Below are positions 1-64,000 of a stretch of DNA of 64,000 nt, in pieces. Each line of letters begins with the position of its first letter. The stretch's first letter is position 1. Under the pieces are notes generated by a model. It saw only the letters and a program-made list of their open reading frames with translations, did no database searches and had not been told where the DNA came from. A program made the position numbers and the translations under genes. The stretch comes from Mustelus asterias (Eukaryota). The stretch is taken from NCBI RefSeq assembly GCF_964213995.1, contig NW_027590143.1:1178001-1242000 (forward strand), given 5' to 3'.

Positions 1-713
1 TGCAGGAACGAACTCTGAGTAAAATGGATCAAAATGTTTGGGAAGAGTTACAGCTAAGAAGTGGAAGTTGAGAATGTTGGTTTTGATGATTGAGTGGAAA
101 ACATTGGAGCCAGAGGCTCCTGGTGGTCAATTTATTGAGAAGAATAAGGGAGTATATTCGGGACATCCTCCTGAAATTATTCACATCATAATGGACTGCG
201 ACAAAACATTGGAACGCAGCAGTCGAGCTCCTGCTGAAAACATCCATCCCTAACGATGCATTTCAGTATTCAAATTTCAGGAACCGCTTCGCAGGTGCAA
301 CCACTGAACTTCTCTGAAACTCGAAAAGGCCCGATCCTGCAATATCTGTAAGCCGCCAGCAGGTGGTGCCATTCTATCACTTCAATCACAAGCCTGGGAA
401 ACAGATTTGAGGAGTTTTTCGTGCAAATTTAATTCAGTTCTTCGTCAGACAGGAAAGAGTGAGAAAAACAGTGTCATTAATAAATCTGCCAGTTGTACTG
501 ACAGGAATATCTGGCCCGACGAATGTGAATTTACTCCTTGCATTGATATTCATCTTCCTGCTAATACATGTGCTTGTTTCCAGCTCGTTGCTGCATTACA
601 TTGTCGTTCATTGTTTTAAAGAGTTATCTATTTTCATGCACACTTTGTTAAATATTATTTCATTATCGTCGACACCAATTTATTTTTTCTCTGATTTTTT
701 TTCATTTTTCAGC

Positions 714-1617
714 TCCGTGTGGAGGACGGAGAAGATCTGCAGAGAGATTTGGACAGGCTGAGTGAGTGGGCGAGCTTATGGCAAATGGAGTATAACGTTG
801 ATAAATGCGAGGTTATACACTTTGGAGGAAATAATAACAAATGGGATTACTATCTCAATGGAAACAAATTAAATCATGCTACCGTGCAAAGGGACCTGGG
901 GGTCCCTGTGCATGAGACACAAAAGCCCAGTCTGCAGGTACAACAGGTGATCAAGAAGGCAAATGGGATGTTGGCCTATATTGCGAGGGGGATAGAATAT
1001 AAAAGCAGGGATGTCTTGATGCACCTCTACAGGGCATTGGTGAGGCCGCAGCTGGAATACTGTGTGCAGTATTGGTCCCCTTATATGAGGAAGGATATAT
1101 TGGCATTGGAGGGAGTGCAGAGAAGGTTCACCAGGTTGATACCGGAGATGAGGGGTTTGGATTATGAGGAGAGGCTGAGGGGATTGGGTTTGTACTCGTT
1201 GGAGTTTAGAAGGATGAGGGGGGATCTTATGAAGACTTATAAGATAATGCGGGGGCTGGATAGGGTGGAGGCGGAGAGATTCTTTCCACTTAGTAAGGAA
1301 GTGAAAACTAGAGGACACAGCCTCAAAATAAAGGGGGGTCGGTTTAAGACAGAGTTGAGGAGGAACTTCTTCTCCCAGAGGGTGGTGAATCTCTGGAATT
1401 CTCTGCCCACTGAGGTGGTGGAGGCTACCTCGCTGAATATGTTTAAAGCGCGGATGGATGGATTCCTGATCGGTAAGGGAATTAAGGGTTATGGGGATCA
1501 GGCGGGTAAGTGGTACTGATCCACGTCAGATCAGCCATGATCTTATTGAATGGCGGGGCAGGCTCTAGGGGCTAGATGGCCTACTCCTGCTCCTATTTCT
1601 TATGTTCTTATGTTCTT
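714..1617 (+). mobile_element. CR1/HER1-type LINE, 5'-truncated (RT C-terminal part, 3' UTR, microsatellite tail)
   Basis: ORF 719..1519 has CR1 ORF2 motifs (KCEVIHFG, RDLGV, RPQLEYCVQYW, RRMRGDL, RRNFFSQRVVNLWNSLP) and the copy ends in a TTATGTTC-type tail. Confidence 0.95.
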
Positions 1618-1696
1618 AATTATTTGTTCAATTTTCCTTCACAAATACAGGCCAATCCTGCTTATCGACTGTTCCGTATATACTTAAAGCATGCTT

Positions 1697-1821
1697 ACAA
1701 AGAACAAAGAACAGTACAGCACAGGAAACAGGCCCTTCGGCCCTCCAAGCCTGTGCCGCTCCTTGGTCCAACTAGACCAATCGTTTGTATCCCTCCATTC
1801 CCAGGCTGCTCATGTGACTAT
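1697..1821 (-). mobile_element. CR1 3'-end fragment
   Basis: Reverse complement of the 3' UTR and (TTCTTTG)n tail also seen at 19790-19896 and 47944-48180. Confidence 0.85.
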
Positions 1822-2319
1822 GCTTACGTGTTTGAATTTTCCGCCCCAGCACATTTGGTGTCCCATCTCGCTCATACCTATAGCACATTCTGCATTTTCC
1901 ATGGGCCATTTTATTGTGCAAGTTTCTTTTTAGTTATGAACACATTTATCCGATTGCACTGTCGAATGCTGGCACAGGATTTTATTCAATGTTATCGCCG
2001 CCATTCCAGTGTCTCGTCCCGAGCTGCAATCTTTCCCTGAATGTAGCTCCTTGGAAGTTTAAGTTTATTATTTTATGGTGAGTATTGTCTTCTTATTTCC
2101 CTCCTACTCTTACTCCTTTATTCACTCGGGTTAATTCCCATCATTTCATCCAATAGTTGATCTTCACTTCCTGGGATGTTATTTTTAAATGAGTTAGAAC
2201 GTTATCCTGCACACATTGTGAGAACTTTAGCTGCCTCCTCTGTCCAAATTTCCAATGTTAAACATTCCAAGTTTTATCACACAGTTTTCTCATTTGTCGA
2301 CACATAATAATATAATCGG

Positions 2320-2555
2320 GAATTGGAAGTTGGTCGCAGAGATGGTAATTCTGAAATTATCATTCGTTGTTATAAAAACACATCAGTCTCCTATTCTTAT
2401 TTAGGGAAGGAAATCTGCCAACCGTCATAATCTGTTCACGAGTGACCCCTGAGCGATCATAATATGCTGGGCTCTTAACTACTGACAAGTGTAATTGGGG
2501 ATGGACAGCAGATTCTGGACTTTTCAGCGATTCTCACAGTGTACGAACGAATGGG
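2320..2555 (+). mobile_element. Degenerate Deu-domain SINE (SacSINE1-like), 3' part
   Basis: GGGAAGGAAATCTGCC core and GGGATGG tail, shared with the copies at 9680-10031 and 56885-57087. Confidence 0.55.
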
Positions 2556-3149
2556 GAAAAAAAACCTCTCGAACTACAGGCATTCTTTTGCAGCGAATTT
2601 GACGCTTCTTACATTTTTGCAAGAGGAAAATCATCCTTTATTTAGACATGCGCTTGTTCTAAAGAGCTCGGACAGTCGTTGTTGAGGAAAGAAGAAATTC
2701 AAAGTAACCACCTGACGAAGTTACTTCGCAGCAGCCACTGACGGGATAATTGTTTCGCATTGACTAAGAAGGGATGTAAACTGCAAATGAACGTGAACGT
2801 TAAAGTAAAGGCAGAATGCAAAACAGGGTTTGAATTTTGAACAAAATCATGCCTTGAAATTCCCAAATTCAGCTAATTAATATATGAAGGGGGCAATTTC
2901 TCCTGCACTTTCAGGTCAAGCTATTCTCTGTGCTTCTAATAATAAGTTAATGTGGGGTGTGTGTGGAACATTATATATCCTGTGATTCACTGTATTGTCC
3001 AGAATATTTTCTAACTAAGAAGTACTAAATGAATGTCAAGAAGCATTCCTCTGGTCTGCAACCTATGAGTTTGGAATACTCGAAGTGAGACAGGAATATA
3101 ACAAAGTTTCCATTCTCTAACCCTAACCCTTCAAAATGAAATTTTATCG

Positions 3150-4931
3150 CTGAACTTTGAAGGGAACTAATCGTTCAAGATACGCAGGCAAAGAATAGGG
3201 CCTAGTAATGACAAAGGTCAAAATCTGTTGGTGGAGGCAGGGGACAGTTGTAAGGTGTTAAACGAATATTGCACTTCTGTCTTTTCCCACGAGAATGAGG
3301 AGGTAGTTATGGAACTCGGGTAGAAAGACTGTGAGGTTCTCGAGCAAATTGTGATATGGAGAGACAAAGTATTGAAGGAATTGGCGGGCTAAAAGTGGAC
3401 AAGTCAACAGGTCCATATGAATTGTGACCCATGCGGCTGTGGGAGGCGAGGGAGGAAATTGCAGAGGCTCTGATTCAAATTTTTAATTCCCCGCTGGCCA
3501 CCGGAGAGGTCTCAGTGGACTGGAGAACAGCTAATTTGGTCCCACTAGTTAAGAAAGAGGCAAGCCAGGGAACTACAGGCCAACGAGTCTTACGTCTGTG
3601 GTTGCGAAACTACCGGGGAAGATTCTGAACGAGATAATCTATCTCCATTTGGAGAGATAAGGTTTGATTAGAGATAGTCAGCATCGTTTTGTCAGAGCGA
3701 GGTCATGCGTAACAAATGTGACTGAATTGTTTGAGCATGTAAACAAGTCTGCTGATAGCGTGGTTGATGGAGTTTACATGTTATTTCAGCAAATTATTTG
3801 CCAAAATCCCACATATGAGACTTATTAGGAATGCACATGGGATACACGGTGATCTGATAAGGTGGATTCATAATGGGTTAGCGATAGGAGACCGAGGGTG
3901 ATGACAAACGACTGATTCAGTGAGTGGAGGCCAGTGAACAGTGACGTACCACAGGGATCCGTGTTGGGCCCCCTATCTTTCGTCATTGATATAAATGACA
4001 TAGATGGCTACGAGGAGGATAAAATCAGAATGTATGCCGATGTCACAAAGATTGACCGGGTGGTTAGCAGTGAGGTTGAGTGTCTTGGGTTACAGGAAGA
4101 TATAGACGGGATGGCCAAATGTGTGGATCAGTGGCAGGTGGAATTTCACCCTGAAAAGTGTGAGGTGATGCACTTTGGAAGGAGTAATTTGACAAGTAAG
4201 TATCCTATGAAAGGTCTGACACTGGGAAGTTCCAAAGACAAAGCGGCCTTGGCGTGTTTGTCCATAGATCTCTGAAGGCGGAAGGTAGCTTCATAGGGTG
4301 GTGAAAAAGGCATATGGCACCCTCGCCTTTATCAATCGCGTTATACATTAATAAGCAGAGAGTTTATGATGGAGTTGTATAGAACTTTGGGGAGACCACA
4401 GTTGGAGTACTGTGTGCAGTTCTGCTCGCCACCCTATAGGACGGATGTGATCGCAATGGAAGGGGTGCAGAGGAGATTCATGGGGATGCTGCCTGTGATG
4501 GAACATTTAAGTTATAAAGAGAGGTTGGACAGGCTTGGGTGTTTTTCTCTGCAACAGAGAAGGGGCGACCTAGTTGAGTTGTTCATAATTATGAGTGGCA
4601 TGGACAGGGTGGCTCGGGAGCTGCTGTTCCCCTTTGTTAAAGAGTTAGTTATGAGAGGGCACGAATTGAAAGTGAGGGGTGGGAGGTTAAGGGAGGATTT
4701 GTGGAACAAACCTTTTTACCCAGAGAGTGATGACGGTCTGGAATGCAAGGCCTGGGATAGGCGGGAAGCCTCACATCCTTTAAAAAAATACCTGCATGTG
4801 GACTTGGCACGCCATACCATTCAAAGCTATGGGCCAAGTGTTTGCAAGGTCAGGGCCTTCCATGCGTCTGTGCAGACTCGATGGGTGGAAGGGCCTCTTC
4901 TGCACTGTATCGTTCTGTGATTCTGTGATTT
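3150..4931 (+). mobile_element. Old degraded CR1 LINE
   Basis: Broken RT pieces (WEAREEIAEAL, VPQGSVLGP, RPQLEYCVQF) with stops and frameshifts; TTCTGTGA tail. Confidence 0.9.
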
Positions 4932-5372
4932 CGCGTCGAGGTTTCAGATAGATCTGGACCCACGTTGCAGTTTGATCAGTGATTACGCTCTGTCAATAAT
5001 GATCAGGAGCTGGAACTTGGTTGCATCTGCCTTTCGGATTTCTGGTCAGTTACACCTTCAGCTGAAATGGTTTGAGTTAACCTTGATGGACTCCTTATGC
5101 ACAACTCCCTATTTCACTTTTGCAACGGCCTGTTGGGCTATACATTATTTTCTAGCTGTCAGACAGTGCAGTATGTAAATTCCACATCAGAGTTGTGTCA
5201 ATAAAAAACGTTCCACATTGCTTGTATAACTTTATTTTTGAAGTGGATTTTTATCTAGATGTTCCAACTGACTGCTAGTGGATGAACATTTCTATAAAAT
5301 GTTTCTTACAATAAAAGGAAAACTCAAGCAATTTCGGCAGCATCATTACTCATCTGTTTTTTTTCAAACTGC

Positions 5373-5441
5373 AATTAATGTGCACCATCAAACCATGTAA
5401 TTATGTCCGCTGAGACTGATAACTGGTATAAATGTGACAAT
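5373..5441 (+). promoter_or_regulatory. Proximal promoter of GPCR-A (two TAAT-core homeodomain-like sites and a TATA box)
   Basis: AATTAATG 5373-5380, TAATTAT 5398-5404 and GTATAAATGTGACAAT 5426-5441 recur at identical spacing upstream of the paralog at 50133-50201; TATA lies 57 nt before the ATG in both. Confidence 0.7.
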
Positions 5442-5483
5442 CTTACAGGGTTGTGCAAAACACATTCTCAATTTGTGCGTGAA

Positions 5484-5553
5484 ATGCACGGAATACCAAG
5501 AGGTCTGCTGTTTGCAATTTATTATCCTATCCTTGCAGCTGTTGGGTTTCCAG
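5484..5553 (+). CDS. GPCR-A exon 1 (MHGIPRGLLFAIYYPILAAVGFP, N-terminus and TM1)
   Basis: ATG 5484, 70-nt exon, phase-1 donor G|GTACAG; homologous to 50244..50313. Confidence 0.9.
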
Positions 5554-6861
5554 GTACAGTAATTTTATACTGATTCATTGTGAATATCATTGTCTAAACT
5601 GTTCTCTCATTTCTGTCGTTACTCTATCACTTCTGTCATATATTAAAACTGCTTCTAGACAGATATGTTTTTTCCCCCATTCATCGGGCAATATTTGGCT
5701 TTTAATGGGACACTAAATGCAGCTGAGAGAGTATCATTTTTCCACTTTAATCGTATTAACACTCTGTTCAACAACATAACTTATGCCTTTTATTGACACA
5801 ATTACCCTTCATTATTGGTGACTTTTCTCCACTTTTATGGTGTAATTTCTTTGCTGAACCACAACGGTTGCTTAACGTTGCTGTTATACTATCGTCCCAT
5901 GATGAGTATCATTGTATCCTTGCAATTGTGTATTTCTTCTATTTATCACTACCAGCTCAATGTATAAATATAATTCATTTATTTTGGTGACAGAATTTCT
6001 CTTGGTGAAATATTAGTGTTTACTGAAGTTTAATTGAGTTTCAATTGCACACTTGTCATTGTTGCCATGTGGGCGCTATTGCACCTGGTTTAGCGACATT
6101 CTGCTATTGACACAGCTGCTCAATTTTACCATCGCGCACCTTGGTCCCAGTGCGAGAATGTGGAAGCTTTCTGCCAAATAGCTGAAATTTTCCATTACTA
6201 TTTTATTAATTGGTTCCTCGCTTAACGATCATGGCTCAAGCATGGCAGTCTTGGAAGTGCAACACTCTTATATTGCTCGAGCCCTGGAAGAGCACATGCA
6301 ATTATAACCTTCCAAGTCCGAAGCAAGAGACTGATTTACATGTTGAGTTGCTTAATTGGTTTGCGTGAATAATTCTCAAGCAAATTAGTCGTTTATATTT
6401 CAGTCATCTTTTCTCCCTGTTTTTATTTTGTGTGAAACATTTCCCTTCTTTAACATTCAATGTCATATATTGCCTTTCTGCCCAATTCCTTGGTCAATAA
6501 ATTATTAGAGCCCCTTCGATTTCGAATTCGCAATGTTTTGGACTCTTTTTATCTTCGTTTTTCTCAACAATTTGAGACAGATGATAATTAAGTTTATTTC
6601 CCCTGCCAATGAGCTACAAAGTAGCAAATTCAGTGTCCGCCATAGGACAGAAACAGAAATCTTCCTAATATTACAGCAACATGTCAATGGCTGTTTGCAT
6701 TGAATGATTTTATTTTCTCCAGTTACGAGGCAGGTAATCCACCTGATATGCTCAAACTTTTCTCTCTTTGCAATGATTTCCCGACCTCTGAGTCTTTGCG
6801 ATATTTCATGCTCTGTTCTTATTTTCTGCCATTTATTCACTGGAGATTTTCCCTGTTACAG

Positions 6862-7769
6862 CTAATTTGGCAGTGATTGTGATCCTACCTCGAGGAAGAT
6901 GTGGCCTCTCCAAATGTATCACTTATTACCTGGTATTCATGGCTGTAACGGATCTCCTGGTAATCATCACTGCTGTGATATTTAACCGGATTGTAGGTAT
7001 TTACTTTCCATTCAGCTTCCTGTCCATCACTCCGGTATGTCGTGTTAGTCTTATGCTTATTTATGGGGTCAGGGATTCGTCTGTCTGGGTAACTGTCGCG
7101 TTCACCTTTGATCGATTTGTTGCGATTTGTTGTCAGAAATTGAAAACTAAAGTTTGCACAGAGAAAGCAGCGGCTGTGGTTATTGGAACTGCCTGCGCTC
7201 TCAACTGTATAAGAAATATCCCACTGTACTTTATCTATGAGCCTGCGTTTTTTATCGATGTGACACCATGGTACTGCAACTTAAAAACAACATATTACAC
7301 AACACCTGCTTGGGTCTCATTTGACTGGATTATCGTCATCTTAAATCCTTGTCTTCCATTCATTTTGATTTTACTGTTTAATGCACTGACCGTCAAGCAC
7401 ATCGTTACAGCCAACAGAGCCCGGAGCAGACTCTTGGATCAAAGCAATGGAGAGAATCAGAGAGACCCTGAAGTGGAGAAGAGGCGAAAGTCGATTGTTT
7501 TACTCTTCTGTGTCTCCGGAAGTTTCATCCTGTTATATTCGTTAGTACTTACAACTTTTCTCTGCGTCCAAATTGCGAATGTTAGCTATTTCTCGGGAAC
7601 CAATTACAATAAATCTAATTTTATTCTGGAGGAAGGTGGGTTTATGCTTCAGCTGTTGAGTTCCTGCATTAACCCATTCATTTACGCAGGGACCCAGAGT
7701 AAAGTCAGAGAGGAGTTAAAAATTTGGCTGACATATCCATTCTGTCTAATATTTAAACTATTGAAATAA
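6862..7769 (+). CDS. GPCR-A exon 2: class A 7TM receptor, GPR139/GPR142-like (spliced product 325 aa)
   Basis: Acceptor TTACAG| at 6861 joins exon 1 in frame; TM2 MAVTDL, TM3 FDRFVAIC, TM5 PFILILL, TM7 NPFIY; open to TAA at 7769. Confidence 0.9.
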
Positions 7770-9242
7770 TGCTAATAGTAAAAGAAAACATGAGTTCTAC
7801 ATTATATAACATTCAATGCTTCTGCTGTTCATTTTACACGTGACCTCTACAATGGGACTGTGTTCTTGCTCTCTCTCGCTTTTTTTTCCTCTATGTTCCA
7901 GTGTGTCTGTACTGGCCGCAGTTTATGATGTCCATGAAGGCAATAAATCAGAAAGGCAAGTACTTATTAAAGAAGGGAAACGTGTTGAGAAACAGGGGGG
8001 GCTGTGCTCTCACCATCTGAAACTTGCAAATCATGCCAGATGCATGAATTCGCTCGACCTGGAATTTGCGAACGTGCCTAAAATTCTAACTTACGGTAAT
8101 CTATCAAAATCTCACCAATGTCAAATGCCACAAACTCACTTGCCTTTAATCCCATCATTCTTCAAGACTCAGTGGGGTTTACAACCTGCAGGCTACCCTT
8201 TTTCTGCTTTGCTGCCCCCGGCAGATTTTCTCTTGCAAAGAGCGGGATGAAGTATGATAGATGAAGAAAGAGAGAGAGTGAAAGTAATGCAGAGAGTAAC
8301 AGTGAGACAGTGAGGGACGCCGATCAATTCAGAAATAGTGAGTGCCAGGAGAGTCCGAGTCACTTCATAAGCAGGGCAAAGATCTGGAAATGGAGATGTG
8401 TTCCTTATCCATATTTAAAAGATAATCCACACTGCCAGCAGTTAGAGTTCACAATCTCTGCTCAGCCCTATGTTTGGGGGAAGGGCGGGAGGAGTGGGTT
8501 GGAATGGAATGTTGTTTAGTGTGGGATCGGGTTTATCTTTTCGAAAACAACAGTGATATTTCCAGCAAGAGCAACAAGGGCAAGATGCGTTAGTTCTTCA
8601 AAATGAAAAAAAAAACCTAAAACAGCAGCAGGTAGAAGTCACCAGGACTTACACCTTCAACTGAGTGATTCTCTAGTATTTCTCACTTTGCAAATTGCTT
8701 CTTTCATGTTCCTGAAATATTGGAGGCATAGTCATTACTGAAGCAATTCATTGTCTCGGGGCGTTCACTGTAAATAGCTTCTGGAAACAAATTGACACTA
8801 CAATCAATCAAAAACCCCAATGTCCATTCAAACTGCTCCCTCCCATCTGCTTGCCCATACAAAGGTTACTCAGGTTTCCAGAGTCATTTATTAGATAGAA
8901 ACATCTTCCCCCAGCGTCTTACAAACAACACATTTTCCACAGACCAAACTGTTTAAAAACATTCCCAAGTGTTTTTGTTGAACTCTTTAATTAAATTATT
9001 TACAGGTTCCTGTCACCACAACATAGAGAAAGACATTTCAGGGAGAGAGGCTTTCACCCTTTTTGAAATCATATCCCCAAACAGAAGTTCCCTCATTGCA
9101 CACAAAGATAAATATAGTGGCTCATACAGAGAGCGATATATAGAGAGAGGCACACCGGCACACAAAAACTCTCATGAACGAAGAGGTATACAGGGAAAGA
9201 GATACAAACGGAAATTCAGAGAGATATGCAGATAAAAAAGTC

Positions 9243-10700
9243 GAAAATAGGAACAAAGTCTATTCGGCCCTGCGATCCTTCTCTTCCTGCATCAAACTTA
9301 GTAACCCCTGCTCCCCAACCCACCCACCACCCCCCGCCGCCCCCTCCCCCTCCAACATTTAGCCTTTGATCCCTTTAACCCAAGTTTGTATACAACTCCT
9401 TCGTGAAGACAAGAAAGGTTTTGGCCTCGGCGGATTACTACAGTAGTGAATTGCATAGGCTCGCCAATCTCTTGGTGAAGAAGTATTTGCTCGCCTGAGT
9501 CCAAAATGTTTAATCTGGCACCCTTCAACATTGATCCGGGGTTCTGGGTGGCCTTGCCATGGGGACCATCCTTCCATCGTGCACCATGTCCAGCCCTGTT
9601 AGAAATTTATAGGTTTCTATGGCATCCTCCCCTCCCCGTGTACATTCTTCTAAACTCCCACGAATGTAATCCTAACCAACTTTTTTTTATCCACTCATGG
9701 GACATCGGGTTCATTGGCTGGCCAGCATTTATTGCTTATCCTTGTTTGCAATTTGAGGCAAGTTGAGAGTCTGAAGTCACTTGTAAGCCACACCAGGTAA
9801 GGACAGCAGATTTCCTTTCCAAAAGTGGATTAATGAAACAGATGTGTTTTTTCCCCACGACAATCGATTCATGGTCATCAGTTGATATTTAGTTCCAAAC
9901 ATGTTTGGAACGTTTGCAATGTTTGCATTAAATTCAAATTTTACCATCTGCCGTGGCGGGATTCGAACCCGAGTCCCCACAGCATTTGCTGAGTTTCTGG
10001 ATTAATAGTCTAGCGATACTGACACTTGGCCCCGAATGTCTCCTGAAGCATCTGTTTTGCCTATTACAGGAAACTGTCTGGTAAATATTTGCTGGACTCC
10101 CTAATAGAAAGAACATCCTTCCTCAGATAAGCAGACCAATACTGCACACCCTATTCAAGGTGTGGCTCACCAAGTTCCTGTACAATTGCAAAAGGGCATC
10201 CCTGTGCCTGGGCTCAAATCCCTTCATAATGAAGGCTAACATGTCATTCGTCGTCCTTTAAGCCTGCTGCAACTTTATACTTACTTTGAGCGACTGGTGT
10301 ACAATGACACCCAGGCATTGTTGCACGTTCTGCTTTCCACACCATAATATTTTCACTATCGAAATTAATAATCTCACAATTATCCACATTATACTGCTTC
10401 TGTCATTCTTTTCCTCGCTCACTCAACTTGTCCAAATAACATTGAAGCATTTTTGAATCCTTCTCATAGCTGACCCTCCTTTCAAGCTTTGTATCACCTG
10501 CATATTTCGAGATATTACACTTTCTTTTCTCATTAGTATCATTAATATATGTGAAGAATAGCTGAGGTCACAGCACTAATCCCTAAATTATCTCACTGGT
10601 CACTGCCTGCCATTGTCAAAAAGAGTCCCGTTTATTGCTTCGTTTTGATTCCTGTGTGACAACCAGTTTTCTATTCCTCTAAATACACTATCCCTATGTT
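9243..10700 (-). mobile_element. Degraded CR1 LINE interrupted by a SINE
   Basis: Reverse-strand CR1 3' UTR and RT remnants at 9243-9679 and 10032-10700. Confidence 0.75.
9680..10031 (-). mobile_element. tRNA-headed Deu-domain SINE (SacSINE1-like)
   Basis: B box GGGTTCGAATCCC on the minus strand near 9958-9970, central GAAATCTGCTGTCCTTACCTGG, A-rich end. Confidence 0.75.
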
Positions 10701-11529
10701 TCCTACATTGTAAAGATGACAACATTTCAAGAAGGTCTTGATTGGTTACAAAGTTTTCATGACGTCCTTTGGTTGGAAAAGATGCTACATAAAAGACAAT
10801 TTGTCTTTCTCAATTTATCTTCCATCCCAGTCCTCTATTCACTGATCCTCGTCGGTGGAAACAGTTTCTACCTATCAGCTCATTCCATGCATCCACCCCA
10901 CCCCTACCCCATAATATTCAAGAGTTCCATGAAATCTCTGTTTAACCTTCTTTGCTCGAAAGAGAACAATCCCAGTCTCTATACTCCCGTCTCAAAACTG
11001 AACTTACTCATCCCTGGGCATGATGCAAGACGGAGATTTGAGAGGAGATTTTGGAAAATATTGCCAGTTGGCAGGTGGGGAAAACGGAGAAGGAACAAAA
11101 CCAGAAAATCCAGACTCCAGCTTGTGGGCCTTTAGAAACACTTTGGGAACCGGAATCAGAGGAAAATGAAGGGTGAACTGTCCAAATGCGCTGGGATAGT
11201 CAAGGCACCTTTCCATTCTTTAGGACACTGGAGTATTGACTCTGATGTTATCAGTGCAATTAACTGATCGGAAAAGTTGAAAGGATTCTTGGTACTGCAC
11301 ATCTGGAATTCAAACCTAATATCCGCTTCCGGACAATCAGAACACTTGGGAACCGACGAGACACTCAAAGGCTCGAAGTGAGATGGCACCGTTTGTAGGA
11401 GAGCTGGTTCCCGGTGACATGGATGTGTCTGCAGGGGGTGGTTGCAAACCTTTTACATATTATGCCATTGCATCCAACAGTAAACTTCAGAAACTGATAA
11501 AATATGGTTATGAAGTTCAATCAGACTGC

Positions 11530-11965
11530 CCGTTTTGATAAGTGCTGCAGGCTGCAAAGAAGGCGAATCGCATGTTGCCATTCATAATTAAGGAGCAGGC
11601 ACGTCTTGTTACAATTATACAGGGCCTTGGTGAGGCTATAGCTCGAATATTTCGTGCAATTTCGGGCTCCTTTTCTGAGGAAGGATGTTGTTGCTATCGA
11701 GGGAGCAAGCAAAGGTTTGCCAGACAGATTCATGGCATGACGGGACTGACATATAAGGAGACATTGAATCAATTAGAATTGTATTCGTTGCAGTTCAGAA
11801 GAATGAGTGGGATTTCAGAATCTGTACAATTCGAACAGGACGAGACAGACTAGATTCTGGAATGATGTTACCGATTGTGGGGGAGTCCAGATCCACGGGT
11901 CATCCTCTAAGGATACGGGGTAAACATTTTAGTATTGAGATAAGGAGACGTCTTTTTAGGCAGTG
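11530..11965 (+). mobile_element. Degraded CR1 fragment
   Basis: KKANRMLPFI and LYSLQFRRMSG remnants. Confidence 0.75.
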
Positions 11966-12619
11966 AATGGTAAGTCTGTGGATTTTGTAGTGGAAGTGAT
12001 GACACTATGTTTGCAGGGAGGAATCAGATGCAGCAACTATGGCATCGTTACTGAAGTGTTTTCGTTGTTGCATTTAATTAGCATGCAAAGGTCGCTAGTT
12101 CAAAAGTGGGTCACAACATTAACACGCGTGATTTTAAACTCAAAGGGAGTTAAAGATCAGTAATCATGAATATAATCACATTCCTTAATCAGCTCCACGG
12201 TGAGTGAGACAGAGACAAGCATCAGAATGTTACCCCGCAATCTCCAATCACCCACTGCCACCAGATAGCGGCAACTGCAGCTTCAATCAGCGGGTCACTG
12301 CCCATCCCTGCGACAATAGATACTGCAACCCAGGACAATCCTCTCAATACACCGAGCACAGGCTTAGCAAAACACAGGTAGATGATAAAACGGCTCACTG
12401 AACCTCCGAGCAGCATTGACACAATACCGGAGTGTGCGAATCACAAAAAAAAGCCACAGCAACTTTCTTAAAATTTTCAGTGTAAAATTCCTCAATTTGG
12501 TTTAGAAGCTGAGTGTTGTGAATCTGAAAATGAGCACCATGCCTTCCCCAGTGATTTGTTTCCCATTGGTTTTCCGTCAGGTTTGCAATTCGATTTATGT
12601 TCGAAGATTCGAAGATGTT

Positions 12620-15137
12620 TTAAGATTGCAAAGATGATTCTGGATAGGAGCGAAAGAAACAGGGTAGTTGTACTGGGGGACTTTAACTTTACAAATATTG
12701 ACTGGAAAAGCTGTAGTTCGAGTACTTTAGAGGGGTCGGTTTTTGTCTAGTGTGTGCAGGAAGGCTTCCTGATGCACTATGTAGATAGACCTAAAGAGGC
12801 GAGGCCACATTGGATTTGGTACTGGGTAATGAACCAGGCCAGGTGTTAGGTTTGGAGGTAGATGAGCACTTTGGTGACAGTGACCATAATTCGATTACAT
12901 TTACTTTAGCAATGGAAAAGGATAGGTATATACCAAAGGGCAAGAGTTATAGCTGGGGGAAAGGAAATTATGATGCGATTAGGCGAGACATAGCTGGCAT
13001 AGGTTGAGGAAGGAAACTGCAGGGGATGGGCACAATTGTAATTTGGAACTTGTTCAAGGAACAGCGACTACGCGTCCTTGATAAATATGTACCTGTCAGG
13101 CAGGGAGGAAGCAGACATATTGAGGGAACCGTGGTTTACTAAGAAGGTTGAATCTCTTGTGAAGAGGAAGAAGGAGACTTATGTTAAGATGAGACGTGAA
13201 GGCTCAGTTAGGGCGCTTGAGAGTTACAAGTTAGCCAGGAAGGACCGAAAGAAAGAGTTAAGAAGAGCCAGGAGGGGACATGAGACATCTTTCGCAGGTA
13301 GGATCAAGGAAAACCCTAAAGCTTTCTATCGGTATGTCAGGAGTAAAAGAATGACTAGGGTAAGATTAGGGCCAGTCAAGGACAGGAGGGGGAAGTTGTG
13401 CGTGGAGTCTGAAGAGATAGGAGAGGCACTAAATGAATATTTCTCGTCGGTATTCACACTGGAGAGGGACAGTGTTGTTGAGGGGAGTACTGAGATGCAG
13501 GCTGTTGGACTGGATGGGATTGATGTTCATAAGGAGGAGGTGTTAGCAATTCTGGAAAGGGTAAAAATAGATAAGTCCCCTGGGCCGGATGGCATTTCTC
13601 CTAGGATTCTCTGGGAGGTTAGAGAGGAGATTGCAGAGCCTTTGGCTTTGATCTTTGTGTCGTCATTGTCTACAGGAACAGTGCCAGAAGACTGGAGGAT
13701 AGCAAATGTTGTCCCCTTGTTCAAGGAGGGGAATAGGGACAACCCTGGTAATTATAGACCGGTGAGCCTTACTTCTGTTGTGGGCAAAGTATTGGAAAGG
13801 ATTATAAGAGATAGGATTTATAATCACCTAGAAAGGAATAATTTGATTAGGGATAGTCAGCACGGTTTTGTGAAGGGTAGGTCGTGCCTCACAAACCTTA
13901 TTGAGTTCTTTGAGAAGGTGATCAAAGAGGTGGATGAGGGTAAAGCGGTTGATGTGGTGTATATGGATTTCAGCAAAGCGTTTGATAAGTTTCCCCATGG
14001 TAAGTTTTTGCAGAAAGTACGGACACATGGGATTGAGGGTGATTTAGTGGTTTGGATCAGGAATTGGCTAGCTGTAAGAAAACAAAGGGTGGTGGTTGAT
14101 GGGAAATATTCATCCTGGAGTTCAGTTACTGGTGGTGTACCGCAAGGATCTGTTTTGGGGCCACTGCTGTTTGTCATTTTTATTAATGACTTGGATGAGG
14201 GCATGGAAGGATGGATTAGTAAATTTGCGGATGACACTAAAGTCGGTGGAGTTGTAGACAGTGCGGAGGGAAGTGGCAGGTTACAGAGGGACATAGATAA
14301 GCTGCAGAGCTGGGTTGAGAGGTGGCAAATGGAGTTTAATGCGGAAAAGTGTGAGGTGATTCACTTTGGAAGGAGTAACAGGAATACAGAGTACTGGGCT
14401 AGTGGTAAGATACTTGGTAGTGTGGATGAACAGAGGGATCTGGGTGTCCATGTGCATAGATCCCTGAAAGTTGGCACCCAGGTTGATAGGGTTGTTAAGA
14501 AGGCGTACGGTGTGTTAGCTTTTATTGGTAGAGGGATTGAGTTTCGGAGCCAGGAGGTCATGCTGCAACTGTACAAAACTCTGGTGCGGCCGCATTTGGA
14601 GTATTGCGTACAGTTCTGATCGCCGAATTATAGGAAAGATGTGGAAGCGTTGGAAAGGGTGCAGAGGAGATTTACCAGGGATGTTGCTTGGCATGGTGGG
14701 AAAATCGTATGAAGTAAGGCTGAGGGGCTTGAGGTTGTTTTCGTTAGAGAGAAGAAGGTTAAGAGGTGACTTAATAGAGGCATACAAGATGATCAGAGGA
14801 TTAAATAGGGTGCATAGTGAGAACCTTTTTCCTCGGATGGTGTTGGCTAGCACGAGGGGACATAGCTTTAAAGTGAGGGGTGAGAGATATAGGACAGATG
14901 TTCGAGGTAGGTTCTTTACTCAGAGAGTAGTAAGGGCGTGGAATGCCCTGCCTGCAGCAATGTTGGATTCGTCAACGTTGAGAGCGTTCAAGTGGTTATT
15001 GGATAAACATATGGATGATATTGGAATAGTGTAGATTAGAGGGGCTTTATATTGGTACCACTGGTCGGCGCAACATCGAGGGCCGAAGGGCCTGTACTGC
15101 GCTGTAATGTTCTATGTTCTATGTTCTATTTTCTATT
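12620..15137 (+). mobile_element. CR1 LINE, 5'-truncated in the APE domain, with several stops and frameshifts
   Basis: GDFN, DLVL, SDHN, QHGF, DFSKAFD, GVPQGSVLGP and FADD motifs; (TTCTATG)n tail. Confidence 0.96.
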
Positions 15138-15270
15138 GAAGTGAATCTCATTTCAAAATGAGAACACAAAGGAAGAAAATATCAATCCAGGATTAAATCC
15201 TGAGTAAAATGGTTCACAATACTTGGAACAAGGTGCAGCTGTGAATGATGTTATTGATGATTGAGTTGAA

Positions 15271-15475
15271 AGTCCAGTAAGTAGTCTCAAAACACCACAT
15301 TAGAGTTCAACAGGTTTATTTGGTGGCACGAGCTTTCGGAGCTCTGCTCCTTCATCAAGTGAAGGAGTTGCGCTCCGAAAGCTCTTGCTACCAAATAAAC
15401 CTGTTGGAATTTAACCTGGTGTGGTGAGAATTCTTACTGTGCCTATCCCAGTCCAATGCCGGCATCTCCACATCA
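15271..15475. mobile_element. Penelope-like terminal-repeat remnant (fold-back) with 9-bp TSD
   Basis: Long inverted repeat centred near 15358; same sequence as the end of the GIY-YIG element at 55194-55280; TGAGTTGAA at 15262-15270 and 15476-15484. Confidence 0.8.
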
Positions 15476-16187
15476 TGAGTTGAAGGTAATGTAGCCTTGG
15501 GCTTCTGCTGGTCAATTCCATTCTTTACCGTTTAATTTCTCTCTGTGGTAAGAGACATGGATTCATTTTACTGCATGCTCCTCGGAGAAAGGGAATACCC
15601 ACCACACACAGCAACCATGTGGGAACAAAATAACCAAAGGGACTTGTATGGAACTGTAAACGGTGTGGCCATCCTGTAGTTCTGGATCAACTTTTGCAGC
15701 AATAGAATTTGGTCGGATCTGTAGAGAAATCATTAACGCCCTAATTTAAGATATCTGTCGCAGCTCGGTTATTAAAGGAGTGATTGGTAGTTCGAAACAA
15801 TCCAGGAACGGAAATTATACTCTTCTCTCCCCAGCAGCATTCATGCGCAAACATTTGCGGGTAGGTAATGGATCCGTGGGCGCCCATAAAAATGTCTCCC
15901 AGTGTTGCCAACGTAACTTAGTTAATAAATATTCATTTCATACAGATTAAATTAAGTATATACATGTTTCAATTGTGCTATTAAACATAAGATTCAGTGT
16001 TGAAACATTAATTCATGGCTGAACATTTGTTTAAGTTCTATTTTCCCACCCGCTCTCCTTCATTGCCGGAGAGATCAAAAATCTGTCTATCCCACAATAA
16101 AATGTGTTAAATGATGGAGCATCCCGAACTTTCTGGAAGAGAAAATGCCAACGATTCCCAACATTTTGAGTGGAGTAATTTCTCCTC

Positions 16188-16522
16188 ATCGCTTCTCGGC
16201 CTTTTGGCTAAGATCAAGTGTAGTATGGATAGGATGCTGCACTTGGTTGAGGTCGTTAGGTCACATTTAAGCTTCATTTTCATATGAAGCATTTTTTTAA
16301 AGCGGCATCCCGGAATTTTGGCTAAGATGCACATGAGATCAAGCTTTGGAGGAGGAAGACCTGCGCCCACTCCAATCAGCTTGGCTCATGTAGATCAGGC
16401 CCAAGACAGGGGTTGCAGACCCTGTCTTGTCAGCTTGGATCGGGAATGCCTCAAATTGTTGACATTCTGAATTGGACTTCATTTGATTGAACTGGAAAAG
16501 TATGTTTTTTAAAATTCTCTTC
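16188..16522 (+). mobile_element. U2 snRNA-headed SINE-like unit 1
   Basis: Starts with U2 nt 1-39 (ATCGCTTCTCGGCCTTTTGGCTAAGATCAAGTGTAGTAT), then a non-U2 body, a second U2-like head, a hairpin, an A/T-rich end and a target copy. Confidence 0.75.
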
Positions 16523-17066
16523 ATCGCTTCTCGGCCTTTTGGCTAAGATCAAGTGTTAGTATCGACATGCTGTACTTGGTGGAAGTCATAAGGTTACATT
16601 ATAGCTTAATTATAAGCAATTTTTAAAAGCGGCATCTCGGACATTTGGCTAAGATACAAATGAGATCAAGCCTTGGAGGAGGAGCTATGCCTCCTCCAAT
16701 CAGCTTGGATCATGTAGTTCAGGCCCAAGACGGGAGGGGAGAGCCCTGTCTTGTCAGCTTGGATCGGGAATGTCTCAATTTGTTGTGACTCTGAATTGGA
16801 CTTGATTTAGAACATAGAACATAGAACAGTACAGCACAGAACAGGCCCTTCGGCCCACGATGTTGTGCCGAGCTTTATCTGAAACCAAGATCAAGCTATC
16901 CCACTCCCTATCATCCTGGTGTGCTCCATGTGCCTATCCAATAACCGCTTGAATGTTTCTAAAGTGTCTGACTCACTATCACTGCAGGCAGTCCATTCCA
17001 CACCCCAACCACTCTCTGCGTAAACATTTGAATTGGAATAAAAAAACATTTTAAAAAATTCTCCTC
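16523..17066 (+). mobile_element. U2 snRNA-headed SINE-like unit 2 (contains a CR1 3' fragment)
   Basis: Same organisation as unit 1; U2 head starts at 16523. Confidence 0.75.
16809..17024 (-). mobile_element. CR1 3'-end fragment nested in unit 2
   Basis: (AGAACAT)n reverse tail followed by ACAGTACAGCACAGAACAGGCCCTTCGGCCC. Confidence 0.88.
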
Positions 17067-17388
17067 ATCGCTTATCGGCCTTTTGGCTAAGATCAAGTGT
17101 AGTGTCGACATGCTCTACTTGGTTGAAGTCATAAGGTTACAATGTAGCTTCATTATAAGCAATTTTTTAAAGCGGCATATCGGCCTTTTGGCTAAAATGC
17201 AAATGAGATCAAGCCTTGGAGGAGGTGCAATGCCTGCTCCAATTAGCTTGGACCATGTAGATCAAGCCCAAGACAGGACGTGGGAACCATCTGTCGTCAG
17301 CTTGGATCGGGAATGTCTCACTTGCTGAGGCTTTGAATTGGACTTTGAGTGGATTGAATTGGATATATAAACAAAACAAATTCTCCTC
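17067..17388 (+). mobile_element. U2 snRNA-headed SINE-like unit 3
   Basis: U2 head ATCGCTTATCGGCCTTTTGGCTAAGATCAAGTGTAGT; ends in an A-rich tract and AATTCTCCTCATC before CR1 resumes. Confidence 0.75.
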
Positions 17389-18399
17389 ATCTCAGTACTA
17401 AATGTCCTAAAGTCCTCGTCCCTTATCCTGAGACTGTGTCCCATATTTTAAATTCTTTGATATCTCAGAATGCACCCGATTTAATCCATTCATTCTTGTG
17501 TAGGTATCAATGAGATAGTATATCATTCTGCTGAACTCCAGAGAAATTGAGCCCAATTTACCCAACCTCTCATAATAGGACAAGCCCTTCATCTCAGAGA
17601 ATAACCTAGTGAAGTTTTGTTGTACCGTCTCCATTAGAAGTACATCCTGTCTTAAATGCAAAACCCCAAAACTGGACGCAGTATTCCAAATGAGGTATTG
17701 GCAATACCCTGAGCAACTGCAGCAATGCTTCGAAGGTGACAAAAAGTAACTCCGTACAAAAGACTGAAAGGAGAGCGTGACTGCGGATAATTTGCACTGT
17801 GCAAATTCCTGTAATCTGTGTCATGGAGAATTAGGAAGCTAAGATCCTGGTGCCTCTATCCCCTGCCATCTGTGAACTCCCTCTCTTCACACAACCTTGT
17901 GTCCTACAATCCCGATCCTCCCTCCATTCCAGGTAAAGCTCGGTCTCACCAATGTTTTGTGTCTGCATCAAGAAGTTAATTGATTCTAGGTGCTGGACGG
18001 TCAGAGGGAGCTGAAGGAGAGGCAACAACAGAAACAGAAAGAGATGCAACAAGAAAATATTGAACAAAGGATCTGCATCAATTGCTTTCAGTGTCGGATA
18101 TCTGCCTTGTGTGGCCTCATACGTATCACATGAGTTGCAATGATGAGGTTGGTGAGGCTTGGAAATTGAACGTTACACATCAGCAGCTTATGGGACTATT
18201 TAATCTCACTGCCAATTTCTTGTTCCAGTTAACAGCATTCGTGTTTCCACTGGCTAAGAAGTCAATTTTGTTCAAGTTAAACATGACAATTTCAAGGAGA
18301 AACTTGTTTCTGGTGAAAATAAGTCTGAAAAGAAAATGAAAGCCAAAGGTTTCATATATCAATTAGATCTTTTCTTTTAAAAACGAGCAAGCCGTAATT

Positions 18400-18471
18400 T
18401 CCCTGGTTGTCTCGTGGTTAGGTTTCAGTGCTGATACTGTCACCGCCTGGGTTCGAATCCTAGTCAGAGCA
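18400..18471 (+). pseudogene. tRNA-Glu-derived pseudogene
   Basis: TCCCTGG..GTGGTTAGG..GGGTTCGAATCC; anticodon arm mutated. Confidence 0.75.
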
Positions 18472-18682
18472 AAAAAATTCATTCTTGTGCAACAACCATT
18501 AATAGATTTGTGGTCAGTACTCGTGAGGGAGATGAACGACTTTGTGCTTGATTTGGAAATGTCATGTTCAGCGATCAAGAACAGGAATCGGACAGCGATA
18601 GGCTGCAAAGCGCTGACGATAGAGATGGTAATACAAGATCAAATCTGGCGAATAATGCTTACAAAGACCAAAGAACAAAGAA

Positions 18683-19896
18683 AGGTTGACGAAGGAAGGG
18701 CCATGGATGTCGTCTATATGGACTTTAGTAAAGCGTTTGACAAAGTCCCTCATGGTAGGCTGGTGAAAAAGGTTGGATCTTATGGGATAAGGGGGGAGGT
18801 GGCTAGATGGGTGGAGAACTGGCTTGGTCACAGAAGACAGAGGGTGGTAGTGGAAGTGTCTTTTTCCGGCTGGAGGCCTGTGACTAGTGGTGTTCCGCAG
18901 GGCTCTGTATTGGGACCTCTGCTGTTTGTGATTTATATAAACGATCTGGAAGAAGGTGTAACTGGGGTGATCAGTAAGTTTGCGGACGACACAAAATTGG
19001 CAGGACTTGCAGATAGTGAGGAGCATTGTCAGAAGCTACAGAAAGATATAGATAGGCTGGAAATTTGGGCAAAGAAATGGCAGATGGAGTTCAATCCTGA
19101 TCACTGCCAAGTGATACATTTTGGTAGAAATAATGTAGGGAGGAGCTCCACGATAAATGGCAGAACCATAAAGGGTATAGATATGCAGAGGGACCTGGGT
19201 GTGCAAGTCCACAGATCCTTGAAGGTGACGTCACAGGTGGAAAGGGTGGTGAAGAAGGCATATGGCATCCTTGCCTTTATAGCACGGGGCATAGAGTATA
19301 AAAGTTGGGGTCTGATGTTGCAGATGTATAGAACGTTGGTTCGGCCGCATTTGGAATACTGCGTCCAGTTCTGACCGCCACAGGACCAGAAGGGCGTGGA
19401 GGCTTTGGAGAGAGTACAGAGGAGGTTTACCAGGATGTTGCCTGGTATGGAGGGGCTTAGTTATGAGGAGAGATTGGGTAAACTGGGGTTGTTCTCCCTG
19501 GAAAGACGGAGGATGAGGGGAGACTTAATAGAGGTATATAAAATTATGAAAGGCATAGATAGGGTGAACGGTGGGAAGCTTTTCCCCAGGTCGGTGGTGA
19601 CGTTCACGAGGGGTCATAGGTTCAAGGTGAAGGGGCGGGGGGGGGGGGGGGAGAGGTTTATCACAGATATCAGAAGGACATATTTTACACAGAGGGTGGT
19701 TGGGGCCTGGAATGCGCTGCCAGGCAAGGTGGTGGAGGCGGACACACTGGGAACGTTTAAGACTTATCTAGACAGCCATATGAACGGAGTGGGAATGGAG
19801 GGATACAAAAGAATGGTCTAGTTTGGACCAGGGAGCGGCACGGGCTTGGAGGGCCGAAGGGCCTGTTCCTGTGCTGTATTGTTCTTTGTTCTTTGT
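18683..19896 (+). mobile_element. CR1 LINE, 5'-truncated
   Basis: RT motifs DFSKAFD, GVPQGSVLGP, FADD; one stop at 19372-19374; (TTCTTTG)n tail. Confidence 0.95.
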
Positions 19897-20740
19897 CAAC
19901 AAAGAAAACTACAGCACAGGAACAGGCCCTTCGGCCCTCCCGGCCTGCACCGACCATGCTACCCAACTTAACTAAAAACCCCTACGTTTCCGGGAACCAT
20001 ATCCCTCTATTCCCATCTCATTCATGTACTTGTCAAGACGCCCCTTAAAAGTCACTACCGTATCCGCTTCCACTATCTCCCCCGGCAACAAGTTCCAGGC
20101 ACCCACCACTCTCTGTGTAAAAACCCTGCCTTGTGCGTCTCTTTTAAAAATTGCTTCTCGCACCTTAAACCTATGCCCCCTAGTAATTGACTCTTCCACC
20201 CTGGGAAAGAAGCTCCTGACTATCCACTCTGTCCATGCCTCTCATAATCTTGTTGACTTCTATCAGATCTCCCCTCAATCTCCTTCGCTCCAGTAAGAAC
20301 AAACCAAGTTTCTCCAAACTCTCCTCATAGCTAATGCCCTCCATACCTGGCAACATCCTGGTAAATCTTTTCTGTACCCTCTCCAAAGCCTCCACATCCT
20401 TCTGGTCGTGCGGCGACCAGAACTGAACACCATATTCCAAGTGCAGCTTCACTAAGGTTCAATAAAGCGTCAACATGACTTTCCAATTTTTTAACTCAAT
20501 ACCTCGGCCGATGAAGGCAATCATGCCGTCTGCCTTCTTGACTACCTTCCCCACCTGCATTGGCACTTTCAGTGACATGTGTACCTGTACACCCAGATCC
20601 CTTTGCCTATCAATACTCCGAAGGGTTCTGCCATTTACTGTATATTTCCTATCTGTATTGGACCTTCCAAAATGCATTACCTCACATTTGTCCGGACGAA
20701 ACTCCATCTGCCATCTCTCCCCCCAAGTCTCCAACTGATC
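19897..20740 (-). mobile_element. CR1 LINE, 5'-truncated, tail-to-tail with the previous copy
   Basis: Minus-strand ORFs 19972..20734 with KCEVMHFG, HLEYGVQFW and TQRVVGAWN. Confidence 0.95.
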
Positions 20741-21013
20741 TACTTTTTGTAGTGTTTCTTATTTCCACTGACAGCATTATATCCCCGATCTCGGTCCAAA
20801 TATGATACTAAATGATTTACAAACAAACTTCTCGCTGAATTAAGCACCAAACTCTTCGACTTCCAATGGAGTACAGGCAGCTTTCATTCAGAAACCAGTA
20901 CCTGATGTATTCACAAAGCGGCATGGAGAAAGACTCAGTTTAGGCGGTGTCACTGCCGGAGGAATGGAGAGCTGAAATTCACCCAGGAAAGCAGAAAAGT
21001 TTAAAAACAATGA

Positions 21014-21086
21014 CACCCGAAGTGGGGCTCAAACCCACGACCCTAACATTAAGAGTCTCATGCTCTACCGACTGAGCTAGCCAAGC
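21014..21086 (-). pseudogene. tRNA-Lys(CTT)-derived, probably a pseudogene
   Basis: Full-length match to vertebrate Lys-CTT, but T loop TTCG>TTTG and anticodon-stem mismatches. Confidence 0.85.
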
Positions 21087-21217
21087 ACATTGCGGCAGCT
21101 GTGCTTCAAGCCCCAAAATACGGGGACCACAAACGTGCTTTTCCATCTGGCATCTCAGATTGTTCAAATTTCAAAGTGGCGAATACAGTCGACCTACAGA
21201 ATCGCCAAGGTTACAAT

Positions 21218-21993
21218 TGAAGTCGGTAAAAATACCTCTGAGGCTAGTCTGAGTCAAAATACAGTAAGGCTTTATTCTCACAAGCTTGCAGGAGAACCTG
21301 ACCCCTTGAAAGCGGAAGCCAAAGTTCTCTCTGAACACAAGAAGCGTGGACATTTATACATCAGGGTTCCCAATACAAGTCATAAAGCAAAGTTCAGTTA
21401 ACAGTCATTGATCATAAATTATAGTTCCTTTAACAGCTTCTGATAGTCTCTAACCATAAACCAGAGTGTATCTGTGTCATAAAGCACAATTCTCCTGGTA
21501 GCTGTAGTCAAGATGCAACCTCTGGTCCCCTGCTCTTCCCGCAGCTTTTCCTTTGAAGTGACTGTGTGCGATTGCAGCTGTCCCAGTGGGAGTCCTCCTT
21601 CAAACGGCCATTCTCGCACTCTACCATTTGGTAGCTGCTTCCTTTGTATAAGTCATACACAAGCCTACGGGGAAGGTAAGACTTACAACCCAACATTTAT
21701 GTTTAACTATCTGTTTTATCAGAATGATATAAACAAGCGAGGGAGCCATGAACAAATGGCTTACACTACTAAAAGTTAAAGATGAAAGACATGAACAAGT
21801 GGCTTATACTACTAAAAGCAAAAGAGGAAACCAAGAACAAATGGCTTATACTACTAACAGGAGCAATATAAACAAAGGGGAGACGAGCCATAAGGAAGGG
21901 TTATGTTTGTGATACATTCCAGGTACAAAGTTCAACCTTTTAGGTACAAAATACATTGAGTGCAAAAAAAAAATTACCCCTTTCCCTTCTTCA
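21218..21993 (-). mobile_element. Solo LTR (ERV or Gypsy type), 776 bp
   Basis: Termini TGAAG...CTTCA; 4-bp TSD CAAT (21214-21217 and 21994-21997); empty site in the paralog at ~32416-32434; minus-strand TATAAA 21353-21358 and AATAAA 21271-21276; three internal repeats at 21749-21860. Confidence 0.85.
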
Positions 21994-23015
21994 CAATGCA
22001 TTCCTCTCAATTATCATTAACATTATTCACATCTTACTCTCCTTTGCTGCACCTCACTCTAAACTTCACAAACTCCTCTTACATAATTCACCTTAATTAT
22101 TTTTGTCAGAAACATTTTGACATGACCTGCTGACCTGACTCCTCAAAGGGTAAACCAGCAGGAAGTTTGGCAGAGGCGGGAACTGAGACCAAATCGCCAC
22201 AGACACTAGAACTTGAAATAATACCTCAGGTCGTCCAGCCACACTGCCACCATAACATCACCATAATCATTGTCTTGACTTCACTGATTAGCGTATGGTT
22301 AACATGGACAGAGGTGGGCCATTTGGCCCCTCGGGCATTCTCAACTACTTAATAAGAAATGTCCTGAACTTTTGCACTGTTCCGTTTACCTTTGTATAGC
22401 ATATTAATCTGAAGCTACACAACTAAGGTGAATATCCCTGAAGGATGATGATTCAGCTCTGAAACGTTAACTCTGTTTCTGTCTCGAATTGTTGAGTTGA
22501 TCCAGCATTTTCTGTTTTTATTTCGGATTTCCGGCGTTTGCGGTATTTTTGTTTTTTTATCAGTTGAATAAATAACAGCCGATGTTGATCTGGGGCTATA
22601 GTGACTTTATTTGCCATGACCTCATTAAATGGTGGAGGAGGCTCAATGGGATAGATGACTTTGTCTTACTCCATTATTTCTGTTTCCTGGCAGCCCAGAT
22701 ATGACACCAATTGCTTCCTGTGGTAGCGTTGCTGGGTCGTCTAAGGCACTGAATCCAGCATAATAATAACGGGGAAATATTGGAATCTAATCATATCACT
22801 TTCAAATGTTAATTTACTTTAGAAGTCATGGAACACAATTCGTTGATCAAGTTAGGAAAAAATAACGCCACAGGGTGTATCATGATTCATTTTGATAGGA
22901 GGAAACAGGAGGACCAATGTAAATATAAATTCATGTGGACAAGAGACGGGCTTGTGGAACCAGGTTACTTTCCCCTCCAGAAAACAACACTTGCTTCAGG
23001 TAACAATATTGCAGT

Positions 23016-23084
23016 GCTTCTGTACTGGTTGTCACGTTTGACTTACACGCGGAAGAATCCCCACATCGAAACTGATCAGAAACA
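23016..23084 (+). pseudogene. tRNA-Val(TAC)-derived pseudogene
   Basis: GGTTGTCACGTTTGACTTACACGC..TCGAAAC..AGAAACA, with deletions. Confidence 0.6.
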
Positions 23085-23746
23085 TTTCCATACGTTTTTA
23101 ATGTCAATGCCATTCGGATTTCATTAATGGTCACCAACTTTATTGAGCTGCAGAGCACTTGTTGCATTTTCTAATTGTGAACTCAGGAATCACTCGGCAA
23201 CAAAAATAAAACAAGAAGGAAGGTCACTGATAGAGACCAAGGCAGGGTAGATTAATTGCCACAAGGAATGATGGACAAGGCAAAATTGAGCTGGTGATTC
23301 AGAATAAGGAAATGCTGGAAAAACAGGTCAGGCAGCACTTGTGAAGAAAGAAGAGAGCCAAGGTTGAAACGTTATTCCACAGATGCTGTCTGCCCTGCTG
23401 AGTTATTCCAGCATTTTCTGTTTGTATTTCAAGTTCCAGCATCCGCAGTATTTTGCGTTGATCCTTTGAGCTGGTGATGGTGGAGCCTGGGCGGTCTCGT
23501 GGTTCAGAGTCAATGCTTTCCCCGCAAAGGCCGGGCTCAATCACAAACTGTTAAATAAACAGTGCATTTTGAAAGTGAAAGTTGTTCTGTACCAATAGGT
23601 GAACGGATCTGAACACAAGAGGTATTTTCTGTAATTGGTTACAACTTGATAGAATGAATGTATTACAATGTATGCAGCTCAAGAGGCTTGAACTGATGCA
23701 ACGAGTAGAAAGATGTTCAACTAATTGCAAATCTCTTGCATGTACT

Positions 23747-23809
23747 TCCCTCTGAGACTCGTGGTCAGGATTCGGCACTGTGACCCGGGCTTAATTTCAA
23801 GCCATGGAA
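23747..23809 (+). pseudogene. tRNA-Glu-derived remnant
   Basis: TCCC..GTGGTCAGGATTCGGCAC..CCATGGAA with an internal deletion. Confidence 0.5.
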
Positions 23810-24149
23810 TTAATAACTTTTTATTTAGTTCTTCATTAAGTGGAAACATGTCTCTGCGAACGGAGTAACAAATTAATATTCGAACTGGGGAAACTTGAAT
23901 CAGAGCTGGAAAATCAGAGATGTAACATGAACAATAAACTCTCAAGAAGAATCACACAACAGACACTTGGCAGGCATTGATCATTTAATGTGATTGACAC
24001 GTGTTAAATTCTGCCGCTTTCAAGTCGTATCTTTTATCTCCCTGCCCTCTATCGCAGATATTTCCACATCAATCCAATATCACCCATCTGAAAATTGAGC
24101 CTCGTTCCACAGATTGTGATACACTCACTGTGGTCAGTGCGTGGCAGTT

Positions 24150-24221
24150 GGCTCCATAGCTCAGTGGTTAGAGCCTTAGTTTTGCAAACCAGGGCCGCAA
24201 GTTCACTTGTCGTTGGAGCCT
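24150..24221 (+). pseudogene. tRNA-Thr(TGT)-derived pseudogene (loop now reads TGC)
   Basis: GGCTCCATAGCTCAGTGGTTAGAGC..AAACCAGGG..TGGAGCCT; T arm disrupted. Confidence 0.8.
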
Positions 24222-25007
24222 GTGGTTAACATTTAGCTGAAGGTACCAAATCAGCTCAGGGGAGGAAGCGACAAGATTAGAAACAGGTGAAGACAGTTTG
24301 TGGACAATAGATGACAGACCTGGCGCACTTTTGGAAAGTGAATAGATGTTCTCTTGTTCATGGAAGTAGAAAAAAAACAAGACATGTTTGAAAAGGTGAG
24401 AATGTTGGTGTTCAAGGAGACTTGGGTGTGTTTGTACAAGGAACGCAGAAAGTTCGCATATAGCTACAGGAAACTTAGGAAGTGAAAAGGTGTTTTGGCC
24501 TCTACTGAGTGGTGCACCTATGGAATTATCTACACTTGAGGCTCTGGATGCAGTGTTTCTGTATAGACAATCTAGTGAGGTTTTAAAGACGAGCAACTTC
24601 TAAGCGTTGATGTTCAAAAACATTTAGGGGTCTGTACAGTTTTATTCTATTTCCAGCTGGAAATGCGTAAGCAGCGTTGACGACACAGCCATGGCACTTA
24701 CTTCAGATAGGCAGCGTTTGTGTAGACGAGGGAACATTTGCCTTTGATTGGTTTAACCTGCCCTAAATAAATTTGGTCGAACATTGTTTTGGTTCGGAAT
24801 TAATGCAGTTGAATCTATCATTACTTATTTTGACGGGGGAACCAGCAGAGGAAATGTCAACATAAATTGTTGGGGAAAATTGACGGCATTGAGGAAATGA
24901 AAGGATTTTTATCCCTGGTATTCAAACAGGCACACGAGTCACTCCTGTCTTCAATCAGAACATAATTCCAGCAATTAATGTGCTGCACGAGAGCAATAAC
25001 GTTTCTT

Positions 25008-25080
25008 TTCCTGGAAGGAGAAATCGAACGCACGCCACGACAGTGGAAGCGCTGAAGTCTAACCAATACGCCACCAGGGA
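25008..25080 (-). pseudogene. tRNA-Glu-derived pseudogene
   Basis: Reverse complement begins TCCCTGGTGG; many stem mismatches. Confidence 0.7.
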
Positions 25081-26829
25081 AAGTCATACACTGATGTTTA
25101 ACCTGACCTGTCCACCTCAGCACGTTTTAAATTCTCAGAAAAAGCTGATCACAAATGACTCCTTCAGACAGTGAGAAGACCAATTTCTCTTTCTGGGAAA
25201 TGAAATCGACAGTGAGGTGAAATAGTCCCACAAACTGCGGATGTGTAACTTCCAATTTCTAAATCCCAAAAACTCTTCATTGCTAATCCTGTGAAACTCA
25301 TAAGGTAACACACGGCAGACATTCATCTCTGAAAGAACCAAAGCATTTTACATGTGAACAATCTGCTCTCAATCTCAGGATTTTTCCGTTCTAAAAACAC
25401 TATTCTGGTGAACGTTTATCTCCGTCGTCCTTCCACTAATCATTGCCGACTTGTTGTTTATTTTCTGATTCATGAAATCTACAGTTATAATACTAGCAGT
25501 AGATGGTGGAAATTATTAGCCAGTTTGGCAGCATCTGTGGACACATAAAATGGAGCTTCCACGCTTTACCTCTTTCTAAAGTATAGAGATTATTGGGTTC
25601 GCAAAGGGGCAAAATATTTCCAAAACAACTGATTCACCTTTAATTGTTGTTGTTAAATATTAAGGAATCACATTATCTCACAGCCATGTCACATTTGCAC
25701 TTCCCCAAGTTTTAAACAATATTTTGCAACTGCAATCATGGATCAAGGGGTAAAAATCGGGACAAATGTTATTTTCTAAATCTTATGTTAGATCAATGAC
25801 TCTGCCACATGGTTAAGGTTTTCAGCCGAATTGTAATTCTACAAAACAAAGTTCGAAAAGTGCAATGAAGCTGCACAGTTTGATATTCTAGGCAGGTCAG
25901 GTTGGTCATGACCAATAATTCTGTAGTGTACGGGTTAAGTATCTTCATATCATAAACGATGGCTCTTCGATTCCAAATGGGGTCGAGAAATTATCGAAAT
26001 TTACTGTTTTAAAGTTCCACGATTCTAGTTCGTTGTTGACTGTGAACTGAATATGGATCAATCAAAACATTCTTCACCAGCTATTCAGAAAATGCAGTCA
26101 GCAAAATTGCTCCTGGCAGACTTTTGCATTCCGCTTTCACGGTGCACCTGATGTAGGTAGATGGATTAACCATGGTAAATGTGTTGGATTCCGGGGTAGG
26201 GTGGCGAAAAGTGCCTCATTCAAGCACTTTGGGCTCACATTCTCTGGATAATGTGTCAACCATTTATGACTGAGGTGCGTAGATATTTCGTTTGCTCAAA
26301 AGTGTTGTGAATCTTTGGAATTCTGCCGCTGCACGTCTGTCTGTTGATCCTCAGTCAATACACATGTTGAATGTTGAGGTAAAGAGATCTTTGGAATCTA
26401 AGGGAATGAAGGGCTAACGGGATAATCTGGGAAATTGGTGTTGAGGCTGTGGATCTGCCTTGATTCAGTCGTAAAGGAGGCTCAATGGGACATGGAACAC
26501 AGTCCTACTTCATTGATGTTGTTCAATGTCAATACCAGATCGAGCACCAACGGCTTCTCCTGGCAGCGTTGATGAGCTGCCTCAGACAATGCATTCAGGG
26601 TAATAACATTAGTCATGGTGTGCACTCGAAGTCAATCACTGCACAATGTTCAGTTTATTAAGTTTATCGAACATCTCTGGTCGAACATGCTATCACACGA
26701 ATGTCATGCAGTAGAATGTATCGCTAAACATTTTATCTGGAGGTACAAGCAGACAGAATGTAAATATGAATTGCTGTTGTTAATTGGCGGGTTTATCGAG
26801 GCAGGCTCCTGGAATTGTTCCATCGCAGT

Positions 26830-26902
26830 GTTTCTGTTGTGTGGTGGATTTCACGTTCGCCATGCACACGAAAAGTTCTCGGTTCGGTCCCAGGCAGAAG
26901 CA
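26830..26902 (+). pseudogene. tRNA-Val-derived pseudogene
   Basis: GTTTCTGT..TCACGTTCGCC..CGGTTCG..GGCAGAAGCA. Confidence 0.75.
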
Positions 26903-26909
26903 TTTTCAC

Positions 26910-27095
26910 CAAAAACAGAAAATGCTGGAAAATCTTAACAGGTTTAACAGCATCTGTGAGGAGGAAATAAAACCAAAGTTTCAAGTTTGGATGACCCTTC
27001 GTCAGAACTCCTGGCTCGACCCAGTGGCCCTGTTCCCTCTTCACAGATGCTGCCAAACCTGCTGAGAATTTTCTGCTTGTGATTCAGGTTCCATC
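26910..27095 (-). mobile_element. Palindromic Penelope-derived non-autonomous repeat with a hammerhead-like core
   Basis: Minus strand CTGACGAAGGGTCATCCAAACTTGAAA, flanked by inverted arms (CAGCATCTGTG / CACAGATGCTG). Confidence 0.6.
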
Positions 27096-27925
27096 ATTAG
27101 TCGTATTTCATCTCTAAAGAGACATTTCCAAATGTTTTCAATTTCAGAGCTATTCGGCTTTCAGAATTTTTTGCTCATTTATCACGAAACATTAAGTGAC
27201 CTGCGGAGTATTTCCAACATTTTCTGATGGTAAAGTCATGAAGCAGTCTGTGAAAAGAACAAAAGGGAAGTTCTGTGATCGAGAGCGAAGGAGGGTGATT
27301 GAATGAAACAAGGAATGATGGAATGATGGATAAGGCAAATTTATCCGCTGATGGTGGAGGCCGGGTGGTCAGGTCGTTCAGAGTCAGTGCTTTCACCGCC
27401 ACGGCCCGGGATTGGTGATTCACTATCAACTAAACAGAACATTTTACTCAGCATGTAATTAGTTTCTGGAGGTGAAAGTATCTGAAAAAAGGAAGAATAC
27501 ATCATTTGCTGCAGATGATAGCATGAGTGTGTGACTATATCTGTTATGACAGTGACCTGGAATTAAGCAATGGAGACAGTAATGATGATCAATGAGATAC
27601 AAGTCTCTGATATCACAGCGGAGCTGTGATCAGCTCATGTTGTTCAGCAGCTTTACCACAACAAGGTTGATAAGAGGTTCATGCAAATACTACTCTTTGA
27701 ATGTGGTGAGCTACATGAAATTTAGTGGAATAGAATGTATTGTTATTCATTTTAACAGGAGGAAGCAGCAAGAGGAATGTAAATGTAAATTGCCGGGATT
27801 GTGCAAATGGGCTTATTTTGTTCCTCCTGGTAGTTCAAACTAGCACAAGGATCACACCTGTTTTCGATCAGGAAGTATTTTCAGCCCTCCTAATTCATGT
27901 GCTGGTCGGGAGCAATAAATCGCTA

Positions 27926-27990
27926 TTCCCTGACCAGGAATCGAATCCGGCGGCGAAGGAACCAAATCCTAACCACTAAAGCATCAGGGA
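27926..27990 (-). pseudogene. tRNA-Glu-derived pseudogene
   Basis: TTCCCTGACCAGGAATCGAA..AATCCTAACCACTA..CAGGGA with a deletion in the anticodon arm. Confidence 0.75.
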
Positions 27991-28655
27991 AGTTGCGAGC
28001 AATTGCTATAATCATAGATGCACTGCAACATTTTTTCAACTATCTGTGTTTGTTCTTGACCTGTTGTTCGCGTGACATTTCCAATTCAAAAGCAAAACTG
28101 CAAATCTCACTCCACTGATTCTGGCAGAGCTGCGTTGGACCAGGAAGTATTGCATGGTTTGTTTGTAAAAAATATTAAATCTTATCATATCGATGGCAGT
28201 CTGTAACCCTGAAAGCACCGAACCCCTAACCACGAGGCCACCAGGATCTCATTTGCCCGATTCTCCCAGATACTGATTACAGAAATGTACACAGCGCCCA
28301 ATTATCCGCAGCCACACTATCCTTCCTTTCTGTCCAGATATGAAATTGTTCACATTTTCACACTGATGTGACGAAGGCAGAGCTGTGATAAGCTGATGTT
28401 GTTCAGCGTTTTTACCACAATAAGGTTTCCATCAGTTCGACGCTAACATTGCTCTTTGAATGTGATGAGCGACAGTGAAATGTAATGCAGTTGAAGGTAG
28501 AGTACACATTTTGACAGGACGGAAAGGTAAGGGAAATGTGAATATGAATTGCAGTGGGTAATTGACGGGCTTGTGGAATGGGGCTGACATTTCTGCCTGC
28601 TGTTCAAATTGGTACAGGTATTGAACGACCATTTTCAGACTGCTGTCGCCCGCTG

Positions 28656-28727
28656 TGTTCCGTGATGTAATGGTGAGCACTCTGGACTGTGAATCCAGCT
28701 ATCCGAGTTCACATTTCGTTGGAACCT
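28656..28727 (+). pseudogene. tRNA-Gln-derived gene with GTG in the anticodon loop, probably a pseudogene
   Basis: GTAATGGTGAGCACTCTGGACTGTGAATCCAG..GGAACCT; position 1, A-box and B-box changes. Confidence 0.8.
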
Positions 28728-29359
28728 CTCTTTTCGTTTGCCAATGCCGATGATTGATTTGCTGAAGGACATTTCGTTTAGTTTTTTTACGAAGTTTGAA
28801 TTGAGAGGACAATTTGTCAGCCAGTTCAACAGCTATTACAATGTACATTGCTGAACCCCTGGCGTCAGATACCTGCAACACCCAGCATTTTATTTCATCT
28901 TTCCGCTACTCTTTAACCCTTAAGTTGAAAGAAAGGAGAAGTTGGTTTCATACAATAACAATTATTGGCAGTTATTGAGCATGTGTGTTTGTGTGTGTGT
29001 TTCTGATTTGAGAGAAAGGCCTAGTGTCTGAGGTCAGTGTGCTGTCGGTTGCATGGTGTAACTGTTAGCACTCTGGACTCTCGCATTCAAACTCTTTCTA
29101 AGCTTGTGACATAACTGAGTGCCTGACACATGTGGATGGACGTCATGCCCACTGTGGCTCCCCTGCCTCTCAACGCTTTGTATTCTTGAGCAGTCGTCCT
29201 CTGGTGCTGAAGCAATGACGCCAAGAGAGTCATTCGGTGCATTGGACGCAAGTGCGGTGGAATTTGTTGAAGTTTCCTCAGTGTTTAGATTTGCACTGAC
29301 TGAGAATTTTGGATATAATGCCAACAGCAAACCCATCAGCGGCTTAAGCAAAGCAACGC

Positions 29360-29432
29360 AGGTCTCTGCCGCTATTTGAACTCGAATCGCTGGATTCAGA
29401 GTCCAGAGTACTCAGCGTCACATCACAGATCC
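29360..29432 (-). pseudogene. tRNA-Gln(CTG)-derived pseudogene
   Basis: TTTGAACTCGAATCGCTGGATTCAGAGTCCAGAGT on the plus strand; D arm degraded. Confidence 0.8.
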
Positions 29433-29668
29433 CAGAACACACTGACCACCAAAATGGTCCCTCGAAGAATTTGACCTCTTTCGTTCTGTGGCAGCAACAG
29501 CAAGTGCGACAACAACGTGTCGTTATTCGCCACCATTGATAGGAGCGAAGCTCAGAAGACATAGTCCACCAATCTACAGCAAATCATTTCCTTTGCAAGC
29601 CATATCGGAAGACATCAGCAGAAATAATCATGTTTTATAGGACATTTACAGCTTACTGCTGCGTCCTC

Positions 29669-29740
29669 TGTTCCGTGGTGTAATGGTGCGCAAACTGGCC
29701 TTTAAATCTGGCAATGGAAATTCAGATCTCGGCTGAACCT
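29669..29740 (+). pseudogene. tRNA-Gln-derived pseudogene
   Basis: GTTCCGTGGTGTAATGG..TTCAGATCTCGG..AACCT; anticodon stem broken. Confidence 0.7.
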
Positions 29741-30210
29741 TACTTTTCTTTGCAATGCTGATGATTATTTGCTGAAGGACATTTCGTTTAGATGTTTCAC
29801 AAATTTCGAATCGAGAGGAGCATTTGTCAGCCAGTTCAACAGCTATTGCAATGCACATTGCTGAGCCTCTGACGCCAGATGCTTGCAACATCTGTGATCT
29901 TCTATTTCATGATGTGGAGTTACCGGCGTTGGACTGGGGTATTTTTATTGACAAACAGGACATAAATAGAAAGAGACGCAATTGCAAGATAATGATTGGA
30001 ATGGGAATCTTTAGGGGTAATCAAGTCCTTACAGGTGCAGACAATTTTCTTTTTCATCTTTTCGCTGCACTTTAACGCTCTGTCGAAAGAAAGGTGCAGT
30101 TGCTGTCAAAGAACAACAACCCTTCGACTGGATCCTGACTATTATTGAGCAAGAGTGTAGATGTGTGAGATCTGGGTGAAATGCTTCCTGCCTTCGACGG
30201 ACGTCCTGTT

Positions 30211-30282
30211 GGTTCTGTGTTGTAACGGTGAGCATTCTGGACTTTGTATACAAAAATGAGAGTTCGAAACTCGCTGGAATGA
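30211..30282 (+). pseudogene. tRNA-Gln(TTG)-derived pseudogene
   Basis: GGTTCTGTGTTGTAACGGTGAGCATTCTGGACTTTG..GAGTTCGAAACTCG. Confidence 0.7.
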
Positions 30283-30361
30283 GTATTCTCATCGGACCAA
30301 CACTTGTTTAACTTGGGAAGATGACTCAGTGAATGGTATCAGTAGGGGAACCGTTTTCTGC

Positions 30362-30672
30362 CACGGTGGCACAGTGGTTAACACTGCTGCCTCACAGTGC
30401 CAGGGACAGGTGTTTAGTTCTGTGAGGCTTCGGGTGACTGTGTGGAATTTGCAGTATCTCCCCGTGTCTGCGTGTGTGAAGGAAGCTGATCACCCGGCGC
30501 ACAATGCAATGATTTGCGCGTTAGTTTGATTGGCCATGTTACAATGCCCGCAGTGTCAGGGGGACAAAAAGCCAAAAATGTGGGATTACGGGGATAGGGC
30601 TTGGGTGTGACTGTTGTCGGTGCGGGCTGATGGGCCGAATGGCTTCTTTCTGCAGTGTAGGAATTCTAAGAT
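30362..30672 (+). mobile_element. HE1-type (V-domain) SINE
   Basis: tRNA-like head GGTGGCACAGTGGTTA, central GTGTGGAATTTGCA..CTCCCCGTGTCTGCGTG, CR1-derived tail. Confidence 0.85.
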
Positions 30673-30861
30673 TGTGCCTCTGAGCATTTTTATTCTTGAG
30701 AAATCGTCCGCTGGGGCTGAAGCGTGCTGAGAGTGATCCGTTGCAATGTGACTGCGGTGGAATTTGCTGAAATTTCCTCAGAGTAGAAAATTCCACTTCC
30801 CTAGAATTTTAAATAAAATGCCCTTCAGCAAACCAATCATCGGCTTTAGCAAAGAAAAGCA

Positions 30862-30933
30862 ATGCTTCGTCGAGATCTGAACTCGGACAACTGCATTCAG
30901 AGACCAGAGTGCTCAACATCACGCCACAGAACC
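30862..30933 (-). pseudogene. tRNA-Gln(CTG)-derived pseudogene
   Basis: CGAGATCTGAACTCGGA..ATTCAGAGACCAGAGTGCTC..CAGAACC. Confidence 0.7.
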
Positions 30934-32230
30934 AGGAACACAGCCGCGCGCTGCAAATGGTCACTCAAGGACTGCGACCTCTTTCATTCAATGTGGCAGC
31001 AACAGCAAGTGGGTCAAATGCGTTGAGCGACGATTTGCAGCTGGCTGCTGTATTCTGGGATCTCTGGTCTAATGGTGAGCATTTGAATCCAACGAACCGA
31101 GTTTAAATTTAGGCCGATCCTTGCTCTTCTTTGCCATTGCTGAGGATTGATTTTTTTGAAGAACCTTTTGTTTAAATTTCCCACAAAACAGGAATAGGGA
31201 GAGGACTTTTTCAGCCAGTTCAACTTCTTTTACAATGCACATTGCTGAGCTTCTGGCGACAGACGCTTGCATCAGCAATCTTCTTTTCATTTTTGCCTCT
31301 CGTGAACTCCTCTTTTGAAAGAAAGGAGCGGTTAGTGTAACACAACAACAACTATTCGACTGGAAACTGGCAATTATTCAGCAAGTCTTGGTGCGTGTGT
31401 GTGTATTTTGGGAGAAAGGCTTAGTGTCTTAGGTCAGAGTGCTGTCGGTTCCATGGGGTAACACGTATCACTCTAGACTCTCGCCGTCCCACTTTCTGTT
31501 TAAATTGGAACAGATGAGTGACTGAATGTCACCCGGAGGTTGACCCCCTTCAATATAGATATTGACTTAGTAACATCTTTTGAAATGAATAATCCTCATT
31601 TTGTTTCATTTTATGTCAATCAGGGTGACACGTGCTTGTATCTTACTATTCAAAACCTCAACCCCTTAACTTTTTAAACAGGTAAGGTTCAGTCGAAGAA
31701 AACTGATCCAAATTGAACCAAAAATTGTTACTGGAGTTGTTGCAAATCGCAACTCAAAATAGACCATGTTGGCAACACTCAGCAGGTCAAACAGCGTCTA
31801 TTGAGAGAGGAATACAGTGAGTGTGTAGGGTCGCTGACCTTTTATCCACACTGGGAGAATTTAGAGATTTAATGTTTTACTAACAAATACAAAATAAAGG
31901 GAAATAGAGAGAGAAAGGACGAAAAGTCAAACGTCCTTGTGATAGGATGTAAGGCTGGAGTGATTAGATGACAATGGGGATTGTTGTTTCCATTGAGACA
32001 ATCTCCCAGGTCTGAGTTCCAAATTCGAGCAAAATGAGAAGAAACCTTGTCACTGAATTAAGCACTAAACACTTCGACTTCCAGGGAGGCAAAGATAACT
32101 TTAACTCAGAAAGCAGTAACGGTGAGATCAACAAAGCGGGATGGAGAAAGACTCAGTTTGAGCGGTGGCAGTGCCGGAGGAATGGAGAGCTGGCGTTTAC
32201 CCAGGAATGGGGCAAGTTTTAAAATAAGAA

Positions 32231-32295
32231 AGCCGGACGTGGGGCTCGACCGTGAGATTAAGAGTCTCATGCTCTACCGACTGAGCTAGCCGGGC
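32231..32295 (-). pseudogene. tRNA-Lys(CTT) pseudogene with a T-arm deletion
   Basis: 5' two-thirds matches Lys-CTT (GCCCGGCTAGCTCAGTCGGTAGAGCATGAGACTCTTAATCTCA); ~8 nt missing from the T arm. Confidence 0.88.
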
Positions 32296-33135
32296 ACATG
32301 TGGGCCCCAGCACTCCATATCCAAAAATGTGTGGAGGCAAATAAAGCGTTTCCATCTGGTGTCTCAGCTTGTTCTGATTACAAAGTTTATAACTAGTCAA
32401 TCTACGGAATCCCTGAGGTTACAATGCATTCCCCTCGATCATCAATAACTTCATTCACATCTTCCACTTCTTAGCTTCACCTCTTTTCAAACATTGCACA
32501 AACAGTCTGATATTTTTCACCTTCATATTTTTGATCTGAATATTCCAACCACTTGGGGAAAGAGCGTTTCAGTGTGTCCGAAGTCAAACTGTCTCCCCAT
32601 TTTCAGGCTTTCCAATCCGATCACCTCTCATTATTCTAATCTACAGAGCAAACAGATTCATTCCACTGAATCTCTCCTCCCAGGACAACCGCATCATCAC
32701 AGAAATCAATCCAGTGAACCTTGATTGAACACAGACAACGAAAGAATAAAGGGATTATCGAGCAAAAGGGGGAACAGTGATTGATGAACTGACAGAGAGA
32801 CAGAGAGTGAAAGAGCCTGAGACAGGTATACAGCAACAAAAAAGACACGGAGAGGGACAGAGAGTGCGGCAGAATCGAATAAACACAAAACAGCTGTCTG
32901 AAACCAGAAGAATGTGGTCCTCTGAGTTGGTGAATAAGGATTAAGTGAATGTCCGAAAGCATAGTCACCTTTTGAAAATGTCTTGATTCTTTGTGAGTGT
33001 GTTGTGCTGACAGAATCCCTGCATTGTCTGCTCAGGTTCTCAAATCATACCCCATGTAAACCAATCCTGCCATGTGCACGGGAAATAAACTAACAAAATC
33101 CTCCTCTTCTCCAATGCGAAACGACAGCTTAATGA

Positions 33136-33224
33136 GGGCTTACCCAGAATTTGAACTGGGACCTCACGCAGGCTTGCGGATTTTAGCACCCAAAGCGAGA
33201 ATCATACCCCTAGGCGAAATAGCA
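33136..33224 (-). pseudogene. tRNA-Pro(TGG)-derived gene with an 18-nt intron at position 37/38, degenerate
   Basis: Minus strand CTAGGGGTATGATTCTCGCTTTGGG[TGCTAAAATCCGCAAGCC]TGCGTGAGGTCCCAGTTCAAAT..AGCCC. Confidence 0.8.
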
Positions 33225-33496
33225 ATCGTGATCAATGCAAGTCAACTAAATATATTTTCACTGCCATCCAAAGCGGATCATACACCTGCATTGAACGGTG
33301 ATAATGCTGGAAAAATCTCAGGAAGTAATACAGAGTGTGCACAGGAAACAAAGCTCACCTTTCACCTCCAAGACTTTTCATTAACATTGGGAATGGTTAG
33401 AAATGTAGGAAGTTTAAAACAAGTGAAATCCAGCAGGGAGGAAACATATCCGAGCTGTTAGAATTCTGCCGAAAGGACCAAAACTTAAATTGACTC

Positions 33497-33584
33497 TGGC
33501 AGCGGTGGGATTCAGACTCAAACTCACACCGCCTCAGAAACTGAAGGCTTAATCCAGCGCCTTAGACCGTTCGGCTACGGGAGC
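33497..33584 (-). pseudogene. tRNA-Leu(AAG)-derived pseudogene
   Basis: Minus strand CGGTCTAAGGCGCTGGATTAAG..AATCCCACCGCTGCCA; T and variable arms rearranged. Confidence 0.8.
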
Positions 33585-36166
33585 AGAAAAATAATCATGC
33601 TAATCCTGCAATTTGCTGATATTGTTACTGAAATACATTGGATGCAACTGATTTGGGAAAGGCCGTCAGGAGCCTGCACCTTCACTGAGTCAACTCATCC
33701 TGAACTGTTCAACAAACAGAAATCATCTCCAGTCAGAAACACAATGAGCTGCAATAAAGGCCCGGCACCATTTAAACTGTCCTTAGCCTCGTCTGTTTCC
33801 CAAACTCCTGACATAAATGACAAGAAAACTTCCTGTTGGAAGTCTTCACTTCCGGACACGAGGCGAGATTGTGTTTGATATGTTCCACCAGGCAATAACT
33901 GACATCTGTTTTCACGGTTTGGATGCGAGGAATAAATCTTCATTTACTGACCAGCAATCAAAACATCAGTGAAAATGTCAATCTCTAACCCCCAGAGCAG
34001 CAGTTTACAGTGTGTTTTAGAATTTGCTTTATCCACGCTACCTTTGTTATTTTTATTTTCATACTTTCACCACAAACAAGTTTTTCCTGCAAAATGGCAC
34101 ATTCTGCTTCAACACAGTGATGTATTCAGCCAATGAAAACACACAGCAATCAATACACTGCAGTTAACACTTTCGCTTCCGACGGTTCAGAACTGGACAG
34201 AAACATTTCCAAATGTTTTTCAATGCAGAGGGAAAAATTTCATATTTCGCTGACAGTGTAATCGGTAAAAATTTGGCAATTCATAATCCAGACTTTCCCT
34301 TGCATCACCATCTCTATTGCTCGTGCTTTGCAGACCATCACTGCCCTTCTCTTTCTGTGTTTGTTCTTGAACTGTTGAACATGTGACATTTCCAGCTCTG
34401 ATGTAAACGTACAATCCTCACTCGGCTGATTCTAGTAGATCTGCTTTCGATCAAAGAGTAAATCACCTTATTTTTAATCGTTTGCTGAGAATATTTTCTT
34501 CTTGAGCGAGAGTTGAAACCAAATATCATTGGGAGAGTGCTAAACACAAACCAGTGGACTACCAGGGTAACTGGTGAACTGAGGATTTCGAATTATATCC
34601 CTTTGCTTATTATTTTCATCCCTGATCGTTTTCACTCGATCGAAGTTTCTCCTTCAAAGTGTCCTGTTTGTATGGAACATAGGTACTTCCTTCAGCCAGT
34701 GAGGACACCAATTAAGTTCGCTGGGACAAGAAATTGACAGTGAGTGAAATCGTCCCACCAGATGCTGAAGTGATCGAGGTATATAAAATTGTAAAAGAAT
34801 TGATCGAATAAATGTAGACCAAATGTTTCATCTTTTCGGGCAATCGAGAAGAAGAGGTCACATGTATATTAAAGCAAGATACTGTGGGTGCTGGACTCTG
34901 AAAACCCCCCCAGGAAAAGCTGGAAAATCTCAGCTGGTCTGACAGCCTCTGTGGGGAAAGGATAGAGCCAATATTTCGAGTCGAGATGACATTTTGTCAG
35001 AGCTAGTGTTTCATATATAGGTTGAGAGGCGGTGGACGTAAAACCGAGATGCTGAGTAACCACGTATTGCTGACAGTCGTGGATTTGTGAAATTTCCTGC
35101 CCCATAGCATGGTGGATTCTGAATCTTTAAACGTTTTCAAGAAAGAGAACAGGTGGGGACGTAGATTTGTGACCAGGGAGAGATCAGTCATGAACTGATT
35201 GAATGCAGGCTCGAAGAGCTGTATTTGCCTACTTCTGATCTTAGTTCCTATGTTCTTAAGTGTAATTGTCAATTTTCAAAACCCACAACCACATCAATGT
35301 GACAGCTGTGCAATCTATGTACAGCACATCCACAGGTTCCCCTTTAGCCCTTGACTCCTGTAAAGAACTTTGGACTGGCCTCATTCTATGGTGGAATCAC
35401 TTTGTGATTTTTTTTTTGTGTCTCCCATCTAATCTCTCCTGACTTCCACCTCATCAGCTGTTGTTATGTTTCTTCCCTCCTGGATGTCACTTGTTTAAAA
35501 CGTCGTACATTTCTAACCATTTCCAGTTTAAATTACACGTCACGGAGGTGAAAAATGGAACTTTCTTTCCCTGTGCACACAAGAGTCCTGACTTCCCGCC
35601 TTTTTTCAGCACTTTCACTTTCACTGCAGATGTCTGATCAGATTTTGATGGCAATGGGAATGTAATGCCTAAACTGCTTTCCTCACGGTGGCTCGTAGGT
35701 CTGGGGGTACCATTCTGGCTTTGGGTATTAAGATCCACAAAGTCGCAAGAGGTCCCGAACAAGTCCTCATTTAGCTATTGTTTGCGATAGGGTTTGTGAA
35801 CGAACCGTTGGGTTTGTTAACTTATTTCCCGTGCACACGGCAGGATTGGTTTACATGGGGTTTGGTTTGAGAATCCGAGCACACGCTGCAGGGATTCTAA
35901 CAACATAACATGCTCACAAATAAATCAAGACATCTTTAAAAGATGTTTGTGGATATTCACTTTATCTCGATTCGCCAATTCAGAGGAACCCATGCCTGTG
36001 GGTTCAGAAAGATGACGTGTGTATAGCCATGATGTGCAGATATGACGTTGAACAGGTGTGGGCACATTAGAGGTCTCAGAACACCAAGCTAAAGTCCAAT
36101 AGGGTTTTTTTTGTTATCACAATTTTTCAGAGCGCTGCGCCTTCATCTAGTAAGTGATATGTATTG

Positions 36167-36470
36167 GGGTATCACGGTGGCAGAGTGGTTATCACTGCTG
36201 CTTCAGGGACCTGCATTCGATTCCCCGCGAGGGTAACTGTCTGTTTGGAGTTGGCAAATTCTCCCCATGTCTGCCTGTGTTATTTCTGGGTGATCTAGTT
36301 TCCTTCCACAGTCACAAGATTTGCTGGTTAGGTGCATTGGCCATGCTAAATTTCCCCTTAGAGTCTGGTAAATGCATGGGGTTATGGGGATAGTGTCTAT
36401 GCGGGACTTTGGTCGATGCAGACTCGATGGATCGAATGGCGTCCTTCCGCACTGCAGGAATTCTACAGGA
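36167..36470 (+). mobile_element. HE1-type SINE
   Basis: Head TCACGGTGGCAGAGTGGTTA, V-domain, tail GCAGACTCGATGG. Confidence 0.85.
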
Positions 36471-37056
36471 CTATTCATGGATTGTTGATGTCTGCTCTGT
36501 CTCTTTTTGTCACTCCATTACCGTATCAGTTTGTTTCAGTCCCTGTCTGTGCATCTATCATTGTTTGCTCTTTGCTCCTTCTATTCTCTCGCTGTATGTG
36601 TGTAACCAAGGTCCTCTGGATTGATTTCTATGATGAGGCTGTTGGATGAATATGTTCCCTCTGTAGTTTAGAATGAGATGTGATCACAATGAAAAGTCTG
36701 CAACTGGGAGACAGTTTGACAGTGAACATGCTGTGTGGCTTCACGCGCTGACTGGAGTATTTCGAACAAGAATATTAAGTTGACATAGAGTCATAGAGGT
36801 TTACAGCATCGAAACAGGCCCTTCGGCCCAACTTGTCCATGCCGCCCGACAGATGTAAGAGGAGTTTGCAATGTTTGGAAGGACATGAATCTAAGACGTG
36901 AAAGATGACAATGATGTTAATGATTATTGAGAGGAATGCATTGTAACTTTCAGGATTCTGTAGGTCGATTCATTGTAAACTTTGTAATCAGAACAAGCTG
37001 AATGGAAAAAGAAACACATATTTGTTTTGGAATCTGGAGCATCAGCGTCTCAATGT

Positions 37057-37129
37057 GCCCGGCTAGCTCAGTCGTTAAAGCATGAAACTCTTAATCCCAG
37101 GATCATGGGTTCGAGCCACACTTTGGGCG
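37057..37129 (+). pseudogene. tRNA-Lys(CTT)-derived, probably a pseudogene
   Basis: GCCCGGCTAGCTCAGTCG..CTCTTAATC..GGGTTCGAGCC..TTGGGCG; D-loop GG>GT and stem mismatches. Confidence 0.85.
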
Positions 37130-37464
37130 CAGCTCTGTTTAAACTTTGCCCTTTTCCTGGGTGAACGACAGTTTTCCATTCCTCTGGTGCTGTCACCGCT
37201 CAAACTGAGTCTTTCTCCATCCCACTGTTAATCTTAAAGTTTATGGTTTATGACTGAGAACTGCCTCATCTTCACTGGAAGGCGAGGAGTTTCGTGCATA
37301 ATTCAGCGAGAAGTTTTCTTCTCATTTAGAGTGAGATTTGCATCCAGATCTGGGAGATTGCGTCAGTGTAGACATTAATCTTCCCCATTGTCATTCCATC
37401 ACTATTGCCTTACATCCCATCACGAGACAGTTTGTTCATTCGTCCTCGCCCTTTCTAGTTTCCT

Positions 37465-39938
37465 AGGGCAATTGTTATGGGGGATTTTAACTTGACTAAT
37501 ATTGACTGGAATTGTTATAGCTCTAGCTCGTTAGAGGGGTCAGTTTTTGTTCAAAGCGTGCAGGAAGGTTTTTTGACTCAGTATGTAGACAGGCCAACTA
37601 GAGGTGAGGCTATATTGGATCTGGTGCTGGGAAATGAGCCAGACCAGGTGCTAGACTTGGAAGTTGGTGTGCATTTTGGTGATAGTGACCACAATTCGGT
37701 TACGTTCACCTTAGTGATGGAAAGGGATAGGCATGAACCTCGGGCCAGTGGTTTTAGCTGGGGGAAGGGTAATTATGAGGCTATTAGGAGAGAATTAGGA
37801 AACATAGGTTGGACTAGGAGATTACAGGGACTGGGAACGTCCGACATGTGGAGTTTTTTCAAGGAGCAGCTACTGCGAGTCTGTGATAGGTATGTCCCTG
37901 TCAGGCAAGGAGGAATTGGTAGGGCTAGGGAACCGTGGTGCACCAAAAAAGTTTCTTTGTTGGTTAAAAAGAAAAAGGAGGCTTATGTTCGGATGAGACG
38001 TGAGCACTCGGGTAGTGCACTAGAAAGCTTTAGATTGGCTAAGAGGGAGTTGAAGAGCGAGCTTAGAAGGGCTAAAAGGGGACATGAGAAGACTTTGGCG
38101 GATAGGGTTAAAGAGAATCCTAAGGCGTTCTATAGGTATGTCAAGAACAGAAGGTTGGTTAGGGCAAGTTTAGGGCCAGTTATAGATGGCAGAGGGAAGT
38201 TATGTGTGGAACCGGAGGAGATTGGTGAAGCATTGAACCAATATTTCTCTTCGGTGTTCACGCAAGGGGACATGAATATAGCTGAGGAGGACACTGGGTT
38301 GCAAGGGAGTAGAATAGACAGTATTACAGTTGATAAGGAGGATGTGCAGGATATTCTGGAGGGTCTGAAAATAGATAAATCCCCTGGTCCGGATGGGATT
38401 TATCCAAGGATTCTCTGGGAGGCAAGAGAAGTGATTGCAGAGCCTCTGGCTCTGATCTTCAGGTCGTCGTTGGCCTCTGGTGTAGTACCAGAGGATTGGA
38501 GGTTAGCGAATGTTGTCCCATTGTTTAAGAAGGGGAACAGAGACTTCCCCGGGAATTATAGACCGGTGAGTCTCACTTCTGTTGTCGGCAAGATGTTGGA
38601 AAAAATTATATGGGATAGGATTTATAGTAATTTGGAGAGTAATGAATTGATAGGTGATAGTCAGCATGGTTTTGTGGCAGGTAGGTCGTGCCTTACTAAC
38701 CTTATTGAGTTTTTTGAGAAAGTGACCAAGGAGGTGGATGGGGGCAAGGCAGTGGACGTGGTATATATGGATTTTAGTAAGGCGTTTGATAAGGTTCACC
38801 ATGGTAGGCTTCTGCAGAAAATGCAGATGTATGGGATTGGGGGTGATCTAGGAAATTGGATCAGGAATTGGCTAGCGGATAGGAAACAGAGGGTGGTGGT
38901 TGATAGTAAATATTCATCATGGAGTGCGGTTACAAGTGGTGTACCTCAGGGATCTGTTTTGGGGCCACTGCTGTTTGTAATATTTATTAATGATCTGGAT
39001 GAGGGTATAGTTGGGTGGATTAGCAAATTTGCTGATGACACCAAAGTCGGTGGTGTGGTAGACAGTGAGGAAGGGTGTCGTAGTTTGCAGGAAGACTTAG
39101 ACAGGTTGCAAAGTTGGGCCGAGAGGTGGCGGATGGAGTTTAATGCGGAGAAGTGTGAGGTAATTCACTTTGGTAGGAATAACAGATGTGTTGAGTATAG
39201 GGCTAACGGGAGGACTTTGAATAGTGTGGAGGAGCAGAGGGATCTAGGTGTATGTGTGCATAGATCCCTGAAAGTTGGGAATCAAGTAGATAAGGTTGTT
39301 AAGAAGGCATATGGTGTCTTGGCGTTTATTGGTAGGGGGATTGAATTTAGGAGTCGTAGCGTTATGTTGCAACTGTACACAACTCTGGTGCGGCCGCACT
39401 TGGAGTACTGTGTGCAGTTCTGGTCCCCACATTACAGGAAGGATGTGGAGGCTTTGGAGAGGGTGCAGAGGAGGTTTACCAGGATGTTGCCTGGTATGGA
39501 GGGGAGATCCTATGAGGAGAGGCTGAGGGATTTGGGATTGTTTTCGCTGGAAAGGCGGAGGCTAAGAGGGGATCTTATTGAAACATATAAGATGATTAGA
39601 GGTTTAGATAGGGTGGATAGTGATAGCCTTTTTCCTCTGATGGAGAAATCCAGCACGAGGGGGCATGGCTTTAAATTGAGGGGGGGTAGTTATAGAACCG
39701 ATGTCAGGGGTAGGTTCTTTACCCAGAGGGTGGTGAGGGATTGGAATGCCCTGCCAGCATCAGTAGTAAATGCGCCTAGTTTGGGGGCGTTTAAGAGATC
39801 CGTAGATAGGTTCATGGACGAAAAGAAATTGGTTTAGGTTGGAGGGTCACAGTTTTTTTTTTTAACTGGTCGGTGCAACATCGTGGGCCGAAGGGCCTGT
39901 TCTGCGCTGTAATGTTCTATGTTCTATGTTCTATGTTC
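37465..39938 (+). mobile_element. Young CR1 LINE, 5'-truncated, with an uninterrupted 786-aa ORF2 fragment (APE C-terminus and RT)
   Basis: ORF 37477..39837: GDFN, LDLVL, SDHN, PGPDG, QHGF, DFSKAFD, GVPQGSVLGP, FADD; (TTCTATG)n tail. Confidence 0.97.
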
Positions 39939-40130
39939 ACTTTGTATTTGTTTGTAAATCGTTAAATCTCTAAATTCTTCCAGTTTGGGGAAAAGGTCAG
40001 CGACCTGAAACAATCATTCCGTTTCCCTCTCCATAGACGCTGTTTGGCCTGGTTTGTATTTTGAACATTTTCTGCTATGACGTGGGAGTTGCAGCAACTG
40101 CAGTATGTTGTTTTTGGGTCACAGTAGATC

Positions 40131-41091
40131 GAAGAACAAAGAACAGGACAGCACAGGAAACAGGCCCTTCGGCCCTCCAAGCCTGTGCCGCTCATTGGTC
40201 CAACTAGACCATTCGTTTGTATCCCTCCATTCCCAGACTGCTCATGTGACCATCCAGGTAAGTCTTAAACGATGTCAGCGCGTCTGCCTCCACCGCCCTA
40301 CTTGGCAGCGCATTCCAGGCCCCCACCACTCTCTGTGTAAAAAACGTCCCTCTGATATCTGAGTTATACCTCGTCCCTCTCACCTTGAGCCCGTGACCCC
40401 TCGTGATCGTCACCTCCGACCTGGGAAAAAGCTTCCCACTGTTCACCCTATCTATACCCTTCATAATTTTGTACACCTCTATTAGGTCTCCCCTCATGCT
40501 CCGTCTTTCCAGGGAGAACAACCCCAGTTTACCCACTCTCTCCTCATAGCTCAGACCCTCCATACCAGGCAACATCCTAGTAAACCTTCTCTGCACCCTC
40601 TCTAAAGCCTCCACGTCCTTCTGGTAGTGCGGCGACCAGAATTGGACGCAGTACTCCAATTGTGGCCTAACCAGCGTTCTATACAGACGCAACATCAGAC
40701 TCCAGCTTTTATACTCTATACCCCGTCCTTTAAACGCAAACATACCATATGCCTTCTTCACCACCTTCTCCACCTGTGCTGCTGCCTTCAAGGATTTGTG
40801 AACTTGCACACCTAGGTCCCTCTGTGTTTCTATACTCTTGATGGCTCTGCCATTTATTGTATAACTTCCCCCTACATTAAATCTTCCAAAATGCATCACT
40901 TCGCATTTACCTGGATTAAATTCCATCTGCCATTTCTCCGCCCAATTTTCCAGCCTATCTATATCCTGCTGTATTGTCCGACAATGTTCATCACTATCCG
41001 CAAGTCCAGCCACCTTCGTGTCATCCGCAAACTTGCTGATAACACCAGTTACCCCTTCTTCCAAATCATTTATATACATCACAAATAGCAG
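40131..41091 (-). mobile_element. Young CR1 LINE, 5'-truncated
   Basis: Open 292-aa ORF 40204..41082 with FADD; (TTCTTTG)n tail. Confidence 0.96.
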
Positions 41092-41327
41092 AGTTTTCTC
41101 TGACTGAACCTTACCTGTTTAAGTAGTTAAAGTGCCGAAGTTTTAAATAATAAGACACCAGGATACGTCACCCTGTTTGATATGAAATGAAACAAAATGA
41201 GAGTAAATCATTTCATAAAATGTTGCTAATGCAAAATATATTTCATTGCCAAGGCCAGTATTTGTTGGCCATCCCTCTTGCCCCTTCAACTGAATATTTT
41301 GCTGGGCCATTTCATAGGATATTTAAC

Positions 41328-43335
41328 AGTCATAGATTCATAGAATCATACAGGTTTAAAATGTGGAAACAGGCCCTTCGGCCTAGCATGTCCATGCCAC
41401 CCTTTTTTAATGATTAAGCTAGTCCCAATTGCCCGCGCTTGGACATAGCCCTCAATAGCCATCTTATCCAAGTAACCGCCTAAACGCGTTTTAAAAGGCA
41501 AAATTGTACCTTTCTCTACTACTACCTCCGGCAGCTTGTTCCAGACACTCACCATCCTCTGTGTGACAAAATGCCCATCTGCACTCCTTTGTATCTCTCC
41601 CCTCTCACCTTAAATCTACGCTCTCTACTTTTAGACTCCGCTACCTTTGGAAACATACACTGACTATCTAGCTGATCTATGCCCTTCAATATTTTACAGA
41701 CCTCGAAGATCACCCCGAAGCATCCTCCGCTCCAGAGAAAAACGTCCCAGTCGATCCAGCCCCTCCTTGTAACTCAAACCATCAAGTCCCGGTAGCATCC
41801 TCGTAAATCTTTTCTGCACTGTTTCTAGTTCAATAATATCCTTTCTATGATAGGGTGACCGGGACTGTACTCAATATTCCAAGTGTGGCCTTACTTGTCT
41901 TGTGCAACTTCAAGAAGACGTCCCAACTCCTGAATTCAATGTTCCGACCAATGAAACCAAGCATACCGAATACCCACTTCACCAATCTGTCCGCCTGTGA
42001 CTCCACTTTCAATGAGATATACCCCTGGATCTCTTTGTTCTGTAACTCTCCCCAACGCCCCACCATTAACTGAGTAAGTCCTGCCGTGGTTCGATCTACC
42101 AAAATGCATCACCTCACATTTATCTGAAGTAAATTCTATCTGCCATTCGTCAGGCCACTGGCCCAATTGATCAAGATCCCGTTGCAGTCCTTGATACCCT
42201 TCTTTACAGTCCACTATGCCACCTATCTAGATGTCACCTGCAAACTTACAAACTATGCCTCCTAAATTCTCATCCAAATCACTAATATAAATGACAAAAA
42301 CGGTGGACCCAACACCGATCCCTGAGACAAACCGCTGGTCACAGGCCTCCGGGTTTGGAAAACAACCCTCGACAACCACCCTTTGTGTTCACCCTCCAGT
42401 CTTCAGGCGCCTCACTATGGCTGGCCATGATTCAAATATCTTTGCAAGGAGAAAGTCAATTTCCTCTTTCGCCCCCCACAACGTCCTGTTATACACTTCA
42501 TCAGGTCCCTGGGATGTATCTAGCTTGATGCACTTTAAGACATCCAGCACCTCCTTCTCTGTTGCACGCCTCAAGACATCACTATTTATTTCCCTAAGTT
42601 CCCGAACATTTTTTGCCTTTTACAACACTAAATACCGATAAGAAATATTCATTTATCATTTCACCCTTCTCTTGTGGATCCGCACATAAATTACCTTGTT
42701 GATTGTTAATAGGTCCTACTCTCCCCTAGTTACTCTTTTACCCTTCATACATTTGTAGAAACTCTTTTGATTCTGCTTTGCCTTATCTGCCAAAGCATTC
42801 TCGTGTCCTCTTTTTGCTCTCCTGAATCCTCTTATCTCTGCTTCTACACCCTCTATATTCTTCAAGGATCCATTTGATCCCAGCTGCCGGTGTATGACAT
42901 ATCTCATTCTTCTTCTTGACCAGGGCCTCAATATCGCCAGTTATCCAGCATTCCCTCGTTCTACGTGCCTTGCCCTTCACGCTAAGAGGAATGTGCTTAT
43001 CCTGATACCTGGTTAACAGACTGTTGAAAGCCTCCCACTTACCAGACGCCTCTTTGCCTGCCAGCTAATTCCCCACTTAACTTTTGAAAGTTCCTGTCTG
43101 ATAACATTAATATTGGCCTTGCCCCAATTTAGAATTTTAACTTTTGGGCCAGACCTATTGTTCTCCATAGCTATCTTAAAACTAATGGAATTATGGTCAC
43201 TCGTCTCAAAGTGACCCCTAACTCTCCTTGTGTCACCTGCTCTTCCTTTTTTCCCAAGAGACGGTCAAGTTTCTCCCCCTCTCTAGTCGGAACATTCACA
43301 TACTGAATGAGAAGTTCCTCCTGAATAAACTCGAA
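41328..43335 (-). mobile_element. Degraded CR1 LINE
   Basis: Broken APE and RT pieces (RRAKRGHE, SQGPDE, KCEVMHFG, WNKLPEVVV). Confidence 0.9.
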
Positions 43336-44655
43336 ATGAAGGCAACATCGCCAAATTTGCAGATGACTCAAAAATAGGCGGGACAGTAAGTTGCAAGGAG
43401 GAAATAAGAAACTTACTAATGAAAAAAGTAGGTTAGGAGAGTGGGCGAAAATGTGGCAGCTGGAGTTTAAGGTGAATAAGTGTGAAATCATGCATTTTGG
43501 TCAGAAAAATGGGAAGACGACTTACTATCTAAATGGAGAGAGACTTTGGGATACTCCGGTGCAGAGGGATCTGGGTGTTTTCCTTCATGAGTCACAGGAA
43601 TCTGCCATGCAGACAGCAGACAAATAAAGCGAGAGGAATGTTGGCAATTGTAGCTAAAGGCATAGAATATAAAGACAAGGAAGTATTGCTGCAAATACAC
43701 AAGGTATTGGTGAGGCTGCGCCTGAAGTATTGTACGCAGTTTTATTCCGCTTATTTGAGGAAAGATGTCGTGGCATTGGAGGCAGTCCAGAGGAGGTTCA
43801 CAAGATTGATTCCAGAGATGAAGTGATTGTCGCATGCAGAGAGATTGAACAGTTTAGGCCTATACTCTCTGGAATTGAGAAGAATGAGCGGAGATCAAAT
43901 TGAGGTGTACAAGTTGATAAAAGGCATGGATAAGGTAGACGTGGAACGAATGCATCGGCTGTTGGGGCATTCTAAGACGAGATGTCATGGACTTAGGATG
44001 AGGGGTAGCAAATTTAAACTGAGTTGAGGAGGAACTACTTCTCCCAAAGGGTTTTGAATCTGTCGAATTCGCTAACCCAAAGTGCAGTGGATGCTGGGAC
44101 AGTGAGTAAATTTAAGGAGGAATGAGACAGATTTTTAATTGGTTGAAGGGTTCTGGGATGAGGACCATATCCTCCATGATTGAATGGCGGAGCGGATTCG
44201 ACGGGCCGAATGACCTAATTCTGCTCCGATATCTTGTGACCTCTTATGGCAGGGAGCAGACGGTGATGGTTGTGACAGATTTTCAGAGTGGAAGAGTATG
44301 TCTCCTGAGGGCCCCAAGGGATCAGTGTTTTTGCATCTGCAGTTTGCATGAGTGATTTCGATTTGAATGTTCGAGGCTTGAGCAATAAATTGGCATTTGA
44401 TACAAACATTTGCGAGGTGGTAGATAAGGCGGAGGTAATCTTGGTTCACAGAAGGATATAGATGACCTGGTCAGATAGGCTGGGCTATTGCAAATGGAAT
44501 TCGATCCGGCTCAATGTGAGGCGATGTGCTCGGGCAGGACAAACAAGGCAAGGGAATACATGATAAACGCAGGACCCTGGGAATCTCAGAGGGGCATTTG
44601 TGAGCATGTCCAGCGGTCCCTGAATGTCGCACGACAGGTGGATAAAACGGGTAAT
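43336..44655 (+). mobile_element. Two adjacent degraded CR1 fragments
   Basis: AKFADD, KCEIMHFG and QRRFTRLIP to ~44245, then an older RT piece from ~44250. Confidence 0.85.
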
Positions 44656-44714
44656 TGAATGAAAGAGGTCAAACTATTTGTGTGTCCTCATTTGGAGCTG
44701 TTGGCCATGTTCCT

Positions 44715-44786
44715 GGGTCTATGTTGTAATGGTGAGCACTCTGGACTCTGAATCCAGTGATCCGAGCTCAAATCTCGATGGAACCT
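44715..44786 (+). tRNA. tRNA-Gln(CTG)-like, the best preserved Gln copy but function doubtful
   Basis: Intact anticodon arm CTGGA CTCTGAA TCCAG; T54>C in the B box (GAGCTCAAATC) and acceptor mismatches. Confidence 0.6.
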
Positions 44787-45441
44787 TGCCTTCCTTTCCC
44801 AAAGCCGATAATGATTTTGCTGAAGGGACTTTTATTTAAAATTCTCAGAAAGTCGAAATCTAAACACTGAGGTAATTTCGGCATATTCCACCGCAATCAC
44901 TTTGCAGATGATGCAACGAATGACGCCCCTGTCGTCATTGCATCAGGCCCAGAGGACGTTTGCTCGAGAATAAAAAGCGCTGAGAGGCAGAGAAGCCACA
45001 GCGGACAGGGGTCCACCTAGGGTTGCCATTCAGTCACCCACCTGTCCCAATTTAAACAATTGTTCGGACGCCGAATGTCCAGAGTGTGAACCGTTACACC
45101 ATGGAACCGATAGCACTCTGATATAAGACACTCTGATCTCCCAAAACGCACCTATGCACAGGCACACACACACACACACACACATACAGAGAAACTCACA
45201 AACTTGATCAATAATTGCCGGACTCCAGCCAAATGGTTGTGGTTGTGTGACACCAACTGCCCCTTTCTTTCAACAGAGGAATTAAAGGGTAGCGAAAAGA
45301 TGAAAAAAAACACTGATGGTGCAGGCATCTGTCGCCAGAGGCTCAGCAATGTGCATTGTAATAGCAGCTGAACAGGCTGACAAAATTGTCGTTGGCATTC
45401 CTGCTTTGTGAGAAATTTAAACGAAATGTCCATCAACAAAT

Positions 45442-45784
45442 GGGGCGGTACGGTATCACAGTGGTTAGCAATGCTGCTTCACAGCTCCAGAGACCTGGGT
45501 TCGATTCCCGGCTTGGGTCACTGTCTGTGTGGAGTTTGCACATTCTCCTCGTGCCTGCGTGGATTTCCTACGGGTGGTCTGGTTTCCTCCCACATTCCAA
45601 AGATGTGCGGGTTAGGTTGATTGGCAATGCTAAACTTGCTCTTAGTGTCGTGCGATGCGTAGATTAGAGGGATTAGTGGGTAAATATGTAGGGTTATGGG
45701 GGTAGAGCCTGGGTGGGATTGTGGTCGGTGCAGACTCGATAGGCCAAGTGGCCTCTTTCTGTGCTTGTAGGGTTTCTAAGATTC
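45442..45784 (+). mobile_element. Full-length HE1-type SINE
   Basis: A and B boxes (GGGTTCGATTCCCG), V-domain, CR1 tail; absent from the paralogous cassette near 31130-31170. Confidence 0.92.
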
Positions 45785-45977
45785 AAATCAACCCTCAGCA
45801 ACGTCAAAGAAAAGCAAGGATCAGTCTGGTTCAGAGTGCTCACCATTGGACCAGAGAACCTCCAACATTGGAGCCGGCTACAAATGGCCGCTTAAAGGAT
45901 TTGACCTTCCTGCTGTTGCTGCCACATTGAATGAAAGGGGTCACGTGCTTTGAGTGACCACTTGCAGCTGGCTTCTG

Positions 45978-46049
45978 GGTTCTGTGTTGTAATGGCCAGA
46001 ACTCTGGACTCTGAATCCAGCGATCCAAGTTTAGATCTTGGTGGGATCT
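45978..46049 (+). pseudogene. tRNA-Gln(CTG)-derived pseudogene
   Basis: ACTCTGGACTCTGAATCCAGCGATCC; T loop mutated. Confidence 0.8.
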
Positions 46050-46247
46050 TGCTTTTCTTTGCAGAAGCCGCTGATTGTTTTTACTCAAGGGCATTTTAAT
46101 CAAAATCCTCAGAACGTGGTACACTGAGAAAAATTCACCAAATTCCACCATAATCACATTGCAGACGCTGCAGCGAATGACTCTCCTGGCGTCATTGCAT
46201 CAGCCCCAGAAGACGATTGCTCAGAATACCAAGAGCTCAGTGGCAGA

Positions 46248-46556
46248 AACATAGATAGCCTTAGAGTACAGAAGGAAGCCATTCGGCCCACCAAGTCTGC
46301 ACCAACAACAATCCCACACAGGCCCTATCCCCGTAACTCCACATATGTGCCCTGTTTGCTCCCTGCCACTGCGGGCAATGCAACACGGTCAATCAACCTA
46401 ACCCGCACACCTTTGCATTGTGCGCTGGGAGCTCGGTTTCTCTCCACACACGCAGACACGGGGGGAATGTGCAAACTCCACACAGACAGTGACCCGTATT
46501 GAATTCTGCACCAATGCGCTGTGAGCCAGCAATGCTACCTAATGTGCCACAGTGTC
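46248..46556 (-). mobile_element. HE1-type SINE
   Basis: Reverse V-domain GTGCAAACTCCACACAGACAGTGACCC. Confidence 0.85.
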
Positions 46557-47631
46557 AGAAAAGACACAGAGGGCAGGGAGTCTCCCTACCGATGTCACCC
46601 ACTGAGTTATCGTTCACAATTTAAACAAATATTAGGGCGATGAGAGTCGTGGTTCCTGTGGATTGAAGAAAACCATCGGTTAGGTTTTTGGAGTCGGACA
46701 GAGAGAGGACATGTCCCCTTTTCTTTGTTTTTTGCCATTTTGCTTTCAGCCCACGTCCAATCCTTGATGCCCCTTGTGATCCCTTGCCCTTATATTTTGG
46801 CTTATTGTATTCTTGTCTCCTGGACCTTTTCCTTTTTTAAAAATGAATATGATTACTCTTGTTAGTTGTGAATGGCGACGCCGACAAAGTGTTTAAAATA
46901 ATGCAGTCAAATGCAATTAAAATCTCGTGTGAGTGGAATTAAGATGGGGTTGTGGGGGGGGAGAGGAGGAAGACAGAGTGATGGTCGAGTTCTGCCGTAT
47001 TTTAGGTGGTTGGGGGGAGGTAGTTGTTGAGGTTGTGTGCGTTGGGGGAGGGGACGGTGAGTTTGGGGTTTCTGTGTTTCTGTGGGTTTGGCGTAAATCT
47101 TAAGGTAATGTGTGCGCTGGAGAGTTTTTTGTGGCTTTCCTGGCTGGGGAGGTTTTGTGTCTGTTGCGGAGTGAGACTCTGCTTTTTTGTTTTCTGGGCA
47201 GACGGACGGGGGAGGGGGGGGAGGGGGGGTGGTTTGGTGGTAGCAGCTGGGCTTCTGAGGGCAGCTCAGGAGGTTGTGGGGGGAATTCTTGGGGCTTTCC
47301 TGATCTGAAAATTGGTGGTTATGTTGTGGTTTGAAGGGTGGTTTGTTGTCTTCCCATGCCTTGACACTTTCGCCTCCCGTGTGTGTCTCCAAGGGTGGAC
47401 GGGGTGAGGGGGCTCCCGGACCACTTGGGATGGAGTGACCTTTTATTTCTGAGTGTTTTATGTTGTGGTGGGCAGGATGGTGTTGTGTGGATTCGGGTGG
47501 TATGTGTCGGATTGGTGTGGAGGCATTGGTTGGCGGAGCGAGGGAATCTCGGGGCATCCTCGTTTATTTGGGTGGTTTATGGGTTTGTCATGAGGCAAGA
47601 ACGTTTGGCAGTCCAAAAATTACTTCTGTGA

Positions 47632-47898
47632 CCATTTATTTATTTCTTAATTAGTGTCCCAATAGGCTTACATTAACGATGCAATTAAGTTACTGTGAAC
47701 GGGTACACTGAGGGAGAATTTATCACGGACAATCCACATAACATACACATCTTTGGAGGGTGGGAGGAAACCGGAGCACCTGGAGGAAACTCACGCAGAC
47801 ACGGGGAGAACGTGCAAACTCTGCATAATGGTCCAAGTCAAGCCGGGTCTCTGACGCCGTGAGACAGCACTGCTTACCACTGTACCACCGTCCGGGCC
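47632..47898 (-). mobile_element. HE1-type SINE variant
   Basis: GGAGGAAACCGGAGCACCTGGAGGAAACTCACGCAGACACGGGGAGAACGTGCAAACT. Confidence 0.85.
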
Positions 47899-47943
47899 CA
47901 TAAATTAATGATTTCACATGTATGTTATTATTTTAAAGTCTCA

Positions 47944-48180
47944 GAGGGATGTTTTTTACACAGAGGGTGGTGGGGGCCTGGAATGCGCTGCCAAGTAGGG
48001 TGGTGGAGGCAGGCACGCTGACATCGTTCAAGACTTACCTGGATAGTCACATGAGCAGCCTGGGAATGGAGGGATACAAACGATTGGTCCAGTTGGACCA
48101 GGGAGCGGCGCAGGCTTGGAGGGCCGAGGGGCCTGTTTCCTGTGCTGTACTGTTCTTTGTACTTTGTTGTTTGTTCTTTG
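47944..48180 (+). mobile_element. CR1 3'-end fragment
   Basis: FFTQRVVGAWNALP..EGYKRLV and tail. Confidence 0.92.
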
Positions 48181-49908
48181 ATCCAGTGGGTTAGTTGTTG
48201 CCCTTCTTAGGAGACTTTCATTTGTCAGTTATTGTGTGTTACTCTGTGACCAGGGTTCGTTCCATTGTTCAAGGTGATTCAAAGAATATAGACATTCGCA
48301 TGTTTAAGGGAGAGCCCGTTTGTTAGTTGGGACAAGCTATCCTGTGTCCAGGTTTGTCCTATTGATTCGGGTGATTGAATAATTAATGATTGATATTTTT
48401 CCGAGATCTGCCCGTGGATTGTACAGAGTCGCCATGTGGCCATTGTGTCCTGCATTTTATATCTTACTGGAAAGAAATACAGATTTATATTTTGTTTTAG
48501 TGGTTGACACTTCGCCGAGTCGATTATTTCTACCGTTCTTTTAGGTCCCTATATGTTTTAGATTAGCCCCATTGATTAAGGTGAACGTATGTCAATCCGC
48601 GGACCGTGTCCAGGGCACGATCCGAGAGTCTTTATTTTTGTGTGGATGTGGAAAATTCACTCACCCGAGGGCTGTAGGGTGTCAAGACCAGATCCAGCTG
48701 AGGTACATTTAGCTCCCATTCGTCCCACTTCCAAGGCTGGCTGTGGATGGTGTCTGGCCATTCTTACCTTTCCTCCCCAGTAGAGACCCAACTGGGGTTT
48801 AATCTTCCTTATTTAGCTTGCATCCCGACCGGTTTCGCTGCTTCCTTACGCTTCATCAAGGGAAGAGAGAGTTGTTCTCACTGTCCTTCGTGTGCTTTTC
48901 GTGGCCTTTTCGGATAGTGTGTCGTCCAGCAATTTTGGGGCGAGTGAGTGTTCTGTGTTCAGCTCGTGTTCCGTGCTACCTCTGCGGGTAATGGAAGTTT
49001 CCCCTCTCTACCTGTCCTGCATATGGGCTTAAATAGCGCCAATTCTTGTCCTGGAGTGACAGGAAGCTGTTGAAACGCATTGGTTCTCTGTGGGTTTTGA
49101 ATTCACCCCCTCCCAATCATTGACTGACAGGGAAACGGTGCGCTGTGTTCTCAGTTTTGTGTTCCCTCAATCTATGGTTCTGTGGTTAGGGCGGGTTGAG
49201 GATGGTTTTTTTTGCTTGGATGGGCGGGTGTTTGTTTTTTTGGTTCTGCTTTCGAATCTCTGTTGTCCCCTTATGCCCTGTGTGGTAACCTCTTTTAATA
49301 TTTTGGTTCCTGGTTCAGTCCTTGCGTTGCATTCCTGGTATTTGTGGGGGAGGGATATTCCTTTTTTCCCCTGTGATATTTTGTGCCAGTGGTGGGCTCT
49401 TGGTCTCTTTTTGGAGGCTTTGGCAGTGTCTGACAGTCAATAAGTCTTCAAGTGTGGCTGCGTCTCGTCCTTGTATATGGTCTGGTCAGGAGCGTGGAGG
49501 GTAAGGGAGAGAAGCTTCTTCCTGGTTTTTCTTATTGATTCGTGAAGGGGAAAGTGGGAGGGTCGAGGTGAACCAAGCAGATGGTTGGTGGGACATTTTT
49601 TGTAATGGTGTTGGGCTTGGGTAGTGGGGTTTTATTTGTGGGGCAGGGAGTCTTTTTGATGGTTTTGGGTACGTGTAGTGTTGTGGGGGGGGGGCGTGGG
49701 GTGGGTGCTTCGTATCATCTGGGTGGTGTTGTGTTCTGGGGGATGCAATGAATCTTTTTGTCTGTAGCTTAGGGAGAGATTATTCTCTGTCGACGAGACT
49801 ATTTGTTTTTTAAGTGGTGGAATATTTTCTTTGTTTCATTTTGGATTCTTTCCTTTCCCCTTTTTAAAGTCCGTATTCTTGTTTTTTTTTATTGGCTTTA
49901 TGTCACCG

Positions 49909-49999
49909 AGGGTTAGGGTTAATGTTAGGTTTCGGGTTAGTTAGTTATTTCGGGTTGGGGTTAGTTTTAGTGTCAAGGTTAGAGTTAGGGTTCGGGTTA
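49909..49999 (+). repeat. Degenerate (TTAGGG)n-like tract
   Basis: GGGTTAGGGTTA..TTCGGG..GTTAGGGTTCGGGTTA. Confidence 0.7.
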
Positions 50000-50132
50000 C
50001 AATGTGCAAACTCCACACAGACAGTGACCGGAGGCCGGAATTGGACCCGGGTCCCTGGCGCTGTGAGGCAACAGGGCTAACCATTGTGTCACCTTGCCGT
50101 TGTTGCAATAATCTCTTTGTTCTTTTAAATTT

Positions 50133-50201
50133 AATTAATGCGAAAGATCAAGCAACCTAATTATCTCCCTGGAGCATGACATCACGTATAAATGTGACAA
50201 T
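50133..50201 (+). promoter_or_regulatory. Proximal promoter of GPCR-B
   Basis: AATTAATG, TAATTAT, TCCCTGGAG and GTATAAATGTGACAAT, colinear with 5373-5441. Confidence 0.7.
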
Positions 50202-50243
50202 TTTTCAATGTAGTGCAGACCGCGATCAGCGCTTCTGGAAGAA

Positions 50244-50313
50244 ATGCATGGAATACCAGAAGGTCTGGTGTTTGCCATTTATTATCCAGTCATAGCAGCT
50301 ATCGGAGTTTCAG
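50244..50313 (+). CDS. GPCR-B exon 1 (MHGIPEGLVFAIYYPVIAAIGVS)
   Basis: ATG 50244, 70 nt, phase-1 donor G|GTAAAA. Confidence 0.9.
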
Positions 50314-50917
50314 GTAAAATATCTCAGTTATTTAGTTGCTGCCGAAAAATATTGTTTGGTTGCATTAATTCCTCCACTTTATTACCACCTTATCTCAACA
50401 GCACCAAGTTCCTCCTTTCATTGAAAGGGATATAGGTTTCCCCGTCAAAGTTCTGTTTTCTGCCCTTTAACGTATTCCTCGAAAATGTCCCGTTTCTACT
50501 TCAGTAGACAATTCCTTATTTGGCATTATAATTTAGCTATTCCCTGACATAATTTTTCGATGTTCATTCCATAAATTCTACAAATTTAACGGTATAATTT
50601 TACGTCTTTCCCACCGTAGTTCCTTCACATTAAATACATGGTTTCACCGTGTTAACCTTATACAACCGTGCTGTGACAGGTACCATTTCATCAGTTGGTA
50701 ATATAACCTGTCCCATTCACCAGTAACATCTGACAGGCGAGGTTTTATTGTGTTACTCATTCTGATTTACATTTCCGTTCTGTTATAATGGTTAAACACA
50801 ATTCAATGTTGTTATTTATGTTTTGTTATTTATGTTTGTTGTTTATAAAGTTATTATGATTGTTGTGTTGGCGTTGACAGTATTCCTCTGGGCGAATTCT
50901 CAAACTGAGCAGCAGAG

Positions 50918-51225
50918 GTACACTGTGGTTGGCACTGCTGCCTCATAGCACAATAAACAGGGGGTCAATTCCAGAGATGTGTTGTCTGAGTGGAGTTTGC
51001 ATATTCTTCGCATGTGTGCGTGAGGGTTTTCTCCAGGTGCCCAGAATACAAAACTGCGCAAGTTATGTAGATTTGCCGCGTAAAGAAGCACCTTAATGCC
51101 CATGGACGTGTATGTTAGTTGGATTAGCAATGGTAAATGCGCGGGATTACAGGGACAGGGCGGACAGAAGGGCATGGATGGGATGTTCTGGCCGAACGTC
51201 AGGGATGGATATGTAGAAGGCTGAA
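50918..51225 (+). mobile_element. Degenerate HE1-type SINE in the GPCR-B intron
   Basis: GTGGTTGGCACTGCTGCCTCA..GTGGAGTTTGCATATTCT. Confidence 0.75.
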
Positions 51226-52036
51226 ATAATGCAAACAGTTATCCTTTGATGAATGATTGTTATTAATCCCGAACTCACAACAATTTGTGCCTGCTCCCAG
51301 TGCCAAACACTCATTGGCTCCGCCCGGGAATCCTATTTCACATTTGCTGCTCCTGATTGCTTGATTCCTTTCTGTCCCAGAACCCAGTATCGTTTCAAAT
51401 TGTTCTGTTCTCTGCAAAGAGTCAAGCAAAATAACTCGTCAAATCTTTCGTTTCATATTTCACCGGATATTTCAGATGATTATCAGGGATACAATTCAGT
51501 CTTGGCGCTGCTTCCTAAATCTGCAAGTTCCGACAACTGCTAACAATTGTCCTTTTATTTGCCTTTGTTTGAGGATTTATTCGAGAAAATTCACTGCAAA
51601 CGTTTCCAAAAGTAAATAATTTTGCTGTCATTCATGGAGCCATATTTAATACCCATTGAAGTATAATCCGTGACCATATTAACATCCGCACTTATTATTG
51701 GGTATTTTCCAATTTATCTTCTCCAATATGTTTTAATTAGTTGTTTACATGTCATTGTATTGTGCATTTAATTATTCAGTTTTGGTTTTGATATGCTTTC
51801 CATTTCGCATTATTCCTCTCTCAGTTCTCATTAAAAATGCAATCACTTTCGTTAACATTCCTTATTATTAATAAAGATATTGTTATTAAGCAGAAACAAG
51901 TGTCCCTGAGATCAGGTATAAATGTTGCACCTATCACACAGAATTCAACATCATGGATTGTTTTGTTGCGATGAATGTTCCACTTCCCATGCTTCGTCAT
52001 GCACAAATTCTCACAATCTCTTTCCCTCTATTACAG

Positions 52037-52950
52037 CTAACACAGCAGTGATTATGGTCCTCGCAAGAAAAAGTTGTGGTCTCTCCAGATGTATCACGTA
52101 TTACCTTGTGTCCATAGCGGTGGTGGATCTCCTGCACATAATATCTGCTGTAATATTAAACCGGATTGCGGGAATCTTTTTTCCATTGAGCTTCTTGTCT
52201 GTCACACCAGTTTGCAGCGTCCGTACAGTCCTACATTCTACCGCCATGGACAACTCTGTCTGGTTAACCGTCGCTTTCACGTTTGATAGATTTGTGGCTA
52301 TTTGTTGCCAGAAGCTCAAAGTTAAATATTGGAATGAAAATGTGGCCACGTGGGTCATTGGAATCGTGTCCACACTCGCCTGTGTAAAAAATGTCTTTGT
52401 GTACTTTGTTTATGAACCCCTGTACATAATTGACGATGTACCCTGGTTCTGCAATGTAAAGTTAATATTTTACACATCCCCTTTCTGGGCTGCTTATGAC
52501 TTGATGCGTTGTATTGTAACTCCTATCCTTCCATTCATTTTGATTTTGCTGCTGAATGCTCTTACTGTAAGACACATTCTAGCGGCCAATAGAGCCCGCA
52601 GGAGACTCCGGGCCCAGAACAATGGAAAGAATCAGAGTGACCCAGAGGTGGAGAAGCGGAAAAAGCCCATTGTTTTACTCTTCACCATTTCAGGAAATTT
52701 CATCCTGTTATACTTGTTATTTTTTATAACTATCATCTATGTCCGAATTGCGAAAGTTACTTATTTCTCAGGTTCTGGTTTCAGTAATACATTTAATCTT
52801 GAGGAAACTGGATATATGCTTCTGTTTTTGTGTTCCTGCATCAACCCATTGATTTATGCTGGGACCCAGAGTAAAATCAGAGCCGAGTTAAAGAATTTGG
52901 TGAAATATCCACTCAAACAATTTGTTAATTTTTTTAAATTTTGCGCATAG
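52037..52950 (+). CDS. GPCR-B exon 2: class A 7TM receptor, GPR139/GPR142-like (spliced product 327 aa)
   Basis: Acceptor TTACAG| at 52036, in frame with exon 1; FDRFVAIC, PFILILL, NPLIY; open to TAG at 52950. Confidence 0.9.
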
Positions 52951-52996
52951 GCTGAACTAAGGTGAATGTTACTTATTCTCAGTCAGTGAAATGTTC

Positions 52997-53341
52997 CTTT
53001 CCGTCCGTCCATTCCTCCGTCCGTCCTTCTCCCTCTCCCCATCCATCCATCCGTCCGTCCGTTGGCCCGTCCATCCGCCCATCCATTCATCCGTCCATCC
53101 ATCCGCCCATCCATCCGTCCGTCCGTCCATCCGTCCGTCCATCCGTCCGTCTGCCCANNNNNNNNNNNNNNNNNNNNNNNNNNNNNNNNNNNNNNNNNNN
53201 NNNNNNNNNNNNNNNNNNNNNNNNNNNNNNNNNNNNNNNNNNNNNNNNNNNNNNNNNNNNNNNNNNNNNNNNNNNNNNNNNNNNNNNNNNNNNNNNNNNN
53301 NNNNNNNNNNNNNNNNNNNNNNNNNNNNNNNNNTCTATTCA

Positions 53342-53372
<31 letters not shown>
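52997..53372. repeat. (CCAT/CCGT)n microsatellite, 176-nt assembly gap (53158-53333), then (CT)n
   Basis: Directly visible. Confidence 0.95.
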
Positions 53373-53837
53373 CCTACCTCGCTATCTATCTATTTGTCTG
53401 TCACATTTCACCATCATCGAGTGAGAGTGTGCAACCTTTTAAGAGGAGAGTTGCCTTTGAAAGCAACGCAGTGCTTTGGATAGTGGTGCAGCGTGCTTCT
53501 GGGTGTGGAACATTTCTGGTGAATTAAGACTGCAAAGTACGAACGATTGAGATGTTGTTGCAAGGTAAAATCTGTCTGGTAATAGGTCAGATTTTACCAT
53601 TTACACTGCCACTGAATTACGAAACTTTTCCCTCACTCCGAATTGTAAAGTATTTGGAAATATTTCTTTCCTGTTTCGAACCATCGGAAGCGAAAATGAT
53701 AATTGTACTGCAACGTTCGTTGTTTGAAAATGTTCCACAGGTCAGTTTCGTGACAAATGTGCGAAAAATTCTGAAAGCCCAATCACTCTGAAATTGATAA
53801 CATTTGGAAATGTTTTTTGTAAAAATAATTTACTACT

Positions 53838-54035
53838 GATGCTGGAACCTGAAACACAAACAGATAATAATGGAAAATCTCAGCAGGTCTGCCAGCACTT
53901 GTGATGAGAGAATCGAGCCATTGTGTCGAATCAAGAAGTCTGACGAAGGGTCATCCAGACTTGAAATGTTGGTTCCACTCTCTCCCCACAGATGCTATCA
54001 TACTGGCTGAGTTTTTCCAGAAATTTCTGTTTTTC
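53838..54035 (+). mobile_element. Palindromic Penelope-derived repeat with a hammerhead-like core
   Basis: CTGACGAAGGGTCATCCAGACTTGAAA at 53940-53966; inverted paralog of 26910-27095. Confidence 0.6.
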
Positions 54036-54042
54036 TGGTAAA

Positions 54043-54116
54043 TATTCCTGCCCCAGATCCAACAGGAACCCTTTTGCGTGTAAAGCGACCGTGATACCCA
54101 CTACACTACGGCAAAG
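54043..54116 (-). pseudogene. tRNA-Val(TAC)-derived pseudogene
   Basis: Minus strand CCGTAGTGTAGTGGGTATCACGGTCGCTTTACACGC; T arm degraded. Confidence 0.78.
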
Positions 54117-55193
54117 CTGCGATGCCCTGATATTCGGAAACTGACGCCACAAACACGTCAATTGCCCACAGCAACTGTGATTTACATTGTGTCTGCTGGT
54201 ATCTCAAATTAATCAGGTAACGGGGAAGTGGTGGAAAGGATATTGAAAGAAGGAACATTGAATTAAAATTGTATCGAAATTAAAGACCAGTACACCATTT
54301 CTATGTTACTGACTCTGAAATACAAATGGATGCCATCATTTAAATACTTCATTAAGGAATGGAACTAATTTGGAATTACCCTGTATTATTGCAGTGCTGT
54401 TAATAAAGTCAGTAATAGACTGTCTATTGCTGGGAGTTTGATTATCTGCTGTCTGAAACCAAAATATTCAATATTTCGAGTGAAAAAGATGAACAAGGAA
54501 AGACATCAGTGCCGAATATTCCAGCTGGATATTCACAGGAGAAAGTATGTTTTCTAACGCTACCAGTAGAAAGAACAGAGAAACATCCATCTGGAAGAAA
54601 CCCTCCAATCATTTGTAAATATATTTCAAATGTTCACAGGTTCCAACAGTCAGTTTCCATCACATTGAAGTCAATGGAAGGTGGGAGAAAGAGTCATAGA
54701 GTCATAGAATCATAGAGGTTTACAACATGGAAACAGGCCCTTGGGCCCAACTTGTCCACGCCGCCATTTTTTTAAAACCCTAAGCTAATCCAAATTGCCG
54801 GCATTTGGCCCATATCCCTCTATACCCATCTTATTTTCAACATTTTCAACAAAATATTTTCAACCAAAACAGAATGGTTCAAAGTTCCAGAGTGAAATGT
54901 AACTTGATGTTACTTACATTAGTAGATTCAGGAAAGTCACACAAACATTTTCAGTCTGGAAACTTAAACCATTTCACTCTCAGGAACAGACCAATTTTAC
55001 ACCAACCTCTGATTTTACAGCACGTTTGCAGTATTCAACATTGCTCTCCTGACTCCGAACACAGTTGTAAAGGAGCTTCTCTTCCGTGTCTCGGAGCTCT
55101 GAACCATGGAAGAGAGCGGCTCGCACACATTCCTTACACACCTCAGGATTAACCTCCAAGTTCAGTCCTGGGCGTGAGTAACTGCAGCAATGT

Positions 55194-55764
55194 AAGAAGT
55201 CACACAACACCAGGTTAAGAACCAACAGGTTTATTTGGAATCACGGGCTTTCGGGGCGCTGCTCCTTCATCAGGTGCGTGAAGGTTAGTTCGCAAGCACA
55301 GTATATATAATCAAAGACACAACTGCAAGATAGTTACAGATTGGTATGTGAAGAGTGATTTAATATGAGTCTTTACAGGTAAATATAAAGTAAATAATCA
55401 AGTTTTTATAGGTGCGAAGTGTGAGTGGAGCGAGGGACAATTACAATTTAAAGGGGTGTGAATTGTCTCAAACCAGGTCAGTTCGTAGGATTTTGCAAAC
55501 CCAGGCAGTATGATGAGGGTTACAAGTAGTGCGACATTCACCCAAGATCCCGGTTAAGGCCGTCCTCATGCATGTTGAACTTGGCTCTCAGTTTCTGCTC
55601 GGCGATTCTGCGTTGCCATATGTCTTGAAGGCCGCGTTGGAGAACGCTTACCCGAAAACTGGAGGCTGAATGTCCTGGACCGCTGAAGAGCTCCCCAACT
55701 GGAAGGGAACACTCCCGCCTGGCGATTGTTGTGCAGTGTCCGTTCAACCGTTCCCGTCATGTCT
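55194..55764 (-). mobile_element. Penelope-like element, 5'-truncated (GIY-YIG C-terminus and terminal repeat)
   Basis: ORF 55538..55747 NGH..LPVGELF..GH..RRIAEQKL..GLNRD is typical of the Penelope endonuclease; possible TSD GCAATGT at 55187-55193 and 55765-55771. Confidence 0.85.
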
Positions 55765-55771
55765 GCAATGT

Positions 55772-56310
55772 CCTCCGCTCATTTGTGAACACGCTGGTGT
55801 GCCAGGAAGCGGCTGGAATCCCTTCCCAAACTCAGAGAAGGTGAACGGCCTCTGCTTGGTGTGACGTTGTTGGTGTGTGAGCAGATCCGATGACTGAATT
55901 AATCCTTTCCCACTTTCCGGGTATATGAACCGTCTCACTCCAGTCTGAAGCTGTTTTTGTATTCACATATACTTCTTGTTTTAAAGCTCTTTTCACAATC
56001 AGAACATTTAAAAGGACTCTGATCACTCTGATCAAGTTTATGCTTAGTGGGCTGGGATGACTAAGCGAATCCTTTCCCACAAACAGAGCAGGTGGCTGCA
56101 TTCTCCTCTGTGTGAACTCATTCATGTGCCAGCGGGTCAGATGAGTAAGCAAATTCCTTCGCACATTTAAAACATCAGAACAGCTTCTCCCCAGTATGAA
56201 CTTGCTGGTGTGTTGACAGAAGGGACAACTGATTAAATCCATCTCCACCCTTCGCGACGGTGAATGACCTCTCCCCAGTTTGACTGCGTTGATAATTTCC
56301 CAGTTCAAGG
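55772..56310 (-). pseudogene. C2H2 zinc-finger gene remnant
   Basis: Frameshifted finger and linker pieces (HQQVHTGEK, HQQRHTKQRPFT, GKGF, TGERSF), several with lost Cys. Confidence 0.8.
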
Positions 56311-56884
56311 AATAAAGAGTATAAATAGGGAAAATATTTTAAGTTAATATGTTTTCCTTGAAGTTTTATTACAATGCTGTTTTAAGAGGATTTCAACAAG
56401 TTTATCAGTTCATTTGTTTTACTAGTATATGAAAAATAGTAAACCGCTCTCAGACCTCACTGATTTCCATCCAAAGTGGAACCACAGGAAGGGGAGGCTC
56501 CACAAACATCCCCACTCTCAATGATGGGCTCCAGCACATCACGGCCGTGTTTTGTGCTTACTGACCCGGATGTGTTATCAATGCCTTCCCTGGTTCCCAA
56601 GGCTTGGAAAGACATTTTGGAAGGTATGAGTTCAAGAGAATAGCTGAAGGTCCAAGAAATGAAATGATCTAGACAGTTAGAAAGGAGAAAATAATAAAGA
56701 TGAAGCATTGAGTGACAGTCAGTGACAGGTTAGCAATTCATCTGCTCCTATCCTGGAGAAATGACTCTCTGCCTGAAACAATATTAGTTCATTTGACACA
56801 TATCGGAATATTCAAAAGCAGCAAGTTATGGAGATTATTAACGTCAGCATGAAGAAACTCCAGCTCTCAGATTGAACATTTTTC

Positions 56885-57087
56885 AGGTTTTGATGTGATT
56901 AATCTGGAATTAAAAGTGTAATGATGACCATGAAACCATTATCGACTGTTGCAAAACCCCATCCGGTTCACTAATGTCATGGGGGAAGGAGATCTGCCGT
57001 CCTTAGCTGGTTTGGCCGACATGTGACTCCAGAGCCAGAGTAATGTGGTTGATCCTTAAATGTCCTCTCAAATGGAGGGCAATTAAG
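56885..57087 (+). mobile_element. Deu-domain SINE fragment
   Basis: GGAAGGAGATCTGCCGTCCTTAGCTGG..GTGACTCCAGAGCC. Confidence 0.7.
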
Positions 57088-57098
57088 GCTCCTCCGTC

Positions 57099-57212
57099 TG
57101 ACGTCATGGATTGGTGAGCGAAGGCACTCTGAGCTGATTGGATGAAATGGAGGGTAATGAATTTGTGAGCTGATTGGGTGTCTCCCGCTGGCTCTGTCAG
57201 AAACGAGCCAAT
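57099..57212. promoter_or_regulatory. Promoter-like cluster: palindromic CRE and four CCAAT boxes
   Basis: TGACGTCA 57099-57106; ATTGG 57110-57114, 57137-57141, 57173-57177; CCAAT 57208-57212. Confidence 0.55.
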
Positions 57213-57524
57213 CGCTTGAGGCCGGATATTTCTCAACATTTTCTGAACCCTGAAATAAATATGGAGCTTGAACTCACTGAGTTCAGATCCAGCATCATCT
57301 CTATGAAGACATTGTGTGTTAGTCTTTACCAGTTCCTCACAGCTTCAACTCTTTTAACTGTTCCCAAGTTGCACATTCTGCCGCTTGCTCGCGATACTGA
57401 CATAGAAATCTTTCCATTGAACTGTTTTTCCATCTATTTGTAATATATTCAATTACCTAAATCCCGTTGTTTCTGACAAAGTGATAAGAAAAATTAAATT
57501 TCGTATTTCTATTCTTTTTTGCAG

Positions 57525-57868
57525 GTGTGAGTGCTGCAGGTTTTGTCTCCCAGGGTCCGGTTACAGCGATAAGGTTTGAAGGAGAATCGGTGTGTATTGA
57601 TTTCAGCTATTCGACCACAGCGGCTGCATATTCTTTTCAGTTTTACCACCAGGACCTGGATATAGTCCCCACATTCTTGATCTACATCCCCAGTTACGAA
57701 GATGTTGTCAGAGCAGAGGGCGTGGGGGCTCGATTTGCTGCATCTTTGAACACTTCGAAAAATCAGGGAAATTTCACCACGTGAGCTGCAGCTGTCTGAC
57801 AGCGCGGTTTATTACAGCGGACTGAGAGACACAGTGACCAGAACCAGAGGAAGCCTCGTGCAAAGTAA
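57525..57868 (+). pseudogene. T-cell receptor alpha/delta-type V pseudogene with degenerate 23-RSS
   Basis: Acceptor TTTTGCAG|; VSQGP..EGESV..SYST..FYHQ..RFAASL..ELQLSDSAVYYSGLR; frameshift near 57780; both canonical Cys lost; CACAGTG 57830-57836, 23-nt spacer, GCAAAGTAA. Confidence 0.88.
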
Positions 57869-58509
57869 CTACCGCAGTGTGACAAAGGGAATAGCTGGGC
57901 AGAAGGGGAAAACCTGGAATTTCCAAACCTACCTGTAGATTGCTCTGATTTAAAATGAACCCAAATTATTAGCAAGTCGAGAGCAACAGGTACTGCACTG
58001 GGAAACGTTTCCTCTGTCCCACTTTTGTCGAATACATGAACATAACGTGAAGATGAGTTTGAAATAATCATTGTTTTTAAAATTAAAGATATTGTTATAA
58101 AAGAGCTGTGGAAAATATCTGATATTTGACATGTCGCAAGGAGAAATACGACACAAGAATTGAAGCTAAGCAAATGGAAAGACAGTGAGTGAATCAAAAG
58201 CAGAGACCGTGGTAGATATAGGTACATAGATAGGGTGAGACGGATTGAGATTCGGGGAGGTAAAGAGGAAGCGGAATGATAGAAATGAGCGAGAAACAGA
58301 GATAAATAGTGGGACTGACACGGAGTGAAAAAAAGGCGGAGGCAGGAAGGGAATTAGATGAAGAAACGGTGAAGAAACGAAGAGAGACAAGAAGGCTGTG
58401 AACACTAGAAACAGAGAGCTATACAGTGAGATAAACGAGGGGGCGCATTGAGAAACGCAATGTCCAGAATTGAATCAGGAATTCCAGATGGAGAAATAAA
58501 ATAACATAA

Positions 58510-59055
58510 TATAGAAACATAGAAACATAGAAAAACTACAGCACAATACAGGAAAGTTCTGTCGAACATGTCCCCACCTTAGCGATTACTAGGCTTACCT
58601 ATAACCCTCTATCTTACTAAGTTCCATGTACTTATCTAAAAGTCTCTTAAAAGATCCTATTGAATCCGCCTCCACCACCGTTGCTGGCAGCCCATTCCAC
58701 GCACCCACCACCCTCTGAGTGAAAAACTTACCCCTGACATCTCCTCTGTACCTACTCCCCAGCACTTTTAACCTGTGTCCCCGAGTGGTAACCATTTCAG
58801 CCCTGGGAAAAAGCCTCTGACTATCCACTCGATCAATACCTCTCAACAGGTCACCCCTCATCCTTCGTCTCTCCAAGGAGAAAAGGTCGAGCTCACTCAA
58901 CCTATCCTCATAAGGCATGCTCCCCAACCCAGGCAACATCCTTGTAAATCTCCTCTGCACCCTTTCTATGGCTTTCACATCCTTCCTGTAATGAGGCGAC
59001 CTGAACTGAGCACAGTGCTCCAAGTGTGGTCTGACCAGGGTCTTATATAGCTGCA
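58510..59055 (-). mobile_element. CR1 3' fragment
   Basis: ORF 58595..59086 LVRPHLEHCAQF..FFTQRVVGAWNGLP; (AGAAACAT)n reverse tail. Confidence 0.93.
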
Positions 59056-59842
59056 AATAATTATATAGTCTTATATAACATAACACGTGTTAAGGAAAGG
59101 GTGATTTCGGAGAGCCGCTTGTCCCTCTGGAATACTAGACTAGCTGCAGAACCACAACGTTATTGTTCCCGTACCCGCTGCAGTAAACAAACAAACATGG
59201 TGAGACACCTCCATCTGGTGGCTATGTAAGGCTAATTCCTGGAAAACCACCGAATTCTCAAGTTCCTGAAATATGTTGTTCCAAGATTCTGCCGCATTAT
59301 TCTTGCAAAGATTGTTATTGTTGCAATGCAATGAACGTATACATGAGAGCTAATTCCACTTTTATTTTAAAGACTGCCGATTTATTCTATTGCCTCAGCC
59401 ACTCTGGATCATGAAGCTTGCTTTAGCGATATGAATCTGCCAAGATCCCAATGAAATCCAGATTTTAAAATACCAACACATACAAATTATGTAAATATAC
59501 CCCCTGTTCATACATTTGTTCGAGATTTAAATGGTACTGTTTCAATTTTAGTTACTTCGGTTGGCAGCAAACTAGGAAAATAAGGTCGTAATTAATATTA
59601 AATAGTAAGCGTAACAAAATTGAAATAATGAAAAGGCATAAGCATCAGGAATAATAAAATCAAAACAATAACATCCGTAATAATCTGGCATAGTAATATT
59701 TTAGTATGCTGCAGTATTCGAGAATAATTGGGTTTACACAGATCATTCCACTAGGTGGCTCTCCAAAAACTTTTATTTGACCGAAAGTACGTAAAACTGC
59801 AGTTCACCGCTCTCACAGGTGACAGCTGTAAATTACAGGAAA

Positions 59843-59916
59843 TAATGTTGTGATGTGACACTTCACTGTGAACAGTGGCATATTTAGGACAAGCACCCGT
59901 CGATGAATTGTCAATG
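59843..59916 (+). pseudogene. Possible relic antigen-receptor J segment with 12-RSS
   Basis: TAATGTTGT, 12-nt spacer, CACTGTG (59864-59870), then NSGIFRTSTRR*IVN (FGxGT altered by two G>A changes); no intact donor. Confidence 0.3.
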
Positions 59917-61212
59917 TTATGGCAAAGGAGACTTGGAGAGTGAACTTTGCAAACCATTGCATTTCATGGTGCATGGTCACAGGGTTTACTGAAGGAAAAA
60001 ATCAGCGCAATGTTTCTAATTAATAGCGTTGATCAGTGAGAAGGACAGCGAAAGAGGGAGAGGGAGGGTATGTCTGTGAGAGAGAGGTGGTGCGGGTTCC
60101 CATGCTTGTGATGTAAGATTTTGGTTACGATTGTTCACAAACACAAAGTATCCAGAAAATACAAGGACTTGCAAATCCCTTCATTTCGCTATGAGCGTCG
60201 GAGAGACAACTCTTTGTGGCGGTGATCCACAATGACCCGTGTCCTCTGTATAAATAATGTTTCAAACAGCACACACAGCGGCTGCACTGGAAATAAACTT
60301 CCATGATTTGTAAAGTGCTTTCAGATGTCCCGAATCCATCAAGGACGCGAGACCAGTAAAAAAAACGTTTATTTCCCTGGAAGAGTAATAGTTGATTCCA
60401 AAGGTTAAACATGTTATCCGTCCGCTTCCATCAGGACCCGCAAAGGTTGCTGCTTTAAATTTCCGTTTCTTTATTTTAATCCATGATTGGGTGGATGAAC
60501 AGTCACTGACTCCCGGGATATCCAGGATTCAGTCTTCAGTCTATTCCGAGATTCTTTCAGGAAACACAATCCCAGAAGGTACTTGGGTAACGCTGATGGA
60601 AAGTGACTGAGGCATCGAGAGGTTGCTCCAATCTATCTCTCAGTTATCAGGCTGATCACCTCGATTAACCGTTGCATCAATCCGGCATGTGTAAATATAA
60701 ACTATATATTAATTTTCAAAATAGTGTAAATGCATCAGAATTAACAATATACGCGCTAATCTACACACAACGCTTGCCAGGCTAGGTTCCGTTGTTATTT
60801 TTACCGCCTATGAAGCAGAAGATTTGAGGAGACTCCAGTCGCATGATCCATTCAGATGCGGCCGTGCACTCCGCAGCGGATGGTGAATTGTCAAAGGTAC
60901 CGAATGAGATGTTAAATCGAGGGCACCGACTGCCTTCTCAGATAGACGTGATAGTGCGCAAGGACACTATTTCGAAGAAGAGCAGTAGAGTTGCTCTAGT
61001 CAATAACTACCCAAGAATAAACGTCCTCAAACAGGCTATGCATAATAATGTTGTTTGAAGGACCATGGTGGGGGTCAAATTGGCTTGTGTTTTTTTTCAT
61101 TCATCGTATCAGTGACATTAAACACATTGTGTGACATCAGGTAAGTCGGCATATAAATATTCTATAATGATTCACTCAACTGCCACATTGGAATGTTGAG
61201 TAATGCTCTGAC

Positions 61213-61686
61213 AGTTTTTGTACAGGTTCAGCCCATTTCTGTGTCTCTGTGGGTCTCAGTGTGCAGTAATACACCCCGGAGTCTGCCAGCTCTATCTTAG
61301 ACACATTCAGCGGAATGGTGCTCTTCATAAAGTCAAACTCTGCAGAGAAACGATCCCCTCGGAATCTTTCTGTATTCCCACTGTATCTACTTTTCTGATA
61401 CAGAAACTCCATGGACCCGCTGGGATACTGACGATACCAGAATAGATTAGGGTCGTCGCTGGTTGTAGCTGTAAAGTTACAGATCAACTGACGTCCTTCA
61501 CTCACTGTGAGTGCAGCTGGTGTCTGTGTAACAGAGTCTCATCCACAATATCCTGAAAGTATTCAGAGTAACAACACATTAAACGATGTCAATCAACTAC
61601 GTTTATCACACAGAATCTGCATTTTGCCCTGTGCAACAGCCGGATAAATAACTTGGTGCAACGAAAGTGAAACATATTTCCAACAT
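61213..61686 (-). pseudogene. T-cell receptor alpha/delta-type V segment (leader, V exon, near-consensus 23-RSS) inactivated by an in-frame stop
   Basis: Leader 61686-61641 (MLEICFTFVAPSYLS, GC donor); 88-nt intron; V exon 61552-61252 GYCG*DSVTQ..WYRQ..DSGVYYCTLR; TGA 61539-61541; CACAGAG, 23-nt spacer, ACAAAAACT (61251-61213). Confidence 0.92.
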
Positions 61687-62364
61687 CTCAGGGATTATAA
61701 CTTGATTATATTTGAATCGAATAATAAAATTTCTGGAATGCACATTTGGCGCCATCTATCGGGTTCAGTTCCCCTCTAGCGTTTCCTGCAATTTGAAGGG
61801 GAAACTGACAGCTGTCCATAGGTTTTCAAGTCCACTGTTTGTCACAGGGTGTGTGGCGGTAAAGTGGTTAGGGTTAATTTACTGATCCGTGATCAATCCA
61901 TTGTTATCGATGTGATGATGCCATGTGTGGTAAATATATGAAACACAGCTTTGTGAAACTTGTGAACTGACCGGTTAACAGAGCAGCCGCTGTGAGGAAT
62001 AAACGCAAAGTAACAGGAGACATGTTTGCAGAGACCTCATAGCACAGTCAACAGCAATGGGCTGAGGCTGAAAGTTTTCACTCAAGAATTGAGAAGCGGG
62101 TGAGTAACACCCACTTCTCTTCTCATTGGTTCTTCGCCGCGTGCGTCATCAGTTGACATTGAATCATCTAAAACAAATAAGCTAACGATTCAACCAATAA
62201 TATCAAACTCCTTGGATCTTCAATTCCTAACCTCGACACGGAGTGGAAGGTGATTTTATTCATCTTAACCTGAGTACTTTCTGTGGAATAATTCCAACGT
62301 TGGTCCTTCAGCAGCTCAATCTGTACAGCGGAGTCAGAGAAGGAAAACAATGAATGAAACAGTG

Positions 62365-62705
62365 AATGTATGGCCACATTCCCCTACAACTCAATTTTCA
62401 AGTTTGCTGATGACACCACCGTGGTGGGTCGGATTTCAAATAATGATGAGGCAGGAAAGAGATGGAGAATCTGGTGAACTGGTGCGAGGACAGTAGTCGC
62501 TCCCTGAATGTCAGTTAAACGAAAGAGATAGTCATCGACTTCATTAAGCGTAGTGGAGGACATGCCCTATCGACATCAACGGGGATGAAGTGGGAATGGT
62601 CGAGAGCTTCAAGGTTTCTCGATGTCCAGATCACCAACAACTCGTCCTGATCCATCCACGCCGGCGCTATATATAAGAATGCCCACCAACACCTCTCAAG
62701 AGGCG
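62365..62705 (+). mobile_element. Rex1/Babar-type LINE RT fragment
   Basis: IFKFADDTTVVGRISNNDE..LVNWC..SLNVS*TKEIVIDF. Confidence 0.8.
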
Positions 62706-62870
62706 AAGGGCTAGAACTTAGAACTATAACGTTTTCCTTTCACTGTCTCTAGGTCGAAATGCGGAGCTCTCTCCCGAATAGTTTTGTGTATATACTTACA
62801 ACACATGGACTGCAGCAGTCCAAGACGGCAGCTCACTATCACTTTTACAAAGGCAATTAGTGATGGGCAA

Positions 62871-64000
62871 TCATAGAGTCATAGAGATTTGCAGCATGGA
62901 AAAAAGGCCCTTCGAAACAAATTGTCCATGCCGCCCATTTTTTTAAACCTCTAAGCTAATCCCACTTGCCCGCATTTGGCACATATCCCTCTATACCCAT
63001 CGTACCCATGTAACTATCTAAATGCTTTTTAAAAGGCAAAATTGTACCCGCCTCTACTACTACCTCTGGCAGCTTGTTCCAGACACCTACCATCCTCTGT
63101 GTGAAACAATTGCCCTTCTGAACACTTTTATATCTCTCCCCTCACACCTTAAACCTATGCCCTCTAGTTTAAAAAAAACACCTACCTTTGGGAAAAGATA
63201 TTGACTATCTAGCTGATCTGTGCCCCTCATTTTATAGACCTCTATAAGATCACCCCTCAGCCTCCTACGCTCCAGAGGAAAAAGTCCCAGTTTATCCAGC
63301 CTCTCCTTCTAACTCAATCCATCAAGTCCCGGTAGCATCCTCGTAAATCTTTTCTGCACTTCTTCTAGTTTAATAATATCCTTTCTATAATAGGGTGACC
63401 AGAATTGCACACAGTATTCCAAGTGTGGCCTGACCAATGTCTTGTACAACTTCAACAAGACATTCCAACTCCTGTATTCAATGTTGTGACCGATGAAACC
63501 ATGCGTGCCAAATGTCTTCTTCACCACTCTGTCCACCTGTGACCCCACTTTCAAGGAGCTATGAACATGTACCCCAAGATCTCTCTGTAACTCTCCCCAA
63601 CGCCCTACCATTAACTGAGTAAGTCCTGCCCTGGTTCAATCTACCTAAATGCATCACCTCGCATTTGTCTAAATTAAACTCCATCTGCCATTCATCAGCC
63701 CACTCGCCCAATTGATAAAGATCCCGTTGCAATTGGAGATAACTTTCTTCACTGTCCACTATGCCACCAATCTAAGTGTCATCTGCAAACTTAGTAACCA
63801 TGCCCCCTATATTCTCATCCAAATCATTAATATAAATGACAATAACAGTGGACCCAGCACTGATCCTTGAGGCACACCGCTGGTCACATGCCTCCAGTTT
63901 GAAAAACAACTCTCTACAACCACCCTCTGGTTTCTGTCAATGAGCCAATTTTGTATCCATTTAGATACCTCACCCTAAATCCCGTGAGATTTAACCTTAT
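62871..64000 (-). mobile_element. CR1 LINE running off the window end
   Basis: Minus-strand KCEVMHLG, LVRPHLEYCVQFWSP and GVPQGSVLGP remnants; ATCATAGAGT-type reverse tail. Confidence 0.93.

Follow-up and report, generated by a model that had tools for sequence, protein, structure and literature searches.

The window analysed here, a stretch of 64,000 nucleotides from the Mustelus asterias assembly (GCF_964213995.1 NW_027590143.1:1178001-1242000), contains two intact receptor genes on the plus strand, gene A and gene B, each composed of two exons and encoding proteins of 325 and 327 residues, respectively. In gene A, a 70-nt first exon (5484..5553, with the ATG at 5484) supplies 23 codons and one further nucleotide, covering the N-terminus and the first half of TM1. 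It is followed by a phase-1 GT..AG intron of 1308 nt (5554..6861) and a second exon (6862..7769) that runs from the rest of TM1 to the stop codon. Gene B is built in the same way, with a 70-nt exon 1 at 50244..50313, a phase-1 GT..AG intron of 1723 nt at 50314..52036, and exon 2 at 52037..52950. This common architecture and the open frames had been described in an earlier reading made from the DNA alone (hereafter the sequence-only reading); both hold for the two genes, and every motif quoted there is found as written in gene A or gene B. A 23-residue first part as in gene A is present in 114 of 129 usable database relatives. The two proteins share 62% identity (195/316). No third family copy was detected by tblastn in the unmasked window, the masked stretch 53158-53333 lying outside both genes.

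Gene A and gene B are class A (rhodopsin-like) GPCRs by Pfam, anchor residues and predicted fold. Indeed, 7tm_1 is the sole Pfam match of both (E 1.5e-19 for gene A and 1.5e-18 for gene B), and the anchors N1.50, D2.50, DRx, the C3.25-ECL2 disulfide, P5.50 and NPxxY are all present in the two proteins. The AlphaFold model of gene A (pLDDT 72.5, pTM 0.68) displays seven helices, an ECL2 hairpin and helix 8. A non-discriminating Foldseek search with this model returned peptide GPCRs at TM-scores of ~0.7, GPR139 being absent among the 50 matches listed. Four sequencing runs mapped to gene A cover the intron and give no junction at its predicted position; they look DNA-like and are therefore uninformative about expression.

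The surrounding sequences are decayed, as the sequence-only reading had noticed. A TCR V-type pseudogene unrelated to the GPCR family lies on the minus strand (61213..62023), with a leader exon, an intron, a V exon and a 23-spacer RSS, and is interrupted by an in-frame TGA at 61541-61539. Moreover, a ZNF remnant near 56174 contains stops, and the three tRNA matches of the window, one of them called tRNA-Lys by ARAGORN, are low-scoring (38-43 bits).

A very large family in sharks and rays

Judged by sequence, gene A and gene B are members of an elasmobranch-wide GPCR family. A signature motif of the family gives 3,236 matches in the M. asterias assembly against 1 in the control; it catches 125 of 152 intact loci picked independently of the motif, and misses GPR139, GPR142 and the shark orphan L114. 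Such a number bears out the expanded family proposed from the window and excludes one to three simple orthologs. Within a non-random sample of 88 motif-chosen loci, 59 copies are intact and 29 broken, and we estimate that the assembly holds roughly 900-2,600 intact family genes. When identities of 95% or more are collapsed, the 212 intact loci sampled yield 139 distinct proteins. Tandem clusters are found on at least C4, C5, C8, C15, C16 and C71, with clusters also on C20 and C22. Two unplaced contigs carry near-copies of gene A (99.8-99.9% identity over 3.9 kb), gene B has one near-copy of 99.8% identity, and by hand count 55 of 131 family matches in one search lie on scaffolds of at least 7.8 Mb.

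Among the best 120 relatives of gene A, 119 are named shark or ray proteins and one is unnamed; for a distant subfamily the corresponding numbers are 116 and four. Neither set of 120 includes a chimaera or bony-vertebrate member, which does not show that such members are absent. Subfamilies at ~40% identity are common to sharks and rays. Most members bear the NCBI pipeline name 'probable GPR139', and no published description of the family was found in the literature searched.

Relationship to GPR139, GPR142 and other receptors

The sequence-only reading presented the two genes as GPR139/142-like paralogs, a relationship that proves too close. GPR139 of this genome is a single separate gene, L068 on C23 (PDB 7VUG, E 4.6e-159), and GPR142 is likewise a single gene, L069 on C12, which groups with named GPR142 proteins. 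The family is 26-33% identical to GPR139, with ~30% identity to GPR142 as well, and gene A gives no match to GPR139 at E 0.001. Placing the family and GPR139/142 in one clade gave a marginal AU p=0.0395 in an LG+G4 quick tree. The trees instead group the family with two other vertebrate orphans, types X and Y, and amphioxus genes, all of which sit between it and GPR139/142 with starred support. In the two trees, SH-aLRT supports are 91 and 82 for the family with X, and 99 and 94 for the family with X and Y; both are quick trees, drawn for the family, GPR139/142, types X and Y, amphioxus genes and outgroups, and two long-branch outgroups were left out of the second.

The nearest relatives of the family in both quick trees thus appear to be single-copy vertebrate orphans. 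Type X (coelacanth XP_005988539) occurs in sharks, sturgeon, teleosts, amphibians and reptiles, mostly once per species, and is the best non-shark match to the family profile (E 1.9e-69). Type Y (shark L114) is also found in bichir and lamprey. Both are auto-named 'probable GPR139', and each is represented by one gene in this genome; GPR210A/B, described in PMC6504862, may be the same two receptors.

At the residue level, the Trp/Phe site of GPR139 as given in PMC5430874 includes F109(3x33), H187(5x43), W241(6x48) and N271(7x38). The F3.33/H5.42/W6.48/N7.39 set reads Y/I/Y/F in gene A and S/R/Y/Y in gene B, so that each keeps 0/4, and none of the 139 distinct members keeps all four. Orthology to GPR139/142 is therefore rejected, on the separate single genes, the separate clade and the loss of these residues. 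The TM1 acceptor just before N1.50 is the same in L068, L069, L114 and 186/186 intact loci, and this shared phase-1 position demonstrates common ancestry with GPR139 and GPR142, not orthology. Elsewhere, the best solved relatives of the family profile are the TRH receptor and GPR139, no OR figures among its best 60 matches, and gene A matches a consensus OR52 weakly and in part (E 2.6e-5). FMRFamide-receptor-like clusters carrying Srw domains are among the atlas neighbours of gene A.

Variation and selection

Gene A and gene B differ at 49 of 92 positions in the outer TM halves versus 29 of 100 in the inner halves (Fisher p=7e-4), which agrees with the strong outer divergence noted from the window, and at 11 of 38 positions in the intracellular loops. 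Across the 139 distinct members, pocket positions have an entropy of 2.07 bits and inner TM positions one of 1.03 bits (p=5e-8). The diversified ligand pocket that had been proposed is only partly retained, since the variable outer half is seen both between the two genes and across the family, whereas a pocket-specific excess is rejected: pocket-facing positions, taken as a set of generic receptor positions, differ between A and B at 21/38 versus 28/54 for other outer-TM positions (p=0.83), and the same comparison across the family gives p=0.08. The divergence of the two genes is thus one of the outer half, and part of this variation may reflect relaxed constraint.

The cytoplasmic face and activation motifs are constant, in line with the conserved signalling face expected of the family. 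D2.50, D3.49 and R3.50 are present in 139/139 distinct members, Y7.53 in 138, N1.50 in 137 and C3.25 in 130; P7.50 is replaced by T in 76/139, and P6.50 is mostly lost. In the subfamily of the window (n=67), charged residues recur at D3.37 (63), D5.39 (65), E7.36 (57), K4.56 (51) and R6.59 (53).

The subfamily of the window evolves under purifying selection (omega 0.27), and omega is 0.22-0.56 in seven of eight sets. Site-wise dN/dS, suggested as a check, gave no positive selection in this subfamily (M8a vs M8, 2dL=0, 67 genes) and non-significant results in 6/7 young subclades. It was significant in one set of eight, the C15 cluster (2dL=156, omega 5.6), where 19 of the 22 selected sites are extracellular, mostly in loops. 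These loops also show raised synonymous divergence (0.18 vs 0.05), and the C15 signal may therefore be inflated by gene conversion. With seven of the eight sets devoid of it, we reject positive selection as a feature of the family at large.

Promoter elements

Upstream of gene A, a promoter-like element (5398..5432, plus strand) comprises a homeodomain-type TAATTA (5398-5403), an O/E-like site with one mismatch (5406-5415) and a TATA box (5427-5432) located 57 nt before the ATG. Gene B displays the same arrangement on the plus strand at 50158..50192, with TAATTA, an adjacent O/E-like site and a TATA box 57 nt before the ATG. With the O/E consensus of PMC3247239 Table 1 and at most one mismatch allowed, an O/E-like site occurs within 45 nt of the TATA box in 10/15 subfamily promoters, 3/14 others and 4/342 control windows, the shuffle maximum being 2 in each promoter set; as the promoters are related by descent, these counts are not independent. 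A homeodomain site is found in 9/15 subfamily promoters versus 62/342 control windows, and is not enriched outside the subfamily (2/14). Exon 1 was located in 16 of 40 long regions. Pairwise identity is 0.52-0.55 within the element versus 0.26-0.28 in flanking DNA.

OR promoters of the mouse are likewise enriched in these elements (PMC3247239). Lhx2 and Ebf sites lying side by side are a mark of OR enhancers (PMC5608512), and V1R promoters are described as containing O/E-like motifs in the V1R work of PMC3247230. Some element copies also match the Ikaros consensus (PMC3247239 Table 1). Taken together, the predicted promoter elements of the window's subfamily favour olfactory neurons. EBF acts in B cells and in other neurons too.

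Discussion

The two genes described here are intact and belong to a very large GPCR family of sharks and rays, and we consider it somewhat probable that this family constitutes a smell-receptor repertoire of olfactory neurons. The family would have arisen from an orphan lineage, related to GPR139/142 yet separate from them, and expanded through tandem duplication and loss. In each olfactory neuron, one member or a small number of members would be transcribed from homeodomain, O/E-like and TATA promoters. Candidate ligands are water-soluble amines, amino acids or short peptides, which could be held by D3.37, D5.39, E7.36, K4.56 and R6.59, while selectivity may be set by the positions that switch between copies (3.32, 3.36, 5.42, 5.43 and 7.39). 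A single G protein, probably Go with TRPC2, would serve all members.

Go and TRPC2 mark nearly all catshark olfactory neurons. These neurons form an almost continuous monolayer, and the seven receptor probes with signal total ~12.6 neurons/mm (PMC10116579). From these counts we infer that most catshark olfactory neurons carry no known receptor; fewer than 13 neurons/mm in a near-continuous layer leaves room for a missing family. The low in situ counts may stem from probe sensitivity. As presented in PMC11979771, the 50 most abundant specific genes of a catshark 'brain and olfactory epithelium' library include no GPCR; sparsely expressed receptors are not expected in such a list. The broader proposal, that sharks and rays smell mainly via their own family of at least a thousand genes, is put forward tentatively, at somewhat less than an even chance. 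Under it, an orphan lineage of peptide-receptor-like type would have been recruited independently, and each microvillous olfactory neuron would express one member.

Three other functions were weighed. The family could be a leukocyte repertoire for microbial or self peptides, like FPR or MRGPR, shaped by a host-pathogen arms race, which we regard as unlikely. V segments alternate with GPCR genes along C71 and many unplaced contigs, an interleaving that resembles the elasmobranch antigen-receptor complex (PMC12227049); the extracellular, loop-centred C15 sites would suit large ligands, and in lymphocytes the promoter element could serve as an EBF1 or Ikaros site. However, many clusters lie on other chromosomes (C4, C5, C8, C15, C16, C20 and C22), and none of the 150 V segments scored falls on these; the C15 signal is possibly inflated as noted above, and a homeodomain site beside an O/E-like site is more in keeping with olfactory neurons. 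Searching for a TCR-alpha constant region with PF09291 gave no match, nor did the control, and so does not identify C71 as the TCR alpha/delta locus. The mammalian TCR alpha/delta locus also borders odorant-receptor genes, so V linkage does not imply immune function.

Chemosensing outside the nose, in taste buds, solitary chemosensory cells of skin or gill, gut endocrine cells or sperm, is regarded as improbable. Family size, birth and death, and a variable outer half would fit any chemosensory tissue, and no more than 2-5 taste receptor genes are known in cartilaginous fishes (PMC10869828), but the O/E-like and homeodomain promoter points to olfactory-type neurons, and repertoires near a thousand or more genes are otherwise typical of olfactory families (PMC10869828). 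Finally, largely passive amplification, in which a few useful orphans multiplied within segmentally duplicating regions, leaving mostly redundant copies and a count swollen by assembly duplicates, is very improbable: the near-identical copies on unplaced contigs, the minority of matches on large scaffolds, the V, tRNA, U2 and ZNF remnants carried along with the receptors and the rarity of positive selection suit it, but the low omega while neighbours decay, the 139 distinct proteins, the subfamilies common to sharks and rays and a promoter element conserved where its flanks are not all argue against it.

Whatever its function, a set of ~900-2,600 intact genes labelled 'probable GPR139' contradicts the 'relative paucity' of GPCRs reported for cartilaginous fishes (PMC8455134). 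The complete olfactory receptor genes of these animals number 20-62 in surveys (PMC10869828), and large noses with few receptors have been explained as a sensitivity-for-discrimination trade-off (PMC10116579). If olfactory, the family would be a further independent vertebrate odorant-receptor family and would fill the receptor gap in most shark olfactory neurons; as the main smell family, it would be on a par with the largest odorant-receptor repertoires of mammals and overthrow the 20-62 receptor view. If immune, it would be an unrecognised germline repertoire beside antigen-receptor loci.

Comparison with known receptor families

GPR139 and GPR142 share with the family a wider lineage and the phase-1 TM1 acceptor. 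GPR139, for which L-Trp and L-Phe are agonists (PDB 7VUG), is single-copy, whereas the family forms a separate large clade; similarly, the X and Y orphans are single-copy, whereas the family sits on a long branch with on the order of a thousand genes. OR, TAAR and V1R/ORA are chemoreceptor families of vertebrates, and FPR and MRGPR are further expanded class A families. The present family resembles OR, TAAR and V1R/ORA in being large and clustered, with many pseudogenes, a very short N-terminus, a compact coding region, a variable outer half over a constant inner face and, in the window's subfamily, a predicted O/E, homeodomain and TATA promoter. It differs from them by an apparently independent, peptide-receptor-like origin, the TM1 intron and 7tm_1 as the sole Pfam match. 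A parallel in mode of origin is offered by the nematode srw chemoreceptor candidates, which arose by birth-and-death expansion from related peptide receptors of the myosuppressin/FMRFamide-receptor group and for which environmental peptides have been proposed as ligands (PMC2576165), although theirs is a separate expansion in another phylum.

Genes A and B and their surroundings

The window contains two intact, two-exon family members, gene A (5484-5553 and 6862-7769, + strand, 325 aa) and gene B (50244-50313 and 52037-52950, + strand, 327 aa). As the sequence-only reading had stated, they share one structure and are both open: the first exon is 70 nt in each, and the GT..AG phase-1 intron lies inside TM1. 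The proteins are 62% identical, with Pfam matches to 7tm_1 only. An AlphaFold model of gene A exon 2, built from an 82-row alignment, displays seven helices, the ECL2 hairpin and helix 8 (pLDDT 72.5). The contrast noted earlier between outer and inner halves holds, with 49/92 outer TM positions changed versus 29/100 inner ones (p=7e-4; generic residue numbers were hand-assigned from conserved anchors, and TM2 and TM4 are possibly off by one). No pocket excess was found between A and B: 21/38 positions that we take, from class A structural work, to be pocket-facing are changed, versus 28/54 other outer positions.

The DNA between and around the genes comprises LINE remnants, U2 snRNA in three degenerate copies with a tandem unit of ~324 bp (16188-17258, +), three weak tRNA matches (21012-21087, -; 24150-24221, +; 44715-44786, +), a C2H2 zinc-finger remnant broken by stops (~56174, -) and a TCR V-type segment with a 23-spacer RSS (61213-62023, -), dead through one TGA. 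An open frame of 792 codons for a LINE-type reverse transcriptase (37459-39834, +) lies among many older CR1/L2-like fragments, and a long decayed inverted duplication is situated around 31,500-37,500.

Family size

The expansion proposed from the two genes is borne out in the 3.68 Gb assembly searched (the window being G000:C111:1178001-1242000), where the TM3 motif (at most one mismatch) occurs 3,236 times versus once for the reversed control. The motif recovers 125/152 intact loci picked without it, and catches neither GPR139 and GPR142 nor the orphan receptor Y (L114). Gene A as query returned 5,771 first-look candidates genome-wide; all 131 that were scored are at least 59% identical, and 8 carry a stop. 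Among 88 loci taken from the motif lists and hand-spread over clusters, 61 were flagged open and 59 (67%) kept as intact, two being removed because low scores indicate frameshifts. Part of the copies may be assembly duplicates: gene A copies at 99.8-99.9% identity are on two unplaced contigs, and scaffolds of at least 7.8 Mb carry only 55 of the 131 scored candidates (hand count). With the intact and duplicate fractions applied to the motif count, the number of intact genes comes to roughly 900-2,600, an estimate rather than a census. The 212 intact loci sampled encode 139 distinct proteins (<95% identity). At G000:C8:28.5-29.5 Mb (L218-L228), two subtypes with exon 2 of 299 and 317 aa alternate in a repeated two-gene unit ~100 kb long.

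Relation to GPR139 and GPR142

Both quick ML trees that were built recover the family as a single clade (SH-aLRT support 100), sister to X, a single-copy vertebrate orphan (91, 82), with orphan Y (99, 94) and then two amphioxus genes (96, 97) as successive outgroups. The description of A and B as GPR139/142-like paralogs puts them too close, as in these trees X, Y and the amphioxus genes branch between the family and GPR139/142, which fall outside this whole group; a constrained grouping of the family with GPR139/142 is marginally rejected (AU p=0.0395). True GPR139 (C23; PDB 7VUG, E 4.6e-159) and GPR142 (C12) are each present in one copy; identity between the family and GPR139 is 26-33%. Activation of GPR139 by Trp/Phe needs specific residues, according to PMC5430874; these are missing in genes A and B, and all four are kept in 0/139 members. 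An acceptor just before N1.50 is common to the family, orphan Y (L114) and GPR139/142. Membership in OR, TAAR, V1R or V2R was considered as well as in GPR139/142, and the family belongs to none.

X (L318, G000:C25:56.7 Mb) and Y (G000:C5:28.7 Mb) are single-copy here, and are conserved orphan GPCRs mis-named GPR139 in databases. Relatives of X (coelacanth P0204) range from sharks through sturgeon, teleosts and amphibians to reptiles, and the named ones that were listed include neither a bird nor a mammal; Y has bichir and lamprey orthologs. X and Y may correspond to GPR210A/B, which PMC6504862 names alongside GPR139/142 for coelacanth, gar and fishes.

A database search with gene A finds 1,637 relatives at E<=0.001; the top-ranked 120 include 119 named proteins of sharks or rays, most of them labelled 'probable GPR139'. 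For a distant subfamily, the best 120 comprise 116 from sharks and rays and 4 without a name. Family proteins are already in databases under automatic names, and we found no published description of this expansion in a search of mainly open-access papers, judged mostly by title and opening of the abstract and otherwise by passages of the main text.

Selection

Our codon-model code reproduced IQ-TREE likelihoods. For the window's subfamily (108 genes, 67 after near-copy removal) omega is 0.27, and the site-wise test did not find positive selection: no class with omega >1 appears (M1a/M2a and M8a/M8 both 2dL=0, n=67), and M7/M8 is significant through a neutral class only. Six of seven young subclades are likewise without significant positive selection (M0 omega 0.22-0.56). 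Family-wide, activation anchors are near-invariant, and the pocket has double the entropy of the inner TM; in the window's subfamily the outer pocket is lined by conserved acidic and basic residues, beside which positions alternate among a few very different residues. Passive amplification of the family is improbable.

A young cluster of at least ~60 genes at G000:C15:80.4-84.4 Mb (L070-L097) has a homogenised cytoplasmic half and, in ECL1-3 and at the top of TM7, what looks like strong positive selection. In 21 of its genes, the seventh subclade tested, the signal is significant (2dL=156; omega 5.6 at 16% of sites), with 19/22 selected sites extracellular (p=2e-5). Gene conversion may contribute, because synonymous divergence is also higher in loops (0.18 vs 0.05). 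The role of this cluster may differ from that of the window's subfamily.

Promoters

Exon 1 was found in 27/167 short loci and 16/40 long regions, and 29 promoters (15 of the window's subfamily, 14 others) were analysed with 342 control windows. An O/E-like site, of a type enriched in mouse odorant-receptor promoters (consensus from Table 1 of PMC3247239, <=1 mismatch), lies <=45 nt from the TATA box in 10/15, 3/14 and 4/342, respectively, and a homeodomain site is present in 9/15, 2/14 and 62/342; these counts are limited by the relatedness of the promoters, and some TATA picks are uncertain. A strict composite pattern was also derived from gene B, which makes the test partly circular; it has 41 matches (control 0), of which C71 and unplaced contigs carry 39, and gene A is one base short of it.

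Discussion

Judged from its genes, the family would work like a chemoreceptor repertoire, and we lean towards an olfactory one. EBF is not nose-specific, and some copies of the O/E-like element also fit an Ikaros site. An immune receptor repertoire, with which the extracellular-loop signal of the C15 cluster and the interleaving of family genes with TCR V segments on C71 (compare PMC12227049) would agree, is doubtful. On this 20-Mb scaffold, V-type segments with 23-spacer RSS are interspersed with GPCR genes; co-duplication of the two is seen on C71 and contigs C87-C2521, and no TCR constant region was located. Sensing outside the nose is a little less probable again.

An olfactory repertoire can be set beside the catshark nose. 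There, according to PMC10116579, olfactory neurons are nearly all TRPC2/Go-positive and form an almost continuous monolayer, while neurons per mm number 5.94 for v2r1, 2.76 for taar1a, 0.45 for ora2 and about 3.5 for four cross-reacting V2R probes combined. If a monolayer density of ~100 cells per mm is assumed, most catshark olfactory neurons would be without a known receptor.

What the first reader, a model, noticed from the sequence alone, without database searches (positions are those of the whole stretch)
16177..17391. Tandem U2-snRNA-headed elements stacked at one site in a CR1: candidate snRNA-derived, possibly target-specific SINE
Seen: three head-to-tail units of ~322-335 bp start at 16188, 16523 and 17067. 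Each begins at U2 nt 1, follows U2 to about nt 37-39 (stem I and the GTAGTA branch-point region), then continues into a shared non-U2 body with an A-rich end. The array splits a minus-strand CR1 inside its EMRRNF codons, and the host sequence AATT(T)CTCCTCATC appears four times: before, between and after the units. Its last ATC overlaps the U2 start. The units are clearly diverged from each other. Known: long TSDs, A-rich tails and 5' microhomology are signatures of target-primed reverse transcription. U1/U2-headed SINEs (SINEU) are known from crocodilians, and Keno (Tx1 clade) and Utopia elements target U2 genes near this position. Inference: a shark snRNA-headed SINE that either re-inserts at the same sequence or was amplified in place between its TSDs. 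I cannot tell whether it is already catalogued.
Basis: partly seen in the sequence, partly recalled or inferred. Interest (0 to 1): 0.85.

Follow-up and report, generated by a model that had tools for sequence, protein, structure and literature searches.

The report
Stacked U2-headed retroposons in a shark CR1
Three copies of a short mobile element that begins with the first 39-40 bases of U2 spliceosomal RNA sit head to tail at one spot inside an old CR1 repeat of a shark genome, and that spot itself looks like the place in U2 genes that U2-targeting retrotransposons cut.

Summary
Three diverged head-to-tail units (78-87% alike) start at 16188, 16523 and 17067. Each opens with U2 nt 1-39/40 (Rfam U2 48.7, 45.9 and 45.7 bits; gathering score 46). 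Each ends in an A/T-rich tail. An 11-nt host repeat brackets and separates them, and it splits a minus-strand CR1 ORF2 C-terminus. Paralogous CR1 copies show the uninterrupted site.

I read it as a SINEU-like, U2-headed non-autonomous retroposon. SINEU is known only from crocodilians (Kojima 2015), where tandem copies "sandwiching a TSD" are also reported and read as successive Tx1-driven insertions.

- The head ends where Keno/Utopia LINEs join U2 genes (nt 38|39).
- By eye, the empty CR1 site resembles U2 nt 30-52, with the nick at the matching position.
- The head varies far less than the body (2 of 39 against 63 of 247 columns, p=0.003). This speaks against one insertion copied in place and then decaying neutrally.

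CR1-site specificity is not supported: 0 of 14 other CR1 copies in the window are occupied.

The scan holds 35 unchecked notes on this family from other pieces of the same genome.

The parts
16031..16179 (-). Host CR1, ORF2 C-terminal part downstream of the insertion point (..NYSTQNVGNRW..IDRFL..). Its last 11 bases on the + strand (16169-16179) form the U2 nt 30-39 look-alike.
   Evidence: (tblastn row 16198-16076)
16180..16190 (+). Target-site copy 1 (11 nt). The last 3 nt double as U2 nt 1-3.
   Evidence: (D6)
16188..16514 (+). Unit 1: U2 nt 1-39, a hairpin-rich body with an internal second U2-head-like module (about 16303-16345), and an A/T-rich tail. It is the most stable fold of the three.
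16515..16525 (+). Target-site copy 2 (one C>T change)
16523..17058 (+). Unit 2, interrupted. The 5' part is 16523-16808 and the 3' tail is 17025-17058.
16809..17024 (-). Later insertion into unit 2: a 5'-truncated CR1 3' end. It has a (TAGAACA)n tail at its left end, reads ..FTQRVVGVWNGLP.., and has a roughly 5-nt flanking repeat (G/C)ATTT.
   Evidence: 16808-16828, period 7; ORF 16959..17111 -
17059..17069 (+). Target-site copy 3
17067..17380 (+). Unit 3: head with 2 substitutions, body with the most broken stems, A-rich tail
17381..17391 (+). Target-site copy 4, continuous with the right CR1 flank
17392..17742 (-). Host CR1, ORF2 part upstream of the insertion point (..FTRLFSEMKGLSYYERLGKLG.. 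to ..FSTEMRR)
   Evidence: (ORF 17407..17742 -)

Best explanation
The units are copies of a short, non-coding, U2-headed retroposon of the SINEU kind. They were integrated by target-primed reverse transcription, most likely by a Keno-type (Tx1-clade) U2-gene-targeting LINE.

Inferred life cycle:
- Master copies sit inside real U2 genes at the Keno/Utopia site, about nt 38-40.
- They are transcribed from the external U2 promoter, so every RNA starts at U2 nt 1 and carries nt 1-39/40 in front of the element body.
- The LINE machinery then nicks U2-like sequences.

Here a decayed CR1 copy had drifted into a look-alike of U2 nt 30-52. It was nicked at the equivalent position, which gave an 11-nt duplication and a 5' junction with 3 nt of microhomology. 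The upstream target copy keeps the look-alike, so the site was hit again, and units stacked with the target between them.

Shown: the anatomy, the duplication, the empty paralogous sites, the end point of the head, and the head-versus-body contrast.

Inferred: the partner LINE, masters sitting in U2 genes, the pseudo-target reading, and the order of insertion (unit 3 first, unit 1 last).
For: - U2 head: three Rfam U2 hits whose confident part is model nt 1-39/40.
- Retroposition marks: an 11-nt repeat before, between and after the units, contiguous CR1 reading on both flanks, single-copy target in paralogous CR1 copies, and A/T-rich tails.
- Head end point: U2 sequence downstream of Utopia insertions starts at nt 39, and Keno has the same 3' flank (PMC4640811 section 6).
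[quoted passage not shown] SINEU shares its targets with Keno-related Tx1-Mar LINEs, some of which carry U1/U2 heads, and heads are added recurrently (PMC4494074). The recurrent addition matches the second internal head module here.
- Pseudo-target, aligned by eye against the U2 consensus printed: host 16169-16179 matches U2 nt 30-39 at 9 of 10 with one 1-nt gap. The 11-nt duplication matches nt 40-50 at 7 of 11. After a 2-nt gap, AG matches nt 51-52. The nick falls at nt 39|40.
- Only the host CR1 copy has the codon variant that creates the upstream half.
- Not simple decay of duplicates: the head has 2 of 39 variable columns and the body 63 of 247 (Fisher p=0.0034). The head is the single least variable of 248 sliding windows.
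- Gradient of intactness: head changes are 0, 1 and 2 in units 1, 2 and 3, and fold z-scores are -4.23, -2.87 and -1.94.
- One outside homologue of a unit ORF lies on a JGI contig.
- Unchecked scan notes agree.
Against: - I could not fetch a single dispersed copy, so family status, independent TSDs and the generality of the U2-like target are untested here.
- No Tx1 LINE lies in the window: all seven ORFs tested that matched are CR1-type. No LINE in the window shares the unit's 3' end.
- The pseudo-target alignment is post hoc, done by eye, needs three gap positions, and its downstream half is mostly pyrimidine-for-pyrimidine. I estimate chance at about 1e-3, but I did not simulate it.
- The relative-rate test between units 2 and 3 is not significant (13 against 22 private changes, p=0.13-0.18).
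- No compensatory base pairs were seen.
- The CpG test is inconclusive.
- The tails of the three units are about 67% alignable, which also fits duplication or a templated tail.
- cmscan can stretch a weak U2 alignment beyond nt 40 in unit 3. The head might therefore be the well-kept part of a longer degenerate U2 copy rather than a junction.
Confidence: 0.55

Rival explanations
1. One retroposon insertion was later copied in place. A single U2-headed element inserted once, and unequal exchange or replication slippage between its two 11-nt target copies then made two and three units. All differences are decay after duplication.
For: - The target boundaries are identical in all four copies.
- All three units are full length from U2 nt 1.
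- The A/T-rich tails can be aligned at about two thirds identity (D4).
- The relative-rate test does not reject a clock.
- The three units are closer to each other than to the one outside homologue, P0121.
- 0 of 14 other CR1 copies in the window are hit, so three independent hits at one site need a special reason.
Against: - Neutral decay should hit head and body alike, but the head has 2 of 39 variable columns against 63 of 247 (p=0.0034).
- An 11-nt repeat is a poor substrate for unequal exchange.
- The same sandwich architecture is common for crocodilian SINEU-3 and is read there as sequential insertion.
- Scan notes report the same architecture at other loci of this genome (unchecked).
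Confidence: 0.3
2. It is a local array of degenerate U2 variant genes or pseudogenes, or a small U2-derived satellite. In that case it is not a mobile element.
For: - cmscan aligns the whole 192-nt U2 model to each unit at about the gathering score.
- A T-run lies where the Sm site would be, and a terminal hairpin follows.
- U2-derived satellites are mentioned in PMC4640811.
Against: - Beyond nt 40 the alignments have low posterior probability or are skipped.
- The array interrupts a CR1 ORF with a clean target duplication.
- Host target sequence lies between the units.
- There are only three units.
- The units contain a second partial head and about 170 nt with no U2 likeness.
Confidence: 0.05
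3. The units are independent chimeric retrocopies. Each one arose when a LINE reverse transcriptase switched template from another RNA onto U2 snRNA, as with L1-made U6 and U2 chimeras. There would be no self-propagating family.
For: - Kojima 2015 invokes template switching for head addition.
- A scan note speaks of a U2-headed RNA/CR1 chimera (unchecked).
Against: - All three units share the same junction at nt 39/40, the same internal second head and the same body. Independent switching events would not give this.
- The CR1 flanks are on the opposite strand and contiguous, so they are a target, not a template.
Confidence: 0.05

Closest known systems
SINEU (SINEU-1, -2, -3) of crocodilians, Kojima 2015, Genome Biol Evol 7:1702 (PMC4494074; outline, passages and sections 11, 12, 14-18 read)
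   Same: - A short non-coding retroposon with a U2-derived 5' head.
- More than one head-derived module, matching recurrent 5' addition.
- An internal T-run that argues against Pol III transcription.
- An A-rich 3' end and TSDs of about 10-16 nt.
- Tandem copies sandwiching a TSD at a preferred site inside another transposon.
   Different: - The host is a shark. The paper states that no SINEU was detected outside crocodilians.
- The body shows no similarity that I could test, because Repbase and Dfam are not on hand.
- The head here runs from exactly nt 1 to nt 39/40, the Keno/Utopia junction. SINEU-3 instead has 32 nt plus an 83-nt middle U2 piece.
- The target here is a decayed CR1, not Mariner-N4_AMi.
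- Kojima favours template switching for the origin of the head. I favour co-transcription from a U2 gene.
Keno (Tx1 clade, APE endonuclease) and Utopia (NeSL clade, restriction-like endonuclease), the U2-gene-targeting LINEs; Kojima and Jurka 2015 (PMC4640811; passages and section 6 read)
   Same: - The junction with U2 is at nt 38|39, within 1-2 nt of where the heads end here.
- It is also within 1-2 nt of where the CR1 look-alike is nicked.
- Tandem insertion in the target is reported for Utopia-1_NVit.
- Off-target insertions at U2-like sequences are shown for crocodilian Utopia (legend of S4 Fig only; supplements are closed).
   Different: - Those are autonomous LINEs found in U2 genes. 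The units here are about 320 nt, non-coding, and lie outside any U2 gene.
- No such LINE is in this window.
Site-specific LINEs co-transcribed with their target (R2 in 28S rDNA), as discussed in Kojima 2015, section 20
   Same: - Transcription is borrowed from the target gene.
- The upstream target sequence at the RNA 5' end can help to form the 5' junction.
   Different: This is an analogy only. Nothing about transcription was tested here.

Membership tests
SINEU (snRNA-headed SINE) | 5' head derived from U1 or U2 snRNA | tested here: met
   Rfam U2 hits of 48.7, 45.9 and 45.7 bits on the three units. Model nt 1-39/40 align with high posterior probability.
SINEU (snRNA-headed SINE) | Short (<500 bp), non-coding | tested here: met
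   The units are 314-327 nt without the CR1 insert. The longest ORF is 81 aa. Its only look-alike among 1.84 billion representatives is one 74-aa ORF of the same repeat.
SINEU (snRNA-headed SINE) | 3' poly(A) tail | tested here: inconclusive
   The tails are 17-21 nt, A/T-rich and different in each unit, but none is a pure A run.
SINEU (snRNA-headed SINE) | Retroposition marks: target-site duplication and an empty site | tested here: met
   An 11-nt repeat occurs four times. CR1 paralogues carry the site once.
SINEU (snRNA-headed SINE) | Many dispersed copies of one architecture, with independent flanks | not testable with these tools
   - No other copy in the window.
- Two metagenome scans were blank.
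- One outside ORF, P0121, was found.
- 35 scan notes exist but are unchecked.
SINEU (snRNA-headed SINE) | Target preference shared with a Tx1 LINE | not testable with these tools
   There is no Tx1 in the window. Scan notes on U2-headed Tx1 LINEs are unchecked.
SINEU (snRNA-headed SINE) | Sequence relationship to crocodilian SINEU bodies | not tested
   No Repbase or Dfam library is on hand.
Non-autonomous derivative of a Keno-type U2-targeting LINE | Junction with U2 at the Keno/Utopia site (nt 38|39) | tested here: met
   The heads end at nt 39 (unit 1) or nt 40 (units 2 and 3). The published junction is at nt 39. The numbering may differ by 1-2 nt between species.
Non-autonomous derivative of a Keno-type U2-targeting LINE | 5' or 3' end shared with the autonomous LINE | not testable with these tools
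   No such LINE sequence was available. blastn of the unit against the window gave nothing outside the array.
U2 snRNA gene or pseudogene | U2 sequence and structure beyond stem I and the branch-point region (stems IIa/IIb, Sm site, stems III/IV) | tested here: not met
   Beyond nt 40 the cmscan alignments are skipped or have low posterior probability. The scores sit at the gathering threshold.
Satellite or simple tandem repeat | A long array of units with no host target sequence between them | tested here: not met
   There are three units, each bracketed by the CR1 target sequence.

The most novel reading that the evidence does not exclude
Sharks carry a living or recently living U2-parasitic system. 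Short elements, and by scan notes also Tx1 LINEs, take their promoter and their first 39-40 bases from the U2 genes they sit in. They then home to any genomic sequence that mimics U2 nt 30-52, and they pile up there because each insertion preserves the mimic.

If so, snRNA heads of SINEU-type elements are remnants of the target gene, not products of template switching.

The crocodilian SINEU and Tx1-Mar target in Mariner-N4_AMi would be a U2 mimic too. Its printed 16-nt TSD matches U2 nt 40-55 at 10 of 16, with a core of 9 of 11 and its left edge at nt 39|40. The orientation of the printed TSD is unknown.
Probability: 0.35. Interest if true: 0.7.

Novelty: new variant of a known kind. Interest (0 to 1): 0.55.

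Why it matters
SINEU is the only described class of SINE-like elements with spliceosomal-RNA heads. In the papers I could search it is known from crocodilians alone, and how it is transcribed is an open question.

A shark family has heads that run exactly from the U2 start to the Keno/Utopia junction. Its integration site mimics that same part of U2. Together these give a concrete, testable answer: the promoter and the head are borrowed from the target gene, and homing follows likeness to U2.

It would also push this life style back to cartilaginous fishes. It would explain why such elements stack in tandem. For genome annotation, these copies score at the Rfam U2 threshold and will be miscalled as U2 genes.

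Tried and rejected
- **Reads.** Only four, all of one organism and one study, hold a quarter or more of the sampled words.
- **Outside copies by DNA.** Two scans of metagenome contigs with conserved body motifs found 0. One scan of genome contigs gave 19 bacterial hits to an 18-mer. That is about the roughly 17 I estimate by chance, so I ignored them.
- **Outside copies by protein.** Two homologous-protein searches with unit ORFs gave no candidate. The search of protein representatives gave 1 hit, P0121. The third homologous-protein search only showed that the 786-aa ORF is CR1.
- **Partner LINE in the window.** Rejected. Of the nine ORFs compared with the 786-aa CR1 ORF, seven match it and none is Tx1.
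- **Preference for the CR1 site.** Rejected for this window (0 of 14 other copies occupied).
- **Relative-rate test, compensatory pairs, CpG decay.** No decision. The lower variation in predicted stems (20 of 125 against 37 of 112) is biased, because the structure was predicted from the same alignment.
- **Template-switch chimera with the flanking CR1.** Rejected, because the CR1 is on the other strand and contiguous.
- **The search of earlier findings by sequence.** Blank, which means nothing according to the operators.
- **Literature.** Searches found no paper on snRNA-headed SINEs in sharks. Repbase Reports and Dfam are not in that library, so prior cataloguing cannot be excluded. The supplements of both Kojima papers (target alignments, S4 Fig) are closed and may bear on the U2-mimic claim.
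Full report
**What is there**

Reading 15700-17900 shows three head-to-tail units on the + strand, starting at 16188, 16523 and 17067.
- The repeat finder recovers them as families D1-D5 and finds the short host repeat four times (D6).
- TRF reports period 324 with 83% matches.
- MAFFT gives 85% mean column identity.
- By blastn, units 2 and 3 are 87% identical, 1 and 2 are 83%, and 1 and 3 are 78%. The other 62 kb of the window hold no further copy.

Rfam's U2 model hits each unit at 48.7, 45.9 and 45.7 bits against a gathering score of 46. Only model positions 1-39 (unit 1) or 1-40 (units 2 and 3) align with high posterior probability. The rest is skipped or weak.

Each unit also holds a second, internal U2-head-like module. 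In unit 3 it matches head nt 4-27 at 22 of 24. After it come about 170 nt of hairpin-rich sequence and a 17-21-nt A/T-rich tail.

Unit 2 is long only because a 5'-truncated minus-strand CR1 3' end (about 16809-17024) sits in its 3' part. That fragment has a (TAGAACA)n tail and reads FTQRVVGVWNGLP.

**The host and the duplication**

On the minus strand the flanks read ..FSTEMRR and MRRNYSTQNVGNRW..IDRFL. This is the C-terminus of CR1 ORF2, as in the 786-aa CR1 ORF of the same window. The array therefore interrupts one CR1 copy.

From the duplicated target is 11 nt: 16180-16190, 16515-16525, 17059-17069 and 17381-17391. Copies 2-4 are preceded by tail A's and lack the third T of the left flank. 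The last three bases equal U2 nt 1-3, a 3-nt microhomology at each 5' junction. Other CR1 copies in the window carry the homologous sequence once and uninterrupted, which serves as an empty site.

A target duplication, an A-rich 3' end and an exact 5' end at a transcription start are the marks of target-primed reverse transcription. That last step rests on established knowledge, not on a test here.

**What it is like**

Kojima 2015 (PMC4494074) described SINEU in crocodilians.
- They are short retroposons with U1 or U2 heads, poly(A) tails, TSDs of about 10-16 nt and recurrent 5' addition of heads.
- They have internal oligo-T, which argues against Pol III.
- Their target preference (Mariner-N4_AMi) is shared with Keno-related Tx1-Mar LINEs, some of which carry U1/U2 heads.

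The paper states that no SINEU was found outside crocodilians. My six literature searches found no later report for sharks. Repbase and Dfam could not be consulted. The architecture here is the same in kind.

**Where the head ends**

Kojima and Jurka 2015 (PMC4640811, section 6) report that U2 sequence downstream of Utopia insertions starts at nt 39. They also report that Keno has the identical 3' flank. The heads here stop at nt 39/40.

A head that runs from the U2 start exactly to that junction is what a transcript would carry if the element sat in a U2 gene at the Keno site and was read from the external U2 promoter. This is inference. It differs from the template-switch origin that Kojima favoured.

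**The target looks like U2**

I aligned the rebuilt empty site by eye to the U2 consensus printed.
- Host 16169-16179 matches U2 nt 30-39 at 9 of 10, with one 1-nt gap.
- The 11-nt duplication matches nt 40-50 at 7 of 11. Four of the mismatches are pyrimidine for pyrimidine or C for G.
- After a 2-nt gap, AG matches nt 51-52.
- The bottom-strand nick, at the left edge of the duplication, falls at nt 39|40. That is within a base or two of the published junction.

A rough analytic estimate of chance, allowing for gaps and a few registers, is about 1e-3.

The upstream half exists only in this CR1 copy. Its codons have drifted to ..NYST.., where other copies read ..NFFS.. or ..RFFT... This would explain why 0 of 14 other CR1 copies in the window are occupied at these codons.

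The crocodilian SINEU-3 TSD printed also aligns to U2 nt 40-55 at 10 of 16, with a core of 9 of 11 and its left edge at nt 39|40. I do not know in which orientation the paper prints it, so this is only a lead.

**Re-insertion or copying in place**

If one insertion had been duplicated and then decayed, head and body should differ equally among the units. They do not. The head has 2 variable columns of 39 and the body 63 of 247 (Fisher p=0.0034). The head is the single least variable of 248 windows of that size.

This fits masters whose head is kept true to U2 while the body drifts. Masters inside U2 gene arrays would do that. The units would then come from different times.

A gradient agrees with this.
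- Head changes are 0, 1 and 2 in units 1, 2 and 3.
- Fold z-scores are -4.23, -2.87 and -1.94. With dinucleotide shuffles, unit 1 gave -3.10 and unit 3 gave -1.57.
- Consensus pairs kept are 59, 60 and 56 of 63.

The order of unit 3 oldest and unit 1 youngest is what re-use of the upstream target copy predicts, since that copy alone keeps the U2-like upstream half.

Some results do not help this reading.
- The relative-rate test is not significant (13 against 22, p=0.13-0.18).
- There are no compensatory pairs.
- CpG counts decide nothing.
- The tails are partly alignable.

I put successive insertion at roughly twice the odds of copying in place.

**What I could not do**

- Scans of the public collections found nothing useful, and two protein searches were blank.
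- The only outside relative is P0121, a 74-aa ORF on a 1548-bp JGI contig. It is 62% identical over 50 residues, E 4.6e-9. It shows that the repeat exists in another data set, and no more than that.

The scan's index holds 35 unchecked notes on U2-headed SINE-like elements from other pieces of this genome. They include:
- tandem pairs with 15-bp TSDs;
- U2-headed Tx1 LINEs;
- one note that the target resembles U2 and one that the homology stops at nt 38.

I reached those last two points from this locus and the papers before I saw the notes. All the notes are leads, not support.

**Verdict**

The best reading is a shark counterpart of SINEU: a new variant of a known kind. Two features deserve a genome-wide test: the head is bounded by the Keno/Utopia junction, and the integration site mimics that part of U2.

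Noticed in passing
window 16809-17024: The CR1 fragment inserted in unit 2 is 5'-truncated at ..FTQRVV.., one or two codons from the point where the host CR1 is split by the array. This is probably coincidence, since short 3' fragments are common, but I did not test it.
   Followed up: partly
window 15321-15393: A near-perfect 73-nt hairpin scores 34.4 bits on Rfam mir-1597, far below the gathering score of 93. It lies downstream of the + strand CR1 that ends with an (ATGTTCT)n tail at 15107-15136.
   Followed up: no
window 13078-15136, 18487-19821, 37477-39837, 40204-41082, 719-1519 and others: The window is packed with CR1 copies of at least two subfamilies. Their C-termini read ..DVRGRFFTQRVV.. 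or ..E(L/M)RRNFFSQRVV... The 786-aa ORF has its closest listed relatives on short ENA and JGI contigs (81-88% identity) and a 68% match in Scyliorhinus torazame.
   Followed up: partly
window 21012-21087, 24150-24221, 28656-28727, 32231-32295, 44715-44786, 45978-46049: There are six Rfam tRNA hits at 29.7-42.8 bits. ARAGORN calls only one of them, tRNA-Lys(CTT). The others may be tRNA-derived SINE heads or decayed genes.
   Followed up: no
window 6867-7769 and 51922-52950: Two intronless rhodopsin-family GPCR ORFs, each matching Pfam 7tm_1 at 67.6 bits.
   Followed up: no
P0121 (JGI/IMG contig of 1548 bp): A metagenome contig encodes a 74-aa ORF homologous to the unit body, including the internal head-like module. 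This points to host DNA of a cartilaginous fish in that sample. The contig could not be fetched.
   Followed up: partly
PMC4494074, section 14: The 16-nt TSD given for crocodilian SINEU-3 in Mariner-N4_AMi matches U2 nt 40-55 at 10 of 16 by eye. The main text of the paper does not mention such a likeness.
   Followed up: partly
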